Assembly (NCBI GenBank): GCA_003226295.1
Contig: CP029803.1
Coordinates: 736,211 to 800,210 of the forward strand
DNA: 64,000 nucleotides
Reading direction: 5' to 3'
Source of the DNA: Candidatus Moanibacter tarae
GTDB taxonomy: Bacteria > Verrucomicrobiota > Verrucomicrobiia > Opitutales > UBA2987
The notes below the pieces were generated by a model. It saw only the letters and a program-made list of their open reading frames with translations. It was not told the origin of the DNA and did not search any database. A program made the translations under genes and the position numbers. Positions 1-64,000 of this stretch are shown one piece after another (positions within the stretch are counted from its first letter, which is position 1; each line of letters begins with the position of its first letter).

Positions 1-2
1 TT

Positions 3-1082
3 AACCTGGCCGAAATGGAGGAAGGATCCAGGCGCTATTGGTCCCGTTTAGAAAGTACACAAGCTCAAGGTGTTATACATGTTATGCATGTTACGACTGA
101 TGATGGTGTTGAGGGAATGTGCACGGTGGGTGATGCACGTTATCGCAAGATCTTGGAGAGCGATCTTGATCATCTCCGTCATCTTGCCGTAGGAGAGGAT
201 CCTCTTGATCGCGAAAGGCTGAACTCGAAATTGAGTTACGCGACACGCTTTATGTTTACCCGCCCAGGATGGTTTGGTGCATTTGATAATTGCCTTTGGG
301 ATATTGCTGGAAAGGTTTCCGGCATGTCGGTTTGCCGAATGCTGGGTAGAGCACGATCCGAGGCACCCGCTTACTACAATTACGGTGGTAAAGACAAGAA
401 GGCTGCAATTGAAGACGCACATAAAGCCTTGGATATGGGCTTTTCTGCATTGAAGGACCACTTTTCTGGTCGCGGGCGTGAGAATGTCGCTTGGTCTGAA
501 GCGGTGCGTAAAGCGATAGGCCCTAATGTTGAGCTCTTGCACGACGCCGCCGGGTGTACCTATACATTCGAAGAAGCTGTGCAGGTGGGAAGAGCCCTGG
601 AGCAACTTGAGTTTCTTTGGTTTGAGGAACCCCTTCCGGATCGAGATATGATTCCCTTGCAACGGCTCTGTGCAGCTCTTGATATATCTGTCATGGCGTT
701 GGAATCGATGATGCATGATATAAAATTGAGTGCTACTTGGTTAATCCAAGGTGCTACAGACCGGATTCGCGCTAATGCGCGACATGGTGTTACCTCTCTT
801 TTGAAGCTCGCTCATATGGCTGAATTACACAATACCACTGTCGAACTAAACGGGCCAGGGGGTCTATTTGGGTTGGTACACTCACACATGATGTGTGCTA
901 TTGGGAATACGACCTACTACGAGTATTTCCCGTGCGGATCGCGAGATGAGGCAGGGAAGGAGATTGGATTGTTAAATCCACCTGTTCCCGTTAATGGGAA
1001 CATTTCTCCGCCTGAAGGCCCAGGATGGGGCGCCGATTGGGATCGTTCCTATTTTGAGAAGATTCGGACAGCGGTGCTATAA
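3..1082 (+). CDS. Enolase-superfamily enzyme (mandelate racemase/muconate lactonizing enzyme family), probably 5'-truncated by the window edge
   Basis: ORF 15..1082, but the frame stays open back to nt 3. The protein is ~25 aa shorter at the N-terminus than its paralogs at 54097..55242 and 55298..56443. Motifs GWFGAFDNCLWDIAGK, LLHDAAG, WFEEPLP and ALESM sit at the Asp/Glu/Glu metal-ligand positions of the MR/MLE barrel. Confidence 0.85.
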   Translation, partial: NLAEMEEGSRRYWSRLESTQAQGVIHVMHVTTDDGVEGMCTVGDARYRKILESDLDHLRHLAVGEDPLDRERLNSKLSYATRFMFTRPGWFGAFDNCLWDIAGKVSGMSVCRMLGRARSEAPAYYNYGGKDKKAAIEDAHKALDMGFSALKDHFSGRGRENVAWSEAVRKAIGPNVELLHDAAGCTYTFEEAVQVGRALEQLEFLWFEEPLPDRDMIPLQRLCAALDISVMALESMMHDIKLSATWLIQGATDRIRANARHGVTSLLKLAHMAELHNTTVELNGPGGLFGLVHSHMMCAIGNTTYYEYFPCGSRDEAGKEIGLLNPPVPVNGNISPPEGPGWGADWDRSYFEKIRTAVL

Positions 1083-1106
1083 TTCGAACAAATAGTAATT
1101 AAACCA

Positions 1107-1745
1107 CTAGCCAGCGGCCCATACGACACTGTTTGTCACCAATTGCTGCATCATTGCCCGCTTAAAGGTGGCGGGTCCATGTCCAAGGGTTGTATAGAAC
1201 ACCCGTCCCTCACCGTATTTTTGGGTCCAGGCCATGGGCTGGCTTGGGTTATCCTCCCATATTGCTGACGCCAATATATGAATCGAGGGATCCCAAGCGG
1301 ACATGTAAATCTCGTCGTCAACCTCGAAATTCTGGATTCCAGAAGTAATCTCATGTTCGTGGTCCTCGATCTTGACTTCGAAAGTGAGTCCAGGTGGATG
1401 CCAATTAGCATGTCCACCCAACAAGGTGACAGCACGGGAAGGGACCTGCCAGGCAGCTCCATGTACACCAACAAGCCCACCACCTCCTGCAACATAGTCG
1501 AAGAGCCCGCGTTCTTGTTCGTGAGTCAGATCATTGCGATGCTCGATGTTGCCATCTTCATGGCGAACAACATTGGTGAACCCTGTGCCGAATACACAGA
1601 CATCGTATCGGTTTAAATTTAGGAGGATGTTCTTGTCCTCGATCAATTCAGCCTTGATTTCAGCGTTTTGATTCAGGAAGTCTTGAATCACATGGGCGCT
1701 TTCGTTGAATCGATGATTTTGGCCGGATAAGACGATTACTTGCAT
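1107..1745 (-). CDS. ThuA-domain protein (trehalose-utilisation-like, class-I glutamine amidotransferase-like fold)
   Basis: 212 aa. Motifs GGGGLVGVHGAAW, DDEIY and GEGRVFYTTLGHG are typical of ThuA-like proteins. Confidence 0.7.
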   Translation of the reverse strand: MQVIVLSGQNHRFNESAHVIQDFLNQNAEIKAELIEDKNILLNLNRYDVCVFGTGFTNVVRHEDGNIEHRNDLTHEQERGLFDYVAGGGGLVGVHGAAWQVPSRAVTLLGGHANWHPPGLTFEVKIEDHEHEITSGIQNFEVDDEIYMSAWDPSIHILASAIWEDNPSQPMAWTQKYGEGRVFYTTLGHGPATFKRAMMQQLVTNSVVWAAG

Positions 1746-1999
1746 GCAGTTTGTTTTCTTAGACTTTAACCAGATATTGGCGAATGGGATTAGATCATCT
1801 AAATGGAATTACACCTTTAATTAGTCAACGAGATACGCTTCCCTAGCGAGATGATGTGTTTCCACAGGGGATCGGAGATGAAACTATGAAAACCCACTTC
1901 GAGACAGCGACATCATAGATTAGAATATTTTAATCATTTGGTAATTATTGAAGTTATAACTCGCTGGGCACGACGTTGCGGTGCAATTCCCTCCCAAGG

Positions 2000-2599
2000 C
2001 TAGATGTCTAGCAATAATGTCTTATTAGCCCAGAGTTCTTTTAGTCGTCTGTCTCGACCGCATTTTCCCCGGTAGAATTTGTACTGCTTCGGGTTCTTTT
2101 TATAATAGTCTTGATGGTAGATTTCCGCTGGCCAGAATTTAGTAAGCTTAACAAGCTTTGTGGCGATCGGTTGTTTTAATATCCTAGCCACATAACTTTT
2201 GGAATCTTGTGCTAGTTTTTCCTCCTTTATGGAACCGTAAAATATTGCAGTCAGATAGGGACTACCCCTGTCGCAAAATTGGCCAAGCGAATCTAAGGGA
2301 TCGATGTTTACCCAAAAAACCTCTAGGAGTTTTTTGAAACTAGCCTTCTCAGGATCGTATGTTACTTGAACGACTTCTAAGTGTGTTGTTTCCCCTGTTG
2401 AAACTTCCTTGTAGGTTGGATACTCTAGACTGCCTCCAGCATAACCCGTAGCCGTATCTATGACACCCTCTAACTTGTCAAAAGGGGATTCCATGCACCA
2501 GAAGCAGCCACCTGCAAATAGTGCAGTACGATTTTCCGCATGAGTGATGGTTGAAAGGAGGATAAGGACGGAAGGAAACAGTAAACAAGGTCGGTGCAT
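2000..2599 (-). CDS. msrA: Peptide-methionine (S)-S-oxide reductase MsrA with N-terminal signal peptide
   Basis: GGCFWCME active-site motif. The N-terminus MHRPCLLFPSVLILLSTITHA/EN looks like a Sec signal. Lies 41 nt downstream of msrB on the same strand. Confidence 0.9.
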   Translation of the reverse strand: MHRPCLLFPSVLILLSTITHAENRTALFAGGCFWCMESPFDKLEGVIDTATGYAGGSLEYPTYKEVSTGETTHLEVVQVTYDPEKASFKKLLEVFWVNIDPLDSLGQFCDRGSPYLTAIFYGSIKEEKLAQDSKSYVARILKQPIATKLVKLTKFWPAEIYHQDYYKKNPKQYKFYRGKCGRDRRLKELWANKTLLLDI

Positions 2600-2640
2600 G
2601 GAGAATACGAACTGAGTTGGTAATGTTTGGGAGGATCAGA

Positions 2641-3177
2641 TCAATCTAGGATGTCTCTGTGGGTGATATCGGGTTCTTTTTGACCGATGTTTTCTTCTTT
2701 CATTGGGATGAAATCAAGAGCAACTCCGTTGATACAATAACGTAGCCCTGTAGGATTGGGACCATCCTTAAAAACGTGACCCAAGTGTCCTCCGCATCGG
2801 GAACAATGCACCTCCGTTCGTGTTGCCCAGAGCTTTCTGTCTACCTTCATTCCAATATGTCTGGAGTCGATTGGCGCGTGGTAGCTAGGCCATCCAGTTC
2901 CACTTTCGAATTTCGTTAGAGATGTAAATAAGGGAAGGTTGCATCCTGTACAGGTGTAGATTCCTGGACGTTTTTCGTTGAGAAGTTCGCTGGTGCCAGC
3001 CCTCTCAGTGCCTTCTTTACGAAGGACCTGGTACTCCTCGGAATTCAGTTCTTGCTGCCATTCGGCCTCCGATTTAACGATCGACTCGATGGGTGTATGG
3101 GTTTCTTTTTCAGCTTGCATATCTGTCATAAAAGTAAAGGCACAGGAAATCAACATCGGGTTAAAATAGGATTTCAT
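2641..3177 (-). CDS. msrB: Peptide-methionine (R)-S-oxide reductase MsrB (zinc type) with N-terminal signal peptide
   Basis: Two CxxC pairs (CTGCN, CSRCGGHLGHVF), GWPSY and the catalytic RYCING motif. Hydrophobic N-terminus MKSYFNPMLISCAFTFMTDMQA. Confidence 0.9.
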   Translation of the reverse strand: MKSYFNPMLISCAFTFMTDMQAEKETHTPIESIVKSEAEWQQELNSEEYQVLRKEGTERAGTSELLNEKRPGIYTCTGCNLPLFTSLTKFESGTGWPSYHAPIDSRHIGMKVDRKLWATRTEVHCSRCGGHLGHVFKDGPNPTGLRYCINGVALDFIPMKEENIGQKEPDITHRDILD

Positions 3178-3300
3178 GGCTTAGGCTCCATCGCTGGAAG
3201 GTAAATTCTTAAAGTAAAGCCCAACCTGGGTCCTACTCTCTAATGGGGAAAGACACTAAATTCGTAGATAACCCTTGTCTCAATCTTTAATGTGAGTAAT

Positions 3301-4098
3301 CTACCCAAGAGCGTTCGGTATTAGAGAGCCTTCACCAAAGGCTATTGAAAAATCTGGTCGATCTTTCTCTTTTATTTTGGCGCGACCATCCATGTAGCAG
3401 ACACTGAAAGCACGACGAGGTTCTTTTGTAGAGTTAACCTCGGAGCTGTGTAACAAAAAATTGTGCAATAGAAATCCTTCACCAGCTTTACATTCTAGCA
3501 TTTCCTCAGAATAGAGGGGGAGGACTTCATTAATCTGTTCTTGGTTAAGAAAGACGGTAGAATTATTTTTCTCGAACTGGCGATGTGAGCCAGGTAGGAC
3601 TTTAACGCAGCCGTTCTCTACTTTTGAATCATCTAATGCCATCCAAACGGTGATAAAAGGAGGTCGGTCAACATGTGGGAAGTTATCCTGGTGCCAGGGT
3701 AGCACAGTCCCTTTCTCAGCAGGTTTGTTCATAAACATGGCTCGAAAAATCGAGAAAGGAATACCTTTACCATAGGCTCGTTCGCAAATATCCAAAAACA
3801 TAGGCTTTTGAAGGTAACTGAGGAAAAGGGGATCAAATTCAAGTCCTTGTATCTTTCGATAAGTCAGCGTAGCTCCTTTATGACCAAGTGTTTGCTTTGG
3901 CATATCCTTGTAATCGCCAGTTTTTGAATCCAGCTGCATCATGATGAGGTCGTAGGGAACCTGAGCTGTTCCCATCATGATTTCATTTATTCGCACTCTC
4001 AGTTTGTGTAGTTCATCATCGCCTACAACCTTACCAAGACGGACAAATCCTCGTTTCTTGAAGGTTTCCCACTCTTCTCCAGTTAGATTCTGTCGCAT
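3301..4098 (-). CDS. Phytanoyl-CoA dioxygenase (PhyH) family Fe(II)/2-oxoglutarate dioxygenase
   Basis: 265 aa. N-terminal F-x-x-x-G-F motif, HxD ligand pair in LPWHQDN and a distal His in LLHSSEVN. Confidence 0.8.
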   Translation of the reverse strand: MRQNLTGEEWETFKKRGFVRLGKVVGDDELHKLRVRINEIMMGTAQVPYDLIMMQLDSKTGDYKDMPKQTLGHKGATLTYRKIQGLEFDPLFLSYLQKPMFLDICERAYGKGIPFSIFRAMFMNKPAEKGTVLPWHQDNFPHVDRPPFITVWMALDDSKVENGCVKVLPGSHRQFEKNNSTVFLNQEQINEVLPLYSEEMLECKAGEGFLLHNFLLHSSEVNSTKEPRRAFSVCYMDGRAKIKEKDRPDFSIAFGEGSLIPNALG

Positions 4099-4345
4099 TT
4101 TAGAAGCTCATACTGACAATTACATAGTATGCATCGGACGGTTGATGCTTCAACAAAATTTGACGGTCTGAAAGATAAAGTTGGCCCCAATTGTATGTTT
4201 TATAAATGTTCGATCAGATTTGAGGAGAAAATAAAATAGTAGGGTGGGTTGAGGCCTCATGCTTGATTGATCTGATTGGATTCTATTTATCAATAGCCTA
4301 TGCTAAATTCAAACTTCATTTGCGGAAACTATACATTACAAATTA

Positions 4346-5590
4346 TTACCCGCATATTATAGGATTTGGCCGATCACTGTAACCACCTGGCAGGTAGGGG
4401 AATCTCTCCTCCAAGTGTTCCGCGAGTTCGACTCCAAATCCAGGCTTCTTAGGCAGGTCCATATAGCCATTCACGACATCTAGGGGTTCCTTGAAGATTT
4501 CTGTTCGAAGTGGATCAAAGGTTTCGAATCGTTCAAGCATTAGTGCATTGGGACTGGCGGCGACAAGAGCAGCATTAGCCAAGGTGCAGCTCCCATCACC
4601 CCAATTATGGGGGCAAAAAGGTTTCCCTTTAAGGGCGGCCATACGAACGACTCGCCAGGCTTCCAATAGTCCGATTCGGCCGGCATCTGGCTGAAGCATA
4701 TCGTAGGCACCGCGGTCGAACCACTCTTTCAACTCATGAGGATCGATCAATCCTTCTCCACCCGAAATCATAACCGTAGGCAGTTCTTCCTGAAGACGAA
4801 GGTGCTGTTCGAATGAGTCTTTTCTATCACGCACCATGGGTTCTTCAAACCATGTAAAGTCTAAGTCTTCCAAAACTGGAGCAAGTTGGAGGGCTTCCTC
4901 AAGAGACCAGGGCCTTAGTTCTAGGGCGAGATCAAAATTGGGACCAACTGCTTCTCTGACTTTAACGAGGTAGGGAATAAATTTGTCAACTGTTATACCG
5001 CTATATTCCCAATAGGTTCCCGGTCTGAATTTGTAAGCAGTAAACCCTTGTTCTTTAATCGCGCTTGCCTCTTCGATCAGCTGATCGGGACGGTCGTACC
5101 AAGCGTACTTTACTCCGGCGCTGGCATAAACTCGGAGGTGGGTGTTCGGTTCTGCATCAACAGCGAGCAAGTCATAAACCGGGCGACCGCTTGCTTTTCC
5201 AACAATGTCGAACATTGCGGCCTCGACTCCAGCCCAGGCAGAACGCCCCACATTCGTTCCTCCACCCCAAGCGAGCTTGTGAACATCAAATGGATTTTTT
5301 CCGACTAATACTGGTTTTACTGTTTCTTCGAGAAACGTTTTGATCGGTAAGCAGCAACCGGAACCGCTATAGCGGCTCGAACCACCAATACCCACGATTC
5401 CTTGATCGGTGAATATTTCGACTATAATGGAATCCGACTTCCACCAAATCCCTTTACCAACCAAAAGTTGTTCCTCAGGTGGATATTCGACAGAGAGAAG
5501 GGTGACTTTCAGATCGGTAATCTTAATATTCTGTCTCTCGATTCCCTCAAGAGGATGGTGGCGATTTCTCGAGAGTGCTTCGGAATTCAT
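4346..5590 (-). CDS. Enolase-superfamily enzyme (MR/MLE family, probable acid-sugar dehydratase or cycloisomerase)
   Basis: 414 aa. Motifs EAAMFDIVGKASGRPVYDLL, FTAYKF, LALELR, WFEEP, ISGGE and PHNW. Confidence 0.85.
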   Translation of the reverse strand: MNSEALSRNRHHPLEGIERQNIKITDLKVTLLSVEYPPEEQLLVGKGIWWKSDSIIVEIFTDQGIVGIGGSSRYSGSGCCLPIKTFLEETVKPVLVGKNPFDVHKLAWGGGTNVGRSAWAGVEAAMFDIVGKASGRPVYDLLAVDAEPNTHLRVYASAGVKYAWYDRPDQLIEEASAIKEQGFTAYKFRPGTYWEYSGITVDKFIPYLVKVREAVGPNFDLALELRPWSLEEALQLAPVLEDLDFTWFEEPMVRDRKDSFEQHLRLQEELPTVMISGGEGLIDPHELKEWFDRGAYDMLQPDAGRIGLLEAWRVVRMAALKGKPFCPHNWGDGSCTLANAALVAASPNALMLERFETFDPLRTEIFKEPLDVVNGYMDLPKKPGFGVELAEHLEERFPYLPGGYSDRPNPIICG

Positions 5591-5933
5591 GGTTCTAAAG
5601 GAAGTTTCTAGTGATGGTTCGTAGTTAGCTACCCAATGCTTAGTCTGTAGATAAACACATTAATATAGCTCTATTGTGAATGCAAGAAAGGAGATGATTG
5701 GGTTTGGGAACAGCTGATTATTAGACGTCAAAATATTCTTTTTGATTGTTACTATAAGATTATAAGATTGGTTTACAGTTCGGGTGGAAGAATATTCATA
5801 TTCAGACATAGTTTAAATTCCTTAATTTTGATCCAATGGGTTAATTTCGGTGGATTTTTTCTCGAGAAATTCTTAGTAATGGATTTTTAATGAGTAGGGG
5901 TTATCATTGTGAAATATTAGCGAAAGGAATTTC

Positions 5934-7094
5934 ATGTCAAAGGACATTAAGATTACACGAATCGCAGTTACTCAGTTTAGCCATGAATTTGAAAATCTGA
6001 GCCTAGAGTCACGGTATGGATTTGATCTAGTTTACAAGGCGGGTGCAACCTTGTCCCAAAAAGGGAGTATTCTAACCATTGAAACCAGTGCTGGTGTTAG
6101 TGGCCAGACCCTTGGAGGGATTGATGACAGGACTGCGCGCTATTTGCTAGGACGGAATCCGTTAGACCGTGAGATTATATGGCATGATCTCAAACGTTCT
6201 AATAGAGTGTCGACCGGTGCGCCACCAGGAGAAGTCGATATTGCTCTTTGGGATTTTGCTGGAAAGTTATACGGTGCTCCCGTCTACGAGCTCCTCGGAG
6301 GAGGTTGGCGCAAAAAACTTCCCGCATATGCCTCAACCTATCATGGTGATGAGAATGGAGGCCTAACAACTCCAGGAGATTTTGCCCAATTTGCCAAGTA
6401 CTGTAAAGACGAGTATGGATACCCCGCTTTTAAAATTCATGGTTGGGTCAATGGTCCTATTGACCGGGAAATTGATGCGGTATTGGCTATACGGGAAGCC
6501 GTAGGAGAAAAAATGGACCTTTTGCTGGATCCCGCAGGAGCTTTTCAGACCTTTGAGGATGTTCTTAAAGTGGGGCGTGCTGTTGATGAGGCTCGTTATA
6601 TGTGGTATGAGGATCCTTTTAGAGGGGGTGGATTCTCACGTTTCGCACACGCAAAACTCCGGGAACTAATCAAGACTCCTATGTTAATGGGAGAGCATGT
6701 CCGAGGACTAGAGGCGAAGGCTGACACTATATATACCGGAGCTACCGATTTTGTACGCGCCAACGCCAATGCCGACGGAGGGATAACGGGTGTAATGAAG
6801 CTTGCCTCACTGGCCGAAGCTCATGGTTTGGATGTTGAGTTGCATGGGGGCTCCTTAGCACATCGACATGTAATGTCGACCCTGCGCAATGCCAATTACT
6901 ATGAGCTCGGGCTTGTACATCCGAAGATTCCAAACACAAAACCGCCAATTTATAACGAACGGCGGTGGCTTGATGAGCTCGATTCAGTCGATGAGAATGG
7001 TTGTGTCGAAGTGCCTGAAGGCCCTGGATTAGGGGTCCAGCTTGATTGGGACTATATTAAGGCTAACCAGACAGGAGAGGGTGTGTACGAGTGA
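5934..7094 (+). CDS. Enolase-superfamily enzyme (MR/MLE family)
   Basis: 386 aa. Motifs DIALWDFAGKLYGAPVYELLGG, FKIHG, LLLDPAG, WYEDPF, LMGEH and GATDFVRANA. AAGGA lies 8 nt upstream of the ATG. Confidence 0.85.
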   Translation: MSKDIKITRIAVTQFSHEFENLSLESRYGFDLVYKAGATLSQKGSILTIETSAGVSGQTLGGIDDRTARYLLGRNPLDREIIWHDLKRSNRVSTGAPPGEVDIALWDFAGKLYGAPVYELLGGGWRKKLPAYASTYHGDENGGLTTPGDFAQFAKYCKDEYGYPAFKIHGWVNGPIDREIDAVLAIREAVGEKMDLLLDPAGAFQTFEDVLKVGRAVDEARYMWYEDPFRGGGFSRFAHAKLRELIKTPMLMGEHVRGLEAKADTIYTGATDFVRANANADGGITGVMKLASLAEAHGLDVELHGGSLAHRHVMSTLRNANYYELGLVHPKIPNTKPPIYNERRWLDELDSVDENGCVEVPEGPGLGVQLDWDYIKANQTGEGVYE

Positions 7095-7390
7095 GATTAA
7101 CCGGGTTTTAAGTGTCTAGATGGTCAAGATCCTACGGGATCTCTTAGACAGGATGCTATGCTCACTTATATGACTGCGAATTTTTGTGAGGTTTCCATTG
7201 GAATCCTTGAGGATCTTAAGGGTTCCAATCCGAATCGATTTATACAGTCTTATTTCCCGAGGGGGTAAGCTTTTAGTCCTTGTGGATGTTCAAAAACCGA
7301 GGAAGTTCTTTGTCGATCGGTACATCGTGTCTTGACTGATTTTGATTTGATCCCTCAATTGTCGGCGGTAGTGCTAGAAAGAAAGGATAT

Positions 7391-8101
7391 ATGCAGGTAG
7401 AAGTTGAAAGATTATTTCGGGCACCGTATTCGGTACCCAATGGATTGCAGGTGGTAGATGAAGGAATATGGATTGCTGACCAGATCACAGGCCGTGTTGC
7501 TTTAATGGAGATAGAGAGTGTCGATCCAGACTACGGAACGACAAAGTTTATTCGGGATATTCCTTCTGAATCGTCCAATACCAGTGGGATGGCATTCGGA
7601 GGAGGCTTCCTCTGGCTTGCGGCGAATGGGGATGGTTCAAGATGGCGGCCGGTTCGTGAAACGGATCCCAAAAGTGGAACGTCTGAAATTTTTAAGATTG
7701 ATCCGAAGAATGGAAACACGGTGAACCGCTATTTGGTTCCTGGTGGCGGTGGGGTCCATGGGTTTGAATACGATCATGTAGAGGAGGATGTGGTTTGGGT
7801 AACACATCCGGGACGAAAGGAGATGAGTAAGGTCCGTTTGCCGGATTGGACGGTTGAGCGAGTCTATAAGCTACCTCGAGAAAGGGCACATGGCGTCGTT
7901 CGTATGGAAGATGGAATTTGGGTGACTTTTACCTCGGATAGGGTGATTGTGATGTTAGATCTGGACTCAGGTGAAGAGCTTGACTGCATTGAGGTCCCCG
8001 AGCCGCATCCGCAACCGCATGGATTGTCTCTATACGGGGAGGGTTTTATCTACTGCGATGCTAGTTCTGGATGGGTGGCAAAGATTAACATGATGCTCTA
8101 A
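7391..8101 (+). CDS. Hypothetical protein, beta-propeller-like repeats (possible lactonase-type fold, weak)
   Basis: 236 aa. Recurrent G-I-W-(I/V)-x-D/T blade-like segments (DEGIWIADQ, GFLWLAANG, DVVWVTHPG, DGIWVTFTS, GFIYCDASS). No catalytic motif recognised. Confidence 0.5.
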   Translation: MQVEVERLFRAPYSVPNGLQVVDEGIWIADQITGRVALMEIESVDPDYGTTKFIRDIPSESSNTSGMAFGGGFLWLAANGDGSRWRPVRETDPKSGTSEIFKIDPKNGNTVNRYLVPGGGGVHGFEYDHVEEDVVWVTHPGRKEMSKVRLPDWTVERVYKLPRERAHGVVRMEDGIWVTFTSDRVIVMLDLDSGEELDCIEVPEPHPQPHGLSLYGEGFIYCDASSGWVAKINMML

Positions 8102-8307
8102 ATAAGACTTCAAATAACGTCTCCTATAAAGTAAACAATAGTCTAAGTTTCCTATAGGGACTATTAGGAATAGATTTTCGAATTAAAGGAAAACTAAAAT
8201 TTAGTTGTAATCGATTCGTGATGAAATGTGTAATTCCTAGTTTATGCAGGATCCGGTTCCTCCTAAATTTTAGATGTGATGTATCAAATTTCATCCGAGG
8301 ATAAGCT

Positions 8308-9363
8308 ATGCCAAAAGATAAGATTAGAATTGGTGTCATAGGAGCTGGCGGAATTTTCCGTACCCGTCACTTCCCTGGCCTGGCCAAGGTTAAAGACGCT
8401 GAGGTTGTTGCAATCTGCAATCGATCAGTTGCGAGTGGCCGAAAAATTTCAAAGGAATTTGGGATCGAACCCGATCTCATGACCGATCCTTATGCCCTAA
8501 TCGCACGCGATGACATTGATGCAGTGATGATTGGGACTTGGCCCTATAAGCACTGCGAGTATGTATTAAAGTCACTCGATGCTGGTAAACATACTTGGGT
8601 CCAGGCACGGATGGCTATGAATTTGAGAGAAGCCCGTGAGATGTACTCTAAGTCAGAGGAAACCGGTCTTGCTGCTCAGATTTGTCAACCCCCTCATGCT
8701 ATGAAAGGCGACTACTACATGCGTCGTCTGATAGCTGATGGTTATGTTGGTGATATCACGAATATCGTTATTCGGTCCATGACTCCAGCCCTACTCAATC
8801 CAAGAACTCCACTGCATTGGCGACAAATCAGCCAATTATCTGGTCTAAATACGATGAGCGTCGGTATGCTTTATGAGTTTGTTAATCGGTGGTGTGGAGA
8901 CACTTCCTCTCTGACTGCCCAAGCTGTTACATTCACGAAACAACGTCCGGTCGGCCGAGAGAAAATGGGAGATGTTGATCGGCCTGACACGGTCAATATT
9001 CTTGCTGTCATGGAAAGTGGGGCGACTGCCGTCTACATGTTCTCGGGCGCTGCTCATCATGCGCCGAGTGAACGTATCGAGATCTATGGGAATGCAGGTA
9101 CTTTGGTTTACGAAACAGCCGTTAACCTCAATGACCAACGCATCCTCGGTGCCAAAGGAACGGGAAAAGAGCTTAAAGAACTTTCTGTTCCTCGAAAAGA
9201 CGCTTGCAGGTGGACCGTTGAGTCGGACTTTATCAATTCCATCAAGACCGGTGAGCTTGCCGAATCGACCTTTTATCAGGGTGTCAAGTACATGGAATTC
9301 ACCGAGGCTGTTTTTCGTTCGGTGGAACGCGGTCAGACCGTGAATTTTCCAGTTGTCGACTAA
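8308..9363 (+). CDS. Gfo/Idh/MocA family oxidoreductase
   Basis: N-terminal Rossmann motif IRIGVIGAGGIF. 351 aa, typical for the family. GAGGA upstream of the ATG. Confidence 0.85.
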   Translation: MPKDKIRIGVIGAGGIFRTRHFPGLAKVKDAEVVAICNRSVASGRKISKEFGIEPDLMTDPYALIARDDIDAVMIGTWPYKHCEYVLKSLDAGKHTWVQARMAMNLREAREMYSKSEETGLAAQICQPPHAMKGDYYMRRLIADGYVGDITNIVIRSMTPALLNPRTPLHWRQISQLSGLNTMSVGMLYEFVNRWCGDTSSLTAQAVTFTKQRPVGREKMGDVDRPDTVNILAVMESGATAVYMFSGAAHHAPSERIEIYGNAGTLVYETAVNLNDQRILGAKGTGKELKELSVPRKDACRWTVESDFINSIKTGELAESTFYQGVKYMEFTEAVFRSVERGQTVNFPVVD

Positions 9364-9603
9364 AGAATAACTTGCAGGATTCAGATCTAGTGTTCGAAAG
9401 ATACGATGCTGGTGTGTGCCCTCGTTCCACTAACAGGAGTGTCTCCTTCACCTCAAAGAAAATATAGAGAATTGAAGAGTAAGGTTCTTTCAGACAACTA
9501 ATCTTTGATTTTGATATTCCATAATTCTTTTATCTTCTGGAATGGGAGCAATTGTAGCCTTAGAATCGCGGTTAAAAGAACCTGGTAAAGGGAGGGAATA
9601 ACG

Positions 9604-10425
9604 ATGGAGCAAACTGCAAGGCCCATAAGTATAGAGGATGAAAGTTTCTTTCACCGCGAGGGCTATTTGGTTATTCCCAGCTTTTTAAATACAGAGTTCA
9701 ACTCTTGTTTGCGAGCAGACGTTGACCAGCTGATGATAGACCGGGCAGATGGAAGTGAACGCCTACTGGTTGCCTATCCTGATCTCGGATTACTTACTTC
9801 CCATCCAGCTTTGACAGATATTCTCCAGATATTAATGGGCCCACGTTTTGCCATGCATCACATTCACGCGGTACGCCAGGACGCCGGAGCTCAGGGTGTG
9901 TATTGGCATCAGGACTATGAACAGTTGCCCCAAACGAATCGATCTCATTTGATGGTGCATGTGTTTTACTACCTCAATGGTCTTAATGGCGAAGTTGGTG
10001 ATTTATTGGTCCTACCGCGTTCGCAGGATCGAATTGTGGCTAGGGATGCAATGATGTCTTTTGGCACCGAGGATCTTCCCGGTTCGTTGTGTTTTGACGA
10101 TTTATCTCCTGGTAGTGCCGTTATTGTGCATTCGGCCCTTTGGCATGCTCGTCGCCCCAAGCCAGGTGGAGAGAACGAGTCTCGCTATTTCATCGATGTT
10201 TCCTATTGCCAAAATGGTGTTCTGTGGCCCAGTTACGGAAAGAGGCAGGCGGAGATTAACCGGACCGCCTTAGCCCAAGGGTTGGGACGTAATGGTCGTT
10301 ACGATTTCCTCTATGATAGCAGCCAGTTCTTTGACCAAGATGCTTTAACTGAGGATTTCGATCAAACTAACAAAGGAAGCATCGTTCTGCAAATGAAGGG
10401 AATATCTATGGGGGATCAGGGTTGA
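9604..10425 (+). CDS. PhyH family Fe(II)/2-oxoglutarate dioxygenase
   Basis: FHREGYLVIP N-terminal motif, YWHQDY (HxD) and HSALWHARRP (distal His). GGAGGG Shine-Dalgarno sequence upstream. Confidence 0.8.
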   Translation: MEQTARPISIEDESFFHREGYLVIPSFLNTEFNSCLRADVDQLMIDRADGSERLLVAYPDLGLLTSHPALTDILQILMGPRFAMHHIHAVRQDAGAQGVYWHQDYEQLPQTNRSHLMVHVFYYLNGLNGEVGDLLVLPRSQDRIVARDAMMSFGTEDLPGSLCFDDLSPGSAVIVHSALWHARRPKPGGENESRYFIDVSYCQNGVLWPSYGKRQAEINRTALAQGLGRNGRYDFLYDSSQFFDQDALTEDFDQTNKGSIVLQMKGISMGDQG

Positions 10426-10631
10426 TATAGGCTATCTTCCGATTGCTTCTTAAATTATTCCCATATTCAGGCTTACCAACTACCATATATGATTCTCCCT
10501 GAATTTGTTTTCGGAATTCGGGTGGAAAACAACCTGAGACTGAATAGTCGTTCGTAACATAAAAGTCTTTGGAAACTTGATTCTGGATTCCTTAGTAGTA
10601 ATCTCTCAATTTCAGAGTACTTTAGAGTCAC

Positions 10632-11831
10632 ATGTCTTCAAGGGCCCAATTGACCATTCTGTTTAGTGCTTTGATTATGGCTATTGCAATGGGAGTGAGA
10701 CAGTCCTTGGGATTGTTTCTCCAGCCCATAGCTGACACTCTTTCATCTAGCCGCGAAACTTTCAGTTTCGCATTGGCGATTCAAAATATCCTGTTAGGTA
10801 TTCCATTGGCAGGAATACTTGCGGATCGAATTGGAGCACGAATGGTTGTTGGCGTCGGATCGATCCTATACGCTATAGGGTTTGCGATTCTTGCACTTGT
10901 TCCTTCTTTAGCCAGTCTCTATACAGGGCTGGGAGGTTTACTTGGTTTCGCTCTTAGTGCGACATCCTATGTTGTTGTATTGGGAGCGGTAGCCCAGGTT
11001 ATCCCACCTGAACGCCGTGGAACTGCATTTGGGATTGTTACTGCATCTGGCTCATTTGGGACCTTTACCGTGGTGCCGGGTTTACAGTGGCTCCTAAGCG
11101 AATTTGATTGGCAAACAACTTTTCTTTATGCCTCTTTGGCAGTTGGGACTATTGCCCTTTTCGCCCTAGGATTACCTTCTAAGTCATGGAAGCATCCGGT
11201 TTCTGTAGGAGTTGCGAATCAGGAGAGCTTTGCAAGAGTTTTATCTAAAGCGTTCAAACACCAAGGGTATTTGTTGCTCAATTGTGGATTCCTAGTTTGC
11301 GGTTTCCACGTTGCCTTCATTGCTACCCATTTGCCTTCATTTATGGCGGGTTATGGTCTTTCTGATATGATTGGGGCAACGGCTCTATCATTGATTGGAT
11401 TCTTTAATATGATTGGTTGTTTTCTTTTTGGACGGTTGGGTGACCGTCACCCCAAAAAATATCTCCTGAGCTTTCTTTATCTATCGAGGGCCATTGTTAT
11501 TTGCTTCTTTTTGATCGTCCCTGTCACCGGCGTTACAGCCCTAATCTTCGCATCTGTAATTGGGTTCCTTTGGCTGGCTACGGTCCCGTTAACAAGCGGA
11601 ATTGTCGCTCAGATATTTGGAACCGGGCATCTCTCTTCACTTTATGGAATCGTATTCCTTTCCCACCAGATTGGCAGTTTTTTCGGTGTTTGGCTCGGAG
11701 GGCGGATTTACGACCAGACTGGATCCTATAATTCTGTCTGGATTGGTGCCATCATATTGGGTGTCGTCGCTACGTTACTTCATTTGCCAATCCAAGAAAC
11801 CTCTCTTCCTCGTTCAACATCCAACGCTTAG
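10632..11831 (+). CDS. MFS transporter
   Basis: 399 aa with about 12 hydrophobic segments. The GILADRIGAR loop-2/3 motif is typical of the major facilitator superfamily. Confidence 0.85.
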   Translation: MSSRAQLTILFSALIMAIAMGVRQSLGLFLQPIADTLSSSRETFSFALAIQNILLGIPLAGILADRIGARMVVGVGSILYAIGFAILALVPSLASLYTGLGGLLGFALSATSYVVVLGAVAQVIPPERRGTAFGIVTASGSFGTFTVVPGLQWLLSEFDWQTTFLYASLAVGTIALFALGLPSKSWKHPVSVGVANQESFARVLSKAFKHQGYLLLNCGFLVCGFHVAFIATHLPSFMAGYGLSDMIGATALSLIGFFNMIGCFLFGRLGDRHPKKYLLSFLYLSRAIVICFFLIVPVTGVTALIFASVIGFLWLATVPLTSGIVAQIFGTGHLSSLYGIVFLSHQIGSFFGVWLGGRIYDQTGSYNSVWIGAIILGVVATLLHLPIQETSLPRSTSNA

Positions 11832-12080
11832 GATCTTGGGCTGCGTCTTATAGGATTGTCAGTGGAAACCAATGAATCCTCGAATATTCTGACGTGAATT
11901 TCCTGTTTAGAGTGGGATTAGTATAGAATTGGGCTCATAAGTCTTCCGTTGTTTGGGAGATGCGGGGCGCATTGAATTTTCCAAGTAGTGTTTGAATTTA
12001 GATTGTTGATAAATTTAGAGAACAGAGCCATTCAAGGTTTATTGTGGACTATTCTGAATATTTGGTGAGATTTTCAATCG

Positions 12081-13700
12081 GTGACTGATTCAAAAGGCTA
12101 TATATCGGAAGTCCCGCATTCCAAATTCGGTGATACGCTCGAGGAGCAGGAAGAACAACTGCGGTCAAACCCCCTGCTGCAAAGCTTTCTTTCTTCCCGA
12201 AAAAAGCATGCAAATGATCCTGTTAGGCCGCGCTATCATTACTGTAATCCCGAGGGTCGCCTTAATGATCCTAACGGACTTTGTTTTTGGCAAAACCGTT
12301 GGCATATGTTCTATCAGACTTTTCCTCCAGAGGATCCCCGTCCTCACTGGGGACATGTAGTTAGCGATGATTTAATCCATTGGCGCGATCTGCCTCATGC
12401 TCTTTATCCTAATCCAGAGGATGGCTGTTGGTCAGGTGCGTCATTAGTGGAGGAGGATCGGGTCCTTGCTCACTATTACGGCCATCCCAGGGGAAACATG
12501 ACAGCGATCAGCCGTGATCCACTATTGTTAAATTGGGAGAAACTAGGCGAAATTATCCCTGTCCCAGAAGTTTGGGCAGGTTATCGTATTTATGATCCTT
12601 GTATATGGAAGAAGGATGGTTTTTATTATTCTTTATCGGGTGGTCGCCTTCCCAGTGGTCCTGGTGGAAGAGCGCGCCCAGCAAACTTTCTTTTTCGGTC
12701 CTCCGACCTCAAAAGGTGGGAATACCTACATCCTTTCGTTGAAGATGATCTATTTTCTGAGAACGGTGATGATGGGGCTTGTCCATACTTCTGGCCTATT
12801 GGCAACAAGCACATGTTGCTTTTCTTTAGTCATATGCGAGGAGGGCGATATATCATCGGTGATTACGATAAAGGTCGTGATAAGCTGATTGCCACCGACT
12901 ACGGGCGTTTCAATTTCGGTGCTGCCTTGCCTGGTGGTGTCCATGCTCCATCGGCAGTACCAGATGGGGAGGGAGGCCTCATCGTCATTTTCAATGTAAA
13001 CTGGGCGCTCCCATCAACGGGGTGGAGCGATGAGCATCGCGCCTCTTTCTTTTTCGGATGTTGGGCAGGCCAACAGATAATGAGCCTTCCGAGGCGACTA
13101 AATCTAACAAATGAAAATGAACTTACGATCACACCCGCCGGTGATATTGAGTCACTGCGTGGCGATAATGTTCAGTTGGTTGACCGGGAGATCCCTAGCA
13201 ACCAAGAGATGATCCTTTCCGAAATCGCTGGTAGTTCCTTTGAGATCAAGGTGGAAATTGACACCCAAGATTCACCTATGGTTGCTTTGGATGTTCTTCG
13301 GGCGCCAGACAAACAGGAGTACACCCGTATAGCATTCTACCGTAACAGAGGGTTGAAACCCGTCCTTCCTGGTATGGGTTCGAGCACCCCAGCAGATGGC
13401 GTTGGAGTTCATAGTTTGATCTCTATTGATTCCTCTTGCTCCTCAATTTTACTCGAGGCTCGATCAAGACCACCTGAAACAGCTCCTGTTTTTTTGAAGC
13501 CAGATGAATTTCTTAAATTGCGCGTGTTTGTGGACCGAAGTATCGTTGAAGTCTTTGTTAATGATAAACAGTGCATTGCGGTTCGTGTCTACCCTGGACG
13601 TGAGGATAGTACTGGTGTTTCTATTCTTTCCCAGGGTCAAGGATCGCGAATTATATCTCTGGACGCTTGGCAGATGAAAAGTATCTACGATAGACCGTAG
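12081..13700 (+). CDS. Glycoside hydrolase family 32-like protein (beta-fructofuranosidase fold) with an atypical catalytic motif set
   Basis: GTG start. Motifs LNDPNG (nucleophile Asp63), HWGHVVSDDLIHW, WSGAS and MSLPRRL. The RDP motif reads YDP (Tyr171-Asp172) and the EC motif reads AC (Ala233-Cys234). No signal peptide. Confidence 0.8.
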   Translation: MTDSKGYISEVPHSKFGDTLEEQEEQLRSNPLLQSFLSSRKKHANDPVRPRYHYCNPEGRLNDPNGLCFWQNRWHMFYQTFPPEDPRPHWGHVVSDDLIHWRDLPHALYPNPEDGCWSGASLVEEDRVLAHYYGHPRGNMTAISRDPLLLNWEKLGEIIPVPEVWAGYRIYDPCIWKKDGFYYSLSGGRLPSGPGGRARPANFLFRSSDLKRWEYLHPFVEDDLFSENGDDGACPYFWPIGNKHMLLFFSHMRGGRYIIGDYDKGRDKLIATDYGRFNFGAALPGGVHAPSAVPDGEGGLIVIFNVNWALPSTGWSDEHRASFFFGCWAGQQIMSLPRRLNLTNENELTITPAGDIESLRGDNVQLVDREIPSNQEMILSEIAGSSFEIKVEIDTQDSPMVALDVLRAPDKQEYTRIAFYRNRGLKPVLPGMGSSTPADGVGVHSLISIDSSCSSILLEARSRPPETAPVFLKPDEFLKLRVFVDRSIVEVFVNDKQCIAVRVYPGREDSTGVSILSQGQGSRIISLDAWQMKSIYDRP

Positions 13701-13896
13701 GATGTTATATGCTTCAATGATGCTTTGGGGGACAACGAGCATTCTCACTTGAGGTACGTTTTCTAGGACGACCGGTTAAACCTCGTTTTAAAGCCAAGAT
13801 GAGATCTAACGGACCTGATTATATGTTAACCTTGGGTTGAATAGAGGCAGCCTAGGAGGGTGGAAAGCGAAGCAGTAGAGTTGATGGGTTTTTCGA

Positions 13897-14874
13897 CTAT
13901 TCGAAGCCCTTTATTCCTTGATCGATTGCTTCACACAACTGCATGGTTTTAACGAGGTCTTTGAGCCCACTCCACGGTTCTTTATCCTTGCGTATGCATT
14001 CTACGAAGTGGCGGGTTTCGTTGAAGTCCCGGCCGCCTACGGAATCCAGGTCGAGTTGTATCTCAAGGGGGCTTCCGGATTCGTAAAGTTCAGTTTTACG
14101 GATACTGTTTGTTAGATCCAGGTAAGCCGAAAAGGAATCGGCATGAACTTCGATCCTTTGGATACGGGAACCGACAGTGTAGTGGCTCATCATAACGGCA
14201 TTGCATTCATTTGTGAAATGGATGATTGCATTATAGTGAAAACTTCCCGGGTGGTTTCCCTTCCGGGAATATGCGAAGACTTCGTCGAAATCTGCTGGTT
14301 CTTCGAGAGATGGGCCTGCAAGCCAACGGATTAGATCCACATGATGTATGGCATCGCAAATTATTGGACTGGGTATAGCATCTTCGGATCCATAAGCAAA
14401 AAGGGGAATTAATCCCTTGTTGTAAGTGGCTGATACATGAACGGCGCCACCGTGTTCCAGGATGAGGTTCTTGACCGCAAGAACTTCGGGATAGTAGCGG
14501 CGATTGACAGAGACAATCGTCTTCCCATTACTTTTTTCAGAAGAAGCCAGCATTCGCTCAGCTTCCTGAGAAGACATGCCCACTGGTTTTTCGATAGAGG
14601 TATGGAGATCGCGTTCTAGACAGTCTAGGACTATCTCAGTTAGATGAGCAGGCATTGTTTCTACGTAGACGACATCGAGCTGGCAGACGTCGAGCATTTC
14701 CCTGTAGTTACTAAAAACTTGTTCTGGAGCGTATTCCTTCCGAGCCTCCTCGAGACGATCGGGATTAATCTCAGCTACTGCGGCTAGCATCATTTCAGGC
14801 TCCTGATGGATCATGTCTAAATGGGATCGAGCATGTTGCCCGGCTCCGATCACTGCTACTCGTAAGGGATCCAT
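13897..14874 (-). CDS. Gfo/Idh/MocA family oxidoreductase
   Basis: LRVAVIGAGQHARSH Rossmann motif and an EKP motif (SIEKPVG). Confidence 0.85.
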   Translation of the reverse strand: MDPLRVAVIGAGQHARSHLDMIHQEPEMMLAAVAEINPDRLEEARKEYAPEQVFSNYREMLDVCQLDVVYVETMPAHLTEIVLDCLERDLHTSIEKPVGMSSQEAERMLASSEKSNGKTIVSVNRRYYPEVLAVKNLILEHGGAVHVSATYNKGLIPLFAYGSEDAIPSPIICDAIHHVDLIRWLAGPSLEEPADFDEVFAYSRKGNHPGSFHYNAIIHFTNECNAVMMSHYTVGSRIQRIEVHADSFSAYLDLTNSIRKTELYESGSPLEIQLDLDSVGGRDFNETRHFVECIRKDKEPWSGLKDLVKTMQLCEAIDQGIKGFE

Positions 14875-15040
14875 TAATTATTTCTAAACGAGAAAATGGA
14901 AAAGTCAAACATGCCAGGCTACTTGGAATTCAACAGATTCAACGTAGAGTATCTCTAAATATCTGAACACCAACCTGATATTATTTTTGTTTCATGTTTT
15001 GCAGGATTTACAGAAGTTATCTCAAGGGTTTCAGAACACA

Positions 15041-16129
15041 CTATTTAGCCCGATGTTCTTTTAGTAGTTTCGGATTTAGGACTGTGCCTATTCCAGGCTG
15101 ATTGGAAAGGTGGTAATGGGAATTAGTGATGTGTTCCGGAGGGTCGATCAACTCGGAACGCCATGTGTTCAGGCCCCATGGATATTCCAATACTAAGAAG
15201 CCGGTGTGTGCCGCCATGACCTGAGCACTGGCTGCTAGTGTTACGGGCCCGAAGGGACCGTGGGGAGCCACTCGAATACCGCAGCTCTCGGCCATTGTCG
15301 ATACTTTGTGAAGTTCACCAATCCCTCCAACGATTCCCACATCGGGCATTGCGATATGAAAGATCTCCCTTTGGAAAGCTGGCCAGAATCCCTGGATGAA
15401 TTCGTAACGCTCACCTCCAGCGAGAGGAACTGCACAACGCTCTTTGACTTTCAAATATCCCTCCCAATCATCATTCGCCACAGGTTCTTCAAACCAGTAG
15501 AGGCCCACATCATTCAAGTCTTCGATTATGGCCAGAGCTGCTTGTGGAGTAAAGAGGCCGTAACAGTCCAGCATGATTTCAATATCGGGACCTACGGCAG
15601 CTCGTACGGAACGCACACATTGTAGGGATTCTTCCAGATGTTCTGTTGTTTCTATGGGACCCGGTCCTACGAATGGGGCGAGTTTAACAGCGCTAAATCC
15701 ATCTGCAACTGCACCCTTAGCGCTCTTAGCAAAGGCCTCTGGGGTCAATCGATGGGTGGCCCGGGTGATGTTAGCATAGAGTCGGATAGTATCGTGATTG
15801 CTTCCACCAAAGAGTGTATGGAGCGGAACCTGCAACGACCGGGCAAGGATATCCCATAGACATTGTTCAATTGCGCTGAGAGAGCGTACTTCAACGAGTC
15901 CAAGTGTGTCTTTTTTTAGGTCTGAAATGATTGTATTGATAATTCGAGGATCACGGCCTCGAAGATTGTCTCCCATCTGCTTCAGTGTTGCTACGCATGC
16001 TGCGCGAGGGGCAGATGGATTCAGCTCTCCCAGACCAGTGATATTGCTATCTGTATGAATAAGTACGAATACCCAGGTCTCATAATTGTTTACCGTTACC
16101 GTTTCTAGTTCCAGATGTGTTATTTTCAT
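15041..16129 (-). CDS. Enolase-superfamily enzyme (MR/MLE family)
   Basis: 362 aa. Motifs IEQCLWDILARSLQVPLHTLFGG, FSAVKL, MLDCYG, WFEEPV, LAGGE and the catalytic-position His in VAPHG. Confidence 0.85.
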   Translation of the reverse strand: MKITHLELETVTVNNYETWVFVLIHTDSNITGLGELNPSAPRAACVATLKQMGDNLRGRDPRIINTIISDLKKDTLGLVEVRSLSAIEQCLWDILARSLQVPLHTLFGGSNHDTIRLYANITRATHRLTPEAFAKSAKGAVADGFSAVKLAPFVGPGPIETTEHLEESLQCVRSVRAAVGPDIEIMLDCYGLFTPQAALAIIEDLNDVGLYWFEEPVANDDWEGYLKVKERCAVPLAGGERYEFIQGFWPAFQREIFHIAMPDVGIVGGIGELHKVSTMAESCGIRVAPHGPFGPVTLAASAQVMAAHTGFLVLEYPWGLNTWRSELIDPPEHITNSHYHLSNQPGIGTVLNPKLLKEHRAK

Positions 16130-16313
16130 ATGGATGTTGTTTGAGATTATCGAATCCCAAAATACTTCTGTTCAAGGACGGGATAGCAGATTTTGTCTTC
16201 TTGTTTCTAAAGAAAACTTTAGACATATTTAGGGATTTCTAAGAGGTGAAAAAATTACGATACAATCTGGGATTCCTATTGGCAAGTTAACCGAAACATT
16301 CAGTCTACTAGGT

Positions 16314-17894
16314 ATGAGTGACTTATGGAAAAAATCCCGCGGATATTATCCCGGTGATTGGGTTAGACCTAGAAGCAATGGAGGTTCATGGCGTCCTCTG
16401 GTCGATTGGACGGAGGTGTTTCCAGGGCACCGATCGGTCGATCGGAAAGGGCAGTTTAATCTCTACGACGCACCCGTCGACGTTCGTCTTGCCATTGAAG
16501 AAGCCGAAGGGTCTGAACCTCTCGAATTCGATGGGCAGGTTGATGATTTGGGAAATTCAGTTAAAGTTTGGAAATCTAAAGGAGGTTACCATCTACTATA
16601 TTATGAGGATGGGCGAGTTGCTTACGCTTCAAGTGAAGATGCGTTTCATTGGAGGAGACCTTCATTGGGTATTGTTGAGAAAAACGGTAGTACCGAAAAC
16701 AATCTAGTAACCGAAGTGGGTGGGGATGCTTTGAAATGCGTTTTTGAGGATCCAACTGCGCCCCCAAATGAACGCTTTAAGGGTATGGGGTGTGAGGGTG
16801 CATTACTTAATTCTGCGACTTGGGAGGTGGCAAATGAAGGGGAGGATATCGACGACGAGCTGATTGAGCAATGGTGGGCAGATCAGGAGTATCTTGGGCC
16901 CTCATTTAAGGGACCTAGATTAGTTCTGAAAGGGAGAGTGATTGGATGGACCTCTCCGGATCGGATTCACTGGAGACGGTGCGATCAGATTCTCGCTAAC
17001 TTTCCGATGGATGGTGGTCTTTCTATTAGTTATGATGAATCCTCTGGCTTTTTCTACGGTTATTGTCGCCTACAGGGGGTTCCACAGGAGCAGTTCGACC
17101 TAATGGGTAAAGGCAAATGGGAGAGCGAGATTTTCCATCGAGCAATTGGCCTGACCCAAACTAGGGATTTCCTCAACTGGTCGGCTCCTAAGCTTGTCCT
17201 TTTTCCTGACGGACAGGATCCTCCTGATACTTCCTTTTATGGGGGTGACTATTTTTCCCATCCGGGTCTTGATGATCTCCACTGCATGTTAGTACAGGTT
17301 TACCACCACATAACAGATCATATGGATAGCCAGATTGCTTTTAGTCGAGATGGTGTGATTTGGCAGCGACCAGAGCGTAGGGCCATTATTCCAGCTGGTG
17401 TGGCAGGATCTAATGGACCGTCTATGGTGTATTCTTGGGGTAGTGGAATCGTTGAACTTCCGGATGGATTATGGGGTTCTCTATTCGGTGCCCACAATAA
17501 ATTGCACAACGAGCCTCGTTTAGATGGGGCAAATTCATGTTCGTTGAGATGGGCGCGTTGGAAGCCCTTTCGGTTTTGCGGTATCGAATCCAAGGCCGAG
17601 GGCCGTTTTACCATTGCTACAATAAAGCGCACGGCTGACGAACTTAGATTAAATTACCACTGTAAGCCAGGCGGTTGGATTGAAGTTGAGATACTTCGCC
17701 AGATTCCTTCTCGGGTTCATCCAGATGTCGACCCGGTTCCCGGATTTACATTCACGGATAGTGACCGTCTCACAGGTGACTCTATAGACAGTGTCGTTAC
17801 TTGGGGCGACAGGAGCGATCTATCAGAAGTCGGAGAGATGCTTGCGGTCCGCCTGAAAATGTTTCAAGCTAAAATTTTTGCTTACCAAATATAG
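16314..17894 (+). CDS. Hypothetical protein (526 aa), possibly a beta-propeller glycosidase-like fold
   Basis: Long ORF with no competing frame. Segments such as YHLLYYEDGRVAYASSEDAFHWRRP and IAFSRDGVIWQRP resemble blade motifs of clan GH-F/GH-J-like propellers. No family-defining motif was seen. Confidence 0.6.
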   Translation: MSDLWKKSRGYYPGDWVRPRSNGGSWRPLVDWTEVFPGHRSVDRKGQFNLYDAPVDVRLAIEEAEGSEPLEFDGQVDDLGNSVKVWKSKGGYHLLYYEDGRVAYASSEDAFHWRRPSLGIVEKNGSTENNLVTEVGGDALKCVFEDPTAPPNERFKGMGCEGALLNSATWEVANEGEDIDDELIEQWWADQEYLGPSFKGPRLVLKGRVIGWTSPDRIHWRRCDQILANFPMDGGLSISYDESSGFFYGYCRLQGVPQEQFDLMGKGKWESEIFHRAIGLTQTRDFLNWSAPKLVLFPDGQDPPDTSFYGGDYFSHPGLDDLHCMLVQVYHHITDHMDSQIAFSRDGVIWQRPERRAIIPAGVAGSNGPSMVYSWGSGIVELPDGLWGSLFGAHNKLHNEPRLDGANSCSLRWARWKPFRFCGIESKAEGRFTIATIKRTADELRLNYHCKPGGWIEVEILRQIPSRVHPDVDPVPGFTFTDSDRLTGDSIDSVVTWGDRSDLSEVGEMLAVRLKMFQAKIFAYQI

Positions 17895-17925
17895 TTGGTT
17901 AGAAGAATTAATTTAGCATCACCAA

Positions 17926-18876
17926 ATGAAAATCCTTCTTCGCCAGTGTGATTTATCCGACGAGTACCTCCACTTTGTTGCTCAGATAGGGGCTGATGGG
18001 ATCGATATTCATAATGCGGAGAGCATTCCTGGCTTCATCGAACAGGGCTATCCTGACGAGAAAGCGTTGCGCAGAATTAAGGAGCGAATAAATGGATTTG
18101 GTCTAGGTCTTTACCGGATTGCTCCACAGGACGAGCCGCTAGATTTTATGCTGGGGAATCCAGGAGGTGAAAAAGATATAGAGGACTTGAAAAGGACCAT
18201 AGAAATTATGGGACGGCTCGAAATTCCTTTTCTCTCTACGCCCTTTCATTTTGATCATCCAGGTCATTGTGGAGCTGTGAAGTTCACTCATCGTTGTGGT
18301 TACCAAATGGGCGGGTTCAGTGTTGATAAAATGAACGCTAGCAGAACCGAAAAACCTTGGGAATTTAGGGTTACAATCGAAGAGCATTGGGAACGATCTC
18401 TCGAGCTCTTGCGAGCGCTAGTTCCCGTGGCGGAAGAAAACAACGTAAAACTGATAACCCATCCAGGCGACCCTCCGTTATCCAATGCTTACGTATCCCC
18501 ACAGCGCTGGACCGACTTGATGTATCAGGTTCCAAGCACCCATAATGGTCTTCTATATTGCGTTGGCACACGCTATGAGTCAGGTGTGAACATTTGTGAC
18601 GATATCCGGAGGTATGGGAGGAAGGGTCAGATATTTCACACTCATATTCGAAATGTAAGAGGACAAATCCCTACTCACGGAGGTTACCAGGAGGTTTCCA
18701 TTGATGACGGGGATATCGATCTGTTCGCTGTTCTGAAGACCCTTCGTGAAGTGGGATTTGATGGCGGCCTCCAACTCGATCATATGCCTGATTATGCCTA
18801 CGACGATCAACACCGTAAAATCGCTTGGGCACAAGCTGTTGGCTATGTCCAGGCTCTTTTGGCTGCGTTATATTGA
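17926..18876 (+). CDS. Short UxuA-like (mannonate dehydratase family) xylose-isomerase-like TIM-barrel protein
   Basis: The C-terminal half aligns by eye with E. coli UxuA: VPVAEENNVKLITHPGDPP vs IPVAEEVGVRMAVHPDDPP, YCVGT vs MCTGS, IFHTHIRNV vs IYFTHLRS, GDIDLF, and LDHMP vs RPDHG. It is 316 aa against ~394 aa for canonical UxuA. Lies 31 nt after the upstream gene. Confidence 0.65.
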   Translation: MKILLRQCDLSDEYLHFVAQIGADGIDIHNAESIPGFIEQGYPDEKALRRIKERINGFGLGLYRIAPQDEPLDFMLGNPGGEKDIEDLKRTIEIMGRLEIPFLSTPFHFDHPGHCGAVKFTHRCGYQMGGFSVDKMNASRTEKPWEFRVTIEEHWERSLELLRALVPVAEENNVKLITHPGDPPLSNAYVSPQRWTDLMYQVPSTHNGLLYCVGTRYESGVNICDDIRRYGRKGQIFHTHIRNVRGQIPTHGGYQEVSIDDGDIDLFAVLKTLREVGFDGGLQLDHMPDYAYDDQHRKIAWAQAVGYVQALLAALY

Positions 18877-18957
18877 GGTGTTTTCAGTAAGGATCGTAGG
18901 TTTTTAGATTACAGAGTTTCTTCGGGAACGGCCCAATTATTAACTGTGCATTGAAGG

Positions 18958-20817
18958 GTGAAACGAATTGTGAAGAGGGAAACTGCTAGGCAGATTGATT
19001 CTCTTAAGGTGGTTTTTGAGGGCGTAAGAGATTATGTTGCCACTGAACGCGAAACTAAACCTCTACGACTTTATGTAGAATGCACTGAAGGTTTAATCTC
19101 AGGCTCCGATATCCGTGTGGTTATATCCACCTTCCATTCTCTTACCCCTGATTGGCTATTTGAGGGCGTGTCAATAGAGGACGGGGAAGGTAAGTTAGTT
19201 CTTGGGCATGGCCTTCCAGTTGCCTGGCACGAGAAGGTACAAGGTGGGGTGGCACCGGCTGGAGGCGGGCTTGTTGGTAGACCACTAGGAGAAATATTTT
19301 TATGTACCGTTCAGGTGACTCGGACTGTTTCTTCTGGCTCGCGACTTGTATTTTTATTTCATGCCAATAGTTGCAATCACGCTGATGTGGAGGGGTCCCT
19401 TCAAGTAAAAGTAAGAACGCCCGAATCCTATGACTTCGAGTTGGTCGGGGCCTCATTACTCCTAAAGAATCATCCAGGTAAGGCCTCCCGTCTTGAGGCA
19501 CGAATAACCGCTACTCCAGATAAAGAAGGGAACCATCGACTTGTTGTCTTTGCCACTGATGACAATTTAAATCCAATTTCAGATTTCCAAGGGGATCTTA
19601 CTATAAATTCTAACAACCCAGTATCGAGTTTGCCTTCAGCTATCGTAACTGGAAACGACGGACGTGCGGTAGTTGAGGGAATTAAAGTCGATGGGGCTAA
19701 GCCTGTCCGTATAACGGTTAAAGAACAAAAGAGTGGCATGAAAGCTAAAACAGGGCCCGTGTCGACCTCTCTCGGCACTAACCGCAAACATTTTTTCGGA
19801 GCAATGCATTTTCATACTCGTCTTTCGGTAGACGGCGACCGAGATCCTCGGGCCGCCTACGCGTATGCACGGGATTATCTCAATCTTGATGTCGTCGCTA
19901 TGACCGATCATGCCCCAATCGGTCCCGCTTGGGACGAATGTCTCGCAACCAATGAAGAGTTCTACGAACCGGGACGGTTTGTAACCATTCCCGCTTGGGA
20001 GAGTTCAAATGCATATGGACATGCGAATATTTATTTAAGAGCGCCTGATTCTGAGGGTGGAACTTGGTTGTGGAATCCAGATGTGTGTCCTTCGGATGTT
20101 AGTTTTCCAGACGACGTTGTTGTTGTGCCTCATCACCCTAACACTGGTGAATTGATTGAGCAGGGAACTCACCGTAAGTTATTGAGTAAAGGAATCTTTT
20201 GGTCAAAATATGACTGGTCTATACGCAATCCCAGGGTGGGGTTGGTCGAAATAGTCCAGCAGCGAGGTAATTTTGAAGCCGATTCTCTCGATGATTATTG
20301 GGGAATCAATATGGGCGGGCAGAGAGCTTCTGTCCAGGATGCGTTGATACGCGGGTGGAGGCTTGGATTCGTTGCTGGTACCGACAATCACCAAGGCTAT
20401 CCAACCCAGGGGAGAGATGGACAATACGTTGGAATGACATGCTACCGCGCTTCAGAATTAACCCGAGATGCTATTTGGTGTGCCTTAGATCAACGCAGGA
20501 CCTACGCTACTTCCGGGGTGCCTATCGTTTGTGATTTCTCCGTTAATGGAAACCCATCAGGAGGTGAGGGATATCTAAGTGAGGGTAGCCCAGTCTTTTT
20601 TTCTGCTAGTATTCACGGAACGGCCTCTATCGAAAGGGTCGAGATTATGTCCATGGGAAAACTGGTTTGGCAGCTAAAACCAAATACCATTGATGTTGAG
20701 ATTGATGAAGAGGAATTACCGGCACTGAAAACAGATTGGGCATACTACTACCTTCGACTTCGTCAAGAGGATGGACATCGAGCATGGCTCAGCCCAGTCT
20801 GGTTAGAGAGACGTTGA
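18958..20817 (+). CDS. PHP-type metallohydrolase (DUF3604-like) with a ~270-aa N-terminal beta-rich extension
   Basis: GTG start. FGAMHFHTRLSVDGDRDP...VVAMTDHA, VVVPHHP and GTDNHQG are His/Asp clusters typical of PHP/DUF3604 metal sites. Confidence 0.65.
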   Translation: MKRIVKRETARQIDSLKVVFEGVRDYVATERETKPLRLYVECTEGLISGSDIRVVISTFHSLTPDWLFEGVSIEDGEGKLVLGHGLPVAWHEKVQGGVAPAGGGLVGRPLGEIFLCTVQVTRTVSSGSRLVFLFHANSCNHADVEGSLQVKVRTPESYDFELVGASLLLKNHPGKASRLEARITATPDKEGNHRLVVFATDDNLNPISDFQGDLTINSNNPVSSLPSAIVTGNDGRAVVEGIKVDGAKPVRITVKEQKSGMKAKTGPVSTSLGTNRKHFFGAMHFHTRLSVDGDRDPRAAYAYARDYLNLDVVAMTDHAPIGPAWDECLATNEEFYEPGRFVTIPAWESSNAYGHANIYLRAPDSEGGTWLWNPDVCPSDVSFPDDVVVVPHHPNTGELIEQGTHRKLLSKGIFWSKYDWSIRNPRVGLVEIVQQRGNFEADSLDDYWGINMGGQRASVQDALIRGWRLGFVAGTDNHQGYPTQGRDGQYVGMTCYRASELTRDAIWCALDQRRTYATSGVPIVCDFSVNGNPSGGEGYLSEGSPVFFSASIHGTASIERVEIMSMGKLVWQLKPNTIDVEIDEEELPALKTDWAYYYLRLRQEDGHRAWLSPVWLERR

Positions 20818-21077
20818 ATTTAGGGTTTAGGACGTATTAGCTGGCTCCAGTTATTAGGTTGCTATGTGGTATTTGTCATCTCCAGGAGCTGGGTCTATTC
20901 TGAAGCAAGGCAAAAAACAGGCCAGGTAATCGTAAACTTGAACACAAGCCTAGACGAGAGGGGCATGAGAATGCATATACCGAGATTACTGTTTGTAGAG
21001 AGGGCAACCTTTGGCGGTACGGAAGTTCTTAGTCAGTGTTGACTGAAACCTAAAAAAGGTAGATCTTCCGGTCCATA

Positions 21078-21599
21078 ATGTCTTTTAGAGTTAAGAAACG
21101 GGGCCGTTTGACCTATTACTACACCGGAGATGCTCCGGTTCTTTCTAATCTTGTAACCGAGGAACTTGGAGGTGGTGACCTGAAAATTCACTTTGCTGGC
21201 CTTACAGGTGGCTACTCAGCCAAGAGTGTTCTGAATCGTCAGGAGCTTGTTACAATGGAGCCTGAGATAGAGGTCGAACTGGTTTTCCGTTCCTGGGAGA
21301 AGTGGTTGCAAGATGCCAAGATTTGTGACTCCATTGGCAAGATTGACTTCGTTGAATTACACGCTTTCGCTTCACAGCCAAAAGCCCCGGATCCCCGACT
21401 TGATCCGGCTGGGTTCTTGAACGAGCAGAAACGTCTATATCAGGCCTATGCTGATGCTTACAGCGGATTCTTTCGGAAGCACATGAGTCATACTGGGGTG
21501 CCTTCGAGATTTACTGTACATGTCGTGGATTTTCCAGATAAGGCTGCTTCTTATGAGTTCTATAGCGTCGGGTTGTATCAAATTGCGCTGCACAAGTAA
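21078..21599 (+). CDS. Hypothetical protein (173 aa)
   Basis: An ORF with no overlap and non-repetitive composition. No motif recognised. Confidence 0.45.
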   Translation: MSFRVKKRGRLTYYYTGDAPVLSNLVTEELGGGDLKIHFAGLTGGYSAKSVLNRQELVTMEPEIEVELVFRSWEKWLQDAKICDSIGKIDFVELHAFASQPKAPDPRLDPAGFLNEQKRLYQAYADAYSGFFRKHMSHTGVPSRFTVHVVDFPDKAASYEFYSVGLYQIALHK

Positions 21600-21697
21600 C
21601 ATATAATTTCCCAACCTTGATACCTTGTCGCTTCCTTTTGATTCCATCGGTTTTATCAATTCAAGTAGGATAAGGATTGCTGGCTCTTTTCGCTGTT

Positions 21698-21722
21698 AAA
21701 AACCCCCCCCGGGGTTGGTTTT
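21698..21722 (+). terminator. C8/G4-centred imperfect hairpin followed by a T-rich tract
   Basis: AAAAACCCCCCCCGGGGTTGGTTTT lies 99 nt after the 21078..21599 stop and 59 nt before the amidase ATG. Confidence 0.3.
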
Positions 21723-21780
21723 AAATTAAGGCATTCTGAGAGTGCCAAAGGTAAGTTGAAAATTGGAGGTAGGGTTTTCT

Positions 21781-23166
21781 ATGAATGATTTTCTTTCTTT
21801 ATCAGCTGTGGATCAGGCTGCTGCCATAAAGAAAAAGTCGATTTCAGTGGTAGAGGTGGTTCAGGTTCATCTTGATCGCATTTCAGAAGTGAACCCAGCT
21901 CTTAATGCCGTGGTCCAGTTGCGAGCTGAGGGAGCTTTGGCTGATGCTCGTGCTGCTGATACCACACTTGCCCGTGGCGATGAAACTGGGCCTTTGCACG
22001 GTGTACCTATGACGATCAAGGATTCGATCGATACTGCCGATTTGATTACGGCAGCTGGTACCAAGGGACGGGAATCCTTTGTTCCGAGTAGGGACGCTTC
22101 GGTGGTGGCTCGTTTAAGAAAGGCTGGAGCAATACTTCTTGGGAAGACCAATACTCCCGAACTCACATTAAGTGCTGAGACCGACAATCTGCTGTATGGT
22201 CGAACAAATAATCCCTATGACACATCCCGTTCTACCGGTGGAAGTAGTGCTGGTCCTGCTGCAATCGTAGCTTCCTGTGGTTCCGCATTTGATTTGGGTA
22301 GTGATACCGGAGGAAGCATTCGTCAACCCGCACACTTCTGTGGAATATCTGGGCTAAAGCCAACCTCCGGCCGTGTTCCTAGTACTGGACATGTCCTCTC
22401 CTATGACTTGGGTGTATTGAGTCTTCTTACCCAGATTGGCCCCCTTGCACGGTCGGTTGAGGACATAAAACTTATTCTGCCTATCATTTCAGGAGTTGAC
22501 GGATACGATCCCAGTGTGGTTCCGATGCCTTTAGGTGATCCTGGACAGGTAGACCTTAGGAAACTTCGCGGAGTGTTTTGTATCGACAATCGAATTGTGT
22601 CACCGACTTCAGAAACTATAAAGCTGATTCAAGATAGTGTCAGTGTACTTGGAGACGTTGGGATCAACTTTGAAGAAGCTTGGCCTGATGAAGCACTTGA
22701 AGCGTCCGAGTTGTTTCACGAGCTTATTCTCGCCGATGGTGGCGTATGGGTTGAGAAAATATTAAAGGAATGTGGTACTACAGAGGTGCATCCTTTGTTG
22801 AAGGATCGTTTTATCGGGGGGGCTCCGATCTCTGTTTCCGAATACACAGCTTTACTAACACGGATTGATTGCTTTCGCAGTGGAATGCTTCGGTTTATGG
22901 AGAATTACGATTTTATTCTGTGTCCAGTAAATGCTTTTCCTGCCGCACGGCATGGAGAGATTTTCGCAAGGGGAGATGGATATACCTATACTCGGACATT
23001 CAATATGACAGGTTGGCCTGCTTCAGTGGTAAGAGCAGGAACTTCTCCTGAGGGGTTGCCTATTGGTGTTCAGGTTGCGGCGCTACCGTGGCGCGAAGAT
23101 TTAGTGTTGGCGGTTTCAGCTTTTCTAGAATCTAGATGGGGGGGGTGGAAGCATCCACCGCTTTAG
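21781..23166 (+). CDS. Amidase (amidase-signature family)
   Basis: GGSSAGPAA...GSDTGGSIRQPA signature with the Lys in MTIKDS. I prefer the ATG at 21781, which has GGAGG 10 nt upstream, over the TTG at 21763 given in the ORF track. Confidence 0.9.
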   Translation: MNDFLSLSAVDQAAAIKKKSISVVEVVQVHLDRISEVNPALNAVVQLRAEGALADARAADTTLARGDETGPLHGVPMTIKDSIDTADLITAAGTKGRESFVPSRDASVVARLRKAGAILLGKTNTPELTLSAETDNLLYGRTNNPYDTSRSTGGSSAGPAAIVASCGSAFDLGSDTGGSIRQPAHFCGISGLKPTSGRVPSTGHVLSYDLGVLSLLTQIGPLARSVEDIKLILPIISGVDGYDPSVVPMPLGDPGQVDLRKLRGVFCIDNRIVSPTSETIKLIQDSVSVLGDVGINFEEAWPDEALEASELFHELILADGGVWVEKILKECGTTEVHPLLKDRFIGGAPISVSEYTALLTRIDCFRSGMLRFMENYDFILCPVNAFPAARHGEIFARGDGYTYTRTFNMTGWPASVVRAGTSPEGLPIGVQVAALPWREDLVLAVSAFLESRWGGWKHPPL

Positions 23167-23348
23167 TAAGAACAGAGACTATTGAGAAAACCTATGATGT
23201 TCTTTTCTATAGAGCTTGCTAATATTTCTACATAGCTTGTAAATTATTTATCACACAAATGGGTTAGATCGAGGTCGGAAGATTGGATTAATCGGTTTAT
23301 TCTCCAAATATTTCGGGAATGTTGCTTGTCGTTGGGAAATAGTCTGAC

Positions 23349-24152
23349 ATGAATGATAGCGAATTCACGATCCACACTGAGAACGTCCTTCGGAATGGTT
23401 ACACTGTGATCCCGGGCATGCTTACTTCAGAGGAATGTGATATTGCTACTCATGAATTAAACCGACTCTTAAAGAGTAAAGAACCAGGTAATTTCGAGTG
23501 TGTTTTCAATAAGGCTCAAATTTTTGAACGGTCCTACCAGATTCCGGAACTGCTCCGAGTTGTGAGACATTTTTTGGGAGAGGATGCCGTTCTTTGTGCG
23601 GTTCATGGTTCGGTTATTGAACCTGGGGGTGGGATTGCTGGTTTGCATGCTGATGGCGATGTTACCGGTCATTTACGGCTGAGGTCACAAGCGCCGATTG
23701 ATCGCGATAAGCGAATTACAAGTCATGCTATGAGTATAAATACGATCTTTTGTATCAGTGATTTCACTAAAAGGAATGGGGCTACTCATCTTGTGCCGGG
23801 AAGCCACCTTATTGAATCTCTCAGCATTCCTGATGATGCTGTTGAAAAGACTCACATCATTGAAGCAGAACGCGGATCAGTATTGCTCTTTCATTGTAAC
23901 ATTTGGCACGGAACATCGGAGAATAGAAGTTCACAGAACCGGTATGCTATGATCGCGCCGTGGCGCCGTAATTGGTCGAAAGGTCCCTACGAGCTCTGCC
24001 GGATGGTTAGGTCTGATGTACTAGAACGGGCTGGAGAAGAAGGAAGACGAATATTCGGATTCGATTCACTCCAGCCCTACCTTGAGAAATGGCAATGGGA
24101 TCGAGAAAGAGGGGAACCTAAGACTGAATTTTTAGGATTGAAGCGGGATTGA
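23349..24152 (+). CDS. PhyH family Fe(II)/2-oxoglutarate dioxygenase
   Basis: LRNGYTVIPG N-terminal motif, GLHADGD (HxD) and NIWHGTSEN (distal His). Confidence 0.8.
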   Translation: MNDSEFTIHTENVLRNGYTVIPGMLTSEECDIATHELNRLLKSKEPGNFECVFNKAQIFERSYQIPELLRVVRHFLGEDAVLCAVHGSVIEPGGGIAGLHADGDVTGHLRLRSQAPIDRDKRITSHAMSINTIFCISDFTKRNGATHLVPGSHLIESLSIPDDAVEKTHIIEAERGSVLLFHCNIWHGTSENRSSQNRYAMIAPWRRNWSKGPYELCRMVRSDVLERAGEEGRRIFGFDSLQPYLEKWQWDRERGEPKTEFLGLKRD

Positions 24153-24190
24153 TCGAATAGGCAGCCTGCATTTCCTTTTTGCTGGATTTT

Positions 24191-25408
24191 CTAGATTTTC
24201 CTTAAAAATGCCGTCAGAGGGAGGATTAGCAACATTGCCCCTCCGGCCGTATAAAATGCAATATCCAGGCCCCATTTATCTCCAGTAAGTCCGAAAATGA
24301 TGGGGGCAAAGGCTGAAGCAATAAAATTGAGCGTGTAATACATGGCGTACCCACGGCTGCGTCGTGTTGGAGTAAAAATCGGAACTAGTCCTATATAAAG
24401 CACCGATGATGTACCGTTAAGAACAAAGCCAAAAAGGGGTAGGAAAATGAACAATGCTTGATTATTACCAATATGAGGCAAAGCCAAACACCCTAGAATC
24501 ATAAGTGTCTCTGTCAGGATTATAAGGCGTGCGGCCCCTAGTTTTCGCATAGGCATGCCACAAATAAGCTTGCCCATTGCCCCTCCCAAAAAGGTTAGTG
24601 ATATACACCATCCTACGTTTGTTTCCGTGATTCCATCTCGAATCAACAGGAATCCGAGGAACGCCATAACCGCTGATCTAATTCCGGTGTCCAGGGAACC
24701 AATCAAAGCATAGAGACCAAATTGTCCAGGGTGGGCAATACCCCATTTCTGGAGGCGATGGCCGAGCCCCAAACCTCCCTGGGGAGGAATTCCAGGTTTA
24801 TCGTCTTGTTTTCTGCCTCGAAGTTTCTGAATTTTTATATCTTTTCCAAAGGAGATGAGGTAGATAATTCCTACTGCTATCCCGGCGCAGCCAAGAAGGC
24901 CACAACTGCCGCGCCATCCAACGAATCCGATCATGATCCCGGTTGCCGCGGGGAATACAACTTTTCCTACATCGCCAAAGAAGTTTAATGTTCCGATCGC
25001 CTTACCCGATTTTTCTCCTGTAAAGGTGTCAGCTATGAGACCCGTGCCGACAGGATGGTACACCCCTCCCCCAATACCGGCTCCAAATACGGCAAGCAAT
25101 GCTATTGGAAAAGAGAATGCAACAAGAAGAGCAGCATAGCCTAGGCCAAAGATGATAGTCCCCGACCCAAGTAGGAGAATTGCTCCAAGACGTTCGGCTA
25201 GAAATCCAGCCGGAAGTTGTGCTACACAGATCGCACCGTAGTGAATGGTCTTTAACAGGCCAGATGCGGTATAATCGAGCCCAAGATCAACTGCGATAAA
25301 AGGGAGGAGTAGGGAGAGACTGGCGACATAACCGTCGTTGACAATGTGGTGTAAGTTACACCACCAGAGATGCTTCCTGGAATTATCGGATGATGAATTC
25401 TTCATCAT
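24191..25408 (-). CDS. MFS transporter
   Basis: 405 aa with about 12 hydrophobic segments. GFLAERLGA loop motif. Confidence 0.85.
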   Translation of the reverse strand: MMKNSSSDNSRKHLWWCNLHHIVNDGYVASLSLLLPFIAVDLGLDYTASGLLKTIHYGAICVAQLPAGFLAERLGAILLLGSGTIIFGLGYAALLVAFSFPIALLAVFGAGIGGGVYHPVGTGLIADTFTGEKSGKAIGTLNFFGDVGKVVFPAATGIMIGFVGWRGSCGLLGCAGIAVGIIYLISFGKDIKIQKLRGRKQDDKPGIPPQGGLGLGHRLQKWGIAHPGQFGLYALIGSLDTGIRSAVMAFLGFLLIRDGITETNVGWCISLTFLGGAMGKLICGMPMRKLGAARLIILTETLMILGCLALPHIGNNQALFIFLPLFGFVLNGTSSVLYIGLVPIFTPTRRSRGYAMYYTLNFIASAFAPIIFGLTGDKWGLDIAFYTAGGAMLLILPLTAFLRKI

Positions 25409-25450
25409 TGTTTGAGATCCTGAAGCAATCTTCGAAGGCCTATCTTCTGT

Positions 25451-25469
25451 AAACCATGGGGGATGGTTT
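25451..25469 (-). promoter_or_regulatory. 5'-leader hairpin (7-bp stem AAACCAT/ATGGTTT, GGGGG loop) 43 nt upstream of the MFS transporter start
   Basis: Read directly from the sequence. A 7-bp stem is not statistically compelling on its own. Confidence 0.2.
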
Positions 25470-25977
25470 CGCGATTACAATCAACAGGATTGAGCCAGTA
25501 AAAAAAATTAGTAGATGATTGGATACAGAATGCTGAATAGAAATTCAAGTGTTCTAGATTACCCAGTTACATCTAGATTTCAATGTTCACTTGTTATAGG
25601 TCCCGCTTGCTGAGAAAGAAAATGGATACTCCGGACCTGAAAGAATTTAACCGAAGCTACTACCTCGATACTTTGATTTTAAAGAGTTGTACATAAGAGC
25701 TTCAATTAAATAAAATTCAGGCTTCATAAGGAATTTATGGATCGCTTATTAAATCCTAGACATTGACTGATATATGCTTCTTTAGTTTGATATTTGTTTT
25801 CGATCCATTCGGTATTGTCATTGTGTAAATTGATGGTAAAATTACTTCCGTAATATTTGTGACTGATCTGAGAAATTTCGTTTCTTCTGACAGGTGTTTG
25901 AAGTAGAGGCAAACCTTCGGACAGTTTTGGTGATTGGAGATATACCGGGTTTTGGATGGTGAGTCCTAGGGGATCTA

Positions 25978-27198
25978 ATGGTGTCTATCGAACGCGATAA
26001 ATTTCTCAAAGAGGGCTACTTGATTGTTAAGGGAGTCATTCCGTATAATAGACTCGAATTCGTCAAAAAGGCATACGAATCGCTCGTCGATCGGCAGAGG
26101 AAAATCTGGAAGGAACAGCGTAAAGATGGGGATCCTTCTGGTGGGGAATGGGAAACTAGTCCCCAACCGCGCTTACTCTTGCAGCGGCCGCCATTAGGTC
26201 GTCAGATTGGTCCGGAAGAGGCCCCCGCTGTTAATGTTTGGTTGGAAGAGAAGATCCGCGGAATCAGTATTGAACTTCTTAAAGAGCCTAGGGCGGCTGT
26301 TACTGAAATGATGATGATGTGTAGTCCCGTAAGGGACTACGGTCCGGCACCGTGGCATCGCGATATTCATCCTATCGATACTGCTCCCCTTCAGGGCTAC
26401 ATAGACGATATTATTGAGGGTGGTCCACGCTACATTCAATGGAACATTCCTCTCTATGATGATAGTGTTTTGTGGGTTGTTCCCGGCAGTCATTTAAGGA
26501 CAAACACAGTAGAAGAGAATGTAAGTCTTTTGAATGATCCTCGTCGACCCTTGCCTGGAGGAGTGCAGACATTTCTCGAGGCAGGTGACGGCGTTGTCTA
26601 CATTACTCCGATCCTGCATTGGGGCAGCAATTACAGTTCAAAATTTCGTCGAACTATTCATGGAGGTTTTTCTGCTTATCATTGTTTTCCTGATCTCTCA
26701 TTTATCGAACACCTCGACTCCGAATCCAAACATGTCTTCGACCATTGGAATCGGCAATCTGACGATATGAAGGCGCATACGGAATCAGCGTTGCGGGCCG
26801 TAATTGACGCGAACGGAGCCGCATACAACAAAGCCTTAGAAAGGCTTCATCCGAAACGGGGTGAAAAGGGTAAGCTTCTAACCACTGTGTTCCTATCCAA
26901 AGCTGCTCTTTCAATACGACTCGGAAAAGATCCTCCCTATCCTAGTATTTCAGAAGATCTTTTGAACTGCGTCCGGAACCCTCACTACACAACTCTTAAC
27001 TGGGGGCCTGAATTTTCTAATCGATTTTCAAAATCGGAAGCTGAATTACTTTGGCATCGCTTCAAGCCTCTCGATACTTTGCTTCAAACGGATAAAGAAC
27101 AGTTTCAGCCAGGTTTTCAATCTGGGCCTATGAAGTATTACTTCAATGATATGCCGTCAAATTACACCACAACAAAATTTATCGCGAGTTGGTCCTGA
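25978..27198 (+). CDS. PhyH-like Fe(II)/2-oxoglutarate dioxygenase with a ~130-aa C-terminal extension
   Basis: FLKEGYLIVKGVIP N-terminal motif, PWHRDIHP (HxD) and ILHWGSNY (distal His). 406 aa. Confidence 0.7.
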   Translation: MVSIERDKFLKEGYLIVKGVIPYNRLEFVKKAYESLVDRQRKIWKEQRKDGDPSGGEWETSPQPRLLLQRPPLGRQIGPEEAPAVNVWLEEKIRGISIELLKEPRAAVTEMMMMCSPVRDYGPAPWHRDIHPIDTAPLQGYIDDIIEGGPRYIQWNIPLYDDSVLWVVPGSHLRTNTVEENVSLLNDPRRPLPGGVQTFLEAGDGVVYITPILHWGSNYSSKFRRTIHGGFSAYHCFPDLSFIEHLDSESKHVFDHWNRQSDDMKAHTESALRAVIDANGAAYNKALERLHPKRGEKGKLLTTVFLSKAALSIRLGKDPPYPSISEDLLNCVRNPHYTTLNWGPEFSNRFSKSEAELLWHRFKPLDTLLQTDKEQFQPGFQSGPMKYYFNDMPSNYTTTKFIASWS

Positions 27199-27383
27199 AT
27201 AACGGGATATTCTCTATTAACAAGTATAGTGGGATAAAATGCTAGTATGCAAATTTCGTCTCCACTTTTAGCAATCTTCAGATATTCTAGATATTAGCCA
27301 TTGAGGTGACTGTCGTTTCGATGCAGAGGTGTTAGCTTTTGAAATGTCTTTTTCAAGTTATGAAAGCGGTTTTTCCTTTAGAG

Positions 27384-28478
27384 TCAGTTAATCACGATTT
27401 TCTCATTTGATTTTGCACTATCATAGAGTGCATCAAGTATCCGCATAAAGGTATAGGCTTCCTCAGCATTTACTTCTGGCAATACTTCTCCAGCAATAGC
27501 CATTGCGAAATGTTCAATCTCGTAATAGAAGGGCGAAGCTCCAGCCGGGGCGGTAGTGTGAGGGATGTCATATTCCTCAGTAATCTCCTCACGTTCGTAG
27601 CCGTTTTCGGTTAGTCTAAAAATCGCTTGGTTAGGTTTTTCGTCGGCATTTTGGTTGATGAGACCACAACGTTCGTTTCCTGCAACTGCTCCTTCTTCCC
27701 CGTGCAATTCACAGATTCGGGGCGAGTCGGAGTGGGAAGAGTTTGTTACGTCAATCTGAATGGTTGCTCCCTCGGCGAAACCAATAATGCCGCTAAAGTA
27801 ATCTTCCGATGGGCCTTCCGGCCCATTATAAATTGGGTGAATATTATGTTTGGTGGCGAACGCCCATTCTGGAGCCGGGGAACCCATCCACCACCAGAGA
27901 AGATTGAGGTCGTGAGACATATGTTGCGCTAGTACGCCTCCTTTCATGCCGTAAATCAGAAGCCATCGGTCAGCATCAGCGTGTGAATGAACCGGGCGGG
28001 CATTTTTACTGAAGTAACGGCCATGATACGGCCGACCAATCTTACCTGATTTTATTGCCGCTCGCACGGAACGGTTTTGTGGATAGTGCCTCAGGTAATA
28101 AGAGAATTGGATTACCTTTTTGGCACGTTGGGCTGCGGCTTCCATCTTGAGGATTTCTGGTGCTCTAATAGCATGTGGTTTTTGAACCATCACGTGCTTG
28201 CCGGCCGAAAGGCTGTCAATTACCATTTTTAGCCGTATATTAGGTGGTACACCGAGATAGACGGCTTCGATTGTTTTATCTTCGAGAAGCTCTCGATAGT
28301 CGTGATAAGCCTTCGGAATTGAGAATTCGTCAATTACAGGTTGAAGGCGATCTGTATTGAGGTCTGCCATTGCTACTGAATTAATTCGAGAGGGTAGTTG
28401 CGAGGCGGAGAGGGCTGCTTGGCGGCCAGTAAACCCGGCACCAATGATTCCAAGACGGATGGGATGGAAGTTACGCAT
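27384..28478 (-). CDS. Gfo/Idh/MocA family oxidoreductase
   Basis: IRLGIIGAGFTGRQ Rossmann motif and VQKP motif. Confidence 0.85.
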   Translation of the reverse strand: MRNFHPIRLGIIGAGFTGRQAALSASQLPSRINSVAMADLNTDRLQPVIDEFSIPKAYHDYRELLEDKTIEAVYLGVPPNIRLKMVIDSLSAGKHVMVQKPHAIRAPEILKMEAAAQRAKKVIQFSYYLRHYPQNRSVRAAIKSGKIGRPYHGRYFSKNARPVHSHADADRWLLIYGMKGGVLAQHMSHDLNLLWWWMGSPAPEWAFATKHNIHPIYNGPEGPSEDYFSGIIGFAEGATIQIDVTNSSHSDSPRICELHGEEGAVAGNERCGLINQNADEKPNQAIFRLTENGYEREEITEEYDIPHTTAPAGASPFYYEIEHFAMAIAGEVLPEVNAEEAYTFMRILDALYDSAKSNEKIVIN

Positions 28479-28700
28479 GTCGAAATTTTAGTTTTGTACG
28501 GTATATTTTGTGCATGTAGGCTACATCATTCCGGTTTTTCTGATCACGAGAATAGTTGATTAAAGAAACTGGGTGTAATCAATCATGCCCTGGTCGAAGA
28601 AATTAAAACGTTCCGAAAGTGTCTGGAAGGTTATCCTCTAGACAGATACTGTTTCTTCAGCCTATGGGTATAGGTATTACTTGCCGAGAGATGCACTGTT

Positions 28701-29627
28701 TCACTTAACCGGTCCGAAGTGAGTGCTCCACTTGTCTGAAAGAATGCGTCCCGTGGATATCAAATGATCTCGTTCCCCTTTGGATATTGGTTGGAAACGT
28801 CGAACCCATTCGATGTTTTGCAATAGTTCTGTTTCTCTGTAAACTCCGATTACAGCAGTAGTTATTCCGGTCAAACTCAGGGCATATCGTAGGGCGAGTT
28901 CGTGCTCTGAATTTCCCGCCGATTCCATCGCCGATATGCGTCCATCCTCTCCTTTAGAGAATCGATATTCCATTTTTTCGGCACCCCCGTAGACCTTCAT
29001 CGCGGCAACGCCAACGTTTTGTTTGCGTGCAAGATCTAGGACCTTTCCTTGGAAGTTGTAGGTGTGCAAGTCGCCTGGATTTAGTGCTACCATAATGACA
29101 TCGATTTGAGCTTTCTTCAGAATTTCTTCTACTTTCCATGGTCGGTTGTGTGCCGTGATACCGATAAAGCGCGTCCAACCTCGTTTTTGTGCTTCACGCA
29201 AACCTTCAAGTGCACCTTCAGGGCCAAGTAATTTTTCAACATTACGTTCTCCCATGTGATGAACGTAAACTAGATCCGCGTGGTCGGTCTGTAGGTCCCG
29301 AAGACTAGTTTCAAGAATCTTCAGTGCCTCTTTCTTTGTATCAACCTGTGTTTTTGTGGCGAGGAAGACCTCGTTGCGTCGGCATCGCATAATTTCACTC
29401 AGCTGACGATGGGCGTTGCCGTAACTAGGAGCGGTGTCGATATAGGTAACGCCTAAATCGATGGCACGATTGTAAAGCGAGGTTGCATCATTATCCGCCA
29501 TTCCGATACCGCCAGGACCGGTTCCTAAGCCTAGCATCGGGACTGACTCCCCTGTCTTGCCCAAAATACGATGGGGTAGGTATCTGGTTGTTAAGTCCTT
29601 GAGTGGTTCAATTACACCTGTGGCCAT
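28701..29627 (-). CDS. Aldo/keto reductase
   Basis: LGLGTG..., IDTAPSYG (Asp/Tyr), LATK (Lys), YVHH (His) and GITAHN motifs. Confidence 0.9.
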   Translation of the reverse strand: MATGVIEPLKDLTTRYLPHRILGKTGESVPMLGLGTGPGGIGMADNDATSLYNRAIDLGVTYIDTAPSYGNAHRQLSEIMRCRRNEVFLATKTQVDTKKEALKILETSLRDLQTDHADLVYVHHMGERNVEKLLGPEGALEGLREAQKRGWTRFIGITAHNRPWKVEEILKKAQIDVIMVALNPGDLHTYNFQGKVLDLARKQNVGVAAMKVYGGAEKMEYRFSKGEDGRISAMESAGNSEHELALRYALSLTGITTAVIGVYRETELLQNIEWVRRFQPISKGERDHLISTGRILSDKWSTHFGPVK

Positions 29628-29643
29628 GCCTTCTAATCTGGAA

Positions 29644-29666
29644 GAACTCGCTGTAAAAGCGAGTTC
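29644..29666 (-). promoter_or_regulatory. 5'-leader hairpin (8-bp perfect stem GAACTCGC/GCGAGTTC, 7-nt loop) immediately upstream of the aldo/keto reductase Shine-Dalgarno sequence
   Basis: The minus-strand mRNA would read hairpin-TTCCAGATTAGAAGGC-ATG. Confidence 0.3.
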
Positions 29667-29847
29667 ATAAGTAAGAATTTGCTTTCAGTATATAGGCAAA
29701 CGGAGGGTGTTGGCAGGAAATCTAAGCTGAAATTTATTATCACAAAAATATATATCTAAAAGATTTAACGAACTAGGCTATTTAAAAGGTAAAGTTGTTA
29801 TATTTTCCAAATGGAGACCTGTTGAACAGAAGCACTCAATAATTCTA

Positions 29848-31446
29848 TCACGAGTTCATCACTTCGAAGGGGCCGAGTTCATCATCGACAAATGAGCGGT
29901 GGTAGTTTTTCCCCATCAGATAGCGAGTTTCCAATTCTACGTCGCGTACGATTAAGGGAACGGTGAGTGCTGGGTCCCGTTTGCGCAGGATGATTTGCAA
30001 TTGGTTTTCTCCCATCATCGGCCAATGGTTGCTTTCGAGTCTATAGACAAACCAGTAGGCGCAACCAGCACGGTAACGTGGTCGGGTCATTCGGTACATC
30101 TCATTAATCTTCCGTAAGGAGGAATTTGGTAACTCAACTCCGTTGAGAAGAAAATCCACGCGATCAAGCTCAGTGCAATTATTGAGACGTATACGGAAGA
30201 TAATTTCGTGCACTCGTCCGACTGTATCCCACTTCTTTAGGTCATCGCTTATGTTGATGTTCACGGTACCAGGTTCTCCAACCACTAATTCTATGGGCAG
30301 TTCTATTCCTATACCGGGTTCGGTTTTGGGCTCTGGATATCTTCCAGTTGTGGTAGGTACATAATAGAATTTATCCCTTGATGCCATGATGTCAGGGTGG
30401 GGTAATTCGCGCAATTTTTCGTAAAATTCAGCCTTGTATGGCCAGAGACCGAACCAGTGTGCCAGGTAGAGTCCGTCTATCCCCTGGGCCCAGTAATTAC
30501 AGGCACAGGCCCGTGTTATCGAGATGGGTCCCTCTCCGAGTCGATCGGAGTCAACATGGGACTGGATGGCTCCGATAATGCGGCAATTGGATCCTTGCGC
30601 AATTCGCACGAGATTGCTGTAATCAGCATTTGAATTGACTAGTTCGGGTCCCGAGAAGGTTTGCCCGACGAGTGCTTCTACGATCTCAGCTTTAATCCAG
30701 GCTTCGACGTCCATTCCGACACTGTAACAACCCTCAATACTTGCTGGAATGCGAATTACAAGTTCTCGGTTTGTTCCGCTGGCTTTAACCGCTTCATGTA
30801 CTTCTGCGATCCAATGAGTTAGTATAGGACGTCCCGTTTCTATCTCATCCGGATGAAAGTAGTATGGTGTGTAATTCATTTGGAGTTCGAAACCGTCAAC
30901 ATCGTAGTTAGACAACGTTTCTTGAATTAGGGAGAGACGTTCTCGCCGTACATCTTCGTGCATAAAATCCAAACAGGTAAAAGCTGTGGATTCTTTTTCT
31001 ACTCCAGGTTTGGCACCAATTTCCAGGTGAGTGTTATCAAACCGAAAGTCAGAACAGCGGACATCGGATTCGCGAGTGCCTCGCCCTTGTTGCACAAGTA
31101 GCGTTGGATAAAATGCAAGCCCCTTTTGATGGGCTCGGTTGGAAACAATGCGAAGGGGATCACAGCCGGTTTCTATTAGATGTTTAGCATTCTGGTGGGC
31201 ACGACGAAAGATTGGATGCGGCCATCCTTCTACATTGTGGCCCCATAGCTCGCCTACCTTGGTTTCGTGTAGGACTGTACGACCGTCCCCGAGGCAGAAC
31301 ATAATTGCGTCGATATTGGTTCCAGCCAATTCGTCGACTGAAGCTTCATATTCCTCCTTTTGAATTGGTGGCTCATACATGTAGATTAACGGATGTCGGC
31401 CATCGTGATAGAACATTAATTTTGGGCGATCGGATATTTTGTTCAT
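29848..31446 (-). CDS. Hypothetical protein (532 aa), possibly a TIM-barrel glycoside-hydrolase-like protein
   Basis: Long unopposed ORF with alternating beta/alpha-like pattern and a C-terminal beta-rich domain. No signal peptide and no defining motif recognised. Confidence 0.6.
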   Translation of the reverse strand: MNKISDRPKLMFYHDGRHPLIYMYEPPIQKEEYEASVDELAGTNIDAIMFCLGDGRTVLHETKVGELWGHNVEGWPHPIFRRAHQNAKHLIETGCDPLRIVSNRAHQKGLAFYPTLLVQQGRGTRESDVRCSDFRFDNTHLEIGAKPGVEKESTAFTCLDFMHEDVRRERLSLIQETLSNYDVDGFELQMNYTPYYFHPDEIETGRPILTHWIAEVHEAVKASGTNRELVIRIPASIEGCYSVGMDVEAWIKAEIVEALVGQTFSGPELVNSNADYSNLVRIAQGSNCRIIGAIQSHVDSDRLGEGPISITRACACNYWAQGIDGLYLAHWFGLWPYKAEFYEKLRELPHPDIMASRDKFYYVPTTTGRYPEPKTEPGIGIELPIELVVGEPGTVNINISDDLKKWDTVGRVHEIIFRIRLNNCTELDRVDFLLNGVELPNSSLRKINEMYRMTRPRYRAGCAYWFVYRLESNHWPMMGENQLQIILRKRDPALTVPLIVRDVELETRYLMGKNYHRSFVDDELGPFEVMNS

Positions 31447-31610
31447 TACTTTAGGTAGACTTTGACTAAGGATTACGAGATTCCGGTCTCGTTAGTGGAG
31501 GGTAGCAGAAGTATGCAATAAAGAAACACAATGCTTCTTCTTGGTGAGCACGAGTTCCCATAACAAAGTAAATACGGGGTGGTCTTTAGAACGGTATGGA
31601 ATTCCTGATC

Positions 31611-31642
31611 GAGCTCGACGAATGCATTCCATCGTCGAGTTC
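31611..31642 (-). terminator. Stem-loop (11 bp including one G-U, 10-nt loop), 25 nt downstream of the stop of the 31667..32764 gene
   Basis: GAGCTCGACGA pairs with TCGTCGAGTTC. The position fits a terminator for the 973-aa-gene/Gfo pair. No U-tract. Confidence 0.4.
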
Positions 31643-31666
31643 CAAGTATCCGGGTACAATATCAGA

Positions 31667-32764
31667 TCATCTGAACCAATCATAGTGGAGCCCCAGGCCT
31701 CGGTTTTGAAGGGGCAGATCTATGCGATTTCCGCCTTGAGTAGAAGATTCCTTAAGTGCGAGTTCTACTTCGATTGCGATTCCGACACGGCGCCCAGAAT
31801 TTTTAGGTTCGTCGAGTTCCCCGGCTAAACACCGAAGTAGGTCGTCGAGACAATAAACAGCGCCGTAGGGAACATTGAAGTTCGGCTTCGGCCAAGGAAG
31901 TTGTGCTCTACCTTGAGTGTTGTTATCCGTTTCGACATCCTTCCACAATCTCCAACCATTTTCAAAATCAAATACCAATTCACCTGTATCGCCTGTAATC
32001 CTGACGCCGCTAGAACCTTTTCGGAAATGAACTGCAAAGTCATTGCTCCAAGCAAATCCTTGGCCAACGAATTCATTGCTGCCGCTCTCTCGGCGATGTT
32101 CATCGCCGATTCCAACCACCCATTCGGGCAATTTATCTAGGAAGTATGACCAGTTCTGGTGTTGTGCAAAAACGTTGCCAGTTTCGATGGACAACAATTT
32201 TCCAATATGACCGTTACGAAGAAGTCTCTTTGCTATTTCGAAGGAGGCGTGGGTAGTGCTGATGGAGCCACAACTCAGCGGAACGCAGGCTTCTGAGCAG
32301 GTATTAACCATTCGGTCGACTTCCTCTAGAGTGTGGGCCATGGGCTTCTCGGTCATGATGGCTTTAGCTCCGCATTCGACTGCCAAACACGTCAAGTCTG
32401 CTCGATGCTTAGTGTTTGTTGCCACCGCGACAATTTCCGGATTGAGCTCCTTTAGCATTTGCTCGGCATCAGTGTAAGTGGCGTCTATTCCATATCGTTG
32501 GTTGAAAATCTTGAGTCGTTTTGGATCCCTATCGGCGGCGCTTATGAGCTCTACTTTAGGGCAATTGTGGAGGGCATCGCAATATGAGGTTGGATTTCCT
32601 TCTCTATTGGGACGAATGCGGTGATGGGTGTGTCGGTGGATATCGAGAGTAGGGGTCGGGCGATTGACATCATCTATATGAAAGCGCTTTTTTGAGCGCG
32701 GAGCCAAATCGTATAGCATTCCCATCCAGCCGAGTCCGATAACGGCGGCGCGATATTTTTTCAT
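31667..32764 (-). CDS. Gfo/Idh/MocA family oxidoreductase with a ~45-aa insertion after the first Rossmann strand
   Basis: YRAAVIGLGWMG and TEKPMAHTLEEVDRM motifs. The start lies only 8 nt after the stop of the upstream 973-aa gene. Confidence 0.8.
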   Translation of the reverse strand: MKKYRAAVIGLGWMGMLYDLAPRSKKRFHIDDVNRPTPTLDIHRHTHHRIRPNREGNPTSYCDALHNCPKVELISAADRDPKRLKIFNQRYGIDATYTDAEQMLKELNPEIVAVATNTKHRADLTCLAVECGAKAIMTEKPMAHTLEEVDRMVNTCSEACVPLSCGSISTTHASFEIAKRLLRNGHIGKLLSIETGNVFAQHQNWSYFLDKLPEWVVGIGDEHRRESGSNEFVGQGFAWSNDFAVHFRKGSSGVRITGDTGELVFDFENGWRLWKDVETDNNTQGRAQLPWPKPNFNVPYGAVYCLDDLLRCLAGELDEPKNSGRRVGIAIEVELALKESSTQGGNRIDLPLQNRGLGLHYDWFR

Positions 32765-32772
32765 TTTAGGTT

Positions 32773-35694
32773 TTATCTTTGCGAGTTATTTGAATGTTCA
32801 TATCTGTCTATGTTAAACGAATCAGCAATTTTGGTGACGATTGCCTGTTCGATTCGAAATCTACGATTTCCTGTAGCATACGCCCCAAGGCCCTTGGAAG
32901 GCTCATCTTTCCCTCGGCCAATTTTGCCCCCAACGGATACACCACTTGGAAGCTTGAAAGAGTAATGATATGGGTTGTTAGTTGTTTCGGGAGAAATGGT
33001 TCTCGTTTTAGGTGTTGATTCGTTAATTGGTGATACCTCATAAAGTTCACCTGCCTTGGTCTCAAAAAGGAGAATTTCTCCTTCGAGATTGTCTGTTGGG
33101 GTTTTTCTTCCCGGATTTTTACCCTTTGATACTCGACACGGTTTATTCCATGGGTTGCGTAGTCGGCAAGTCTCGCCGAAACGGGACTCAATCTGAACGA
33201 ATTCAATCACGCCTCCACGGATTGATGACGTAACTAGGAATCCTCCCCTGGCGAGTAAGCTAAAGGAAGCGTCCCATTCCTGTGGCCATGCAGGAAAGAT
33301 ATTAATAATCTCAGGTTCCCCTGGTGTCGGTGAGATACTTTGCATTAGGCCAATCTGAAGGGTCATTGTAATCAAGCCAGAATGCTCAAGGCCCATTGAC
33401 TGTATACCCTGTTCGAATGCACTGAGTCCGTTAGCGAGGTGCGGCCTGTAAACGTAAAAATTAGCTGCAAGGATCGCGGGTAAATCCTCTCCACGTCCGG
33501 CCATGGCAAAGGCAATCGGCGTACGGACTAGAGATGGAAGCCAATGTCTCCCAGACATAATCTTCAGGTGATTGGGACATAAGTCTATGAGAAGTTGTAC
33601 AATCCTATCTTTGTCCGGATCGTTGTTCTCCATAGTCCATGCCTCAAAGGTCTCAATCGGATGGGCCCATATGTCTTCATATGGGTAATGGCGGCTGTTG
33701 ATATTAACTCCGTCAAAGTGCCCAGCTGCCCAAACGTTTTCATTCAGTGTTCCCCAAGTGAGTGCTTTCGATTCCGTCTCGTGGCCCATTGGGAATGGTG
33801 CTAGGTTATCGATTATGTCCTGCCATTCAGAACGCAGATCTGCGTCCTCGTTAAGAATTATAGAAGCTCGTATTGCGGGCGGAAAAGTGCCGCGTATCGC
33901 AGCTAAATCCTTGAGGCTGTCTTTCACGAGAAAGAAAGATTCCATAACATTGGTACCTTCTAAATGATACAGTCCATCTGTTCCTTTTTTTATCAGGTGC
34001 CGATAAAATTCAACTGTCCCACGAAGAAGAGGATAGGCCTTATAACGAAGCCAGTGGGTGTTCCCAGTGCAACGGTAACGCCACCAGGCCTGGAGAGCAA
34101 TCTTGCTCCCAGTAGAAGCAATATGGCCAATGGAACAATATGGATTTGTCCCAGGGAATTCACTATCGCGATGGTGTTTGCAGATATTGTGGAGGTGTGA
34201 ATCGTGCTGACAAAGGGCTAAGGTCGGAGGAGATAAGGTGTCGCTTTTGGTACGACCGAGGAAGTAATTCCGGAACTCTTCGCTGTTTTCATTGGGGAGG
34301 AGGGTAGGTCCATCAACTGGAGAAGTCTCAGGAAAATATGCTCCCCCAGCGACCCCCCAACGCTGTTGGGCTGCCTTTTCGCAGAGAGGTAATTGCTTTA
34401 CGTACATATTAAAATATGGATCTGTAATGTCCATTGCGTCGGCGGCAAAAAGAGGGCGGTACATCGACTCGACGATCCAATGCCAGAGTTGTGTACCGAG
34501 ATGTGGAATGTCACCCTCAGTTTGAAAAATCAAACCAGCGCCCTGAGGAACAGGCACATCGCCGCGGGATGAAGATGCTGAGTAGTAGAGATGTAATACC
34601 CGAATTCGTTCCATGAAATCAGCTAAGCCATCTTGGCTTGTCATATGGACAAATGTACGGGACCAGAAATTATGCCACCACCTAGTATGCTCAACACGAA
34701 GGGATTTATAGGAACGTTTCTTTGTGTTATGGAGCTCTAACAGGCAACGTTTACTGAGAGCGTCTTCCTTTCTGTTTGAGGCTGTGGTTGAAACAAGGAT
34801 AGTCCTTTTCCCCTGGCCTGAGGCTGCTATTATGGAACGGGCCTGAGGTATACCCTCAGTAATTATTTTACGTTGAAATTTGGCATGAAGAGGTTTCTCA
34901 TCCCATTGCAAATCATCCGATTGCCAGGTTGCTTTTTCAGGGTTTTCGATTCGTGTTTTACCTCCTCCTACGTGGAGGGCAACTGCAGATCCCCCGTTGT
35001 ACTCTTCATTTCGAAACTTCCGAGTCTCATGAAAATTTTGTTCTACTAGGATTATGTCTTCCAATTCTCTGAATTGGTAGCGTGCAGTGTGAGTTCCTGT
35101 ATCAATTTCTTCGGACACCCAAGTGTTTGAAGGCCAAAGATAAAGCGGTGTTATCACTTTCGGTGGCCGCCACATCGATATTGTGACCGTAATATCCTTG
35201 GGTATTGACCGCTGATCTTCGACTTCTAGGACTAAGACGTCTCGTTCCGAGGAAACAAAGCATTGGACACGAACATCGCCACATTCGATTGTGCAATTGG
35301 CGTCGTAGATGGAAAGGCGTTGGCAAAAGGATTTTGCTTTATTGAAAATCGATTCACCGAAATCAACTTCAAGGCGGGAACATGGACCTCTATAGTCAAC
35401 CGGACATCCGTGGGATCCTGCATGATTTCTGTCTGAAGAAAAGAGATCGTTACGGTTAATTTGGAATCGGATGGATCTTGGCGTAGTCCAAACCGTTGTT
35501 CCCATGCAGCCGTTGCCAATAGGGGTTCCTTCGATGGATACCTCTGCAGGGCTGTTGTAGATTACGTCGGCCCGTGAGACTAATTTTCTGTAGTCTACAT
35601 CGAACAGATTCGATTTTTTCATCCTCCGGGTATCTTGATGTCCGATACATTGTGAGTCGAGTTTAGAGAACTGAAAACCAAAAAAAATTGCCAT
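32773..35694 (-). CDS. Large glycoside-hydrolase-like protein (GH95-like / DUF5703-like N-terminal domain plus alpha/alpha-toroid-like region)
   Basis: 973 aa. The N-terminal EGTPIGNGCMGTTVWT resembles the P-x-G-N-G-x-x-G motif at the start of GH95-type enzymes. An alternative start (MKKSNLF) is at 35622. The family assignment is by eye only. Confidence 0.6.
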   Translation of the reverse strand: MAIFFGFQFSKLDSQCIGHQDTRRMKKSNLFDVDYRKLVSRADVIYNSPAEVSIEGTPIGNGCMGTTVWTTPRSIRFQINRNDLFSSDRNHAGSHGCPVDYRGPCSRLEVDFGESIFNKAKSFCQRLSIYDANCTIECGDVRVQCFVSSERDVLVLEVEDQRSIPKDITVTISMWRPPKVITPLYLWPSNTWVSEEIDTGTHTARYQFRELEDIILVEQNFHETRKFRNEEYNGGSAVALHVGGGKTRIENPEKATWQSDDLQWDEKPLHAKFQRKIITEGIPQARSIIAASGQGKRTILVSTTASNRKEDALSKRCLLELHNTKKRSYKSLRVEHTRWWHNFWSRTFVHMTSQDGLADFMERIRVLHLYYSASSSRGDVPVPQGAGLIFQTEGDIPHLGTQLWHWIVESMYRPLFAADAMDITDPYFNMYVKQLPLCEKAAQQRWGVAGGAYFPETSPVDGPTLLPNENSEEFRNYFLGRTKSDTLSPPTLALCQHDSHLHNICKHHRDSEFPGTNPYCSIGHIASTGSKIALQAWWRYRCTGNTHWLRYKAYPLLRGTVEFYRHLIKKGTDGLYHLEGTNVMESFFLVKDSLKDLAAIRGTFPPAIRASIILNEDADLRSEWQDIIDNLAPFPMGHETESKALTWGTLNENVWAAGHFDGVNINSRHYPYEDIWAHPIETFEAWTMENNDPDKDRIVQLLIDLCPNHLKIMSGRHWLPSLVRTPIAFAMAGRGEDLPAILAANFYVYRPHLANGLSAFEQGIQSMGLEHSGLITMTLQIGLMQSISPTPGEPEIINIFPAWPQEWDASFSLLARGGFLVTSSIRGGVIEFVQIESRFGETCRLRNPWNKPCRVSKGKNPGRKTPTDNLEGEILLFETKAGELYEVSPINESTPKTRTISPETTNNPYHYSFKLPSGVSVGGKIGRGKDEPSKGLGAYATGNRRFRIEQAIVTKIADSFNIDRYEHSNNSQR

Positions 35695-35833
35695 ACAGTT
35701 GTTCAGAATATCTCGTAATAAAGTATGTTCGGATAGTTAATTAAAATGTAATGTTTATTAACTTGCGTCTTCAGAATACTAGGGAGAATTAAATTATCCA
35801 CCTCATAACAAAATCAGCGAAATTTAACTATCT

Positions 35834-36523
35834 GTGAGGAGACACGATAAAAGAAAGTTGGAGAACGATCGAAGGGTAGACCGATTACTCCAATCGGAAT
35901 ACGGGCGATCTTCGTATTGGGAGATTCTACTCCAGGCAGGCCGAAAAGATTCGATGATTAGTTTGCTAGAATCGACTCTCCATCTTCCGGGAGATGTAAT
36001 CGAATGCGGGGTGTATCGAGGTAATTCATTTCAATTGATTTGTCGGGCCGTGGCTGAAACCTCCCCTGACAAGAGGATCTATGCGTGTGACAGTTTTGAA
36101 GGTTTTCCCAAGAAGAAGGTGGGGAGGATTGACCTAGGAACTCATTGGATTCTGAGCCGAGTTCGACGGAAATATCGTTTATGTCAGGATACGCCTGCTC
36201 GATTAGAGCGATTTTTCGAATCCTTCAATGTTAATGGGCAGATTGTGAAAGGGTTTTTTTCGGAAACCCTTGAACGGTTCTCAAATGAACAGTTTTGTTT
36301 CATCCATCTTGACTGTGACTTATATGTGTCATACGGACAATGCCTCGAGCTTCTCTACCATACTCTCGTGCCGGGAGGCGTCTTTGTCTTTGACGATTAC
36401 GGCTCACCGAATTGGCCCGGAGCGAAGGAGGCGGTTGACGAGTTCTTTTCGAGCAAGAAGGAGTCGGTTTGCCTCTGTGAGGATCTGCCAATACCATCCT
36501 GGTATGTGCGAAAGCCTCAATAG
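35834..36523 (+). CDS. TylF/macrocin-O-methyltransferase family class I SAM-dependent methyltransferase
   Basis: GDVIECGVYRGNS, FIHLDCDLY and GGVFVFDDYG..WPGAKEAVDEF motifs. GTG start; an alternative ATG is at 35954. Confidence 0.75.
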   Translation: MRRHDKRKLENDRRVDRLLQSEYGRSSYWEILLQAGRKDSMISLLESTLHLPGDVIECGVYRGNSFQLICRAVAETSPDKRIYACDSFEGFPKKKVGRIDLGTHWILSRVRRKYRLCQDTPARLERFFESFNVNGQIVKGFFSETLERFSNEQFCFIHLDCDLYVSYGQCLELLYHTLVPGGVFVFDDYGSPNWPGAKEAVDEFFSSKKESVCLCEDLPIPSWYVRKPQ

Positions 36524-36539
36524 GACAATTTTACCGAAA

Positions 36540-37328
36540 TCATACCAAAGTGTTTTGGCTGCCCTGCCTTAATTCTTGCCGCAATCCAGAAACCATTTTC
36601 GGGTAGTCGGTGAAGACGCCGTTAACGCCGTAACGCAGCAACTTTTCAAGTGCTTCTTTTGTTTCCGTTAGTGACATTGCCCAGACGGGTCGACCCAATG
36701 TGTGGGTACTATCAATCAGAGTGGAATCCTTATGAATCCAATCTGGGAATAATCTTATGATGTCGATTCCCTTTTCAGCAAAGATCTTAATGCTTTTCTG
36801 GTTAGGAATGAATCCCAAGGTGCGAAGGTTAGGGTTTAAGTTTTTAATGGTTTCAAGTTCATCAATCGATCTGGTAGCTAGAATAACGTTCAGGGTTAAC
36901 CTCTGATTTTCTATTTGTTTTACGATCCTGCAGACTTCTCGGTGAGAGGTGATCTTTAAATCAAGTAGGAGTTGTGTGTCAGTTCCTGCAATCAACTCCA
37001 ATACTTCTTGGAGTGTAGGTACCTGCTCGCCTCCACCTGCATCCAAATCTTTGACTTCAGCCAGGGTTTTTCCTGTAATCGGACCTGAGCCGCTGGTTGT
37101 GCGGTTAAGGGTTGAGTCGTGGAGAACGACGATTTCTGCATCTTTGGTTGACCGGAGGTCAATTTCGATTACTTCAGCCCTAGTCTCAATGGTCTTACGG
37201 AAGGCCATCAGGGTGTTTTCAGGGTATTCGGGGACAAGACCTCCACGGTGGGCAATAGTAATGAAGGATTCGGGCCGATTTAGAGATGATCTGGAATTAT
37301 TTAAAGTCATACAGATGGAATTCGTCAA
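36540..37328 (-). CDS. Glycerophosphodiester phosphodiesterase (GDPD family)
   Basis: IAHRGG, PENTLMAF, EIDLRSTKD and VLHD motifs. Confidence 0.85.
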   Translation of the reverse strand: MTNSICMTLNNSRSSLNRPESFITIAHRGGLVPEYPENTLMAFRKTIETRAEVIEIDLRSTKDAEIVVLHDSTLNRTTSGSGPITGKTLAEVKDLDAGGGEQVPTLQEVLELIAGTDTQLLLDLKITSHREVCRIVKQIENQRLTLNVILATRSIDELETIKNLNPNLRTLGFIPNQKSIKIFAEKGIDIIRLFPDWIHKDSTLIDSTHTLGRPVWAMSLTETKEALEKLLRYGVNGVFTDYPKMVSGLRQELRQGSQNTLV

Positions 37329-37671
37329 AAATACCTAGTACTCAAAATTTGATAGTTACTGAATACTTTAAAACTAATTTTGTTATCATTCAAAATAATT
37401 CAGCTACTCTATTCTGATAAGATTTCGATAGTTATAGGCTAAATTAAAGTTCCATCCGCCATGTAGTGGCGATGGGTTGTTAACGCAGTATTAATTCCCC
37501 TTGATTTTTGTTTTTCGCCAAATTTTTATGGTAAAATTAAACTGTCTTAATTTAGAGTATTTTGGTTTTAGTTGCTGCCCATCTAATTTCGATCGTGGAA
37601 GATGAATAGGCCACTTCCCAACTACTTCTGAAACCGCTTCAGGCTTTTGAATTTGAAAGCTGTCATGATGA

Positions 37672-38472
37672 ATGAATATTCAGGAACACATTGACCGAAT
37701 CCATCGCGATGGGTGGAGTTTGGTTCCTAGAGTTATTCCAGCTGATAGGATAGATGCGATTCGGAACCAGGTTTGTCAATCCGCCGCTGAGCATGGGCGA
37801 GCCAAAGCTGCGAAATTAGGAATCGGACAGGTGCCTGGATTTATTCGCTACGATCAGTCGCTTTCCCCTTATCTTTCCGATCCGAAGTTGATGGTTCTTC
37901 TGGAAGCTTTGTTAGGACGATATCTGAAGGTCTCTTTTGCTACTGCAACTATCAATCATCCCGGTAATCCCCGTGGAGGATGGCATGCTGATTGGCCGTT
38001 TAATCAAAAGAACGCTGGCCATATTTCTGCACCTTATCCGGACGTGATTATGCATCTGACGACCTTGTGGATTCTCTCTCCCTTCACGAAGGACAACGGA
38101 GGCACTCTGATCGTTCCAGGAAGCCACCGTTGGCCGAGCAATCCCACAGATAACATTGGTGTCGATCCTGAGGCCCCTTATCCTACAGAGATGCATGCTG
38201 TAGGTGAGGCTGGAAGCGTCCTTGTGTTGGATAGTCGAATTTGGCATTCAACAGCGTCGAATTATTCGGACGAGTCACGGGTATCTGTTGTCATCCGCTA
38301 TGCTCCTTGGTGGTTAAACACACGGGTGTTGGAACCGGGATCGGAAGAAAGAGAAATGATGGTGGACGAACCAGGATCGATGGAAAATGACCAGCCCTTG
38401 GTGCCGCGTAATGTCTATGATGATCTACCGAAAGCAACCAAACAATTGTTTCGACACTGGGTCGAAGGTTAA
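37672..38472 (+). CDS. PhyH family Fe(II)/2-oxoglutarate dioxygenase
   Basis: IHRDGWSLVP N-terminal motif, GWHADWP (HxD) and RIWHSTASN (distal His). Confidence 0.8.
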   Translation: MNIQEHIDRIHRDGWSLVPRVIPADRIDAIRNQVCQSAAEHGRAKAAKLGIGQVPGFIRYDQSLSPYLSDPKLMVLLEALLGRYLKVSFATATINHPGNPRGGWHADWPFNQKNAGHISAPYPDVIMHLTTLWILSPFTKDNGGTLIVPGSHRWPSNPTDNIGVDPEAPYPTEMHAVGEAGSVLVLDSRIWHSTASNYSDESRVSVVIRYAPWWLNTRVLEPGSEEREMMVDEPGSMENDQPLVPRNVYDDLPKATKQLFRHWVEG

Positions 38473-38551
38473 CTTTAAAAATAAAAACCCAGCGGATTTT
38501 TTTGGAAGGAATCTAACGTTTTGTTTTCTGTTTAGAGGCGTTGAATCTTTA

Positions 38552-39730
38552 TTAAATCGAGATCGCATCTAACCACTTTTTATTTACTTCGATCCCAAAC
38601 CCTGGGGCATCGCTAGGGATTAAATTACCGTCTCTTACGACTGCGGTTCCCGGTAAGGCCACAACATTTTCGAGTTTTACCCCAGGAGAGGAAACTCCAC
38701 CTGATCGCTCTCCCAAGGGAACTGCGGGCATGGCGTATGCTAAGTGTTGCCCATATGGCCAATTCATGCCTCCATGAGGGATCACCGAAACACCTGATGA
38801 GCGGGCCATATGACAGATGTGTACACACGCTGAGATTCCCCCTGACCATAGAAGATCCGGCTGAAAAACGTCAACCAGTCCGCGACGCATTGCGGTATAA
38901 AAAGTCTGGGGTAGGTACCAATGCTCGCCAGTTGCAAGAGTTTGCCAAGGTATGCGTTCTCGGACACGAGCGAAACCCTCCATATCTTCAGGTAGAAGAA
39001 AGTCCTCAATCCATTTTAAGCGATAGGGTTTAAGGATCTCTGCCAGCCGTACAGTATATTCCACGTCCAAAGCCATCCAGCAATCGAGCATTAACTCGAT
39101 TTTGTCTCCAATGCGTTGACGTGCTATTGCAACCAATTCCTCCGTCTTTTTTAGACCGTCTAGACCATCCATGGGTCCAAACGGCATAGGAAGTTTTACA
39201 GCGCGAAAGCCGAGCTCAATATACCATTCAAGATCAAATCCCGTTGCATAACACGGAATTGACTCCTTCTGCGGGCCACCTAGAAGTTCATAAACGGGAC
39301 GTTCGAGAAGCTTGCCCTTTAGATCCCATAAAGCCAGATCAACCGCACTGATTGCAAAGCTGCTTAGCCCGTAGGCCCCGTAGGGTGTGGCGAGACGACA
39401 CAGCATGTCGAACGCTTTTTCTGTTGCCATGCAGTCTCCGCCCACAATGTGGGAGGCAAAATGATCATTAACGATCCGTGCTACGGGACCGGAATTGTTT
39501 GATAACCCAATTCCAAATGTTCCATCTTCTGCTGTGGCAATACATGCTATAGATTGCCACTTCGGTCCCCATGAGGAACGTTTCCCATGGTAGGCTTGAT
39601 AAGATTCCATGGGACTCGCCGGTTCTCGATCCTTCATTTTGTAGGATCCAGTCTGTTTCTTTTCCCCTGTACTGTCTATTCGACCTCTTGAAAGATCGAC
39701 TTCAAATGCTTCTATTGACTTGATCTTCAT
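38552..39730 (-). CDS. Enolase-superfamily acid-sugar dehydratase (L-rhamnonate-dehydratase-like)
   Basis: 392 aa. Motifs DLALWDLKGKLLERPVYELLGG, FRAVKLP, MLDCW, LKWIEDFLLPED, ATGEHW and VIPHGG. The subgroup call is tentative. Confidence 0.85.
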   Translation of the reverse strand: MKIKSIEAFEVDLSRGRIDSTGEKKQTGSYKMKDREPASPMESYQAYHGKRSSWGPKWQSIACIATAEDGTFGIGLSNNSGPVARIVNDHFASHIVGGDCMATEKAFDMLCRLATPYGAYGLSSFAISAVDLALWDLKGKLLERPVYELLGGPQKESIPCYATGFDLEWYIELGFRAVKLPMPFGPMDGLDGLKKTEELVAIARQRIGDKIELMLDCWMALDVEYTVRLAEILKPYRLKWIEDFLLPEDMEGFARVRERIPWQTLATGEHWYLPQTFYTAMRRGLVDVFQPDLLWSGGISACVHICHMARSSGVSVIPHGGMNWPYGQHLAYAMPAVPLGERSGGVSSPGVKLENVVALPGTAVVRDGNLIPSDAPGFGIEVNKKWLDAISI

Positions 39731-39924
39731 TGTTGGGATATTTCTGGACAGAACCCAGAAGCTATTAATCTAACTTCTTTAGTTGCTCAATGGATACTCA
39801 GTATTGCGAATGGAACCGGTCGTGAGAAAACGATTTTGGGAACTCTTGGAATTTTTGGACAATCATTAGATTCGCAGGTTCAAGTTATTGATGTTCAGTT
39901 TTTTATATCCATATTATATTAAAG

Positions 39925-41217
39925 TTAAACCTTCCCTTCTCGTTGCAAAATATCGGCAGCGATAGCATAGGTAGTTCCATGCATGGCGATTACTACAAGG
40001 CCGATTCCTGCTGCAAGGTAACCGCCTAGGTAAAGATTGGGGATTTCTAACGATTCATAGTTGTGGGGATGTATCTTAGCTTGGTGCATTTGGAAACGGT
40101 AGGCATCATGCTTTTCGACCAGTTGAAGGGGTGGGAAACCATCGAGAATCGAGTAGTCAGCAACGCCACCGATTTCTGTAATAACATGGTCCGTCTCAAT
40201 TATACGATCATCTCCGGTTTGCTCCAGCAAAACAGTTCCATCAGGTCTAATTGCCTTAATGGAAGTGTTATAGAGCGTTTCCATCTTGGGTGAATGAGCT
40301 TCTAAAATGTCAGCGATTCGAGCGTAGTAGGGAAGATGCCAACGGCTTTCGTTAATCAACCTCCAATGGGCGCTTGAATCCTGACGCATAACGTAAGTGA
40401 CCTGCTTGCCCGAATCGTGCAGTTCGGTGGCAGCCCAATCTGCCGATCGGCCCCCACCCACAATGATGATACGTTCGCCCATGAAATCCTCTGGTTTATC
40501 GTAATTAGGCGTTACCCAATCAAGTTCCTCGCCAGGAATACCGAGTTGACGCAAAGAGGCACGTTGCCCTGTTGCCAGGATAAGATATTTGCAGGTATAG
40601 TATTTGACTTTACGAGTGAAAGTGTCGCGGCTTTTAACGAGGAAACCTTCACTATGCGGTCTTATTTGTTCTACATTCGTACTGGTTCGAATTCGCTCTT
40701 CCTGCCCGAAGCGTGAGGGGATACTATGGTAATAGTCCAGCAACCGATGTTTGATGATAAGAGCGTTTGCATCTATTTCGATCCCTGCCTCCATTGCATG
40801 TTGGTACAGTGGGTAGAAGGCCAGTTCCATCCACTGACCAGGAGAGAGTGTAAGTAGATTTTTGGGGACGTTATTCCAGAGTCCCCCAACAGATTCTCTT
40901 GAGAGAAGGAGATAATCGATATTTGGTTTCTGCTCAAAGGCCATTGCGATCTGTTCGATCTCAACGAATTTTTGCCTTGGGTGGTGTAGGGCGCGAAATA
41001 GATCGGCTGGTTGAATTCCATTCTTTACCCAATCTTTTAGATTAAGGGATAAAAGGGATCCGTTATGGCGCTTGAGAATTGGGTCTAGCTGTGGGTAGCG
41101 TTGGGAAAATATTTTACTACTTTTGAAAAAAGGGTGCCAGCCTCCTAACACGACCGAAAGTGCAAGACCCGCAGGACCGGCACCAACGATAATAGCGGTG
41201 TGATGCTCAGTCTCCAA
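39925..41217 (-). CDS. FAD/NAD(P)-binding two-dinucleotide-domain flavoprotein (flavin-monooxygenase-like)
   Basis: TTG start directly after an in-frame TGA. First Rossmann motif IIVGAGPAGLA, a GGLW motif, and a second nucleotide motif IIIVGGGRSADWA. Confidence 0.7.
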   Translation of the reverse strand: METEHHTAIIVGAGPAGLALSVVLGGWHPFFKSSKIFSQRYPQLDPILKRHNGSLLSLNLKDWVKNGIQPADLFRALHHPRQKFVEIEQIAMAFEQKPNIDYLLLSRESVGGLWNNVPKNLLTLSPGQWMELAFYPLYQHAMEAGIEIDANALIIKHRLLDYYHSIPSRFGQEERIRTSTNVEQIRPHSEGFLVKSRDTFTRKVKYYTCKYLILATGQRASLRQLGIPGEELDWVTPNYDKPEDFMGERIIIVGGGRSADWAATELHDSGKQVTYVMRQDSSAHWRLINESRWHLPYYARIADILEAHSPKMETLYNTSIKAIRPDGTVLLEQTGDDRIIETDHVITEIGGVADYSILDGFPPLQLVEKHDAYRFQMHQAKIHPHNYESLEIPNLYLGGYLAAGIGLVVIAMHGTTYAIAADILQREGKV

Positions 41218-41594
41218 GGCTCACTCCCATCGTATCTGTGGAACGGAAATCTCTTTTGAAAACATCGTACCCTGATACACCGGCTTCTTTAGGCCAAGGT
41301 GGGTTGCAATTCATGATCCGGTTATGTTTCCTTCAATCACCTTGGTTTTTATATAGAGTATAAGCCATCTCTCAATCAAACGGCGTGAAATCCGAATTTG
41401 TAGATGACTCATTGCCCAATCTAAGGAATTACCCTTAGTTCATCGGCAGCTCCTGTCGTGTCAGACTGAAATCGATGGTTTAGTTTAATATCGAGATATC
41501 GAGAGGAAACACTAGGGGCATTGATGATCCAGGATTAACTTCTTTTTCTTGGATGGGTATTGTCTCTATTCAACAGTACTTGTTTTACCAATCA

Positions 41595-42665
41595 TTACAC
41601 ATTAATACCAATTCGTTGGCCTGATTCGCTTGATTCATAGGCGGCTTCTATGACGCGTGCTACCTGGAGTGCATCTCGGCCTGATGCAGGCACATCTCGT
41701 TTTCCTTTGGCGGCGAGAATGAAATCACGAATAAAGGCCTCGCCGGAGATTCCTCCATAGGCAGGTGATTTTGCAATAGAGTAATCTGTTACTCTAACAG
41801 GAGCATCAGCCCAGGAGGGGTGTGTTGACTCAACGGTAAGGCGATGGGGCTCGTTGCTTCCATTCCAATAGAGGCGTCCGTCTTTACCGTTCACTCCAAT
41901 ATAGGAATCGTAGGAGGGCATATCCCCATACTGGGGACCCTTTAAGGCTAGAGTATATCCGGTGTGTAGAGAAGCGATGGTCCCCGTTCCCAATCGCATG
42001 GAAAGACTAGCGATATCCTCAACATCGATTTCTTCGCCGCTACGAGTAGCAACTTCAGCTGCTACCGATACGATCTCATCTTTGCTGATAAACCTTATCA
42101 TGTCGATATAATGACATCCAAGCCAAGCAAGCATCCCACCGCCCGCAGATTGTTTGTTAAAAAGCCAACTACCTGGTTTTCGAAATTTCGGTTGAGTGGT
42201 AAGCATCCGCATCTCTATGGACATAAGGGGGCCAATAATTCCATCCTTAATGAGACGCCGAACTTTGAGAACCAAAGGGTTGTAACGATTCTGGTAGCAG
42301 GTCCCCAGGGCTAGGCCTTTCTGTTCAGCTTTCTTAACTAATTGGGCAACTTCCTTTGCTGTGGGAGCGATAGGCTTTTCTCCCATGATATGAATACCTA
42401 AATCCAAAATTTGGTTGAAGATTTCCGGTTTCAGATCATTGCGAGTGGTGGCGATTGCAAAGAAGATATCGTCCTGTTTTAGAAGTTCATCCAAGTCAGT
42501 AAATACAGCCGAAATTTTCGCTTTCCCTTCGAATGCTTCCAAGGCATTTTCGTTTTCACCCCAGAGAATTATTGATTCGACTTCGGGTAGTTGTTGGAGG
42601 GTTGCAATGTGGGCGTCAAAATGAGGCTCACCGGCTCCCAGAACTGCTGCTTTCATATTTTTCAA
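41595..42665 (-). CDS. Gfo/Idh/MocA family oxidoreductase
   Basis: MKAAVLGAGE Rossmann motif and GEKPIAPT motif. The start is either the TTG at 42665 or the ATG at 42656. Confidence 0.85.
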   Translation of the reverse strand: MKNMKAAVLGAGEPHFDAHIATLQQLPEVESIILWGENENALEAFEGKAKISAVFTDLDELLKQDDIFFAIATTRNDLKPEIFNQILDLGIHIMGEKPIAPTAKEVAQLVKKAEQKGLALGTCYQNRYNPLVLKVRRLIKDGIIGPLMSIEMRMLTTQPKFRKPGSWLFNKQSAGGGMLAWLGCHYIDMIRFISKDEIVSVAAEVATRSGEEIDVEDIASLSMRLGTGTIASLHTGYTLALKGPQYGDMPSYDSYIGVNGKDGRLYWNGSNEPHRLTVESTHPSWADAPVRVTDYSIAKSPAYGGISGEAFIRDFILAAKGKRDVPASGRDALQVARVIEAAYESSESGQRIGINV

Positions 42666-42790
42666 TTAAAGAGTTTTAAGGCTTTGTTGGTTGTTTAATA
42701 TCCCATTTTATTCTCATTGGGCCCATTCCACAGGAGGGTTAGTGGAGTCCCTTATTATTTCCTTATATCTAGTCATTTTCGAAGCTGCTA

Positions 42791-43837
42791 TTACAGATCG
42801 ACTCGTAAGTTTCCGAGCTCATGAGACTTGAGGAACATAAGTAAAATTTGAACTGTTTTGCGTGCCTCCGTGCCTGGTGAAACTAATTCTCCACCATTCT
42901 CCAATACGTCAATTAGCTCTGCTACTGCTCCTAGTTGATGAGTGTGCATATACTCGTCAGGTTCAAGGATGGTACGGGAGGATCCGGATACAAATGAGCT
43001 TTCAATTACGGTCGCAGTGTTATTATTGATATCGATCCTTCCTTTTTCGCAAAATAATTGCCAGTCTGAGCCAGAGGAAGATGTGGTCTTAAGACCGTTA
43101 TAAAATGCCCGTATGCCATTGGCGAAGTGAATGTAGCCTGAGGCGGCAGGGTCGGTCGCTGGATCTTTACCGCCATCGCCTTTATATTCCGTAAAGTGGC
43201 TAAATCCCTCCTCAAGCTCAGCAAAAACCCATTGGGGGGTTGATTCGGCGAAGAAGCAGATCGTATCAACAATGTGAGTTCCGTTTCGGAAAAGCATGGA
43301 TCGCGGACCGAGGAGATTGGCCGTAATTCCATTTAACCTTCCGAGTTCACCACTACGAATAAGCTCGCGAACCGCATGGAAGGTTCCACCCCACCTGCGG
43401 GTGTGCTCGACTGAAAGAAGGGTATCATTGGCCTCAGTGGCAGCAATCATCCGGTCAACATCTTCCAATGTCGTGGCAAGAGGTTTCTCGCATAGGATGG
43501 CCTTTGCTCCTCCTTCCGCGGCATTGACTGTTATGTCCGCGTGAAAGTGGTCTGGGGTGGCAACACTTACCATGTCCGGCTTTTCATTCTCCTGCATCTC
43601 CTTGTAGTCCGTGTAGTAATGCATTTCTGGCCAAATATCCTGCCACTCTTCCTTGAATGCGTCTAACTGTTCTTGACGAATATCACAAACTCCAACGAGG
43701 TCAGTTTGCGGATGCCGAAAGTAGGCTGCGGCGTGGGATTTGGGCTTTGAGTAGAAAACAGGTAAATTGCTCGGTTCCTCAGAACGACGAGCACCGATAC
43801 CAGTTAACCCAACAATTGTAGAACGGTAGGTCGACAT
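42791..43837 (-). CDS. Gfo/Idh/MocA family oxidoreductase
   Basis: TIVGLTGIG N-terminal motif and CEKPLATTLEDVDRM motif. Confidence 0.85.
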   Translation of the reverse strand: MSTYRSTIVGLTGIGARRSEEPSNLPVFYSKPKSHAAAYFRHPQTDLVGVCDIRQEQLDAFKEEWQDIWPEMHYYTDYKEMQENEKPDMVSVATPDHFHADITVNAAEGGAKAILCEKPLATTLEDVDRMIAATEANDTLLSVEHTRRWGGTFHAVRELIRSGELGRLNGITANLLGPRSMLFRNGTHIVDTICFFAESTPQWVFAELEEGFSHFTEYKGDGGKDPATDPAASGYIHFANGIRAFYNGLKTTSSSGSDWQLFCEKGRIDINNNTATVIESSFVSGSSRTILEPDEYMHTHQLGAVAELIDVLENGGELVSPGTEARKTVQILLMFLKSHELGNLRVDL

Positions 43838-43980
43838 GCGTAAGTTTTCTATTTGGATTTGAAGCTAGCGCGGGACTTTAGCGCGTTTAGATAAACAACA
43901 ACTAAATTAAGTACGGGGAATTTTGTAGCTGAGGCAAGAGGAAATGCGACTTTAAATTCGACAAAACGCTATTTTGAATC

Positions 43981-45126
43981 TTACCAGTCGGCTACGCTTC
44001 CGTCAGAATCGTAAAAATATTCGCCGCCGAGCTCCTCTTCATAGATGCCGCAATCTTGTTCGGCTTCGCTCTCGTCTATCTCAAATCCGAGGCCGGGCTC
44101 GGTCGGCAGTTCTATATGGCCATCTACGACTTGCCAAGGTTTCTTGAGCAAGCCCTCCCCAAGACCAGCATCAACCTGCTCTTGGATTAGAAAATTCGGC
44201 ACGGCGGCATCAACTTGCATACAGGAGGAGAAGGCGACTGGTCCTATAGCACAATGCGGCATAATGTGAACATAATACACCTCTGCCATGTTTGCGATCC
44301 GTTTTAGTTCTGAAATTCCCCCTGCGTGGGAACCGTCTGGCTGAACATAGGCCGCAGCATTGCTTTCAAAAATCTGACGGAATTCCCAACGACTGAGGAG
44401 TCTTTCCCCAGTTGCAATGGGGAAGGGTACATGATCGGAAACATTCTTGAGGGCGTTGACGTTTTCCTGCGGAACAGGTTCCTCGACAAACATCGGGCGC
44501 ATGCCCTTAATCTCGTGACATATCTCGATAGCGAGAGCCGGCGTTAGCTTGCCGTGAAAATCAAAACAAATCTCGACGTCGTCGCCTACCCACTCTCGCA
44601 TCATATAGGCTTTTTTAATAAATTGATCAATTACAGCAGGTGGTTCGTGAGCTCGCCATTTCCCACCAGGGCCACTTTTATAGGCCTTGTATCCTCCCTT
44701 TTTCTGGAGCATCTCTAGCCTTTTTTTGGCAGTTTCCTGGCCCTGTTGGGAGAGATCTGTGATACCCCAATGGGCATAGACCCGAATACGGTCTCGAACG
44801 GCGCCACCTAGTAGCTGATAAATTGGTACTCCAAAGTGTTTTCCGGCTATGTCCCAAAGTGCCTGGTCGATCCCTGATAGGGCTGACATAAGAACATTAC
44901 CTCCTCGAAAGAAGGCGGAGCGATAGATGTGTTGCCAGTGATGCTCGATCCGGAGGGGATCTTTGCCAATCAAGTAATCGATTAGTTCTTCAACGGCTGC
45001 ATGTGTGCTTCTTGGTTTGCCTTCAAGAGTCGTTTCGCCCCATCCGACAATCCCATTGTCAGTCGTAATTTTTACTAATCGCATACGGTGACGTGGGAAA
45101 AATTGATTAATTTTAGCGATCTTCAT
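43981..45126 (-). CDS. dgoD: D-galactonate dehydratase family enzyme (enolase superfamily)
   Basis: The N-terminal ~110 aa align closely by eye with E. coli DgoD. Shared pattern: MKI-KI...LVKI-TD-G-VGWGE...AAV-EL-DYLIG-DP-RI...GG-LMSA-GIDQALWDI-GK...QLLGG. 381 aa. Confidence 0.85.
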   Translation of the reverse strand: MKIAKINQFFPRHRMRLVKITTDNGIVGWGETTLEGKPRSTHAAVEELIDYLIGKDPLRIEHHWQHIYRSAFFRGGNVLMSALSGIDQALWDIAGKHFGVPIYQLLGGAVRDRIRVYAHWGITDLSQQGQETAKKRLEMLQKKGGYKAYKSGPGGKWRAHEPPAVIDQFIKKAYMMREWVGDDVEICFDFHGKLTPALAIEICHEIKGMRPMFVEEPVPQENVNALKNVSDHVPFPIATGERLLSRWEFRQIFESNAAAYVQPDGSHAGGISELKRIANMAEVYYVHIMPHCAIGPVAFSSCMQVDAAVPNFLIQEQVDAGLGEGLLKKPWQVVDGHIELPTEPGLGFEIDESEAEQDCGIYEEELGGEYFYDSDGSVADW

Positions 45127-45377
45127 TTATGGATATTGGGGAGTTTTGAAGAAGGCGGCCAGACTTCTCTTTTGGTTTTTAATCCGACTGGAGAGATATT
45201 GACTTAGGGTTTATATGCGCCACTGTCTATTCCTTCGGAAAGACGAAAATTTTACTAAGGTTGAAGGTCACAACGAATAATCCGCATTGAACGGATAATA
45301 TCTTAGGTCTATTCGGATTAGCTCACAGTGCAATTCATTCCATAAATAGATAATCTATAATTGAAGGGTTCGTCTGT

Positions 45378-46511
45378 ATGAAAATTACTGAAGTAAAAAC
45401 GGCTGACGTGACCGTAAAGATCGATGACAAGAAGGGCTACCGGTACCACTACGTACGAGTATTTTCGGATGAAGGGCTCTTCGGAACTGGGGAGACCAGT
45501 CATGTTGACAGCGGTTGGCGAGAGACGACTCGAGATATGGCGAATCTAATTATTGGAATGGATCCACGCGACGTTGATGCCTGTTTTGAACACATTCGGC
45601 GGCAATATCTTTTCCGGGGAGGTTTTGCTGGGGCGGGGATTTCGGCATTGACCGGAATCGAGATTGCACTTTGGGATTTGGCGGGAAAGGCACAGGGACT
45701 GCCTGTTTATCGACTGTTAGGGGGTAAGTTCCGAGATCGGATTCGTTTATACGTCGACAGTGCTTGTACGGATTATAAGGAGCGCGTTAATGAAGTTAGA
45801 GAAAGGGGTTTCACGGCAGTAAAGTTTGATCTTGATGATGCACAAAACCCTCACAAGTTGGATCGATGGAACTGGTCGGTGACTCCGGATGAGATAAAGT
45901 CTATTGTGGACTCAGCTTTTGCGATCAGGGAAGGAATAGGAGATTCGCTGGATCTGGCGATGGATCTTCACGGTAGGTATGACGCGACTGCGGGAACGAA
46001 ATTTGCGCACGCATTAGAGCCACTTAACTTGCTGTGGTTGGAAGAACCGGTTCCTCCTGAAAACATCGAAGCTCTAGGAAGGATTACTCAAGGTACACGC
46101 ACTCCAATTTGTGCGGGTGAAAATCTCTATTTACGTTATGGATTCCGTGATCTAATAGAAAATCAAGCTGTGGATATTATCATGCCTGATATTTCTAAAT
46201 GCGGTGGCCTGTCCGAGTGCAGGAAAATAGCTAATATGGCAGAGATTTATTATATACCTTTCGCGCCTCATAATAATAGCAGCGCTCTCAGCACTGTAGG
46301 TGATGCCCATGTTTGTGCCAGTGTTCCTAATTTCCTTACTCTGGAATTTCACCGCTTTGATGATGTTACTTGGGACAATATTTTAGCGACGAATGAATCC
46401 GTAATTGAGAACGGGCATGTGGTATTAAGTGAGAAACCTGGACTCGGAGTTGAATTGAACGAGGAGTTTCTTTCTGCCCAGCTGGAGGAGGGGGAAAGGT
46501 TGTGGAATTAA
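45378..46511 (+). CDS. Enolase-superfamily enzyme (MR/MLE family, galactonate-dehydratase-like subgroup)
   Basis: Motifs MKITEVK, GIEIALWDLAGKAQGLPVYRLLGG, FTAVKFD, AMDLHG, WLEEPV, CAGEN and FAPHN. Confidence 0.85.
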   Translation: MKITEVKTADVTVKIDDKKGYRYHYVRVFSDEGLFGTGETSHVDSGWRETTRDMANLIIGMDPRDVDACFEHIRRQYLFRGGFAGAGISALTGIEIALWDLAGKAQGLPVYRLLGGKFRDRIRLYVDSACTDYKERVNEVRERGFTAVKFDLDDAQNPHKLDRWNWSVTPDEIKSIVDSAFAIREGIGDSLDLAMDLHGRYDATAGTKFAHALEPLNLLWLEEPVPPENIEALGRITQGTRTPICAGENLYLRYGFRDLIENQAVDIIMPDISKCGGLSECRKIANMAEIYYIPFAPHNNSSALSTVGDAHVCASVPNFLTLEFHRFDDVTWDNILATNESVIENGHVVLSEKPGLGVELNEEFLSAQLEEGERLWN

Positions 46512-46556
46512 TCTTTTACAAGAGACGATAATGATTAAGAGAATCGCCTAGAGTAT

Positions 46557-47717
46557 TTAGGTTTTTTTTACTTCCGTTTCGTGTTTCTCAGTTGCCTTTT
46601 CGACTGCTTGGTCAGCTCGGCCTATGAATTCGGGCCGGTTTTCTGAGGCCCAGTCCATGCTCGCTACCCGACCCTTGTTTAAATCATTGAAATGAGGCAT
46701 TACATAGCGACCAATCAGTTCAAAGCTTCGCTTAGTTTGATCAAAATCAGCCCAGTTATGCGCCATTTGAAGAAAACACCCAAACCCTCCAGTTTGCTCC
46801 CATAGGCGTTCGATCTGATTTATAGCGTCCTCTGGGGTTCCGATTACACCGAAACTCGACTCATTAATCTGGTCTATTAAGGAATCACAGTTTCCTTCCC
46901 AATTGAAAGCAAGTGCTGCTACTTCATTGAAATACCAGACCCACTTCTCCAGGCCGAAACGCATATTTTCGCGAGCCTTTTCACGGGTCTCAGCAATGTG
47001 CATTGGCCCTACCAGAGACCAATCGTGTTTGTGTACCTGTTGACCGTTTTGTTCAGCTTGTTGTACGGCGATTTCCCAATTCTTGGGTAGAGATATAAAC
47101 CCAGATTTGCTGGTGGCGGCAAAGGACAGAAGACCTATTCCATGTTTGCCAGCAATGCGGGCCCCGGTAGGAGACACGGCGGATGCAACTGCGATGGGAA
47201 TTTTTGGATTGGAGTAGGGAAGTAACTGCAAGCGGGCTTCTTTGAGCTCGAACCAATCGGCCTTTCTGGTGACAGTTTCTCCTCTCAGGAGAGGCACGAT
47301 CACATCCACAGCTTCCTCCAGCATGTCTCTTTGGCGAATAGGGTCGATCCCCATCATGAAAGCATCTGAGGGTAGGGCTCCTGGCCCCATTCCAAACATA
47401 AAACGACCTCGCGTTTGATGATCCAGCTGCATTGCCCGGTCGGCCAGCATAAGGGGGTGGTGATAGGGAACCGAGGCAACTCCGGTGCCTAATCGAATAC
47501 GGCGCGTGCGTTCTGCAGCTCCAGCAATGAATACCTCAGGAGAGGCGATGATCTCATAGCCACCGGAATGATGTTCCCCTACCCAGACTTCGTCGAAGTT
47601 CAGCTCATCGAGCCACTCCACGAGTTGGAAGTCTCGTTCAATAGCCAAGTTTGGGTTTTCATCCGAGGAATGAAAGGGTGCCAAGAAAATTCCGAATCTT
47701 AGTCTGCGTCTGCTCAT
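46557..47717 (-). CDS. LLM-class (luciferase-like) flavin-dependent oxidoreductase
   Basis: RFGIFLAPFH...FDEVWVGEHH... pattern. 386 aa, typical of luciferase-like monooxygenases. Confidence 0.8.
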   Translation of the reverse strand: MSRRRLRFGIFLAPFHSSDENPNLAIERDFQLVEWLDELNFDEVWVGEHHSGGYEIIASPEVFIAGAAERTRRIRLGTGVASVPYHHPLMLADRAMQLDHQTRGRFMFGMGPGALPSDAFMMGIDPIRQRDMLEEAVDVIVPLLRGETVTRKADWFELKEARLQLLPYSNPKIPIAVASAVSPTGARIAGKHGIGLLSFAATSKSGFISLPKNWEIAVQQAEQNGQQVHKHDWSLVGPMHIAETREKARENMRFGLEKWVWYFNEVAALAFNWEGNCDSLIDQINESSFGVIGTPEDAINQIERLWEQTGGFGCFLQMAHNWADFDQTKRSFELIGRYVMPHFNDLNKGRVASMDWASENRPEFIGRADQAVEKATEKHETEVKKT

Positions 47718-47943
47718 TGGTATTGGTTTTTTGGGGCTTCAGGAAAGAGAATTTAAGACCCATTTCCTGTTTTTTATCAACCATCTTCATTCTTTTTAGG
47801 CCAGCTAAATATAACAATGTTTAAGTGTGTAATGGCAGGTTAATCTGATTGCCTAAATTTAGTATGCGAGTAGCGTAGTTATTATTGATTACTATCTCTG
47901 ATAGAGTGTTAAGTTGATAACTACCGAATAGAAGAAGAGGTTG

Positions 47944-48666
47944 ATGGCGGGCGAAAAATTAAAATTACGGATTAACAACGGGGAGATTATTGAAAGCGTA
48001 TCAGTCCCGAAGAATATTCCCAGAGGGGAACTAGAAGGGATTTTGTCGGAGCGTCACTTTGATTTTCTCTATGTAGACTGTCAACATGATGCCCACAATG
48101 AAGAAAGCTTAGTGGAATTCTGCAAGATGGCGGAAGAGTTATCCATTCCGGTACAGGCTAGAATTAAACATACGCGTGATGCTTATCTCATTGGCACTTA
48201 CCTTGATCTTGGGCCTTCAGGGATCATGGTTCCCGAGGTTAAGGAAGAGATAACAGTTGATGAAGCCCTGGATTCGTTCTACTACCCGCAAAGGGGTAAG
48301 CGTAGTTGGGGAGGTCAAAACAGAATGGGGTTTTCTGAGCGACAGGGTCGCCTCGAGTACTCTAATTGGTGGAATGAAACTGGGTTTCTAACGCTCCAGA
48401 TCGAATCTGTTGAGGCGGTTGTGAATACCCGTTTCCTAGCTAAGGCGGGAGTGGATATTCTCAGTTTTGGCGAAAATGACTTGATGTTTAGTATCGAAGG
48501 AGATCCAGAATTCCCCTTTCGGACTCAGGATGAATGTCTACGCCACGTTCTTAATGAACTCCAGGGGACGAATGTTCGGGTGTCAATGTGCCCCGAGACA
48601 GAGGAAGCAAGAGAAAAATATCTTGAGATGGGAGTGACAATTTTTAATGAGCGAAGGGATCAGTAA
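47944..48666 (+). CDS. HpcH/HpaI-family (class II, 2-keto-3-deoxy-acid) aldolase-like protein
   Basis: FLYVDCQHDAH, GIMVPEV, LQIESVEAV and FGENDL motifs. The ATG at 47944 directly follows the TTG at 47941 used in the ORF track. Confidence 0.75.
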   Translation: MAGEKLKLRINNGEIIESVSVPKNIPRGELEGILSERHFDFLYVDCQHDAHNEESLVEFCKMAEELSIPVQARIKHTRDAYLIGTYLDLGPSGIMVPEVKEEITVDEALDSFYYPQRGKRSWGGQNRMGFSERQGRLEYSNWWNETGFLTLQIESVEAVVNTRFLAKAGVDILSFGENDLMFSIEGDPEFPFRTQDECLRHVLNELQGTNVRVSMCPETEEAREKYLEMGVTIFNERRDQ

Positions 48667-48831
48667 CGGATCACAAAAAAACTTCTCTATTTCTTCGTCA
48701 TCAACATCCTCTTTTACAAGGGATCCTTGAATTTTATACTATTTAGAGAACGGAGGTCAGTCCGGGTTTTCATTAAACTGCTAATCTATTAGTTTTAGAT
48801 ATGGTAAATTGCCTAAGTTTTTTGTTCTCAA

Positions 48832-49830
48832 TTAGAAATTCACCTTCCAGTTAGTTCGTGATGAATTTTTAAGTACCTCGGGATTTACAAGGTTCTTGGG
48901 TGGTTCGCCTCGAAAGACACAGAGGATATTTTGGGCGGCAGCGATGGAGGTCCGTACGAGGGCCTCACTAGTTTGGCCGGCAACGTGAGGAGAACACATG
49001 AGGTTGTCTAGCTTAAGGAGAGAATAATCTTCCGGTACTGGTTCCTGTTCGAAAACATCCAAGGCTGCCCCTCCTATTTTTCGATGATGGAGAGAATAGA
49101 AAAGTGCTTTTTCATCAATGAGGCCACCTCGGGCAGTATTCACAAGGAAGGCCGTGGGTTTCATGAGATCTAATTCAGTTTTTCCAATAAGGTTCCGAGT
49201 TTCAGAGTTAAGGGGAGTGTGCAGCGAGATGAAGTCAGACTTCTGGAGCAATTTTTCAAAAGATACAAGGCTTACATCAACTTCATCAATAGCGCATCTG
49301 TTGGGATAGGGATCATATGCAAGTACTTCCATTCCAAACCCAAGGGCGTGTTTAGCTAGGCGGGATCCGATTCGACCTAGGCCAATGATACCAAGAGTTT
49401 TTTGATAGAGCTCAAACCCTACAATATTATCACGCTTCCAGATGCCGGACTTGACTTCGTTAGCGGCACGGGTGAGGTGACGGGCGAGAGAAATCAATTG
49501 AGCAAAAGCATATTCGCTTACTGCCTCCGAATTAGCGTCGCCGGTAGTGGTAACCGCAATGCCCAGCTTGGTGCACTCGTCGATGGCGACATTGTCGTAA
49601 CCAACGCCATGGCGAGAGACAATCTTGAGTTTTGGAGATGCCGTTAACACCTCTTTATTTATCTGGGTAACACGTGCCAAGATAGCCGCGACATCTTTTG
49701 ATGAGTCGATAACTTTCTCAGGCCTCGAGTATGATTGAAGGACTGTAAGTTCAATCCCGTTGTCTTGAAGAAGATCGAGGCCTTCTGCGCGGACGTTGTG
49801 GTCGGGGACAAGGACTTTGTGTTTAAACAT
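48832..49830 (-). CDS. D-isomer-specific 2-hydroxyacid dehydrogenase (glycerate/phosphoglycerate dehydrogenase-like)
   Basis: GIIGLGRIGSRLA NAD motif and the NTARG / DVFEQEP / SPHVAG Arg-Glu-His catalytic pattern. Confidence 0.9.
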   Translation of the reverse strand: MFKHKVLVPDHNVRAEGLDLLQDNGIELTVLQSYSRPEKVIDSSKDVAAILARVTQINKEVLTASPKLKIVSRHGVGYDNVAIDECTKLGIAVTTTGDANSEAVSEYAFAQLISLARHLTRAANEVKSGIWKRDNIVGFELYQKTLGIIGLGRIGSRLAKHALGFGMEVLAYDPYPNRCAIDEVDVSLVSFEKLLQKSDFISLHTPLNSETRNLIGKTELDLMKPTAFLVNTARGGLIDEKALFYSLHHRKIGGAALDVFEQEPVPEDYSLLKLDNLMCSPHVAGQTSEALVRTSIAAAQNILCVFRGEPPKNLVNPEVLKNSSRTNWKVNF

Positions 49831-49991
49831 CAGTTTTTCTGGGAATCGATATCAAATTTCCTCAGGAACGCGAATTTCGATTGTCCAACTGAAATTAATT
49901 CTCCAGTAATGATAATTGCAACTTATAAGCTATCCCGAAACTTAGTATAATTGTGTGATATAACTATTTAAACACCAACAGGTAAAAAAAT

Positions 49992-51857
49992 ATGAGCCAG
50001 ATTTCATCAAATATTCCAATTACCGATCCGCCGACATGGGCAGTTTGGGAACGACGCCTGTTAAAGGCTATGGATCAGTCGGTTTATCCGTTCCTCGATC
50101 ATTTTACGGGAGATAACGATGAGTTTATATGGAAGGATGAATGGGGCGGGGGTAGTCCCGATGATTTCCTTGAGCCTTTTTTTAACTGGCCTTTGGTTTA
50201 TCTTATGGGTGGAGGGAAGCACCTTTTGGAGCTGTCAAATCACCACTGGGAAACAGAGATAAAGCACCTTACCCGTTTGGGCACCTATCATAAGGAGTAC
50301 GGGTTTAAGGAGGACCAGATGCATCAGGCTGAGGCTGATGTTTGTTTTTATCACCTTTGCTTGGCAAATCCAGCGAGTTTAAAGCATCGCAAACGAGCCC
50401 AGCGCTTTGCCGGGTTTTACCTGAATGAAGACCCGGATGCGATTAACTACGACCCAGTACACAAGATTATTATGTCTGGCCTTAATGGGAGTAAGGGTGC
50501 CTACTCCAATGATCCTAAGGCTCGAGAAGTGCCCTACGCTCCGCCCGCTGGCGGTAGTATGGCGCCCTATGGCTTGCCTTTCTTTGATTTACCTGGGATC
50601 AAAAGCGTTGAGGATCTCCAAGCGGATCCGGAAAAAGGCCGTGCTATGGGAAGGGCCATGTTTGACCGTTGGCGTCAGGGGGATACCGTTGCTAATCTTT
50701 CGATAACCTCAGTTGTAACTAACGCTTTTTTACTTACTGGAGAAGAAAAATATCGTGATTGGGTTGTCGAGTATGTGGATGCTTGGGTAGGGAGGGCGCG
50801 AGAAAATGGTGGCTTAATTCCTGACAATGTCGGTCTCTCCGGAAAAGTAGGAGAGTATACTGGAGGCAAGTGGCACGGCGGGCGTTATGGATGGACATTT
50901 CCCCATGGTTTTTTGACCTTGCAATATGCTGTCCTCGATGCCGCGGCTAATGCCTATCTGCTGACGCGAGACGCAGATTATCTAGAACTTCCACGAACGC
51001 AGATGGATCGGATTTTGGATCTTGGCCGCGAGGAAGAAGGGAGGTTCATGGTTCCGTATCGGTACGGTGATGCCGGATGGTTCGATTGGCATCCGATGGG
51101 TCCAGTCTATATGGCAACTCTTTGGAGTCTGTCAATGGATCAGGGTGATTGGGATCGGATGGAAAGGGTGCGAGCTGCTGATTCTCATGACTGGAACGCA
51201 GTGTCTCCTTTTCATGGTAAAGAGGACGCGGGGCATGAACATCCATGGGTACGGTTTTTGGCGGGAGCAAACTCCGACTATCCGGAACGGATTTTGCATG
51301 CTAGCCATCAGTTGGTTTCCCGTCGGGTGGAACAGAATATAACCGACACCTCAGTGGGCACACAACATCACGTGCATCATTGGCAGTGGGCGAATCCGGT
51401 TTCATCCGAAGCGCTTATCCAACTGACTTTGGGAGGACCGCAGCCTATATACAATGGGGGATTGCTTCACTCGCGTTTAAGGTATTTCGATCCCGTTCGG
51501 CGTCGACCGGGACTGCCGGAGGAAGTGGGAGCTTTGGTTGAAAAACTTGAAGCCGGACGGACTGTGCTAACCCTCGTCAATTTGAGTCCTTGTGAGGACC
51601 AAAAGGTCGTGATTCAAGCGGGTAGTTTTGGGGAACATCGTTTTGGCGAGGCAAAATATCAGACCCGTATAAGCGAATATCCTGGTGATTTAGGAGGATA
51701 CGCTGGACATTATGCTGCGCCTGCTTTGGAGACTGAGGAGAGAAAGGTCATGGTAAATTCGAATCGGTTGGAAGTAGATCTTCCAAGGTGGTCTGAATTG
51801 CGTTTGGACTTGGAGACCGACCGTTATGTTAACGAACCATCTGCCAGTGAACTATAA
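49992..51857 (+). CDS. Hypothetical protein (621 aa), no family recognised
   Basis: Long unopposed ORF rich in Trp/Tyr/His, with no signal peptide. The helical-repeat-like N-terminal two thirds suggest a toroid-type carbohydrate-active fold, which is speculative. Confidence 0.6.
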   Translation: MSQISSNIPITDPPTWAVWERRLLKAMDQSVYPFLDHFTGDNDEFIWKDEWGGGSPDDFLEPFFNWPLVYLMGGGKHLLELSNHHWETEIKHLTRLGTYHKEYGFKEDQMHQAEADVCFYHLCLANPASLKHRKRAQRFAGFYLNEDPDAINYDPVHKIIMSGLNGSKGAYSNDPKAREVPYAPPAGGSMAPYGLPFFDLPGIKSVEDLQADPEKGRAMGRAMFDRWRQGDTVANLSITSVVTNAFLLTGEEKYRDWVVEYVDAWVGRARENGGLIPDNVGLSGKVGEYTGGKWHGGRYGWTFPHGFLTLQYAVLDAAANAYLLTRDADYLELPRTQMDRILDLGREEEGRFMVPYRYGDAGWFDWHPMGPVYMATLWSLSMDQGDWDRMERVRAADSHDWNAVSPFHGKEDAGHEHPWVRFLAGANSDYPERILHASHQLVSRRVEQNITDTSVGTQHHVHHWQWANPVSSEALIQLTLGGPQPIYNGGLLHSRLRYFDPVRRRPGLPEEVGALVEKLEAGRTVLTLVNLSPCEDQKVVIQAGSFGEHRFGEAKYQTRISEYPGDLGGYAGHYAAPALETEERKVMVNSNRLEVDLPRWSELRLDLETDRYVNEPSASEL

Positions 51858-52148
51858 TTCGTTGAGATTTCCTTCCGAGGTAGAAATATGGATAATTGCT
51901 AGCAAATAAAAGCATTGTAGCGAAAAGAAACAGGTACCTGTAGGAGATTAACTAAAATATTTAAGAATAGAACGGAGGATTAGAACGCATGAATTTCCAT
52001 GTGGTTCGCTTAGGCCGTTATCCGATGCAAAAATATTTTCGTTGCTTGGTACAATTCAACTTCAATCATTTGCTACAGGCTGTTAAACTTAGTGTAACGA
52101 TAAGTCTTTGTACTTAGGAAATTTGTTAAAATCTGGAATAGGAAAGTC

Positions 52149-53168
52149 ATGAAACACAAGCCAATCGAAAATCGAAGTTTACGCGTGGGCGTTTACGGAA
52201 CGGGGAACTTTGCCAATCAGCAACATCTTCCAAATTTGAGTAAGCTGGAAAATGTCGATTTAGTAGCAGCCGCTGATATCAATAAAGATGCTCTGAAGTC
52301 GACTGCTGAAAAATTTGGTATCACTCATACTTACGAAGATGCCTACGAGATGCTGGCAAAGGAGGATCTGGATATTCTCTATTCAATTGTTCCCGCATTT
52401 GTCCGAACAGATGTGGAAGCGACTGCTGCGGCCAAAGGCATTCATCTTTTCAGCGAGAAGCCGCAGGCTCTGACAATGGCGGTAGCTCGTCGAATTGCTG
52501 ATGCGGTAGACGAAGGTTCCGTCTTTAGTTCGGTTTGTTTCCGAGAGCGGTATCGTCCCATTTTCATGGAAGCCAAAAGACTATTGGAGGGAAAGAATGT
52601 GATTCATATTCGCTTTCAAAGTTGGAGAGATCTTGTCCCTAAAAAAGAAGAAATGGGTGAGGGTTGGTCCAACAATGTCGATTTGGGTGGGAGTGCAGCT
52701 TTTGACTGGGGTGTGCATGCAGTGGATTATTCACGATACATGAGTGGTCACGATATTGTTCGAGCTCAGGGATTTGTTCACCATCCCAAGGAATTTGCGC
52801 TTCCCTTGTCGAACAGCTACAATTTCGTCCTAGATAGCGGTGCCACTCTTCATGTTAGTTTTGTTTCAGCTGGGGATATGCCTACCCATCAGCCCTATTT
52901 CCTGATTTTCTACGAAGGTGGATATCTTGGGGTTCACGGATACGACTTTATCGAAATGAACGGAGAGAGGGTCTACACAGCAGAGGAATACAATCCATGG
53001 TTCGAACTTGACCGGCGCTTTATTGAAGCGGTTAGGCAGGGTGACGACAGCGATCTTTTGAATGATTACCGGGATGGATTGCTTTCGCTGGGTCCGGTAC
53101 TGGCGGCGTGGGAATCTACCCGCCAAAAGGGTGAGATGATCGATGTAGTTAAATTCATGGAGAACTGA
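52149..53168 (+). CDS. Gfo/Idh/MocA family oxidoreductase
   Basis: LRVGVYGTGNFA Rossmann motif and SEKPQALT motif. Its stop TGA lies 6 nt before the next ATG. Confidence 0.85.
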   Translation: MKHKPIENRSLRVGVYGTGNFANQQHLPNLSKLENVDLVAAADINKDALKSTAEKFGITHTYEDAYEMLAKEDLDILYSIVPAFVRTDVEATAAAKGIHLFSEKPQALTMAVARRIADAVDEGSVFSSVCFRERYRPIFMEAKRLLEGKNVIHIRFQSWRDLVPKKEEMGEGWSNNVDLGGSAAFDWGVHAVDYSRYMSGHDIVRAQGFVHHPKEFALPLSNSYNFVLDSGATLHVSFVSAGDMPTHQPYFLIFYEGGYLGVHGYDFIEMNGERVYTAEEYNPWFELDRRFIEAVRQGDDSDLLNDYRDGLLSLGPVLAAWESTRQKGEMIDVVKFMEN

Positions 53169-53174
53169 CCAAAG

Positions 53175-54017
53175 ATGAATAAACTCGAACTTACACCACA
53201 ACAACTATCCTTCATCGATGTTTTTGGATATTTGAAGTTTTCCGGTCTGCTTCTAGATCGAATTGATGAGATTATAGAAGCATTTGAGAGGGTTTGGGAA
53301 GAACGCGGTGGTGGCCATAATGGAAAGATCCACGATGGTACCGCGCGCTCGTGTATCGTGCCATTCATTGACCAAAGCGAATATCTCTCTTCGTTGCTGG
53401 ATGATCCACGAGTTAATGGAATCTTTTCTAGCCTCCTGGGAGAGGATTTTCAATATCTCGGTAGCGATGGAAACTACTACGTAGGGAATACCAGATGGCA
53501 TTCCGACGGCACTTGGCCGCGTCCCATTATCTACTACAAGATGGCGCTTTATCTTGATTTTCTCAATGGTGATTCTGGAGCACTTAGCGTGGTTCCTGGG
53601 AGTCATCGATATGGGGAAAACTACGCAGAGGAACTGGAACGGCAAATTCGCAAGCCTGAAGAGTTTTGGGGTATGGGTGGTGATGAAGTTCCGGCGATGG
53701 CTTTAGAGACAGTTCCGGGTGATGTAGTGATTTTTAATCAAGGAACTAAACACAGCTCGTGGGGAGGTGGAGACCGACGTAGGATGTTTACGATAAACTG
53801 CACTCTGCGTCATACAGATGAGCAAATACCATTGCTACGCCAAGAAGTGAGCGGATCCGCTCGATTTCTTGTGGATTCAGTCTATGGGGAAGCAATGCTT
53901 CAAAGCGCCGATTCGGCTCGTATGCGTCACCTGGAGCAAGGGTTGGCGAACCAAGATCACCTACCCGAGCTTGTACGAAGGGAAAGAGAGCAGCGTGACG
54001 AACCATCACGGGGCTAG
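53175..54017 (+). CDS. PhyH family Fe(II)/2-oxoglutarate dioxygenase
   Basis: FIDVFGYLKF N-terminal motif, RWHSDG (HxD) and GTKHSSWGG (distal His). Apparently co-transcribed with 52149..53168. Confidence 0.8.
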   Translation: MNKLELTPQQLSFIDVFGYLKFSGLLLDRIDEIIEAFERVWEERGGGHNGKIHDGTARSCIVPFIDQSEYLSSLLDDPRVNGIFSSLLGEDFQYLGSDGNYYVGNTRWHSDGTWPRPIIYYKMALYLDFLNGDSGALSVVPGSHRYGENYAEELERQIRKPEEFWGMGGDEVPAMALETVPGDVVIFNQGTKHSSWGGGDRRRMFTINCTLRHTDEQIPLLRQEVSGSARFLVDSVYGEAMLQSADSARMRHLEQGLANQDHLPELVRREREQRDEPSRG

Positions 54018-54018
54018 T

Positions 54019-54038
54019 GTATTTCTTCTGAGAAATAC
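54019..54038. terminator. AT-rich hairpin (8-bp stem GTATTTCT/AGAAATAC, 4-nt loop) between convergent genes
   Basis: Lies 2 nt after the 53175..54017 stop and 59 nt after the 54097..55242 stop. Possible bidirectional terminator. Confidence 0.3.
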
Positions 54039-54096
54039 GGGTTCTTCAATACAAAATACAGTATCCCTATCTTATTCCACTTAGAATCCCTTAGGC

Positions 54097-55242
54097 TTAG
54101 ACCTCTTCTACAATAAGGGAGGCGAACTTTTCCTCGTCCCACTGCGCTCCCCACCCAGGAAGATTATTGGGAGCAATGTGGCCGTCCTTGATGATGGGGG
54201 CGTTGGTGAGACCCCAGAGAGCCCCTTGTTCCCGCAAGGCATCGGGGGATAGTGCCATGTATTCATAGAATTGAGTGTTTTCAATGCAGCATCCGAGCGT
54301 GGCGTGAACAAGGCCGGACAGACCTCCAACGCCATTGAGTTCGATTGTGCCACCATACAATTCGGCAAGATGGGCAAGCTTTAGGACATGGGTTGTTCCA
54401 GCTCTGGCGTTTCCTCGAAGAAGGTCAGTCCCACCCTGAATGAGCCATTGGGAAGTTATTCCGATATCGTTCATAAGCATCTCGGTACCCATCACCGGGA
54501 TGGTCAGTTCATCGCACAATTCCTGATAGAGATTGAGTTTGTACTCGTGCATGGGTTCCTCGAGCCAAACGAAATCCAAGTCTTCCATTACATGACCAAC
54601 CTCGATTGCTTCCCTTAGGTCGTAGGAGCAAACCGGATCGTTTAATAGATCGTAATCAGCACCAACAATTTCCCTCACCTTGGTGAAAATTGGGATATCT
54701 GCCTTGCCGCCTTTGTAAGTGTGGAATTTGTAGGCGTTTATTCCAAATGATTTCCCAATATCAATATGTTCCAGATATTGTTCTAGAGTAGAATCACCGG
54801 CAGTGAGATAGACCGGAAGACTCTCTCGAACTCTTCCCACCAAAGCGTGGACAGGAAGGTTAGCTGCTTTCCCAAGGATATCCCACAGGCAATTATCAAA
54901 AGCTCCGAACCATCCTGGCGGTTGGTAAACCCATCGCGTTCCTTTGTGCAACTTTTGCCAGATTGCCTCACGGTTAAAGACGTCCTCACCGATTACCTGA
55001 TTTTTGATTATGGACAATTGTGTTGGTGTTATTGAAATGTCTGTGGTGACGATGCTCTCGATTCCCTCGTCAGTGATGACTTTGAGGAAAGTGTTTCGGG
55101 TCTTAACAGTGCCTGATTGCTTCGCGCGCCCGTGGGTGTACTGGATGCGTCTTAGGTTGGGGATAGTAGTTAACTTCCACTCTCTAGCCGGGTGTTCATC
55201 GTCAAGTTCTAAGGTGATCAGTTTGATATCTGCTATCTTCAT
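54097..55242 (-). CDS. Enolase-superfamily enzyme (MR/MLE family), tandem copy A
   Basis: 381 aa. Motifs GWFGAFDNCLWDILGK, YKFH, LLNDPV, WLEEPM, MGTEM and GGTDLLRGNA. Identical to copy B except residues 2 and 19-21. Confidence 0.85.
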   Translation of the reverse strand: MKIADIKLITLELDDEHPAREWKLTTIPNLRRIQYTHGRAKQSGTVKTRNTFLKVITDEGIESIVTTDISITPTQLSIIKNQVIGEDVFNREAIWQKLHKGTRWVYQPPGWFGAFDNCLWDILGKAANLPVHALVGRVRESLPVYLTAGDSTLEQYLEHIDIGKSFGINAYKFHTYKGGKADIPIFTKVREIVGADYDLLNDPVCSYDLREAIEVGHVMEDLDFVWLEEPMHEYKLNLYQELCDELTIPVMGTEMLMNDIGITSQWLIQGGTDLLRGNARAGTTHVLKLAHLAELYGGTIELNGVGGLSGLVHATLGCCIENTQFYEYMALSPDALREQGALWGLTNAPIIKDGHIAPNNLPGWGAQWDEEKFASLIVEEV

Positions 55243-55297
55243 TTTATAACTTTTTGTAAGCTTCTTATTTCAGGGAGCGTCAATGAATCCCTTAGGC

Positions 55298-56443
55298 TTA
55301 GACCTCTTCTACAATAAGGGAGGCGAACTTTTCCTCGTCCCACTGCGCTCCCCACCCAGGAAGATTATTGGGAGCAATGTGGCCGTCCTTGATGATGGGG
55401 GCGTTGGTGAGACCCCAGAGAGCCCCTTGTTCCCGCAAGGCATCGGGGGATAGTGCCATGTATTCATAGAATTGAGTGTTTTCAATGCAGCATCCGAGCG
55501 TGGCGTGAACAAGGCCGGACAGACCTCCAACGCCATTGAGTTCGATTGTGCCACCATACAATTCGGCAAGATGGGCAAGCTTTAGGACATGGGTTGTTCC
55601 AGCTCTGGCGTTTCCTCGAAGAAGGTCAGTCCCACCCTGAATGAGCCATTGGGAAGTTATTCCGATATCGTTCATAAGCATCTCGGTACCCATCACCGGG
55701 ATGGTCAGTTCATCGCACAATTCCTGATAGAGATTGAGTTTGTACTCGTGCATGGGTTCCTCGAGCCAAACGAAATCCAAGTCTTCCATTACATGACCAA
55801 CCTCGATTGCTTCCCTTAGGTCGTAGGAGCAAACCGGATCGTTTAATAGATCGTAATCAGCACCAACAATTTCCCTCACCTTGGTGAAAATTGGGATATC
55901 TGCCTTGCCGCCTTTGTAAGTGTGGAATTTGTAGGCGTTTATTCCAAATGATTTCCCAATATCAATATGTTCCAGATATTGTTCTAGAGTAGAATCACCG
56001 GCAGTGAGATAGACCGGAAGACTCTCTCGAACTCTTCCCACCAAAGCGTGGACAGGAAGGTTAGCTGCTTTCCCAAGGATATCCCACAGGCAATTATCAA
56101 AAGCTCCGAACCATCCTGGCGGTTGGTAAACCCATCGCGTTCCTTTGTGCAACTTTTGCCAGATTGCCTCACGGTTAAAGACGTCCTCACCGATTACCTG
56201 ATTTTTGATTATGGACAATTGTGTTGGTGTTATTGAAATGTCTGTGGTGACGATGCTCTCGATTCCCTCGTCAGTGATGACTTTGAGGAAAGTGTTTCGG
56301 GTCTTAACAGTGCCTGATTGCTTCGCGCGCCCGTGGGTGTACTGGATGCGTCTTAGGTTGGGGATAGTAGTTAACTTCCACTGACTAACTGGGTGTTCAT
56401 CGTCAAGTTCTAAGGTGATCAGTTTGATATCTGCTATCCTCAT
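55298..56443 (-). CDS. Enolase-superfamily enzyme (MR/MLE family), tandem copy B
   Basis: Same motifs as copy A. Differs by K2R and A19V/R20S/E21Q. Confidence 0.85.
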   Translation of the reverse strand: MRIADIKLITLELDDEHPVSQWKLTTIPNLRRIQYTHGRAKQSGTVKTRNTFLKVITDEGIESIVTTDISITPTQLSIIKNQVIGEDVFNREAIWQKLHKGTRWVYQPPGWFGAFDNCLWDILGKAANLPVHALVGRVRESLPVYLTAGDSTLEQYLEHIDIGKSFGINAYKFHTYKGGKADIPIFTKVREIVGADYDLLNDPVCSYDLREAIEVGHVMEDLDFVWLEEPMHEYKLNLYQELCDELTIPVMGTEMLMNDIGITSQWLIQGGTDLLRGNARAGTTHVLKLAHLAELYGGTIELNGVGGLSGLVHATLGCCIENTQFYEYMALSPDALREQGALWGLTNAPIIKDGHIAPNNLPGWGAQWDEEKFASLIVEEV

Positions 56444-56685
56444 TTTATAACCTTTTGTAAGCTTCTTATTTCAGGGAACGTCAATTATTGCAGTCTGGAA
56501 CAGTTTGAAATTGCAATAGAAAACTTTGAAAATAGAAATTAAGAAGGAGCTTTTGCTTAAGGATAGTTTTGGTTTCAAGCCCTCTATTTCTTAATAACGA
56601 CCATTAGTTAGAAATTTAAAGACGTGGGAGATGGCCCCGTGTAGAAAAAGAACCAGGTGAAGACCAAGAATAATCATTTACAGTA

Positions 56686-57723
56686 CTAGTCGCAGTTAAC
56701 TTCGGTTTTGGGTGATAAAATCTCGTCACCGTAAGCAAAAAGAGCAGGGGTCCCCCCTGTATGCACAAACACCACTGTTTGATCCTTGGTCCAACGCTTT
56801 TGTCTTATGTGTTCGATCATGGCTCCAAAAGCTTTACCGGTGTAGACGGGATCTAGGAGCAGTCCTTCCGTTCGTGCCATTAAAAGAACAGCGTCTCGGC
56901 CCCGTTCTGTTACGGTCCCATAGGCTTCGCCAGCGTAGTTTCCATGGCACTCAAAATCAGCCGGATTAATTTGCAGCGAAAGATCAAGCATGAGAGCAAC
57001 CTTTTTAGCCACACAGGCTAGTTCCCTGCTGGATTCTTCATTTTCTCGTGGCATTGGCTTAATTCCGATGACTTCTACTGGAATCCCAAGCGCGCGAGCT
57101 CCAATTACAAGGCCGACATGGGTATGGACTCCAGAACAGACATACAATGCGGCAGGATGAATGTCTTGGTCCTGGAGTTGCTTTGACAACTCCAGGAAAC
57201 CATCCACATAGGCGATGCTCCGTAAAAGATAGCCGTCAGTGCTAGTGTTGTAAACACGATGTCCTTCTTTCCTCAGGCGGTTAATGATCTCAATTTTTTC
57301 TCCAGGATTATCGGTAAGGTAAATGTCGGCGCCAAATATATGAGACAGAAGAAGGTTCCCGGTAATGGGTTCAGAATGATCGTCGCGTTGTCCAACCATG
57401 ACAGCTTTTTTCCCCAAGCGAGCCGCTACCGCTGCGGTGACGCGTGATTGATTAGATTGGGATGCTGCACCATGAAGAAGGATATCATAATTCCCTTCGA
57501 CGGCAGGGGCTAGGGAGTATTCAAACTCACGAATTTTATTCCCACCAAATGCAATGCCGGTTTGATCTTCACGCTTGATGAGAATGCGAGGGCCATCCAG
57601 TTCTTTAGACAATCTCGGGCAGTCGAACAAAGGGGTGGGAAGATCAGCCAATGAGAGACGACTGAAACTGTCGAGCCGAGATTTAAGATCTTTTCTTGTG
57701 ATGGAATTCTTTTGGTTAAACAC
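56686..57723 (-). CDS. PLP-dependent enzyme of the ACC deaminase / D-cysteine desulfhydrase family
   Basis: GTG start. DLPTPL, and the KREDQTGIAFGGNKIREFEY motif carrying the PLP lysine (GGNK). 345 aa. Confidence 0.85.
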   Translation of the reverse strand: MFNQKNSITRKDLKSRLDSFSRLSLADLPTPLFDCPRLSKELDGPRILIKREDQTGIAFGGNKIREFEYSLAPAVEGNYDILLHGAASQSNQSRVTAAVAARLGKKAVMVGQRDDHSEPITGNLLLSHIFGADIYLTDNPGEKIEIINRLRKEGHRVYNTSTDGYLLRSIAYVDGFLELSKQLQDQDIHPAALYVCSGVHTHVGLVIGARALGIPVEVIGIKPMPRENEESSRELACVAKKVALMLDLSLQINPADFECHGNYAGEAYGTVTERGRDAVLLMARTEGLLLDPVYTGKAFGAMIEHIRQKRWTKDQTVVFVHTGGTPALFAYGDEILSPKTEVNCD

Positions 57724-57740
57724 AGACTATACTAACGTCG

Positions 57741-57776
57741 CGGCTGAGGCGGGCTGTCAAGCGTCGCCTCCAGCCG
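57741..57776 (-). terminator. GC-rich stem-loop (11 bp with one bulged C, 13-nt loop), 18 nt upstream of the PLP-enzyme start codon
   Basis: CGGCTGAGGCG pairs with CGCCTCCAGCCG. It could be a relic terminator or a 5'-leader structure. No U-tract. Confidence 0.3.
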
Positions 57777-57795
57777 ACTTGTTCGGCGTAGATGT

Positions 57796-57828
57796 TCCAT
57801 CCATTGCTTAGGGCCCCCATTGGATGGA
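57796..57828 (-). terminator. Stem-loop (8-bp stem TCCATCCA/TGGATGGA, 17-nt loop) directly after the putative remnant stop
   Basis: Read directly from the sequence. No U-tract follows. Confidence 0.3.
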
Positions 57829-58056
57829 CTATTCCTGTAGAGCCCCCAGAAATCGCTCAGAATAGGCTGTCTCTCGTATGAGCTGATCGTGAACGTTATG
57901 CCCAGCTTGGTATCCTAGTTGAGGAATCGCAATTGGTCTAGACGGATCTGGCCAGTAACCAAAAGAATTATAGGGAGTTTCACTTTGTTATTGTATACAT
58001 TCACCAGCAGGGATGGAAGATTGAAGGTCCGCTTCATCTGCAAATGATATTCCAGA
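57829..58056 (-). pseudogene. Possible decayed 3' fragment of a gene (no start codon, one in-frame TAA at 57988..57990)
   Basis: The minus-strand frame reads SGISFADEADLQSSIPAGECIQ*QSETPYNSFGYWPDPSRPIAIPQLGYQAGHNVHDQLIRETAYSERFLGALQE*. GC content is clearly higher than in neighbouring spacers. The ending G-x-x-x-G-H-N-x-x-D weakly resembles the C-terminus of M20/ArgE-type hydrolases. Confidence 0.25.
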
Positions 58057-58336
58057 CTAAAGAAAACTTATGATAGGAATTTTAATTTATAGGGCTATTC
58101 GAAATATTCTGAACGGAAGGATCTTTATCGTTAAATAGGTAAGGTTGTATGGATTAGCCTTTAATGTTCATATCCTTTCCGGATAGATATAATAGTTCTT
58201 GGTGCTTTAGAATTAAAACCTCCTATCTAAGTTTGTTCTGAAGTGATTCGGTTCCGACCTGAAACGATTGATTGCAGTTGGATTGCATTGAATAGCTACT
58301 TAGGTAGAACCAAATTTTACTGGAAACGATATAAGG

Positions 58337-59701
58337 ATGGAAATAGTTAACAAAGTTGAATGGAACGCTGTTCGAGAGGAAGTAACAAATCATCTCCAGG
58401 AACTGATTCGAATCGATACAACCAATCCACCTGGTAATGAGATTCGCTGTGCTGATTACATCGCAGGTGTTTTACAGAGCGAAGGAATTGAATACAAAGT
58501 AACCGAGTCAACGCCGGGGCGCGGAAATGTCACAGCACGCCTAGAAGGAGGCTGTAAGGCCCCCCTTATGCTCTTAGGTCATACAGACGTAGTTGCAGCC
58601 GAATCAGAGAAGTGGACTCATCCTCCATTCAGTGGTGAGCTAGTGGAGGGGGTTGTGTGGGGCCGAGGGGCTTTGGACATGAAGAATATGGTGGCAGCTG
58701 AATTAATGGTTTTTCTGCTCTTTAGAAGACTGGGGTTGTCTCTGAATCGTGACCTGATATATGCGGCAACCGCGGATGAAGAGGCTGGCAAAGGCAATCA
58801 TGGGATCGGTTGGTTGCTGGATAATTTCCCAGATCAGGTTGAAGCCCCATATGTGCTGACCGAAGGTGGTGGAAATGAGAGGAGAATTGGAAACACAAGT
58901 TTCTTCACAATACAAACGGGCCAGAAAGGAATTTGTCGTTTCCGATTGCATGCTAGAGGTCGTCCAGGGCATGGATCTGTGCCTCATCGTGATAATGCAG
59001 TAGTAAAGCTTTCAAGAGTTGTAGCGGCATTGGGGCAAACGATATTACCGATACATCCATCTCCAACGCTAAAGGCCTATATCGAAGGGATTGCTGAGCA
59101 TCAAAATGTGGAAGCAGCAGAGCGATTGAGAGCAATTTTGGATTCTGAGAAGAGTGAAAAGGCTTTATCTCAAGCGCCACTTCCAGAAACCGAGATCGCA
59201 TCATTAAATTCTCTCTTAAGAAACACAGTTTCTCCCACTATTATTGCAGCTGGAACCAAGATTAATGTGATCCCTGGCGACGCTGTAGCTTGGGTCGATG
59301 GCCGATTGGCTCCTGGACAGACAGAGGAAAGCTTTTTTGAAGAAATCTATCCTTTTCTGGGGAAAGATGTATTTGTAGAGGTAGACCAGTACTCTCCGCC
59401 CATTGAGGCGGAAATAGGCTCTGCTTTATACGAGACAATAGTATCAGTTATGGGCGAACATGTTCCAGAAGCGCGGATTATTCCCTCCATTATGACAGGA
59501 GGAACCGATGCGAAGCACATTATTCCCCGAAAGCCTGAAACGCAAGTACTCGGATTTATGCCATTACGCGAAATGTCGGGTAAAGATGAAGAAGCGAATC
59601 TAATTCATGGCCATAACGAACGTATTTCGGTGGAGAATCTCTTGTTTGCGACGAAGGTGCTATTTGATGTAGTTAAAAGCTTTTGCGGGGTAGCAAAATG
59701 A
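58337..59701 (+). CDS. M20/M25/M40 family metallohydrolase (peptidase or deacylase)
   Basis: LLGHTDVV, GRGALDMK, TADEEAG and HGHNERI motifs. Confidence 0.85.
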   Translation: MEIVNKVEWNAVREEVTNHLQELIRIDTTNPPGNEIRCADYIAGVLQSEGIEYKVTESTPGRGNVTARLEGGCKAPLMLLGHTDVVAAESEKWTHPPFSGELVEGVVWGRGALDMKNMVAAELMVFLLFRRLGLSLNRDLIYAATADEEAGKGNHGIGWLLDNFPDQVEAPYVLTEGGGNERRIGNTSFFTIQTGQKGICRFRLHARGRPGHGSVPHRDNAVVKLSRVVAALGQTILPIHPSPTLKAYIEGIAEHQNVEAAERLRAILDSEKSEKALSQAPLPETEIASLNSLLRNTVSPTIIAAGTKINVIPGDAVAWVDGRLAPGQTEESFFEEIYPFLGKDVFVEVDQYSPPIEAEIGSALYETIVSVMGEHVPEARIIPSIMTGGTDAKHIIPRKPETQVLGFMPLREMSGKDEEANLIHGHNERISVENLLFATKVLFDVVKSFCGVAK

Positions 59702-59884
59702 AATTTAGTTTTTATAAAGTTCAATTAGGAAAAGGAAACTACTGCGAACGGTGAAGCATAAAGAAAGTGCTACCCTCTAAATTAGAGTGATCATGAATTT
59801 CTTTCATTGTCATTGTTATCCATTCGAATTCGTGAAATTCTAGCGTGCCATACGGAGTAACGATTTTAATATAAAGGTATCACC

Positions 59885-60844
59885 ATGTCCACTCAACCAG
59901 GAAACAAAATCCAACAAAAACTAATTCGCGGTGCCGTCCCAGTTCTTTGTATGCCGTTCGAGGCTAATGGCGCTGTTGATGTTGATAGTTTACTCAGGGA
60001 GATTGATTTTTGTGTCGAGGCAGGTTCACAGGCGATTGCTTTTGGAAAGGGCAGTGAAAGCCCCGAGCTTACGGATCACGAGAGGAAGACGGTTTGGACT
60101 GCAGCATCGCGGCATCTTAATGGGCAACTGCCTCTGGTAGTGGCAACTGCGCATCCTAGTCATGAAGGAGTAATTGCTTTGACTCAATTAGCACTAGATT
60201 GCGGCGCTGATTGTGCTATGGTTGACCCGGATCAAAAAAAAGGAGAAGAGTTAATACGACTATTTCGGGAACTGGCGAGTAGGGTTGATCTTTCCATCAT
60301 GCTACAGGATGCAGGAGGAAATGCTCCGGTTCCGATCATGCTTCAGGCGGTTCGAGAGTCGCCAACCATAAATTGCATGAAGATCGAATGTCCGGGTACT
60401 CCCAATAAAATGGCTGAAGTAATCAACAGCCTTCGTGAGATCAAGATGAGTGACGGAGTAGGACGAACTGTGGATATCTTAGGAGGTGGAAACGGGAATC
60501 TATTGCTGGAAGAGTTAGATCGGGGATCGGTTGGAACATTACCTTATCCTGCCTTGATCGATGCATTTCGATCCGTTTGCGATCTTTATTCCTCGGGGAA
60601 TACCGGTGGGGCATGGGAATGCTATTTACAACAGATTCTTCCACTTAGTCGACTGGTGGCCTCTGGGGGTCCCATGGGAGGTGATATATGGATGCACAAG
60701 ACCATATTTGAGCGAGCTGGAATTCTCCGTACGAACGTATGTAGGAGAGAATCTCAGCCGCAACCAGCCTGGGTTGTGGAAAAAGTATGGGCACATTTGA
60801 AAGTCTCAGATCTCCTAATTAGTAAACTTTTGGCGGGCAAATAG
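59885..60844 (+). CDS. Dihydrodipicolinate synthase / N-acetylneuraminate lyase family class I aldolase-like protein
   Basis: GKGSESPELTDHER aligns with the GTTGES-x-LS-x-EE motif, and INCMKIE aligns with the Schiff-base Lys motif (I-x-G-I-K-E/D). 319 aa. Confidence 0.75.
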   Translation: MSTQPGNKIQQKLIRGAVPVLCMPFEANGAVDVDSLLREIDFCVEAGSQAIAFGKGSESPELTDHERKTVWTAASRHLNGQLPLVVATAHPSHEGVIALTQLALDCGADCAMVDPDQKKGEELIRLFRELASRVDLSIMLQDAGGNAPVPIMLQAVRESPTINCMKIECPGTPNKMAEVINSLREIKMSDGVGRTVDILGGGNGNLLLEELDRGSVGTLPYPALIDAFRSVCDLYSSGNTGGAWECYLQQILPLSRLVASGGPMGGDIWMHKTIFERAGILRTNVCRRESQPQPAWVVEKVWAHLKVSDLLISKLLAGK

Positions 60845-60942
60845 GCTTGTATAGCTTTGCCTGCCTTTTGGTACGCATCATCAAGATTCTCGGAATCACC
60901 ACTCAAAGCTAACAATGTTTCTGTAAGCCGGGCTTCTTAGGG

Positions 60943-62388
60943 CTACTTTAGGAGATCGACAAATTCTTCCCGCCCCCGTCTAAACAGATCTTTTACATCC
61001 TCACGCTGGCTATCGTTGCTGTAACGGCCATAGGAATCGATCCACTTGAGCGATTCGTCGATTCCACGAAGGAAATAATTTGCTGATTCATTTCGCTCTT
61101 CTGGTGGCTTGCCACAAACGAAATAGACGGGGCTACTATGAGCGTAGATGGACTGGTCAAAACTGTCCCGACTATCACCCCATAGCCTGGCTGCGATCCA
61201 CCCATCGCTGTCACTGGAGACATTATGACGTAGAATGCCTTTACGTTTACCTAAGGGATGGCTTTCACTGTGGATAACGGTACCGTTTTTAATGACCTCT
61301 ATTCGGTGCACGGGATAAAATGAATTATAGGTCACTGCAACTTCAAGTTGTCTGTTTTTGGCCAAGTCAATGGTAGTGCCCATCGGTTGATTATTTACTG
61401 CCAGATCGATGGCTGGACCATTGGTAATGAAGGTGTTGCCCGATTTCATGCCGCCGATCCAGTTTGCGTAAGAGAATTCTTCTTTCGTATTAACGTACAC
61501 ACGATTGTTGGAACAGACGAACCAGTCTGTTCCGGTAGATGCAGGAAGGGAGATGCCGCAATTGAGAAGTTTGTACCAGAGATCGTATTCCGGATCTAGC
61601 CAGAATGGATCAAAGAGGTTGAAGGCATCAAGTTTGCCCAGGACCGCAGCGATCGGAGCTTCCATGCCCCTCCCGTTATGACACCAGATGACGATTCCCC
61701 CTTGATCACGGGCTTCATCGCAGCAAAAGCATAATGGAGGATAATCAGGATCGAATTGTGAAGTGAGGATGTGCCCGCGGCTCACAGGTTGCACAATATT
61801 TCTTAGGTTAAGAAACATTACATGGCCGTAACCGAATCCCCAAGGTGAGTGGTCTCCGTAGTGTCGGTTCTCTTCCCCAATATCCAGCACATGGTGGGCT
61901 GTGGTGAACTCGTTCATGACACCGATTGGATATTTATTGCTTGCATATGGGAGTTGGCGACGGTCGAGGACGCTTACCACTGTGACATTATAACCCTCTA
62001 CGCTGCAGTCTACGGCCAGACGGTCGTCAGGCCGAGTCTCTTTTTCGTCGTAGTGGATGTGTGTATTGCCTGGGTACCAATTCCCTTCTTGGGGATGATG
62101 CCATCGCGTCAGAGATATTTCGACATCTTTACTTCCTTTTTCTGGCACCTCCACGATCAGACGAGATGGTTCATATTCCGTCCCTCTTTCGACCAGAATA
62201 TCAGTACGCCCCCGGGGAGTATTAACTTCAAACTCTCCGTCACAAAAGAAGAACTCAGTACCTGGGCCACGCTTGAGAAGGGCATCTTCTGGTTTGCAGA
62301 AAATTCCGGTGGAGGAGAGAACATGGACCTTCGCGTTTATTCTCTGGTTGGTCGTCGAATCGATTATTGTGCCGTGTAAAAGTCCCAT
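60943..62388 (-). CDS. CehA/McbA-type (PHP-like) metallohydrolase with an N-terminal carboxypeptidase-regulatory-like domain
   Basis: The N-terminal GTIIDSTTNQRINAKVHV beta-sandwich-like segment is followed by the GNTHIHYDE metal motif, then CHNGRG and GTDW clusters. Confidence 0.7.
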   Translation of the reverse strand: MGLLHGTIIDSTTNQRINAKVHVLSSTGIFCKPEDALLKRGPGTEFFFCDGEFEVNTPRGRTDILVERGTEYEPSRLIVEVPEKGSKDVEISLTRWHHPQEGNWYPGNTHIHYDEKETRPDDRLAVDCSVEGYNVTVVSVLDRRQLPYASNKYPIGVMNEFTTAHHVLDIGEENRHYGDHSPWGFGYGHVMFLNLRNIVQPVSRGHILTSQFDPDYPPLCFCCDEARDQGGIVIWCHNGRGMEAPIAAVLGKLDAFNLFDPFWLDPEYDLWYKLLNCGISLPASTGTDWFVCSNNRVYVNTKEEFSYANWIGGMKSGNTFITNGPAIDLAVNNQPMGTTIDLAKNRQLEVAVTYNSFYPVHRIEVIKNGTVIHSESHPLGKRKGILRHNVSSDSDGWIAARLWGDSRDSFDQSIYAHSSPVYFVCGKPPEERNESANYFLRGIDESLKWIDSYGRYSNDSQREDVKDLFRRGREEFVDLLK

Positions 62389-62769
62389 AAGTCATTCACT
62401 AGCAGAAAATTTCAAAAATCGGAATAGAATTCTGTATTTCCATTGATTTTTTATGTCGGTTGAAATCACCCGCTTCAGGTGGAATTATATTATGGCGATC
62501 TTTCATTTCAAAAGTGAGTAGGTTGCTAATTATTTTTAACAGACATCAGCAAAATATAAAATTGGAGTTCCTAAAACAGTGGATAACCAACAAAGAAACA
62601 TTAGTAAAACCAAATAGAAGTAAATCAATGCGGTTTGAATTCTCATTCAGAGGAAGTTGCTTTTCAGATTAATACGTTCTATTTTCTTTATAGGTAAAAT
62701 GGGATATGAATCTTTTCGAATACCCTTCTCGCTAGTCGGTAGAATTAAAACAACTCCAGGAGGTAGCCA

Positions 62770-63921
62770 GTGCCGAAGTACCGTACCGCAATTATAGCAA
62801 CAGGAATTATTGCGCGCGTTCATGCTCGTGGGTGGCTCGGGGTGCCGGAACGGCCAGTAGAGATTGCTACGATTGCCGATACTAATGCAGAGGCACTTCG
62901 GGAATTTGGTGACTTTTTCGAGGTTCGGGAAGATAAACGCTACAAGGACTATCGGGAGATGCTGGATGTAGAGAGGCCGGACTTTGTCGATGTCTGTTCT
63001 TGGCACCAATTACACGCAGAAATGGTAATCGCTGCCGCGGCTCGACGGCCCCGAGCGATTATTTGTCAGAAGCCTATGGCAGTAGATTTAAGAGAGGCAA
63101 ATGAGATGATGGTTGCCTGTGAGCGCAATCAGGTTCGGTTGGTCATCGCTTACCAGAGGCCACATCATGCTGTGTGGCTCAAGGCTAGGGAACTTCTGCG
63201 AGATGGAATCATTGGGAAAATCAATAGAATTGAGGTCGACGCCTCCGGAAATATGCTGAATACGAATTCACACAATATTCGGCTTGCGCTATTCCTCATG
63301 GATGAGCCTCAGGTCGAATGGGTGATGGGAACCGTGGAACGCATCACTGATTTGGTTGAGAGAGGTTTGCCAGCAGAAGATGCTTCCCTCGGGATAGCGG
63401 CTTGTAGTAACGGTGCTTCAATCCTGATTCACGGAAACCTTATTAAAGGTATTGGGCAAGGATGTCGCGTTTTTGGAACTGACGGGCTTATGGAATTAAG
63501 TACCTCATACCATCCGAATTCAAAGATTCCTTCTGATGCCCCTATGTATATGCCAGAAATGCCATCTGCCCGTTATAATTTTGAAATTGGAAAGGCGTGT
63601 TACATGAACGCCGCTTCGAATGGGTGGCGAGAGATTGAAGCGCCTTGGCACGATTGTTGGGCCCATCAATGCCAGGAGACAATCGATTGGGTTGAAAACA
63701 AGGTCGAAGAGCCAATCAGTAGCGGGGATCGGGGCCGATCGGTGCAGGAGGTTATGATGGCTCTTTATGAGTCTACGCGAAAAAGACAAAGGATTTACTT
63801 GCCGCTCAAGACGTTGATTAATCCTTTGAGGCTTATGGTGGAAAGTGGTGATCTTTCCGTAGAGTGGCCGGGGCTTCACGAAATACGGTCCGGGATTTTA
63901 CGGGGTGAAGACATGAAATAA
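62770..63921 (+). CDS. Gfo/Idh/MocA family oxidoreductase
   Basis: GTG start with AGGAGG 8 nt upstream. YRTAIIATGIIA and CQKPMAVDLREANEM motifs. Confidence 0.85.
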   Translation: MPKYRTAIIATGIIARVHARGWLGVPERPVEIATIADTNAEALREFGDFFEVREDKRYKDYREMLDVERPDFVDVCSWHQLHAEMVIAAAARRPRAIICQKPMAVDLREANEMMVACERNQVRLVIAYQRPHHAVWLKARELLRDGIIGKINRIEVDASGNMLNTNSHNIRLALFLMDEPQVEWVMGTVERITDLVERGLPAEDASLGIAACSNGASILIHGNLIKGIGQGCRVFGTDGLMELSTSYHPNSKIPSDAPMYMPEMPSARYNFEIGKACYMNAASNGWREIEAPWHDCWAHQCQETIDWVENKVEEPISSGDRGRSVQEVMMALYESTRKRQRIYLPLKTLINPLRLMVESGDLSVEWPGLHEIRSGILRGEDMK

Positions 63922-64000
63922 TGTGCAGATTACTCCATATTATAAGTTTTCGCTGAAAGTTGATAATAGTTTCCAAAGGTTTTTGACACGGGGAATCAGG

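Follow-up and report, generated by a model that had tools for sequence, protein, structure and literature searches.

An island of divergent enolase, Gfo/Idh/MocA and PhyH genes in 'Candidatus Moanabacter tarae' is most likely a toolbox for oxidising sugars and other small molecules

Results

'Candidatus Moanabacter tarae', an uncultured ocean bacterium of the Verrucomicrobiota (class Opitutae), carries a lineage-specific gene island of at least about 78 kb that is most likely a toolbox for the oxidation of many sugars and other small dissolved organic molecules. We analysed a 64-kb stretch of the genome (2.63 Mb, 2,237 CDS), here called the window, and its flanks. With the minimum length set at 150 aa, the window has 51 ORFs. 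Two of them, nested within longer ORFs (48-716, minus strand; 61849-62379, plus strand), were set aside, leaving 49. Start positions of genes on the minus strand are given as the lower coordinate, where the stop codon lies. Pfam hmmscan assigned nine ORFs to the enolase superfamily, eight to the Gfo/Idh/MocA family and six to the PhyH family, all above the gathering score. A preliminary description had counted the same 23 genes among 49 at the same positions, and the profile-HMM annotation of the window proteins bore out all its family calls.

When the members of each family were compared pairwise by blastp, they shared 17-34% identity with two exceptions. ENO_54097 and ENO_55298 were 98.95% identical in amino acids, and ENO_3 was 40% identical to this pair. 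The paralogs had been called divergent apart from the tandem pair, to which ENO_3 is added as a further exception. The catalytic residues that were checked were mostly intact across the three families, and one of the 23 paralogs, ENO_43981, passed a curated function model (NCBIfam).

The highest genome-wide proportions in the literature are 2.8% of genes for enolases in SAR202 (PMC10444878) and 1.9% for PhyH in Poribacteria (PMC3909097), two lineages with likewise expanded enolase paralogs and PhyH genes, respectively. With these proportions from other lineages as the null, the probability of at least 9 enolases among 49 ORFs was 8e-6 and that of at least 6 PhyH genes 3e-4, for a window that had been chosen because it looked enriched. 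A genome of 2,237 CDS would have to hold at least 124 enolase, 99 Gfo and 56 PhyH genes for the counts in the window to be unsurprising. As a rough background, 1.24 Mb of sequence surrounding PhyH orthologues from other phyla contained 0.7% enolase and 1.2% Gfo genes. Since enolases make up 18% of the window ORFs, 6.5 times the highest recorded genome proportion, an even genome-wide density of these families is implausible. The enrichment continued for about 7 kb beyond either end of the window. Both flanks together added one enolase, one Gfo, one PhyH, a WelO5-like oxygenase, an HpcH, an SDR, an AP_endonuc_2 and two Ldh_2 genes. The AP_endonuc_2 gene is in the left flank; the right flank, past the Gfo gene at 62770 (locus L128), holds the SDR, enolase, HpcH aldolase and WelO5-like oxygenase genes and another Gfo gene.

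A chimeric assembly or spurious ORF and family calls might also produce such a picture. The DNA is derived from metagenomes, one MAG has the tandem enolase genes collapsed, and a Tara scaffold stops at the repeat. However, the gene order was the same in several independent assemblies (an ENA Tara scaffold, a JGI 1.6-Mb contig, a UBA MAG, CEVA contigs and the published 2.63-Mb contig), the GC content was at the genome mean and uniform (43-49%), and all 23 family calls exceeded the Pfam gathering scores. We regard an artefact as extremely improbable.

All nine enolase-superfamily proteins matched both MR_MLE_C and MR_MLE_N above the gathering score. Their best NCBIfam models were of the acid-sugar dehydratase type, and their PDB relatives were acid-sugar dehydratases or structural-genomics MR/MLE proteins. 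In the alignment, the three metal ligands and the beta2 Lys were present in all nine, and the canonical His/Asp pair was missing in three. ENO_43981 (43981-45126, minus) is a D-galactonate dehydratase by NCBIfam NF010624 (408.8 bits, cut-off 311). Galactonate-dehydratase-like proteins below the same cut-off are encoded at 15041-16129 (minus; 198 bits; Pfam 172 and 46.9 bits) and 45378-46511 (plus; 256.7 bits), and an L-rhamnonate-dehydratase-like protein below its cut-off at 38552-39730 (minus; 253.7 bits against 393). The mandelate-racemase-subgroup protein at 4346-5590 (minus; Pfam 158.5 and 47 bits) was nearest to gluconate/galactonate dehydratase (129 bits, cut-off 750), with the 'putative mandelate racemase' 3OZM as best PDB match. 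For the superfamily protein at 5934-7094 (plus; Pfam 146.8 and 30.8 bits) the best PDB matches were 1RVK/4HCD (4.6e-49). ENO_3 (3-1082, plus; MR_MLE_C 118.7 bits, MR_MLE_N 29.2) runs off the window edge at its N terminus and has 379 aa at full length (locus L001). It forms a clade with the tandem pair, lacks the beta7 His and beta6 Asp, has K-x-H at beta2 and reached the cut-off of no NCBIfam model. The pair itself (54097-55242 and 55298-56443) lies in a tandem duplication with a 1201-bp period (54084-56486, minus; repeat search, family D1). The duplication is recent: 1141 of 1146 nt are identical. Both copies are present in the JGI contig, whereas the UBA MAG has them collapsed.

The eight Gfo/Idh/MocA proteins all exceeded the GFO_IDH_MocA gathering score, and none reached an NCBIfam equivalog cut-off. 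Seven kept the EKP lysine in the alignment. The protein at 8308-9363 (plus; 68.1 bits) has QAR at the usual lysine site, and its best NCBIfam model was inositol 2-dehydrogenase (90.9 bits against 355). Single genes were found at 13897-14874 (minus; 67.3 bits), 27384-28478 (minus; three Pfam domains matched) and 62770-63921 (plus; 72 bits). Two adjacent genes (41595-42665 and 42791-43837, minus; Pfam) encode proteins with 22% identity by blastp. In the operon-like unit 31667-35694 (minus), a GH95-like glycosidase gene (32773-35694; Pfam DUF5703_N with GH95 catalytic and C-terminal domains) is followed after 8 bp by a Gfo gene (31667-32764; Pfam 55.9 bits). The remaining Gfo gene (52149-53168) precedes PHY_53175 (53175-54017, plus; Pfam) with a 6-bp gap and a GGAG 12 nt 5' of the PhyH ATG. 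Judged from the sequence, the two are translationally coupled. This pairing was not kept in 45 metagenome loci.

The other PhyH genes are PHY_3301 (3301-4098, minus; Pfam 87.5 bits), PHY_9604 (9604-10425, plus; 37.5 bits), PHY_23349 (23349-24152, plus; 70.6 bits), PHY_25978 (25978-27198, plus), which is extended by about 150 aa at its C terminus and has the weakest score (28.2 bits, cut-off 22), and PHY_37672 (37672-38472, plus; 68.1 bits). The HxD...H triad and the Arg were found in all six by alignment, so that they are intact as had been described. Likewise, they are uncharacterised: none reached an NCBIfam cut-off, ectoine- and phosphonate-hydroxylase models included, and three, among them PHY_9604 and PHY_25978, had no sequence relative in the PDB. 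The six shared 20-32% identity with one another over stretches of at least 56 residues. For each of the three searched, orthologues of 48-87% identity were found in other phyla (Latescibacterota, Chloroflexota, Gemmatimonadota and Planctomycetota). Together with the GC content at the genome mean and the lack of a transposase, integrase or tRNA in the window (Pfam for the proteins), these values support the earlier view of an accumulated toolbox rather than a recent amplification.

The orthologue neighbourhoods differed. PHY_9604, a 100% match to DF168_00678 of 'Ca. Moanabacter tarae', had orthologues in sugar-type contexts in all five distant genomes. The neighbours encoded an NAD-epimerase, an SDR, Gfo, GH32/43-like and GH36 glycosidases, a lactonase, sugar ABC transporters, three enolases, DHDPS and more PhyH proteins; in two of the five genomes the NAD-epimerase gene overlapped the PhyH gene by 4 bp. 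Orthologues of PHY_53175, whose AF2 model (pLDDT 87) has the double-stranded beta-helix oxygenase fold, came from Gemmatimonadota or Chloroflexota-like genomes. Their surroundings were mostly of the amide, amine or amino-acid type: a BCCT (betaine-type) transporter, formamidase/acetamidase, penicillin amidase, aminotransferases, GGT, hydantoinase and DAO. PHY_3301 had 330 relatives in GTDB genomes, and among the 80 loci kept (47-85% identical) an AraC regulator was the only recurrent neighbour. Only about 8 of 78 loci had an enolase gene within 10 kb, and about 18 of 78 had a Gfo gene. The best PDB relatives of PHY_3301 were EvdO2 (1.6e-11), SnoK and SnoN, oxygenases that work on sugar moieties of antibiotics; it also had weak NCBIfam similarity to methylphosphonate and ectoine hydroxylases. 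PHY_23349 matched fungal meroterpenoid oxygenases weakly in the PDB. A single sugar-linked role for all six PhyH proteins, as implied earlier, is not supported by these contexts, and the proteins look heterogeneous.

Several other genes are compatible with sugar pathways. These are candidates for a class II 2-keto-3-deoxy-acid aldolase of the HpcH/HpaI type (47941-48666, plus; Pfam 34.5 bits, cut-off 25) and a class I aldolase of the DHDPS family (59885-60844, plus; 48.7 bits, cut-off 22.1), aldo-keto (AKR), 2-hydroxyacid (2-Hacid_dh) and SDR reductases, a ThuA-like protein of the trehalose/3-keto-sugar utilisation family (1107-1745, minus; 127.9 bits), a xylose-isomerase-like TIM barrel, two MFS importers and two intracellular glycosidases, GH95-like and GH32. 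One MFS gene (10632-11831, plus; MFS_1 136 bits) and the GH32 gene (12081-13700, plus; Glyco_hydro_32N 112 bits, 32C 78.9 bits; no signal peptide) lie downstream of Gfo 8308 and PHY_9604 on the same strand. Signal-peptide-like N termini were seen in the window in MsrA and MsrB only; the catabolic enzymes are cytoplasmic. A three-gene unit (16314-20817, plus; Pfam; gaps of 31 and 81 bp) encodes a 526-aa protein, the UxuA-like TIM barrel (17926) and a DUF3604/CehA-McbA-like metallohydrolase (NCBIfam CehA_McbA 76.2 bits, cut-off 80). Of the two CehA/McbA-type hydrolase relatives in the window, one passed the curated cut-off and one fell just below. Since these, an amidase, an M20 peptidase, a PLP (PALP) enzyme, a flavin monooxygenase and a luciferase-like monooxygenase are also present, the locus is not purely a sugar locus, and part of the island may be unrelated to sugars.

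One candidate lactonase was considered, a small five-bladed beta-propeller protein (7391-8101, plus) with a weak Vgb_lyase Pfam match alone. Homologues are named 'sugar lactone lactonase YvrE' or 'streptogramin lyase' in some JGI records. Its AF2 model (pLDDT 93) was closest to glutaminyl cyclases among PDB folds (TM 0.68-0.73), which the candidate thus resembles. No recognisable lactonase was found in the window. The non-phosphorylative oxidative sugar pathway proposed in the preliminary description holds at the class level, with acid-sugar-dehydratase-type enolases and HpcH/DHDPS aldolases. Support does not reach its specific functions, since one of nine enolases and none of the eight Gfo proteins passed a curated cut-off and no lactonase was recognised.

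Discussion

The explanation that we favour, with slightly better than even confidence, is a lineage-specific cluster of catabolic enzymes with parallel sugar-oxidation routes and PhyH proteins that each have their own small substrate. It would consist of genes for cytoplasmic enzymes, mostly transcribed singly, with old, divergent paralogs of three superfamilies gathered beside aldolases, reductases, importers, glycosidases, hydrolases and monooxygenases. We infer all substrates and the order of the steps. Small carbohydrates and related polar molecules would be imported, and oligosaccharides trimmed by the GH32 and GH95-like enzymes. NAD(P)-dependent Gfo/Idh/MocA proteins would then oxidise the sugars, either at C1, which gives lactones and acids, or at C3, which gives keto-sugars. 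Mandelate-racemase-type enolases would dehydrate the sugar acids to 2-keto-3-deoxy acids, which HpcH- or DHDPS-type aldolases may split, or which may be further reduced or oxidised. All six PhyH proteins probably work as active Fe(II)/2OG hydroxylases, each on a different small substrate. For at least one of them, PHY_9604, the substrate is probably a carbohydrate-type compound and the partner an NAD-dependent oxidoreductase; others, such as PHY_53175, may act on nitrogen-containing compounds.

It is possible, with a lower probability, that the region is a toolbox for dissolved organic matter in general, where the PhyH proteins are unrelated to sugars, merely share a genomic 'storage area' and hydroxylate small N- or P-containing molecules such as ectoine-like solutes, betaines, amino-acid derivatives and phosphonates. 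The contexts of the PHY_53175 orthologues, the amidase, M20 peptidase, PALP enzyme and CehA/McbA-type relatives of the window and the hydroxylase similarities of PHY_3301 point to this, as does phosphonate use, the only function proposed for the Poribacteria PhyH genes (PMC3909097). However, in each of the five distant genomes the neighbours of the PHY_9604 orthologue include glycosidases, sugar transporters, enolases and NAD-dependent oxidoreductases of the sugar type, PHY_53175 forms a translationally coupled pair with a Gfo oxidoreductase, and no PhyH protein reached an ectoine- or phosphonate-hydroxylase cut-off. Somewhat less likely is a reading in which most Gfo proteins act as glycoside or sugar 3-dehydrogenases in oxidative (3-keto) glycoside cleavage, not as C1 enzymes feeding the enolases; their partners would be xylose-isomerase-like TIM-barrel lyases and ThuA, and the enolases would serve a separate uptake of sugar acids. 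The ThuA and TIM-barrel (AP_endonuc_2) genes of the window, the AP_endonuc_2 gene of the left flank and those repeatedly found near PhyH orthologues are consistent with it, and so is the Gfo gene co-transcribed with the GH95-like glycosidase gene. The Gfo proteins also matched the NCBIfam models for glycoside and disaccharide 3-dehydrogenases and levoglucosan dehydrogenase, but with at most 57 bits against cut-offs of 650-750. Models for inositol, xylose and UDP-GlcNAc dehydrogenases scored equally or better, so that the regiochemistry cannot be read from the sequence, and no DUF1080-type partner was seen.

The clustering might also have no functional meaning, with dispensable paralogs building up neutrally or in a chromosome region of low constraint, individually regulated and functionally unrelated. 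The strand switches at 20 of 48 junctions, the median spacer is 184 bp, and among the orthologue loci compared gene order was not conserved outside the closest relative. Neither a shared upstream motif nor a regulator was found in the window, and co-regulation is thus unsupported. Against this, three families are enriched at once beside aldolases, reductases, transporters and glycosidases of the same chemistry, and the same guild of families surrounds PhyH orthologues in unrelated phyla. Synteny is kept in a MAG (L003) with an 85% identical PHY_3301 orthologue, and the mostly intact catalytic motifs indicate that the genes are under selection. We consider clustering without a functional meaning improbable.

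For the favoured catabolic cluster, SAR202 offers a parallel, with 80 divergent enolase paralogs, dehydrogenases and aldolases and with growth on fucose, rhamnose and their lactones and acids (PMC10444878). The idea of many routes has been proposed for its paralogs as well. If this explanation is true for 'Ca. Moanabacter tarae', its many paralogs would provide numerous short routes that run in parallel and serve many substrates.

Gene content and organisation of the window

The ORF listing of the window contains 51 open reading frames of at least 150 amino acids, two of which lie inside longer ORFs, leaving 49 genes. Their products were searched against the Pfam profiles with hmmscan. The preliminary description had counted nine enolase-superfamily, eight Gfo/Idh/MocA and six PhyH genes, and the profile annotation of all 49 proteins upheld these family calls (MR_MLE, GFO_IDH_MocA and PhyH), each scoring above the gathering score at the position where it had been placed. 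The proteins are named ENO, Gfo or PHY, followed by their low coordinate in the window. The remaining 26 genes encode ThuA, MsrA, MsrB, two MFS transporters, a GH32, a GH95-like and a weak GHL10-like protein, an AKR, a 2-hydroxyacid dehydrogenase, an HpcH and a DHDPS-type aldolase, a xylose-isomerase-like/UxuA-like TIM barrel, an amidase, an M20 peptidase, a PLP enzyme, a GDPD, a TylF-type methyltransferase (35834), a flavin and a luciferase-like monooxygenase, a DUF8034 protein, a CehA/McbA-type metallohydrolase, a related DUF3604 protein and a few unknown proteins. The CehA/McbA-type (carbamate-hydrolase-like) metallohydrolase (60943-62388) reached 168.2 bits with an NCBIfam cut-off of 80, and the DUF3604 protein (18958-20817), a weaker relative, stayed just under this cut-off with 76.2 bits. 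Both genes are embedded among sugar-type enzymes.

The coding density of the 49 genes is 86% with a median spacer of 184 bp. Since the strand changes at 20 of the 48 gene junctions, most of the genes look monocistronic. Tight spacing was found for the GH95-like gene and Gfo_31667, which are 8 bp apart, for Gfo_52149 and PHY_53175, which are 6 bp apart with a GGAG 12 nt before the ATG of PHY_53175, and for a trio encoding a 526-aa unknown protein, a TIM-barrel protein and DUF3604, with gaps of 31 and 81 bp. The k-mer counts in 45 upstream regions were not above those of shuffled sequences and gave no shared motif, and promoter and terminator scans of the window stayed at chance level.

Signal-peptide-like N termini were found only in MsrA and MsrB among the 49 proteins, and the window enzymes, including both glycosidases, are therefore predicted to be cytoplasmic. 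The genes for MsrA and MsrB (2000-3177) lie in the middle of the island, flanked by ThuA and a PhyH gene, an arrangement that is common to the related metagenome-assembled genome L003.

Assemblies, flanks and origin of the region

PHY_9604 is identical to DF168_00678 of 'Candidatus Moanabacter tarae'. The genome of this member of the class Opitutae is a 2,633,965-bp Tara Oceans contig (CP029803) with a GC content of 46% and 2,237 CDS, and was announced without functional analysis (PMC6256433). The same gene order was found in the ENA Tara scaffold, a JGI 1.6-Mb contig, a UBA MAG and CEVA contigs. In the Opitutales MAG L003, where the PHY_3301 orthologue is 85% identical, synteny is kept over 20 kb.

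The clustering of the three families might reflect an artefact or a foreign origin. An assembly chimera was rejected because of the uniform composition and the agreement of the independent assemblies. The GC content stays at 43-49% throughout the window (genome mean 46%), so that it gives no sign of foreign DNA. A horizontally acquired or mobile island was rejected: besides the lack of deviant composition, the window has no tRNA and no Rfam match, and Pfam detected no transposase, integrase or other mobility gene among the 49 proteins. We also considered a polysaccharide utilisation locus. The window does encode a GH32 and a GH95-like protein, which are without signal peptides, and this reading was rejected as the 49 proteins include no SusC/D, no sulfatase and no transcription factor or other regulator.

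Local enrichment of the three families

To judge the counts, the highest known genome-wide proportions of enolases and of PhyH genes were taken as null values; the genome sequence covered was the window with about 7 kb on each side. For the enolases, this proportion is about 2.8% in SAR202 group I, the top of 47,894 GTDB genomes (PMC10444878). Under this null the probability of at least 9 enolases in 49 genes is 8e-6, for a window chosen after the fact. PhyH genes make up more than 1.9% of the genes in Poribacteria (PMC3909097), and with 1.9% as the null the probability of at least 6 in 49 is 3e-4, again for a window selected afterwards. The counts would be unremarkable only if the genome held at least 124 enolases (5.5% of the CDS), 99 Gfo and 56 PhyH genes, thresholds that are corrected for about 46 windows in a genome of 2,237 CDS. 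As a crude background, 0.7% enolase and 1.2% Gfo genes were counted in 1.24 Mb around PhyH orthologues of other phyla.

The left flank of the window encodes a 357-aa PhyH protein, an AP_endonuc_2 and two Ldh_2 proteins, and the right flank an SDR, a 418-aa enolase, an HpcH aldolase, a WelO5-like oxygenase and another Gfo. The gene of the WelO5-family (PF22814) Fe/2OG oxygenase-like protein (L128:17695-18555) follows the HpcH aldolase gene about 3.6 kb to the right of the window end, so the island includes a second type of 2OG oxygenase. Since the counts exceed generous nulls and the enrichment goes on into both flanks, the local enrichment of the families is very likely real.

The enolases differ in their catalytic residues

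MR_MLE_N and MR_MLE_C, the capping domain and the (beta/alpha)7beta barrel, were above the Pfam gathering score in all nine enolases. From alignment alone, the columns of the Mg2+ carboxylate ligands are kept in all nine as D (E in ENO_4346), E ('EEP') and E ('GE'), and so is the Lys of strand 2. The pair of His in strand 7 and Asp in strand 6 aligned in ENO_4346, ENO_15041, ENO_38552, ENO_43981 and ENO_45378; in ENO_5934 the His is kept and Asn replaces Asp. Asn occupies both positions in ENO_3, ENO_54097 and ENO_55298, where strand 2 reads K-x-H in place of K-x-K. Because of this different catalytic make-up, without the His/Asp pair and with K-x-H, the residues suggest for this clade a chemistry other than that of the standard acid-sugar dehydratases.

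The best NCBIfam matches of all nine enolases are acid-sugar dehydratase models of the MR subgroup. Only ENO_43981 passed a curated cut-off, as a galactonate dehydratase (NF010624, 408.8 with a cut-off of 311). ENO_45378 (256.7) and ENO_15041 (198.3) are galactonate-dehydratase-like and under the 311-bit cut-off, and the other six are far below it; ENO_38552 is rhamnonate-dehydratase-like, with 254 for a cut-off of 393. The PDB relatives are mostly structural-genomics MR/MLE entries, the nearest to ENO_5934 and to the clade of ENO_3 and the tandem pair being 1RVK/4HCD of Agrobacterium.

Blastp identities within each of the three families are 17-34%, which bears out the earlier view that the paralogs are divergent apart from one tandem pair; a further exception is ENO_3 (3-1082), which is 40% identical to that pair. 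ENO_54097 (54097-55242) and ENO_55298 (55298-56443) are 98.95% identical in amino acids and in 1141 of 1146 nucleotides. They lie in a tandem duplication (54084-56486) with a period of 1201 bp and 5 nucleotide differences in the ORFs. Both copies are present in the JGI 1.6-Mb contig, so that two long contigs contain the duplication. The Tara scaffold_22 stops about 54 bp into the repeat, and in the UBA MAG GCA_002346685.1 the repeat is collapsed to one enolase copy and a 97-aa fragment, from which we conclude that the duplication breaks assemblies.

Gfo/Idh/MocA proteins and the sugar pathway

The Rossmann domain PF01408 scored 55.9-77.3 bits, with a cut-off of 24, in all eight Gfo proteins. 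In the alignment a glycine-rich GxGxxG/A-like loop is visible in each of them, degenerate in Gfo_42791 and Gfo_62770, and the Lys of the EKP motif is present in seven; Gfo_8308 reads QAR. In six of the eight, all but Gfo_13897 and Gfo_31667, Pfam also recognised a C-terminal domain. None of the eight reached the cut-off of any NCBIfam equivalog, and the models for inositol, xylose, UDP-GlcNAc, levoglucosan and glycoside-3 dehydrogenases gave low and about equal scores.

The preliminary description had proposed a non-phosphorylative oxidative sugar pathway. Of its steps, the dehydratase is backed by one equivalog and the aldolases by two families in Pfam (HpcH, 34.5 bits with a cut-off of 25; DHDPS, 48.7 with 22.1). 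The dehydrogenase stands at the family level only, and no recognisable lactonase was found among the 49 proteins. The 236-aa protein at 7391-8101, which has only a faint Pfam match, was considered for this step. Its AF2 model (pLDDT 93) is a five-bladed beta-propeller, and Poribacteria, Caldilineaceae, other Chloroflexota and Latescibacteria have orthologues of about 60% identity. A role as a lactonase was not supported, as the best folds are bacterial and plant glutaminyl cyclases and the Vgb lyase, and an orthologue in another genome lies beside aldehyde and alcohol dehydrogenases, without enolase or Gfo neighbours.

The PhyH proteins are probably active oxygenases

With 87.5, 37.5, 70.6, 28.2, 68.1 and 35.6 bits, all six PhyH proteins exceed the PF05721 gathering score of 22. 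In the alignment each has the W/L-H-x-D and 'PGSH' motifs and the distal His, which is followed at a distance of 8-11 residues by an Arg. H109, D111, H193 and R202/R203 do not vary among 38 orthologues of PHY_53175. This protein, the one of the six that was modelled, has a double-stranded beta-helix oxygenase fold (AF2, pLDDT 87.2), which Foldseek matched to FtmOx1, OkaE, EvdO1, SnoK and SptF with a probability of 1.0 and TM values of 0.5-0.61. Since Foldseek returned only generic PhyH-fold oxygenases at a TM of about 0.5-0.6, a substrate of PHY_53175 could not be read from the structure. The nearest PDB sequences to PHY_3301 are EvdO2, SnoK and SnoN, and PHY_23349 and PHY_37672 have weak matches to fungal meroterpenoid oxygenases; for PHY_9604, PHY_25978 and PHY_53175, the PDB search gave no relative by sequence. 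PHY_25978 (25978-27198) has a C-terminal extension of about 150 residues without a Pfam or PDB match. None of the six reached an NCBIfam cut-off, including that of PhnY.

Each of the PhyH proteins is probably an active hydroxylase with a small molecule of its own as substrate, and the six probably do not share one common substrate class. All substrate assignments in the window were made by inference. A link to carbohydrates is plausible for PHY_9604 and possible for PHY_53175, which is coupled to a Gfo here, as well as for PHY_3301, whose relatives act on sugar moieties. For PHY_53175, nitrogen compounds are an equally live option.

PhyH genes recur with a common guild of families

We used phmmer with the 49 window proteins to compare the surroundings of PHY_3301 orthologues at 80 genome loci and those of PHY_53175 orthologues at 45 metagenome loci. 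A conserved operon was rejected, as no conserved adjacency to enolase or Gfo genes was found in the 80 and 45 loci, the nearest relative excepted.

The PHY_3301 orthologues, with 47-62% identity, occur in Latescibacterota, Chloroflexota, Planctomycetota, Actinopolymorpha, Abditibacteriota and others, where enolase or Gfo genes are rarely near. A Pfam census of 140 proteins from their immediate neighbours gave no metabolic clue; only AraC-type regulators recurred (19 of 140). Such a regulator often adjoins PHY_3301 orthologues in other phyla, whereas the window genes include none.

For PHY_53175, 2,717 homologues were found, and the best 120 of these are 60-79% identical, one near-identical copy apart. 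The few named sources among the homologues listed are Gemmatimonadota, Caldilineaceae and other Chloroflexota. Its pairing with a Gfo_52149 orthologue was absent from the 45 metagenome loci. On four long contigs, the orthologues are surrounded by further PhyH genes, ThuA, KDPG and HpcH aldolases, BCCT and MFS transporters, amidases, aminotransferases, GGT, hydantoinase, DAO, a sulfatase, a luciferase-like enzyme, DUF8034 and Gfo. The 621-aa DUF8034 protein of the window (49992-51857) is encoded upstream of the Gfo-PhyH pair, and a homologue (L134:2666-4414) lies near a PHY_53175 orthologue in an unrelated 5-Mb genome; it may be a recurring partner of these orthologues.

PHY_9604 has roughly 430 homologues. 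Its orthologues (54-67% identity) were analysed on five long contigs, and further PhyH genes are nearby in all five. An NAD-epimerase/dehydratase gene overlaps by 4 bp in two of the five, and an SDR is found in three. The contexts variously include a GH32/43-like glycosidase with a sugar ABC transporter, a GH36 with a lactonase, AP_endonuc_2 and Gfo, or three enolases. At L136:7001-8817 and L138:7001-8805, which belong to distant genomes, the orthologue overlaps the downstream PF01370 gene by 4 bp, and this pair is a candidate for a conserved two-gene PhyH-oxidoreductase module.

At least six PhyH-family ORFs are found within 20 kb in locus L004 of a Latescibacterota genome (OZ240241.1, 8352357-8373142). 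This array includes orthologues of PHY_3301 and PHY_25978, the latter with 316 bits, and is adjoined by a GH32-like ORF and a DAO oxidoreductase. With L004, and likewise L071, L132 and L137, PhyH arrays exist in other phyla too. Taken together, the contexts of the PHY_3301, PHY_53175 and PHY_9604 orthologues show that the gene order is not conserved, yet the same set of families is found again near PhyH genes of unrelated phyla.

Discussion

The window is best read as a toolbox of cytoplasmic catabolic enzymes whose concentration is specific to this lineage. Substrates would be imported by the MFS transporters, trimmed inside the cell by the GH32 and GH95-like enzymes, oxidised with NAD(P) by Gfo, AKR, 2-hydroxyacid dehydrogenase and SDR proteins, dehydrated as sugar acids by the enolases and cleaved by the HpcH and DHDPS aldolases. 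Old paralogs would multiply each step so that many substrates are handled in parallel, as has been proposed for SAR202 (PMC10444878).

SAR202 group I of the Chloroflexota (PMC10444878) resembles the window in its many deeply divergent MR-type enolases, most of them without a characterised relative, which occur with NAD(P) dehydrogenases, aldo-keto reductases, HpcH/DHDPS aldolases and MFS transporters in a marine heterotroph with a small genome. In both, many sugars, lactones and sugar acids would be degraded by non-phosphorylative routes that run in parallel, a proposal that has been partly tested for SAR202 by growth experiments. The window differs in its phylum, Verrucomicrobiota, and in its main dehydrogenase, which is Gfo/Idh/MocA here and an SDR (COG1028) in SAR202; a COG3618-type lactonase was not seen in the window. 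The enolases are concentrated here to 18% of the genes in 64 kb, whereas the figure described for SAR202, 2.8% for COG4948, is genome-wide. PhyH genes are interleaved with the enolases in the window, and the word 'dioxygenase' gave no match in the text of the SAR202 study (PMC10444878).

The mass expansion of PhyH was noted in Poribacteria in 2014 (PMC3909097). As in the window, the proteins are numerous and highly divergent there, and these bacteria are marine heterotrophs with a large carbohydrate-degrading repertoire. Poribacteria also have the orthologues of the 7391 propeller with about 60% identity and contribute one locus (L067) to the PhyH-relative loci listed; other relatives of the window PhyH proteins are found in Latescibacterota, Caldilineaceae and Gemmatimonadota. 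The poribacterial expansion is a genome-wide frequency, whereas six copies lie in one island beside sugar-acid enzymes here, and its sole functional proposal is a PhnY-like use of phosphonate (PMC3909097), for which no window PhyH passed the cut-off. What differs from the SAR202 and Poribacteria expansions is the phylum, Gfo as the main partner and the clustering of the three families in a 2.6-Mb genome.

The De Ley-Doudoroff, Weimberg/Dahms and L-fucose/L-rhamnose 'diketo-hydrolase' operons use the same classes of enzymes as the window, namely a sugar dehydrogenase, an enolase-type aldonate dehydratase and a 2-keto-3-deoxy-acid aldolase. In these classical routes a single enzyme serves each step, a lactonase is included, and the genes form a compact, regulated operon that usually has a regulator. 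The window, in contrast, is mostly monocistronic, has neither a regulator nor a recognisable lactonase and is several-fold redundant at each step.

The nearest solved relatives of PHY_3301 are EvdO1/EvdO2 and SnoK/SnoN of antibiotic biosynthesis (E = 1.6e-11 to 1e-8), and EvdO1 and SnoK are also among the best fold matches of the PHY_53175 model. These enzymes oxidise C-H bonds of sugar residues. However, the identity is only about 20%, and they are biosynthetic enzymes inside natural-product clusters; Pfam detected no glycosyltransferase, PKS or NRPS domain in the window, where the TylF-type methyltransferase is the sole tailoring-type gene. We regard it as rather unlikely that some of the PhyH oxygenases are catabolic carbohydrate enzymes, which would hydroxylate sugars or oxidatively strip a substituent from them in a two-enzyme module with an NAD(P)-dependent oxidoreductase. 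Their target would be an O-methyl group, a deoxy position or possibly an ester. Such modules would be Gfo_52149-PHY_53175 and Gfo_8308-PHY_9604 in the window and, in Latescibacterota and another genome, the PhyH gene overlapping the NAD-epimerase/dehydratase gene by 4 bp. P450 sugar demethylases are already known. Our literature search found no paper that ties 2OG oxygenases to the demethylation of methylated sugars, and none that treats PhyH and enolase-superfamily proteins jointly in Verrucomicrobia.

The dissolved organic matter of the sea comprises a great variety of compounds, and it is an open question how bacteria with small genomes deal with this variety. One answer, to which SAR202 pointed, is many divergent paralogs in parallel short pathways; it is now found in an unrelated, globally sampled verrucomicrobial lineage, where the paralogs lie together in a single region and are accompanied by PhyH oxygenases. 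The main value of the island is that the question of expanded-PhyH function is reduced to a short list of testable enzyme pairs, with the coupled Gfo-PhyH pair, the Gfo-PhyH-MFS-GH32 row and the orthologous PhyH-epimerase pairs as clonable candidates. If the PhyH proteins do not act on modified sugars, the island is a useful but descriptive case of paralog clustering. If they do, they would be a new enzyme class in marine carbohydrate catabolism. The large PhyH expansions of Poribacteria, Latescibacterota, Caldilineaceae and marine Verrucomicrobiota would then have a first function, and the turnover of marine glycans and dissolved organic matter would gain an oxygen-dependent 'unlocking' step.

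Follow-up and report, generated by a model that had tools for sequence, protein, structure and literature searches.

Complex or modified carbohydrates and dissolved organic matter of a persistent kind are the presumed substrates of several uncultured heterotrophic lineages with large PhyH expansions, among them Poribacteria and Latescibacterota. In the sponge-associated Poribacteria, more than 1.9% of genes carry a PhyH domain and fall into 193 clusters at 60% identity, and the only functional link given for them in that work is to PhnY-PhnZ, with no Gfo/Idh/MocA pairing described (Kamke et al. 2014, PMC3909097); Landry 2017 names PhyH solely as putative alpha-oxidation. Sequential action of an Fe(II)/2-oxoglutarate (2OG) dioxygenase and an NADPH-dependent reductase is described for KanJ and KanK in kanamycin biosynthesis (PMC5533434, citing Sucipto et al. 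2012). Our literature search, the yield of which was largely off-topic, returned no described pathway that joins PhyH and Gfo/Idh/MocA proteins. KanK is perhaps itself a Gfo/Idh/MocA protein, and to our knowledge the described oxidative sugar-acid pathways contain no Fe/2OG dioxygenase step.

The locus analysed here lies in a stretch of 64,000 nucleotides from Ca. Moanabacter tarae (the window), in which Pfam annotation of all of the approximately 50 genes assigns six to PhyH, eight to Gfo/Idh/MocA (GFO) and nine to the enolase superfamily (MR_MLE). As in Poribacteria, PF05721 genes are numerous in each genome, far diverged from one another and for the most part without an assigned function, and orthologs of both genes under study occur in Poribacteria, Latescibacterota and Gemmatimonadota; unlike the poribacterial expansion, the present one is that of a free-living lineage of Opitutae, with an extreme local density (6 of ~50 genes). 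The original prediction concerned a GFO gene followed by a PhyH gene, GFO52149 and PhyH53175, as one of three PhyH/GFO neighbour pairs whose recurrence was taken to suggest a functional two-enzyme unit, and Pfam annotation and ORF positions agree with it on the coordinates and families of all three pairs (Table 1). On balance, we favor a looser reading, in which the two genes are a probable bicistron in a paralog-rich catabolic island and exemplify a partner-swapping association of an oxygenase with an NAD(P)-dependent oxidoreductase. The island would be lineage-specific to Ca. Moanabacter tarae and built from the massively expanded PhyH, Gfo/Idh/MocA and enolase-superfamily families.

Table 1 Features of the GFO52149-PhyH53175 locus and of the two other PhyH/GFO pairs in the window
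Feature	Position	Strand	Remarks
GFO8308, GFO paralog of pair 2	8308..9363	+	PF01408, PF22725
PhyH9604, PhyH paralog of pair 2	9604..10425	+	PF05721 37.5 bits; 240 nt 3′ of GFO8308
PhyH paralog of convergent pair 3	25978..27198	+	406 aa; PF05721 28.2 bits
GFO paralog of convergent pair 3	27384..28478	-	PF01408, PF02894, PF22725
D-2-hydroxyacid dehydrogenase (2-Hacid_dh)	48832..49830	-	PF02826, PF00389; divergent neighbour
621-aa protein	49992..51857	+	Upstream of GFO52149, co-directional
GFO52149, Gfo/Idh/MocA-family NAD(P)-dependent oxidoreductase	52149..53168	+	339 aa; first gene of tight pair
GGAGA, Shine-Dalgarno-like motif for PhyH53175	53160..53164	+	Read from sequence
CCAAAG, spacer from GFO52149 stop to PhyH53175 start	53169..53174	+	6 nt
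PhyH53175, PhyH-family Fe(II)/2OG dioxygenase	53175..54017	+	280 aa; second gene of tight pair
MR_MLE, acid-sugar-dehydratase-like gene	54097..55242	-	PF13378, PF02746; convergent with PhyH53175
MR_MLE, near-identical tandem copy	55298..56443	-	99% amino-acid identity

The separation of the two genes by six nucleotides after the TGA codon of GFO52149 (53166–53168) is as originally described (53168/53175), and it is the shortest gap among the 27 co-directional junctions of the window, for which the median is 206 nt. The GGAGA motif is contained in the 3′ end of GFO52149 and ends 10 nt ahead of the ATG at 53175. At the junction itself, predictions yielded no promoter-like and no terminator-like site, and the promoter and terminator scans at this junction and at that of pair 2 gave counts not above those for shuffled sequence. 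Judged from the sequence, the short gap, the Shine-Dalgarno-like motif and the lack of a predicted site at the junction make the proposed co-transcription plausible, and 52149..54017 is probably a co-transcribed two-gene unit.

Retention of the orthologous pair is restricted to three close relatives (L001, L002 and L081), among which it persists down to about 73–77% identity. The proteins in L001 are 95–99% identical to those of the window and the spacing is likewise 6 nt, the partners in L002 are 242 nt apart, and a glyoxalase gene is inserted between them in L081. Since the gap differs in this way among close relatives, translational coupling appears to be under no strong constraint. No nearby GFO52149 ortholog is present at 78 of 80 loci with PhyH53175 orthologs, and the orthologous pair is missing from most of the 83 loci with GFO52149 orthologs; the GFO-then-PhyH order of these orthologs was not found in distant lineages and is confined to the Moanabacter clade.

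The predicted catalytic motifs of both proteins are intact. GFO52149 matches PF01408 with 62.8 bits (cut-off 24) and PF22725 with 31.5 bits (cut-off 27), and has the N-terminal NAD(P)-binding Rossmann domain, the C-terminal α/β substrate-binding domain and the E-K-P motif of the Gfo/Idh/MocA family. Its orthogroup (48–90% identity) occurs in Poribacteria, Latescibacterota and deep-sea metagenomes, and 16 orthologs show no variation at G17 and G19 of the G-x-G-x-x-A motif, at E103-K104-P105 or at H190. Among proteins of solved structure, DgpA and inositol or aldose dehydrogenases come closest (E 1e-16 to 1e-12), and the best score against the NCBIfam equivalogs compared, i.e., IolG, levoglucosan dehydrogenase, Gfo6 xylose dehydrogenase and glycoside 3-dehydrogenases, is 75 bits, with cut-offs of 350–750 that are reached by none. 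None of the six genes in the three PhyH/GFO pairs received an NCBIfam equivalog assignment.

PhyH53175 belongs to the PhyH family (PF05721, 35.6 bits; cut-off 22), and its orthogroup (53–79% identity) extends to Gemmatimonadota, Latescibacterota, Poribacteria, Caldilineaceae and Planctomycetota. Across 14 orthologs drawn from several phyla, there is no variation in H109-x-D111...H193, the 2-His-1-carboxylate facial triad, or in R202/R203, the latter of which may provide the basic residue for the C5 carboxylate of 2OG. The sole nearest solved structure in a profile search against the PDB is EctD (E=4e-6), which has in common with PhyH53175 the HxD...H triad and, putatively, the PhyH fold and a small polar substrate; however, the similarity is weak and only partial, NCBIfam gives no match to EctD, and ect genes are absent from the window, and an assignment as ectoine hydroxylase was rejected. 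A structure model generated from the 14-sequence alignment is of low confidence (mean pLDDT 60.6, pTM 0.63), and its Foldseek matches, with TM scores of about 0.5–0.65 for the top ones, are all PhyH-type oxygenases, in keeping with the double-stranded β-helix fold expected of the family; they include SnoK, HygX, proline hydroxylase, KanJ and EvdO1. The structural neighbours of the model are small-molecule- and sugar-modifying 2OG oxygenases, which at a mean pLDDT of this order tell little about the substrate. No characterized homolog in the PDB or NCBIfam is near enough to give the chemistry of either protein.

Within 8 kb, GFO52149 is accompanied by the two MR_MLE genes, an HpcH gene (47944) and the 2-Hacid_dh gene. 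The MR_MLE gene at 54097 has its best NCBIfam similarities to ManD and galactonate dehydratases, all under cut-off, and its convergent orientation to PhyH is conserved in L001, L002 and L081; in every relative, the PhyH gene has GFO on one side and MR_MLE on the other and runs in the same direction as GFO. The 2-Hacid_dh gene is conserved beside the block in L001 and L081, and genes of this family are found near GFO52149 orthologs at 14 loci. This set is reminiscent of oxidative non-phosphorylative sugar-acid pathways through family-level similarities to the xylose dehydrogenase Gfo6, to ManD/GalD and to GarL/HpaI, but no protein attains an equivalog cut-off. The 621-aa protein has no match in Pfam, NCBIfam or the PDB, and a single-sequence structure prediction was unusable (pLDDT 32). 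Its gene is directly upstream of GFO in L001 (about 45 nt) and L002, and homologs with 29–37% identity are encoded less than 10 kb from PhyH53175 orthologs in Caldilineaceae and Gemmatimonadota. In Caldilineaceae and Latescibacterota, aminotransferase and sulfatase genes are found in the vicinity of PhyH53175 orthologs.

The recurrence of PhyH/GFO neighbours within the window was originally regarded as meaningful, a view that overlooked the density of paralogs. Three adjacencies are observed against 1.92 expected from 200,000 gene-order shuffles (P=0.29), and PhyH/MR_MLE adjacencies likewise number three. The co-directional GFO-then-PhyH order occurs twice against 0.4 expected, with a P-value of 0.049 that is nominal, the order having been chosen post hoc. 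Repeated pairing is near chance level because the window is crowded with copies of both families, and with both so massively expanded, repeated neighbouring in one window is not readable as a functional unit; the recurrence is mainly a density effect. Pair 2, which has the same gene order as the tight pair, is no recent duplicate of it, as was proposed, since the GFO proteins share 21% identity over 121 aa and the PhyH proteins 25% over 170 aa (E=0.005). Its gap is ordinary for the window, and folding of the spacer is no better than that of shuffles (z=+1.1). PhyH9604 matches DF168_00678 of Ca. Moanabacter tarae with 100% identity. At the locus of a 74%-identical ortholog, the downstream MFS-GH32 synteny is kept and the upstream GFO gene is absent; more distant orthologs have MR_MLE or SDR-type genes in place of GFO, and an extended or classical SDR is encoded next downstream of PhyH9604 orthologs. 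The genes of pair 3 are convergent, in agreement with the earlier description, and 185 nt apart.

These results bring into focus the most serious alternative, according to which the pairing is purely an artefact of density, i.e., the families are hugely expanded, an arbitrary operon or simple compaction accounts for the short spacer, and there is no common substrate. The within-window permutation, the loss of pair 2 in the 74% ortholog locus and the missing GFO ortholog at nearly all PhyH-ortholog loci are in line with it, as are two comparisons across genomes: PhyH density in the flanks is already 4–6% per kb, and bystander PhyH/GFO pairs without the query genes number 6 against 6.2 expected for random gene order at 163 loci (1.0-fold). 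Ortholog-centred tests in both directions speak against it, however. In the kilobase adjoining GFO52149 orthologs, PhyH density reaches 2.55 times the flank value (p=0.029), and reciprocally the GFO density beside PhyH53175 orthologs is 2.76 times that of the flanks (p=0.027), p-values that rest on 7–10 dereplicated events. A co-directional PhyH gene is present at a distance of at most 67 nt at 12 of the 83 loci with GFO52149 orthologs (48–77% identity), and after dereplication all ten PhyH neighbours are co-directional, with gaps of −4 to 67 nt. The partners represent five further PhyH subfamilies with less than 40% mutual identity (six counting the type found in the window), each of which maps to its own GFO subclade. 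Conversely, three unrelated GFO subfamilies adjoin PhyH53175 orthologs, in Opitutales, Caldilineaceae and freshwater Latescibacterota; those in the other phyla were rejected as GFO52149 orthologs (<30% identity), and the Caldilineaceae and Latescibacterota types have no significant similarity to each other. Considering also that the orthologous pair is kept down to the identity levels given above, we find an explanation by density throughout rather unlikely.

The neighbourhood statistics are divided, with enrichment in the ortholog-centred tests and none among bystander pairs, and the claim of a two-enzyme unit finds some support as a modest association of families and fails as a fixed unit, given the loss of pair 2 and the exchange of partners. 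For each of the two partners, over 80% of the orthologs across phyla have no adjacent member of the other family. The immediate neighbours of PhyH53175 orthologs at 50 dereplicated loci include Amidohydro_2 (10), aldo-keto reductase (7), PhyH (7) and GFO (7) genes, as well as SDRs, and the GFO52149 orthogroup is elsewhere paired with MatE, Ldh_2, DAO and SDR genes. Since NAD(P)-dependent oxidoreductases are abundant in such islands, some adjacency of oxygenase and reductase genes is expected anyway. The operonic association of the PhyH and GFO families appears to be real but modest and facultative, partners being freely exchanged at the subfamily level; the NAD(P)-dependent partner of PhyH can be a GFO protein, an aldo-keto reductase or an SDR, and the association is not a fixed or defined two-enzyme unit.

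For the loose association that we favor, the following course of reaction may be envisaged. The Fe(II)/2OG dioxygenase would oxidize an unactivated or heteroatom-adjacent C-H bond of a small molecule, presumably sugar-like and amino- or sulfo-substituted, to yield an alcohol, or a carbonyl once the substituent is lost. Using NAD(P)(H), the GFO enzyme would then convert the alcohol to the carbonyl or the reverse, and the product could enter the adjacent oxidative sugar-acid route formed by the enolase-superfamily dehydratase, the HpcH-type aldolase and the 2-hydroxyacid dehydrogenase. The analysis shows the anatomy of the genes, their families, the intact catalytic motifs, how deeply they are conserved and the neighbourhood statistics; co-transcription, the order of reactions and the substrate class of the 52149..54017 pair are what we infer here. 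Should coupled chemistry really underlie the loose association, the latter would offer a first functional handle on the very large and almost entirely uncharacterized PhyH expansions of marine Verrucomicrobiota, Poribacteria, Latescibacterota and related uncultured heterotrophs, for which the 6-nt bicistron together with the 621-aa gene is a concrete candidate for expression.

A more ambitious extension, which we consider improbable, is a modular oxidation cassette in which the GFO orthogroup recruits interchangeable PhyH proteins and the PhyH orthogroup interchangeable NAD(P)-dependent oxidoreductases, as a combinatorial toolkit that would first hydroxylate or dealkylate and then dehydrogenate or reduce. 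Targets of such a cassette would be recalcitrant components of dissolved organic matter, substituted sugars among them, in marine Verrucomicrobiota, Poribacteria, Latescibacterota, Gemmatimonadota and Caldilineaceae, and a hint at a shared substrate class would come from the co-localized genes for the 621-aa protein, a sulfatase and an aminotransferase.

A dedicated two-enzyme module of fixed chemistry, e.g., a KanJ-like oxidative deamination or dealkylation that acts on an amino or modified sugar, followed by a KanK-like, NAD(P)H-dependent reduction of the ketone by GFO52149, perhaps in a physical complex, appears slightly less probable again. The 6-nt junction and the aminotransferase and sulfatase genes near PhyH53175 orthologs would fit such a module, and so would the precedent set by kanamycin biosynthesis of a 2OG dioxygenase followed by an NADPH-dependent reductase. 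By analogy, a PhyH-fold dioxygenase would turn a sugar-borne substituent into a ketone on which an NAD(P)H-dependent enzyme then acts, and sugar-acting HygX, EvdO1, SnoK and KanJ are among the Foldseek neighbours of the PhyH53175 model. However, the likeness to KanJ is at the fold level only (21% identity, rank 50), with no significant similarity to PhyH53175 in the profile search, and the setting here is catabolic rather than that of antibiotic biosynthesis. Furthermore, the pair is not conserved beyond the Moanabacter clade, the partners in close relatives are parted by an inserted glyoxalase gene or by 242 nt, and partners vary across genomes, the PhyH orthogroup occurring with unrelated GFO proteins, with aldo-keto reductases or with no oxidoreductase, and the GFO orthogroup also pairing with the other families listed above.

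That GFO52149 works solely with the MR_MLE, HpcH aldolase and 2-Hacid_dh proteins in an oxidative non-phosphorylative sugar-acid pathway, with PhyH as an unrelated passenger inserted into the block, is very unlikely, for although L001, L002 and L081 keep 2-Hacid_dh and MR_MLE genes around it, 2-Hacid_dh recurs near GFO orthologs and there are sub-cut-off NCBIfam similarities to sugar dehydrogenases, ManD/GalD dehydratases and keto-deoxy-sugar-acid aldolases, PhyH keeps its place between GFO and MR_MLE in all relatives and GFO orthologs repeatedly recruit PhyH genes.

Two further features of the flanks may be mentioned. Compared with L001, the region upstream of GFO52149 contains approximately 245 nt of extra AT-rich sequence, for which an origin as a repeat or mobile element was considered and rejected, no second copy being found in the window or the loci. 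On the downstream side, the repeat unit of the apparent MR_MLE tandem measures 1201 nt.

The genes for a Gfo/Idh/MocA oxidoreductase (GFO52149; numbers denote gene starts in the window) and the PhyH protein encoded downstream of it (PhyH53175) likely form a bicistron, 52149..54017, that is kept within the Moanabacter clade. The TGA stop codon of GFO52149 (53166-53168) is followed by six bases, CCAAAG, and the ATG of PhyH53175, with a GGAGA motif ~10 nt 5' of the latter, and this gap is the minimum among the 27 co-directional neighbor pairs in the window (median gap, 206 nt), no more than five of which are less than 60 nt apart. Most window genes are separated by ~200-nt spacers, and therefore appear largely monocistronic. 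Among loci from other genomes carrying orthologs of window genes (L numbers), a 6-nt gap is found also in an uncultured Opitutales MAG (L001, 95-99% identity). Co-transcription, as put forward in the original prediction, is thus likely for the pair in the window, however, the spacing is 242 nt in Candidatus Moanabacter sp. (L002, 79-84% identity), and a 128-aa glyoxalase-family gene is inserted between the two genes in L081 (77% and 73% identity). Both proteins look catalytically competent judging from invariant motifs, i.e., H109-x-D111...H193 and R202/R203 in PhyH53175 orthologs, and G17, G19, E103-K104-P105 and H190 in GFO52149 orthologs. The gene for a 621-aa protein lies only ~45 nt from the GFO gene in L001, which suggests a three-gene operon (621-aa gene, GFO and PhyH) in that genome. 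Relative to L001, the window has a surplus of ~245 nt of AT-rich sequence (35% GC) at this position, of which neither the rest of the window nor the loci contain a second copy.

Features in the window with their coordinates and strands
Feature	Coordinates	Strand	Details
GFO52149 (pair 1)	52149..53168	+	339 aa; Pfam PF01408 Rossmann domain, 62.8 bits; C-terminal PF22725, 31.5 bits
PhyH53175 (pair 1)	53175..54017	+	280 aa; Pfam PF05721, 35.6 bits
Pair 2	GFO 8308..9363; PhyH 9604..10425	+	240-nt gap
Pair 3	PhyH 25978..27198; GFO 27384..28478	+; -	convergent; 185-nt gap
PhyH genes (starts)	3301, 9604, 23349, 25978, 37672, 53175	-, +, +, +, +, +	n = 6; Pfam
Gfo/Idh/MocA genes (starts)	8308, 13897, 27384, 31667, 41595, 42791, 52149, 62959	+, -, -, -, -, -, +, +	n = 8; Pfam
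621-aa protein gene	49992..51857		
AT-rich surplus	51865..52125		
Tandem repeat units	54084..55284; 55285..56485		1201 nt each; perfect register
Enolase-superfamily genes in the repeat units	54097..55242; 55298..56443		99% amino-acid identity
Second tight junction	GH95-like/DUF5703 32773..35694; GFO 31667..32764	-	973-aa GH95-like/DUF5703 protein; 8-nt gap
PALP-domain ORF	56686..57399		profile positions 91-295 only
Last GFO ORF	62959..63921		PF01408 from position 57 only

The PhyH53175 orthogroup is, by protein identity, strongly conserved (53-79%) across Gemmatimonadota, Latescibacterota, Poribacteria, Caldilineaceae and other Chloroflexota, and Planctomycetota, and the GFO52149 orthogroup has a similar spread, with 48-62% identity in Poribacteria, Latescibacterota and deep-sea metagenomes. 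Orthologs of both genes occur together in close relatives only (L001, L002 and L081), where a convergent MR_MLE gene invariably follows PhyH, and where a 2-hydroxyacid dehydrogenase gene adjoins the block in L001 and L081. No GFO52149 ortholog was found within 10 kb in the other 78 PhyH53175-ortholog loci, and a locus with a GFO ortholog of 74% identity (L082) has no PhyH gene within 6 kb downstream. The functional two-enzyme unit that had been proposed is consequently not conserved as such.

Inspection of ORFs and Pfam assignments confirmed the coordinates and families of all three predicted PhyH/GFO pairs, and the corresponding proteins of pairs 1 and 2 (GFO with GFO, PhyH with PhyH) are old paralogs with 21-25% identity, in agreement with the view that they are not recent duplicates. 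The window (46.1% GC) belongs to a 2.6-Mb, 46% GC contig, assembled from a Tara Oceans sample (PMC6256433), of Candidatus Moanabacter tarae, a marine member of the Opitutae and of the PVC group (Planctomycetes-Verrucomicrobia-Chlamydiae). Among its ~50 genes, all Pfam-annotated and listed with ATG starts only, three families are extremely concentrated (nine enolase-superfamily MR_MLE, eight GFO and six PhyH genes by Pfam), and others encode a luciferase-like monooxygenase, ThuA, an aldo-keto reductase, GH32, a GH95-like protein and two MFS transporters. Since the window is so dense in PhyH and GFO genes that 1.92 adjacencies are expected under random gene order, the three observed (P=0.29) are almost uninformative, and recurrence within the window carries no weight as a signal; PhyH/MR_MLE adjacencies likewise number three, with 2.16 expected. 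Co-directional GFO-then-PhyH order is seen twice against 0.4 expected, with a P-value of 0.049 that is nominal only, the order having been picked post hoc.

Pairs 2 and 3 add no weight to a two-enzyme unit. The spacer of pair 2 is of ordinary length for the genome, with nothing to indicate co-transcription, and a scan of it revealed neither promoter-like nor terminator-like sites, nor unusual RNA structure. The PhyH protein of this pair (PhyH9604) is 100% identical to DF168_00678 of Candidatus Moanabacter tarae. Its 74%-identical ortholog retains the downstream MFS-GH32 synteny, with AhpC, glyoxalase and DUF2442 genes upstream where GFO would be, and remoter orthologs are flanked by MR_MLE, an extended SDR (its start overlapping the PhyH stop) or a classical SDR.

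At the family level, PhyH genes directly adjoin GFO52149 orthologs in 12 of 83 loci, all co-directional with gaps of -4 to 67 nt, nine downstream and three upstream of GFO. They represent five subfamilies with mutual identity below 40%, the window's own type being a sixth, and in a neighbor-joining tree of GFO proteins each PhyH type corresponds to a separate subclade. The clade of the window and its sister differ in the type of PhyH that is encoded at the shared downstream position, and PhyH neighbors are absent from one large clade. After dereplication of loci at 90% identity, PhyH density is 0.092/kb within the first kb and 0.036/kb in the 1-6 kb flanks (2.55-fold, binomial p=0.029), and all ten remaining adjacent matches share the GFO strand. 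Other neighbors include MatE (16 loci), 2-Hacid_dh, Ldh_2, DHDPS, DAO and SDR. Reciprocally, GFO density near PhyH53175 orthologs is 0.074/kb in the first kb and 0.027/kb in the flanks (2.76-fold, p=0.027). The adjoining GFOs fall into three subfamilies that are unrelated to each other. Besides the window type, these are a Caldilineaceae/'Longimicrobiales' type, which is convergent with PhyH at gaps of 91-413 nt, and a freshwater Latescibacterota type, co-directional and 8 nt (L066, L068) or 267 nt (L059) downstream. Immediate neighbors of PhyH53175 orthologs in 50 dereplicated loci comprise, by Pfam, Amidohydro_2 (10), aldo-keto reductase, PhyH and GFO (7 each), MR_MLE and FmdA (4 each), luciferase-like (3) and SDR (2).

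The two families thus show a modest tendency to adjoin in these phyla, weak but reproducible; however, bystander pairs, with the query genes excluded, show no enrichment (6 adjacent versus 6.2 expected by random order within loci). Because more than 80% of the orthologs of each pair-1 gene lack the other family as an adjacent gene, and because the NAD(P) oxidoreductase, when present, can be a GFO, an aldo-keto reductase or an SDR, the association is facultative, with partner swapping and no fixed unit. The original prediction is in this sense partly supported.

Regarding function, both pair-1 proteins are, by sequence comparison, clear superfamily members, with neither in a characterised subfamily nor close to a characterised relative, and no NCBIfam equivalog cut-off was approached. 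Among solved structures, the best sequence match of the PhyH53175 profile is ectoine hydroxylase (E=4e-6), and those of GFO52149 are DgpA and inositol and aldose dehydrogenases (E 1e-16 to 1e-12). The PhyH53175 model, of moderate quality (pLDDT 60.6), resembles PhyH-type small-molecule oxygenases such as SnoK, HygX, EvdO1, proline hydroxylase and KanJ. In the surroundings of pair 1, an HpcH-type aldolase (47944), a 2-hydroxyacid dehydrogenase (48832), GFO52149 and two dehydratase-like genes of the MR_MLE family (54097 and 55298) together resemble an oxidative sugar-acid route. A Caldilineaceae array contains a class-V aminotransferase, a homolog of the 621-aa protein, an SGSH-like sulfatase, a luciferase-like monooxygenase, the PhyH ortholog and a convergent GFO, and in marine Latescibacterota the PhyH ortholog occurs with an amino-acid permease, an aminotransferase, amidases, an HpcH aldolase and a second PhyH; judging from these contexts, the substrate could be a substituted (amino or sulfo) sugar-like or amino-acid-like compound. 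Our best inference is a sequential oxidation, where the dioxygenase would hydroxylate a C-H of the substrate, possibly beside a heteroatom such that the substituent is released and a carbonyl left, and the NAD(P) enzyme would then interconvert alcohol and carbonyl. The same logic has been demonstrated for KanJ/KanK (PMC5533434). In the literature searched, no described pathway joins PhyH with Gfo/Idh/MocA; Poribacteria have a massive PhyH expansion with functions not known (PMC3909097). That the genes constitute a combinatorial oxygenase/oxidoreductase toolkit against substituted sugars or recalcitrant dissolved organic matter we regard as improbable.

The 621-aa protein has no match in Pfam, NCBIfam or the PDB. 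Genes for homologs (29-37% identity) lie no further than 10 kb from PhyH53175 orthologs in Caldilineaceae (L058, L063, L064, L074), 'Longimicrobiales' (L067) and Gemmatimonadota (L014, L015), in L058 and L067 between the aminotransferase and the sulfatase, and it may represent an undescribed enzyme family linked to the same pathway as PhyH53175. L067 and L074 are syntenic over the whole array, and their GFOs beside the PhyH ortholog share 87% identity, which speaks for horizontal transfer in the recent past or a MAG binning error. Toxin-antitoxin modules reside inside relatives' catabolic neighborhoods (DarT/NADAR, L067 12119..13591; two PIN/PhdYeFM pairs, L164 5087..6435; YoeB/PhdYeFM, L081 258..730) and transposases flank several loci (L083, L164, L166), which suggests that these catabolic islands are recombination-prone.

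The few differences between the tandem enolase-superfamily copies cluster at the gene 5' ends; the tandem may have arisen by duplication very recently or, as the source is a short-read metaSPAdes assembly, may be an artefact. The PALP-domain and last GFO ORFs are either N-terminally truncated or, given the ATG-only gene list, have a true non-ATG start further upstream. By spacing, the second tight junction (31667..35694) is as operon-like as pair 1, and ties a GFO paralog to a glycoside hydrolase.

What the first reader, a model, noticed from the sequence alone, without database searches (positions are those of the whole stretch)
54084..56485. Near-perfect 1201-bp tandem duplication of a complete enolase-superfamily gene, with every difference confined to the 5' ~100 bp
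Units 54084..55284 and 55285..56485 align at a constant offset of 1201 nt, with exactly two units and a clean junction. I found only 7 differences, all between 55182 and 55277 in unit-1 coordinates. Four fall within 8 bp: codon 18 changes synonymously and A19-R20-E21 becomes V19-S20-Q21. One more changes K2 to R, and two lie in the 42-nt 5' flank that each unit carries. The remaining ~1100 bp look identical. I spot-checked them line by line, and the ORF-track translations in several frames are identical between the units. There is no transposase and there are no terminal inverted repeats. A more distant paralog of the same sub-clade sits at 3..1082. The pattern fits a very recent gene amplification, such as dosage selection on one catabolic step. 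It also fits ongoing gene conversion whose tract stops about 100 bp short of the 5' end. The 4-in-8-bp cluster looks like a single multi-nucleotide or micro-conversion event rather than independent point mutations.
Basis: seen in the sequence. Interest (0 to 1): 0.6.

Follow-up and report, generated by a model that had tools for sequence, protein, structure and literature searches.

The report
Tandem enolase-family gene pair, partly assembler-homogenised
A marine verrucomicrobium ("Candidatus Moanabacter tarae") really does carry two head-to-tail copies of an uncharacterised sugar-acid-type enzyme gene, but the duplication is old rather than recent, its copies are kept alike by recombination, and the "almost perfect identity with all differences at one end" seen here is probably exaggerated by the short-read assembler.

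Summary
Units 54084..55284 and 55285..56485 differ at 7 positions, all within 103 nt of the units' 5' (gene-sense) edge.

The duplication is real. The same blunt join GGGATTC|ATTGACG occurs in 9 assemblies from several samples and assemblers.

It is not very recent. A lineage with 1.1-2.4% flank divergence has identical breakpoints, and a sister species (neighbours 76-84% aa identity) has one copy in the same synteny. Between the two lineages, 43 unit columns follow a "copies agree within a genome, genomes differ" pattern and none follow an orthologous pattern. This indicates homogenisation by gene conversion or unequal crossover. One allele also carries a 47-nt tract copied from a 61%-identical paralog (22/23 sites, P~5e-10).

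The near-perfect identity is assembly-dependent. The published genome, with the same two proteins, is a metaSPAdes assembly of Illumina run ERR599156. A MEGAHIT assembly of that same run, and a UBA MAG, have 100% identical flanks but give the downstream copy an extra 12-bp insertion and 5 substitutions. Other assemblies add 4 more variant sites. Every difference missing from the window lies in a closed de Bruijn bubble. The 7 retained differences lie in an open fork.

The "4-in-8-bp single event" reading fails, because the changes split between both copies. This is an ordinary kind of feature, and the case is mainly cautionary.

The parts
55285..56485 (-). Unit 2, the upstream copy in the direction of transcription. 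It comprises 42 nt of 5' leader, the CDS and 13 nt of 3' tail.
   Evidence: Aligns with unit 1 at offset 1201. It is 100% identical in the UBA MAG L003.
54084..55284 (-). Unit 1, the downstream copy, with the same 42 + 1146 + 13 nt layout.
   Evidence: Other assemblies of the same clone disagree with the interior of this unit.
55298..56443 (-). CDS of the upstream copy, 381 aa with R2 and V19-S20-Q21 (= AWT59523.1).
54097..55242 (-). CDS of the downstream copy, 381 aa with K2 and A19-R20-E21 (= AWT59522.1).
55275..55294 (.). Join point 55284|55285. In gene sense it reads ...TAAGGGATTC|ATTGACGC.... It is blunt, with no microhomology.
   Evidence: The identical join is found in L003, L076, L077, L078, L079, L080, L167 and L172.
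55182..55277 (-). 5' edge of unit 1 holding all 7 differences (the counterpart in unit 2 is 56383..56478). This corresponds to unit positions 8-103.
   Evidence: For k >= 55 this stretch shares no k-mer with the other copy, so it forms an open fork.
54245..54329 (-). Block E (unit positions 956-1040). In MEGAHIT (L076) and UBA (L003) assemblies of the same clone, the downstream copy has 5 substitutions and a 12-bp insertion here: V305A, S309F, and MALSP changed to MGWLTTQSG.
55039..55054 (-). Block C (unit positions 231, 236, 246). The alternative allele (V65A, D68E) appears in L080 and in the Tara consortium allele P0004.
54755..54755 (-). Block D (unit position 530). The alternative allele G163A appears in L080 and P0004.
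56486..56685 (-). Unique 200-nt intergenic region between the PLP-dependent enzyme gene and the upstream copy. It is the presumed promoter region for the pair. The downstream copy has only a 55-nt spacer.
   Evidence: No sigma-70-like site was found on the minus strand, so the promoter assignment is inference only.
15..1082 (+). Distant paralog, 40% aa identity. It is one of about 9 enolase-superfamily genes in the window.

Best explanation
**What it is.** This is a real tandem duplication of an uncharacterised enolase-superfamily (mandelate-racemase subgroup) gene in "Candidatus Moanabacter tarae".

**Origin.** It arose once, by a blunt non-homologous join. That happened after the split from the single-copy sister species and before the present M. 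tarae lineages diverged. Copy number may be polymorphic in natural populations.

**Maintenance.** RecA-type recombination between the copies (gene conversion and/or unequal crossover) keeps most of the 1.2-kb unit alike. Sites close to the ends of the homology escape, because a conversion tract needs homology on both sides. Recombination also imports short patches from distant paralogs.

**Why the window looks as it does.** The window's "7 differences, all within 103 nt of the 5' edge" is a lower bound produced partly by consensus assembly. Differences that sit between stretches shared by both copies form closed de Bruijn bubbles, and metaSPAdes-type assemblers collapse those. Differences next to the unit boundary form open forks and are always kept. 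The true downstream copy of this clone probably carries up to 9 further substitutions and a 12-bp in-frame insertion, or the array has more than two copies.

**Shown versus inferred.** Shown: the duplication, the shared breakpoints, the single-copy outgroup, the disagreement between assemblers, the bubble/fork geometry and the paralog-derived tract. Inferred: the recombination mechanism, the edge effect, the assembler's behaviour on this locus, co-transcription of the pair, and any selective reason.
For: 1. **The join is real.** It is present in 9 assemblies: JGI, UBA/NCBI, two MEGAHIT Tara assemblies, ENA scaffolds labelled LUOE20-1 and MIZU16-1, and Logan. Logan contigs of exactly one unit (1201 and 1210 nt) behave as a repeat node.
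2. **The breakpoints are shared.** The join and both outer boundaries are identical base for base in L078. Its flanks differ from the window by 1.14% upstream and 2.39% downstream.
3. **The outgroup is single-copy.** Sister species L082 has the same M20-PALP-X-PhyH-GFO-DUF8034 synteny with one copy and no room for a second. Orthologs at 59-69% identity are also single-copy.
4. **The copies evolve in concert.** The two L078 units are 100% identical to each other but differ from the window units at 47-48 columns. Across the four units, 43 columns are concerted and 0 are orthologous. The interior between-lineage rate of 1.17% matches the flank rate.
5. **Assemblers disagree on one clone.** CP029803 encodes exactly the window's two proteins. 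It was built with metaSPAdes (k 21-77) from Illumina run ERR599156 (PMC6256433). The MEGAHIT contig from ERR599156 (L076) has a 385-aa downstream copy. UBA MAG L003 shows the same variant joined to the downstream flank, and it has the window-type upstream copy. The flanks are 100% identical over 4-11.5 kb. Tara's own assembly of that sample gives yet another mosaic (P0004).
6. **The geometry fits.** With all variant blocks placed in one copy, the first 103 nt share no k-mer between copies for k >= 55. [quoted passage not shown]
7. **Recombination acts at this locus.** Alleles are mosaics. Allele iii carries a tract matching paralog L112 at 39/44 nt against a 62.7% background. At 22 of 23 substitutions versus its sibling allele it has the paralog's base (P = 5e-10).
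Against: - All assemblies are short-read. No reads or depth were available, so neither the copy number nor the phase of blocks C-E is established.
- The L078 pair's 100% identity could itself be an assembler product.
- Five of the 13 non-patch "concerted" sites (231, 236, 246, 956, 968) have the other lineage's state as an alternative allele within the Tara clone. They may be unhomogenised paralogous differences, which weakens the concerted signal.
- Six contigs run flank-unit-flank with one copy and no gap. Part of the population may therefore be single-copy, and horizontal spread of the join point cannot be excluded.
- The assembler used for the JGI contig is not known to me.
- The variant patches could belong to rare conversion variants in the population rather than to the dominant genome.
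Confidence: 0.6

Rival explanations
1. The window is correct as assembled. The dominant clone has two copies that differ only at the 7 edge sites, because conversion has homogenised everything else. The extra variants in other assemblies come from minority cells carrying different conversion tracts or ectopic patches.
For: - Two assemblies, JGI and CP029803, encode the same protein pair.
- L080, from another sample, has a downstream copy without the insertion.
- The locus demonstrably recombines.
- metaSPAdes uses read pairs and strain paths to resolve repeats.
Against: - The flanks show no polymorphism over 4-11.5 kb, so a second strain differing only inside the unit would be unusual.
- Two assemblers with other algorithms, MEGAHIT and the UBA pipeline, both attach the insertion variant to the downstream flank.
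- All differences missing from the window are exactly the collapsible ones.
Confidence: 0.25
2. A very recent duplication followed by a few point mutations or one multinucleotide event.
For: The copies are 99.4% identical in the window. Tandem duplications are frequent and unstable (general knowledge).
Against: - Identical breakpoints occur in a lineage with 1.1-2.4% flank divergence and 47-48 unit differences.
- The 5' differences include states shared with that lineage and with the sister species, so they are split over both copies.
- Seven random mutations would cluster this tightly with P about 1e-6.
Confidence: 0.05
3. The array has three or more copies, or copy number varies from cell to cell as an amplification. 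The different unit haplotypes recovered from one sample are then different array members that two-copy assemblies cannot represent.
For: - At least four unit haplotypes come from the same station-125 sample: h1 and h2 in CP029803, P0014 and P0004. A two-copy clone can hold only two.
- The UBA scaffold has a gap inside the array.
- Logan contig L079 is a closed loop of one unit plus 30 nt.
Against: Each variable block has only two states, which two copies plus chimeric threading also explain. There are no depth data.
Confidence: 0.1
4. The duplication itself is an assembly artefact, and the chromosome has a single copy.
For: Six gap-free contigs show flank-one unit-flank. All the data are short reads.
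Against: The join sequence cannot be assembled from a single-copy locus. It recurs in 9 assemblies from at least 5 pipelines and several samples, each time linked to the correct flank and to copy-specific edge variants.
Confidence: 0.03

Closest known systems
Concerted evolution of duplicated bacterial genes by gene conversion, for example tufA/tufB in Salmonella and E. coli and rRNA operons (Abdulkarim & Hughes 1996; Santoyo & Romero 2005; cited from my own knowledge)
   Same: Paralogs within a genome are more alike than orthologs between lineages. Alleles are mosaic. Homogenisation by RecA-type recombination is inferred.
   Different: Here the copies are directly tandem, so unequal crossover and copy loss are also possible. 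The evidence comes from metagenome assemblies rather than isolates. Homogenisation appears incomplete and its extent is uncertain.
Tandem duplication-amplification under dosage selection (the Roth/Andersson model; Reams & Roth 2015; cited from my own knowledge)
   Same: A head-to-tail duplication of a catabolic-type gene with a novel join point. There is apparent copy-number polymorphism, with both single-unit and two-unit contigs.
   Different: Laboratory duplications are usually large (10-1000 kb), form between repeats and are lost quickly. This one is exactly one gene, has a blunt join, and has persisted through about 1-2% sequence divergence. No selection was tested.
Collapse or consensus of near-identical repeats by de Bruijn metagenome assemblers (metaSPAdes bulge projection, PMC5411777)
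   Same: Differences enclosed by shared k-mers vanish from the contig. Different assemblers give different copies from the same reads.
   Different: Usually the result is a collapsed single copy or a broken contig. Here the contig keeps two copies and only the interior variants appear to have been flattened.
MR-subgroup acid-sugar dehydratases and cycloisomerases of the enolase superfamily. The closest solved structures are A. tumefaciens 1rvk/4hch, at 24-26% identity.
   Same: Two-domain fold with TM about 0.8. MR_MLE_N and MR_MLE_C domains are present. Acidic residues D202, E228 and E254 are invariant at the 26-residue spacing typical of the metal ligands (the ligand assignment is inferred).
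   Different: No NCBIfam equivalog threshold is approached (ManD 94 bits against 550). There is a long N-terminal beta-hairpin, and the substrate is unknown. The database label "D-mannonate dehydratase" is not supported.

Membership tests
Tandem gene duplication (real, chromosomal) | Two head-to-tail copies separated by a novel join sequence that is absent from the single-copy state | tested here: met
   Searches show the structure. The join was found in 9 assemblies. The sister species lacks it.
Tandem gene duplication (real, chromosomal) | Reads or molecules spanning flank-unit-join-unit-flank, and about 2x read depth over the unit | not testable with these tools
   No reads or coverage data were available, and all assemblies are short-read.
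Concerted evolution / gene conversion between paralogs | The duplication predates the lineage split: same breakpoints in diverged lineages and a single-copy outgroup | tested here: met
Concerted evolution / gene conversion between paralogs | Paralogs within a genome are more similar than orthologous copies between genomes | tested here: inconclusive
   There are 43 concerted columns and 0 orthologous columns, and the L078 copies are identical. However, assemblers may have flattened real differences. Five of the 13 non-patch sites have alternative alleles within the Tara clone.
Concerted evolution / gene conversion between paralogs | Mosaic tracts with identifiable donors | tested here: met
   Allele iii carries a tract from paralog L112, with 22/23 sites matching (P = 5e-10). 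Alleles P0015 and P0006 are mosaics.
Assembly-homogenised repeat (consensus artefact) | Different assemblers give different copy sequences from the same reads or the same clone | tested here: met
   ERR599156 gives AWT59522 (381 aa) with metaSPAdes and P0014 (385 aa) with MEGAHIT. The flanks are 100% identical.
Assembly-homogenised repeat (consensus artefact) | Retained differences lie only where the graph cannot form a closed bubble | tested here: met
   The k-mer simulation shows that unit positions 1-103 share no k-mer for k >= 55, while blocks C, D and E are enclosed by shared stretches.
Assembly-homogenised repeat (consensus artefact) | Read-level allele ratios near 1:1 at the flattened sites | not testable with these tools
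   No reads were available.
Enolase superfamily, mandelate-racemase subgroup | N-terminal capping domain plus C-terminal barrel domain | tested here: met
   Pfam MR_MLE_N scores 29.7 bits and MR_MLE_C 98.4 bits. The AF2 model has pLDDT 94. Foldseek gives TM 0.79-0.81 to 1rvk and 4hch.
Enolase superfamily, mandelate-racemase subgroup | Three conserved carboxylate metal ligands on consecutive barrel strands | tested here: met
   D202, E228 and E254 are invariant in 48 homologs and lie at strand ends in the model. Their role as ligands is inferred from spacing and was not measured.
D-mannonate dehydratase ManD (the database annotation) | Score at or above the NCBIfam equivalog threshold (NF043051, 550 bits) | tested here: not met
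   The score is 94.1 bits. The closest PDB relatives are not ManD.
Transposon- or IS-mediated duplication | Transposase gene, terminal inverted repeats, or target-site duplication at the boundaries | tested here: not met
   There are no inverted repeats at the boundaries. The neighbouring genes are metabolic. The join is blunt.

The most novel reading that the evidence does not exclude
The pair is maintained as two isoforms of one enzyme. Most of the gene is homogenised, while two hypervariable, indel-tolerant surface elements are diversified. These are the tip of the N-terminal hairpin (residues 19-21) and the loop directly after beta-strand 8 and invariant E327 (residues 329-333). Part of that diversification would come from short ectopic conversion tracts copied from distant enolase-superfamily paralogs. 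This would amount to natural loop-swapping that tunes substrate range in a genome rich in such paralogs (about 9 in this 64-kb window).
Probability: 0.1. Interest if true: 0.65.

Novelty: new member of a known kind. Interest (0 to 1): 0.3.

Why it matters
Biologically, this is one more example of a tandem gene pair shaped by recombination, in an uncultured marine verrucomicrobium.

Practically, it is a clean worked example of a trap. A striking pattern of "all differences at one edge of a repeat" in a short-read metagenome contig can be produced by bubble collapsing. Duplication age and gene-conversion tracts should therefore not be read off such contigs without reads or long-read data.

It also shows that the deposited annotation "D-mannonate dehydratase" for AWT59522 and AWT59523 is unsupported. 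In addition, the deposited sequence of AWT59522 may be a consensus rather than a real allele.

Tried and rejected
- **Metagenome scan.** The metagenome-contig scan with the protein returned no near-identical contigs, only orthologs at <=69% identity. These were useful solely for copy number and polarity.
- **First polarity call, revised.** I first used the 69% ortholog L004 (PAREF) and called A-R-E ancestral. The 86% sister species reads PVSEW, which reversed that call.
- **L077 as a single-copy haplotype, rejected.** A 100-N scaffold gap hides the upstream copy, and the join is present.
- **Donor searches.** I looked for a donor of the 12-bp insertion patch (ii) in the window and in all fetched loci and found none. 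The A19/R20 changes are too few to test for a donor.
- **P0004 look-up.** There was no record, so its position as an upstream copy rests on the Tara gene coordinates quoted.
- **Regulatory and RNA scans.** The promoter/terminator scan found nothing inside the units on the gene strand. The Rfam gathering-threshold scan of 48000..62000 gave no hits.
- **"20s specificity loop" idea, rejected.** The model puts residues 19-21 near the tip of a variable beta-hairpin. The conserved segment is 27-35.
- **Literature search for 1rvk function.** It returned nothing usable. My recollection that 1rvk is a galactarolactone cycloisomerase is therefore not used as evidence.
Full report
**1. Observation**

Window 54084..55284 and 55285..56485 align at a constant offset of 1201 nt with exactly seven mismatches: 55182, 55183, 55187, 55189, 55238, 55251 and 55277. 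Similarity ends abruptly outside both units. It is the only long direct repeat in the 64-kb window, and there are no inverted repeats at its ends.

Each unit holds a 381-aa ORF on the minus strand (54097..55242 downstream, 55298..56443 upstream), preceded by 42 nt and followed by 13 nt. The proteins differ at K2R and A19V/R20S/E21Q. The join ...GGGATTC|ATTGACG... (gene sense) is blunt, with no microhomology between the breakpoints. Seven random sites would cluster this tightly with P about 1e-6.

**2. Source and gene identity**

The window is part of JGI metagenome contig Ga0211585_10000001, which is 1.6 Mb long. The two proteins are exactly AWT59522.1 and AWT59523.1 of "Candidatus Moanabacter tarae" (Verrucomicrobia, class Opitutae), both annotated "D-mannonate dehydratase".

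- Pfam finds MR_MLE_N and MR_MLE_C.
- No NCBIfam equivalog is approached. The best is ManD at 94 bits against a cut-off of 550.
- The closest solved structures are A. tumefaciens 1rvk and 4hch, at 24-26% identity.
- An AlphaFold model built on 48 homologs is confident (pLDDT 94.3) and has the enolase-superfamily fold (TM about 0.8).
- D202, E228 and E254 are invariant.

The gene therefore belongs to a widespread but uncharacterised mandelate-racemase-subgroup family, with 778 relatives at E <= 1e-40 and no informative names.

The neighbours are a PLP-dependent D-cysteine-desulfhydrase/cysteate-sulfo-lyase-like enzyme, an M20 peptidase, a DHDPS-like protein, PhyH, a GFO/IDH/MocA oxidoreductase and DUF8034. 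The window holds about nine enolase-superfamily paralogs.

**3. Is the duplication real?**

Yes, with high confidence. The join sequence occurs in nine assemblies made by different pipelines from several samples:

- the JGI contig;
- the UBA MAG DEAH01000002 (L003);
- MEGAHIT assemblies of ERR599156 (L076) and ERR594323 (L080);
- ENA scaffolds L077, L078, L167 and L172;
- a Logan contig (L079).

In each case the join is linked to the expected flank and to copy-specific edge variants.

Logan contigs of exactly one unit (L171, 1201 nt; L163, 1210 nt) are what a repeated node in a de Bruijn graph looks like.

Six contigs run flank-one unit-flank without gaps (L161, L164-L166, L168, L170). At least three are MEGAHIT k141 contigs, which carry no scaffolding. 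So copy number may be polymorphic, or identical copies were collapsed. I cannot tell which without reads.

**4. How old is it?**

- In L078 (a 729-kb scaffold from another project) the join and both outer boundaries are identical base for base to the window. Its flanks differ by 1.14% over 4 kb upstream and 2.39% over 2.8 kb downstream.
- A sister species, "Ca. Moanabacter sp." (L082, on a 3.2-Mb contig), has neighbours at 76-84% aa identity and the same M20-PALP-X-PhyH-GFO-DUF8034 order. It has one copy at 86% identity and only about 340-nt spacers, so there is no room for a second.
- More distant orthologs at 59-69% identity are single-copy.

With a blunt join, recurrent origin at identical breakpoints is very unlikely. 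The duplication therefore arose once, after the sister-species split and before M. tarae lineages diverged. "Very recent" is not supported.

**5. Homogenisation**

The two L078 units are 100% identical to each other, yet they differ from the window units at 47-48 columns. Across the four units, 43 columns (34 substitutions and 9 indel columns) show the pattern "copies agree within a genome, genomes differ". None show the orthologous pattern of upstream matching upstream and downstream matching downstream. The interior between-lineage rate of 1.17% equals the flank rate. This is the signature of concerted evolution by gene conversion or unequal crossover.

Recombination at the locus is independently evident.

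- The 16 members of the 90% cluster are mosaics. They combine N-terminal states (K2/R2 with ARE, ASE, VSE or VSQ), interior states, and four different versions of a loop after residue 328.
- The 384-aa allele carries a 47-nt tract matching a 61%-identical paralog from another contig of the same MAG (L112). The match is 39/44 nt against a 62.7% background.
- At 22 of the 23 substitutions separating that allele from its sibling, it has the paralog's base (P = 5e-10).
- The sister species has the sibling-type loop, so the tract is a derived ectopic conversion.

**6. The near-perfect identity is assembly-dependent**

CP029803 encodes exactly the window's protein pair. It was assembled with metaSPAdes 3.7 (k 21-77) from Illumina run ERR599156, from Tara station 125 (PMC6256433).

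| Assembly | What it shows for the unit |
|---|---|
| L076, MEGAHIT assembly of the same run | Downstream copy has a 12-bp in-frame insertion and five substitutions, 161-245 nt from the unit's 3' boundary (385-aa P0014) |
| UBA MAG L003 | The same variant joined to the downstream flank, plus an upstream copy 100% identical to the window's and an NN gap in between |
| L080, from run ERR594323 | A downstream copy with four other substitutions at unit positions 231, 236, 246 and 530 |
| Tara consortium assembly of station 125 (P0004) | An upstream copy combining R2 with ARE and the L080-type interior |

Outside the repeat, all of these assemblies are 100% identical to the window over 4-11.5 kb. 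They therefore sample one clone. A two-copy clone cannot hold four or five unit haplotypes, so some assemblies are chimeric or consensus, or the array is longer than two.

Each variable block has two states. I built a model genome with all alternative states placed in the downstream copy. For k >= 55, unit positions 1-103 share no k-mer between the copies, so they form an open fork that any assembler must keep. Blocks C, D and E are enclosed by shared stretches, so they form closed bubbles. metaSPAdes states that it masks most strain differences and collapses larger bulges than SPAdes (PMC5411777).

The window's pattern, with every retained difference in the 5' 103 nt, is thus exactly what bubble collapsing would leave. 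This step is an inference about assembler behaviour, and I do not know which assembler JGI used.

At five of the 13 non-patch "concerted" sites, the alternative allele within the Tara clone equals the other lineage's state. Homogenisation is therefore probably real but less complete than the contigs suggest.

**7. The 4-in-8-bp cluster**

The sister species and the second lineage read CCR GTT AGY GAG (P-V-S-E). The changes therefore divide as follows:

- the downstream copy gained A19 and R20;
- the upstream copy gained Q21 (and R2);
- the synonymous CCA is shared with the second lineage and is older.

An A-S-E allele also exists (P0013). The cluster is several events on both copies, not a single event.

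Residues 19-21 lie near the tip of a long N-terminal beta-hairpin, at the 87th-98th percentile of family variability and next to an indel site. The conserved segment is 27-35. The other hot patch (residues 329-333) is the loop after beta-strand 8 and invariant E327, and it is also hypervariable and an indel hotspot.

Variation is therefore tolerated, or possibly selected, in these loops. The data do not distinguish relaxed constraint from diversifying selection. Outside the loop patch there are 9 nonsynonymous and 2 synonymous variable sites in the Tara clone (my count from the data, not computed by a tool), a ratio too small to test for selection.

**8. Mechanism proposed**

1. A single illegitimate join duplicated one gene with 42 nt of leader and 13 nt of tail.
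2. The downstream copy sits 55 nt behind the upstream one with no terminator-like site between them, so it is presumably co-transcribed. This is inferred.
3. Recombination between the copies erases or spreads interior mutations.
4. Sites near the ends of the homology escape, because little homology is left on one side. This rests on the known minimal-homology requirement of bacterial recombination and is an inference.
5. Copy loss by unequal crossover would explain the single-unit contigs, and selection for dosage might maintain the pair. Neither point was tested.

**9. Verdict**

The feature is real and of a well-known kind. The headline "near-perfect, all differences in the 5' 100 bp" is probably in large part an assembly product. 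Interest is modest. The main value is as a caution, plus a possible lead on paralog-to-paralog loop exchange in enolase-superfamily enzymes.

Noticed in passing
window 15..1082, 4346..5590, 5934..7094, 15041..16129, 38552..39730, 43981..45126, 45378..46511: Seven further enolase-superfamily paralogs (19-40% identity to the duplicated gene) lie in the same 64 kb. This is an unusually dense set of MR/MLE-type genes among catabolic-looking neighbours.
   Followed up: partly
L078 4986..5065 and 6196..6275; L161 3724..3803; donor L112 about 2243..2271: The 384-aa allele of the second lineage carries a 47-nt tract copied from a 61%-identical paralog on another contig of the same MAG. At 22 of 23 substitutions it has the paralog's base (P about 5e-10), which indicates an ectopic micro-conversion into the loop after beta-strand 8.
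   Followed up: yes
window 51858..52148: The DUF8034-GFO intergenic region is 291 nt here but 47 nt in the L078 lineage, an indel of about 245 nt between lineages. Gene callers place a 42-aa ORF in it. There was no Rfam hit.
   Followed up: partly
L079 (Logan SRR5002404, 1240 nt), L163 (1210 nt), L171 (1201 nt): These are contigs of exactly one repeat unit, or of one unit plus 30 nt closing on itself. The closed loop could mean more than two copies, or circular units, in that sample.
   Followed up: no
L161 3972..4814 (MAG CAZIUG010000008.1): The PhyH-family neighbour is split into two ORFs (158 and 121 aa) in this MAG but is intact (280 aa) elsewhere. This is either a frameshift or an assembly error.
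   Followed up: no
window 56686..57723 (- strand): The gene upstream of the pair is a PLP-dependent enzyme. Its best matches are D-cysteate sulfo-lyase (239 bits) and D-cysteine desulfhydrase models, all below their cut-offs. Together with the M20 peptidase and the DHDPS-like and HpcH aldolase genes, it suggests an uncharacterised catabolic island.
   Followed up: partly
window 54097..55242 and 55298..56443: The public annotation "D-mannonate dehydratase" (AWT59522 and AWT59523) is not supported, since the NCBIfam ManD score is 94 bits against a cut-off of 550. AWT59522 may be a consensus sequence rather than a real allele.
   Followed up: yes
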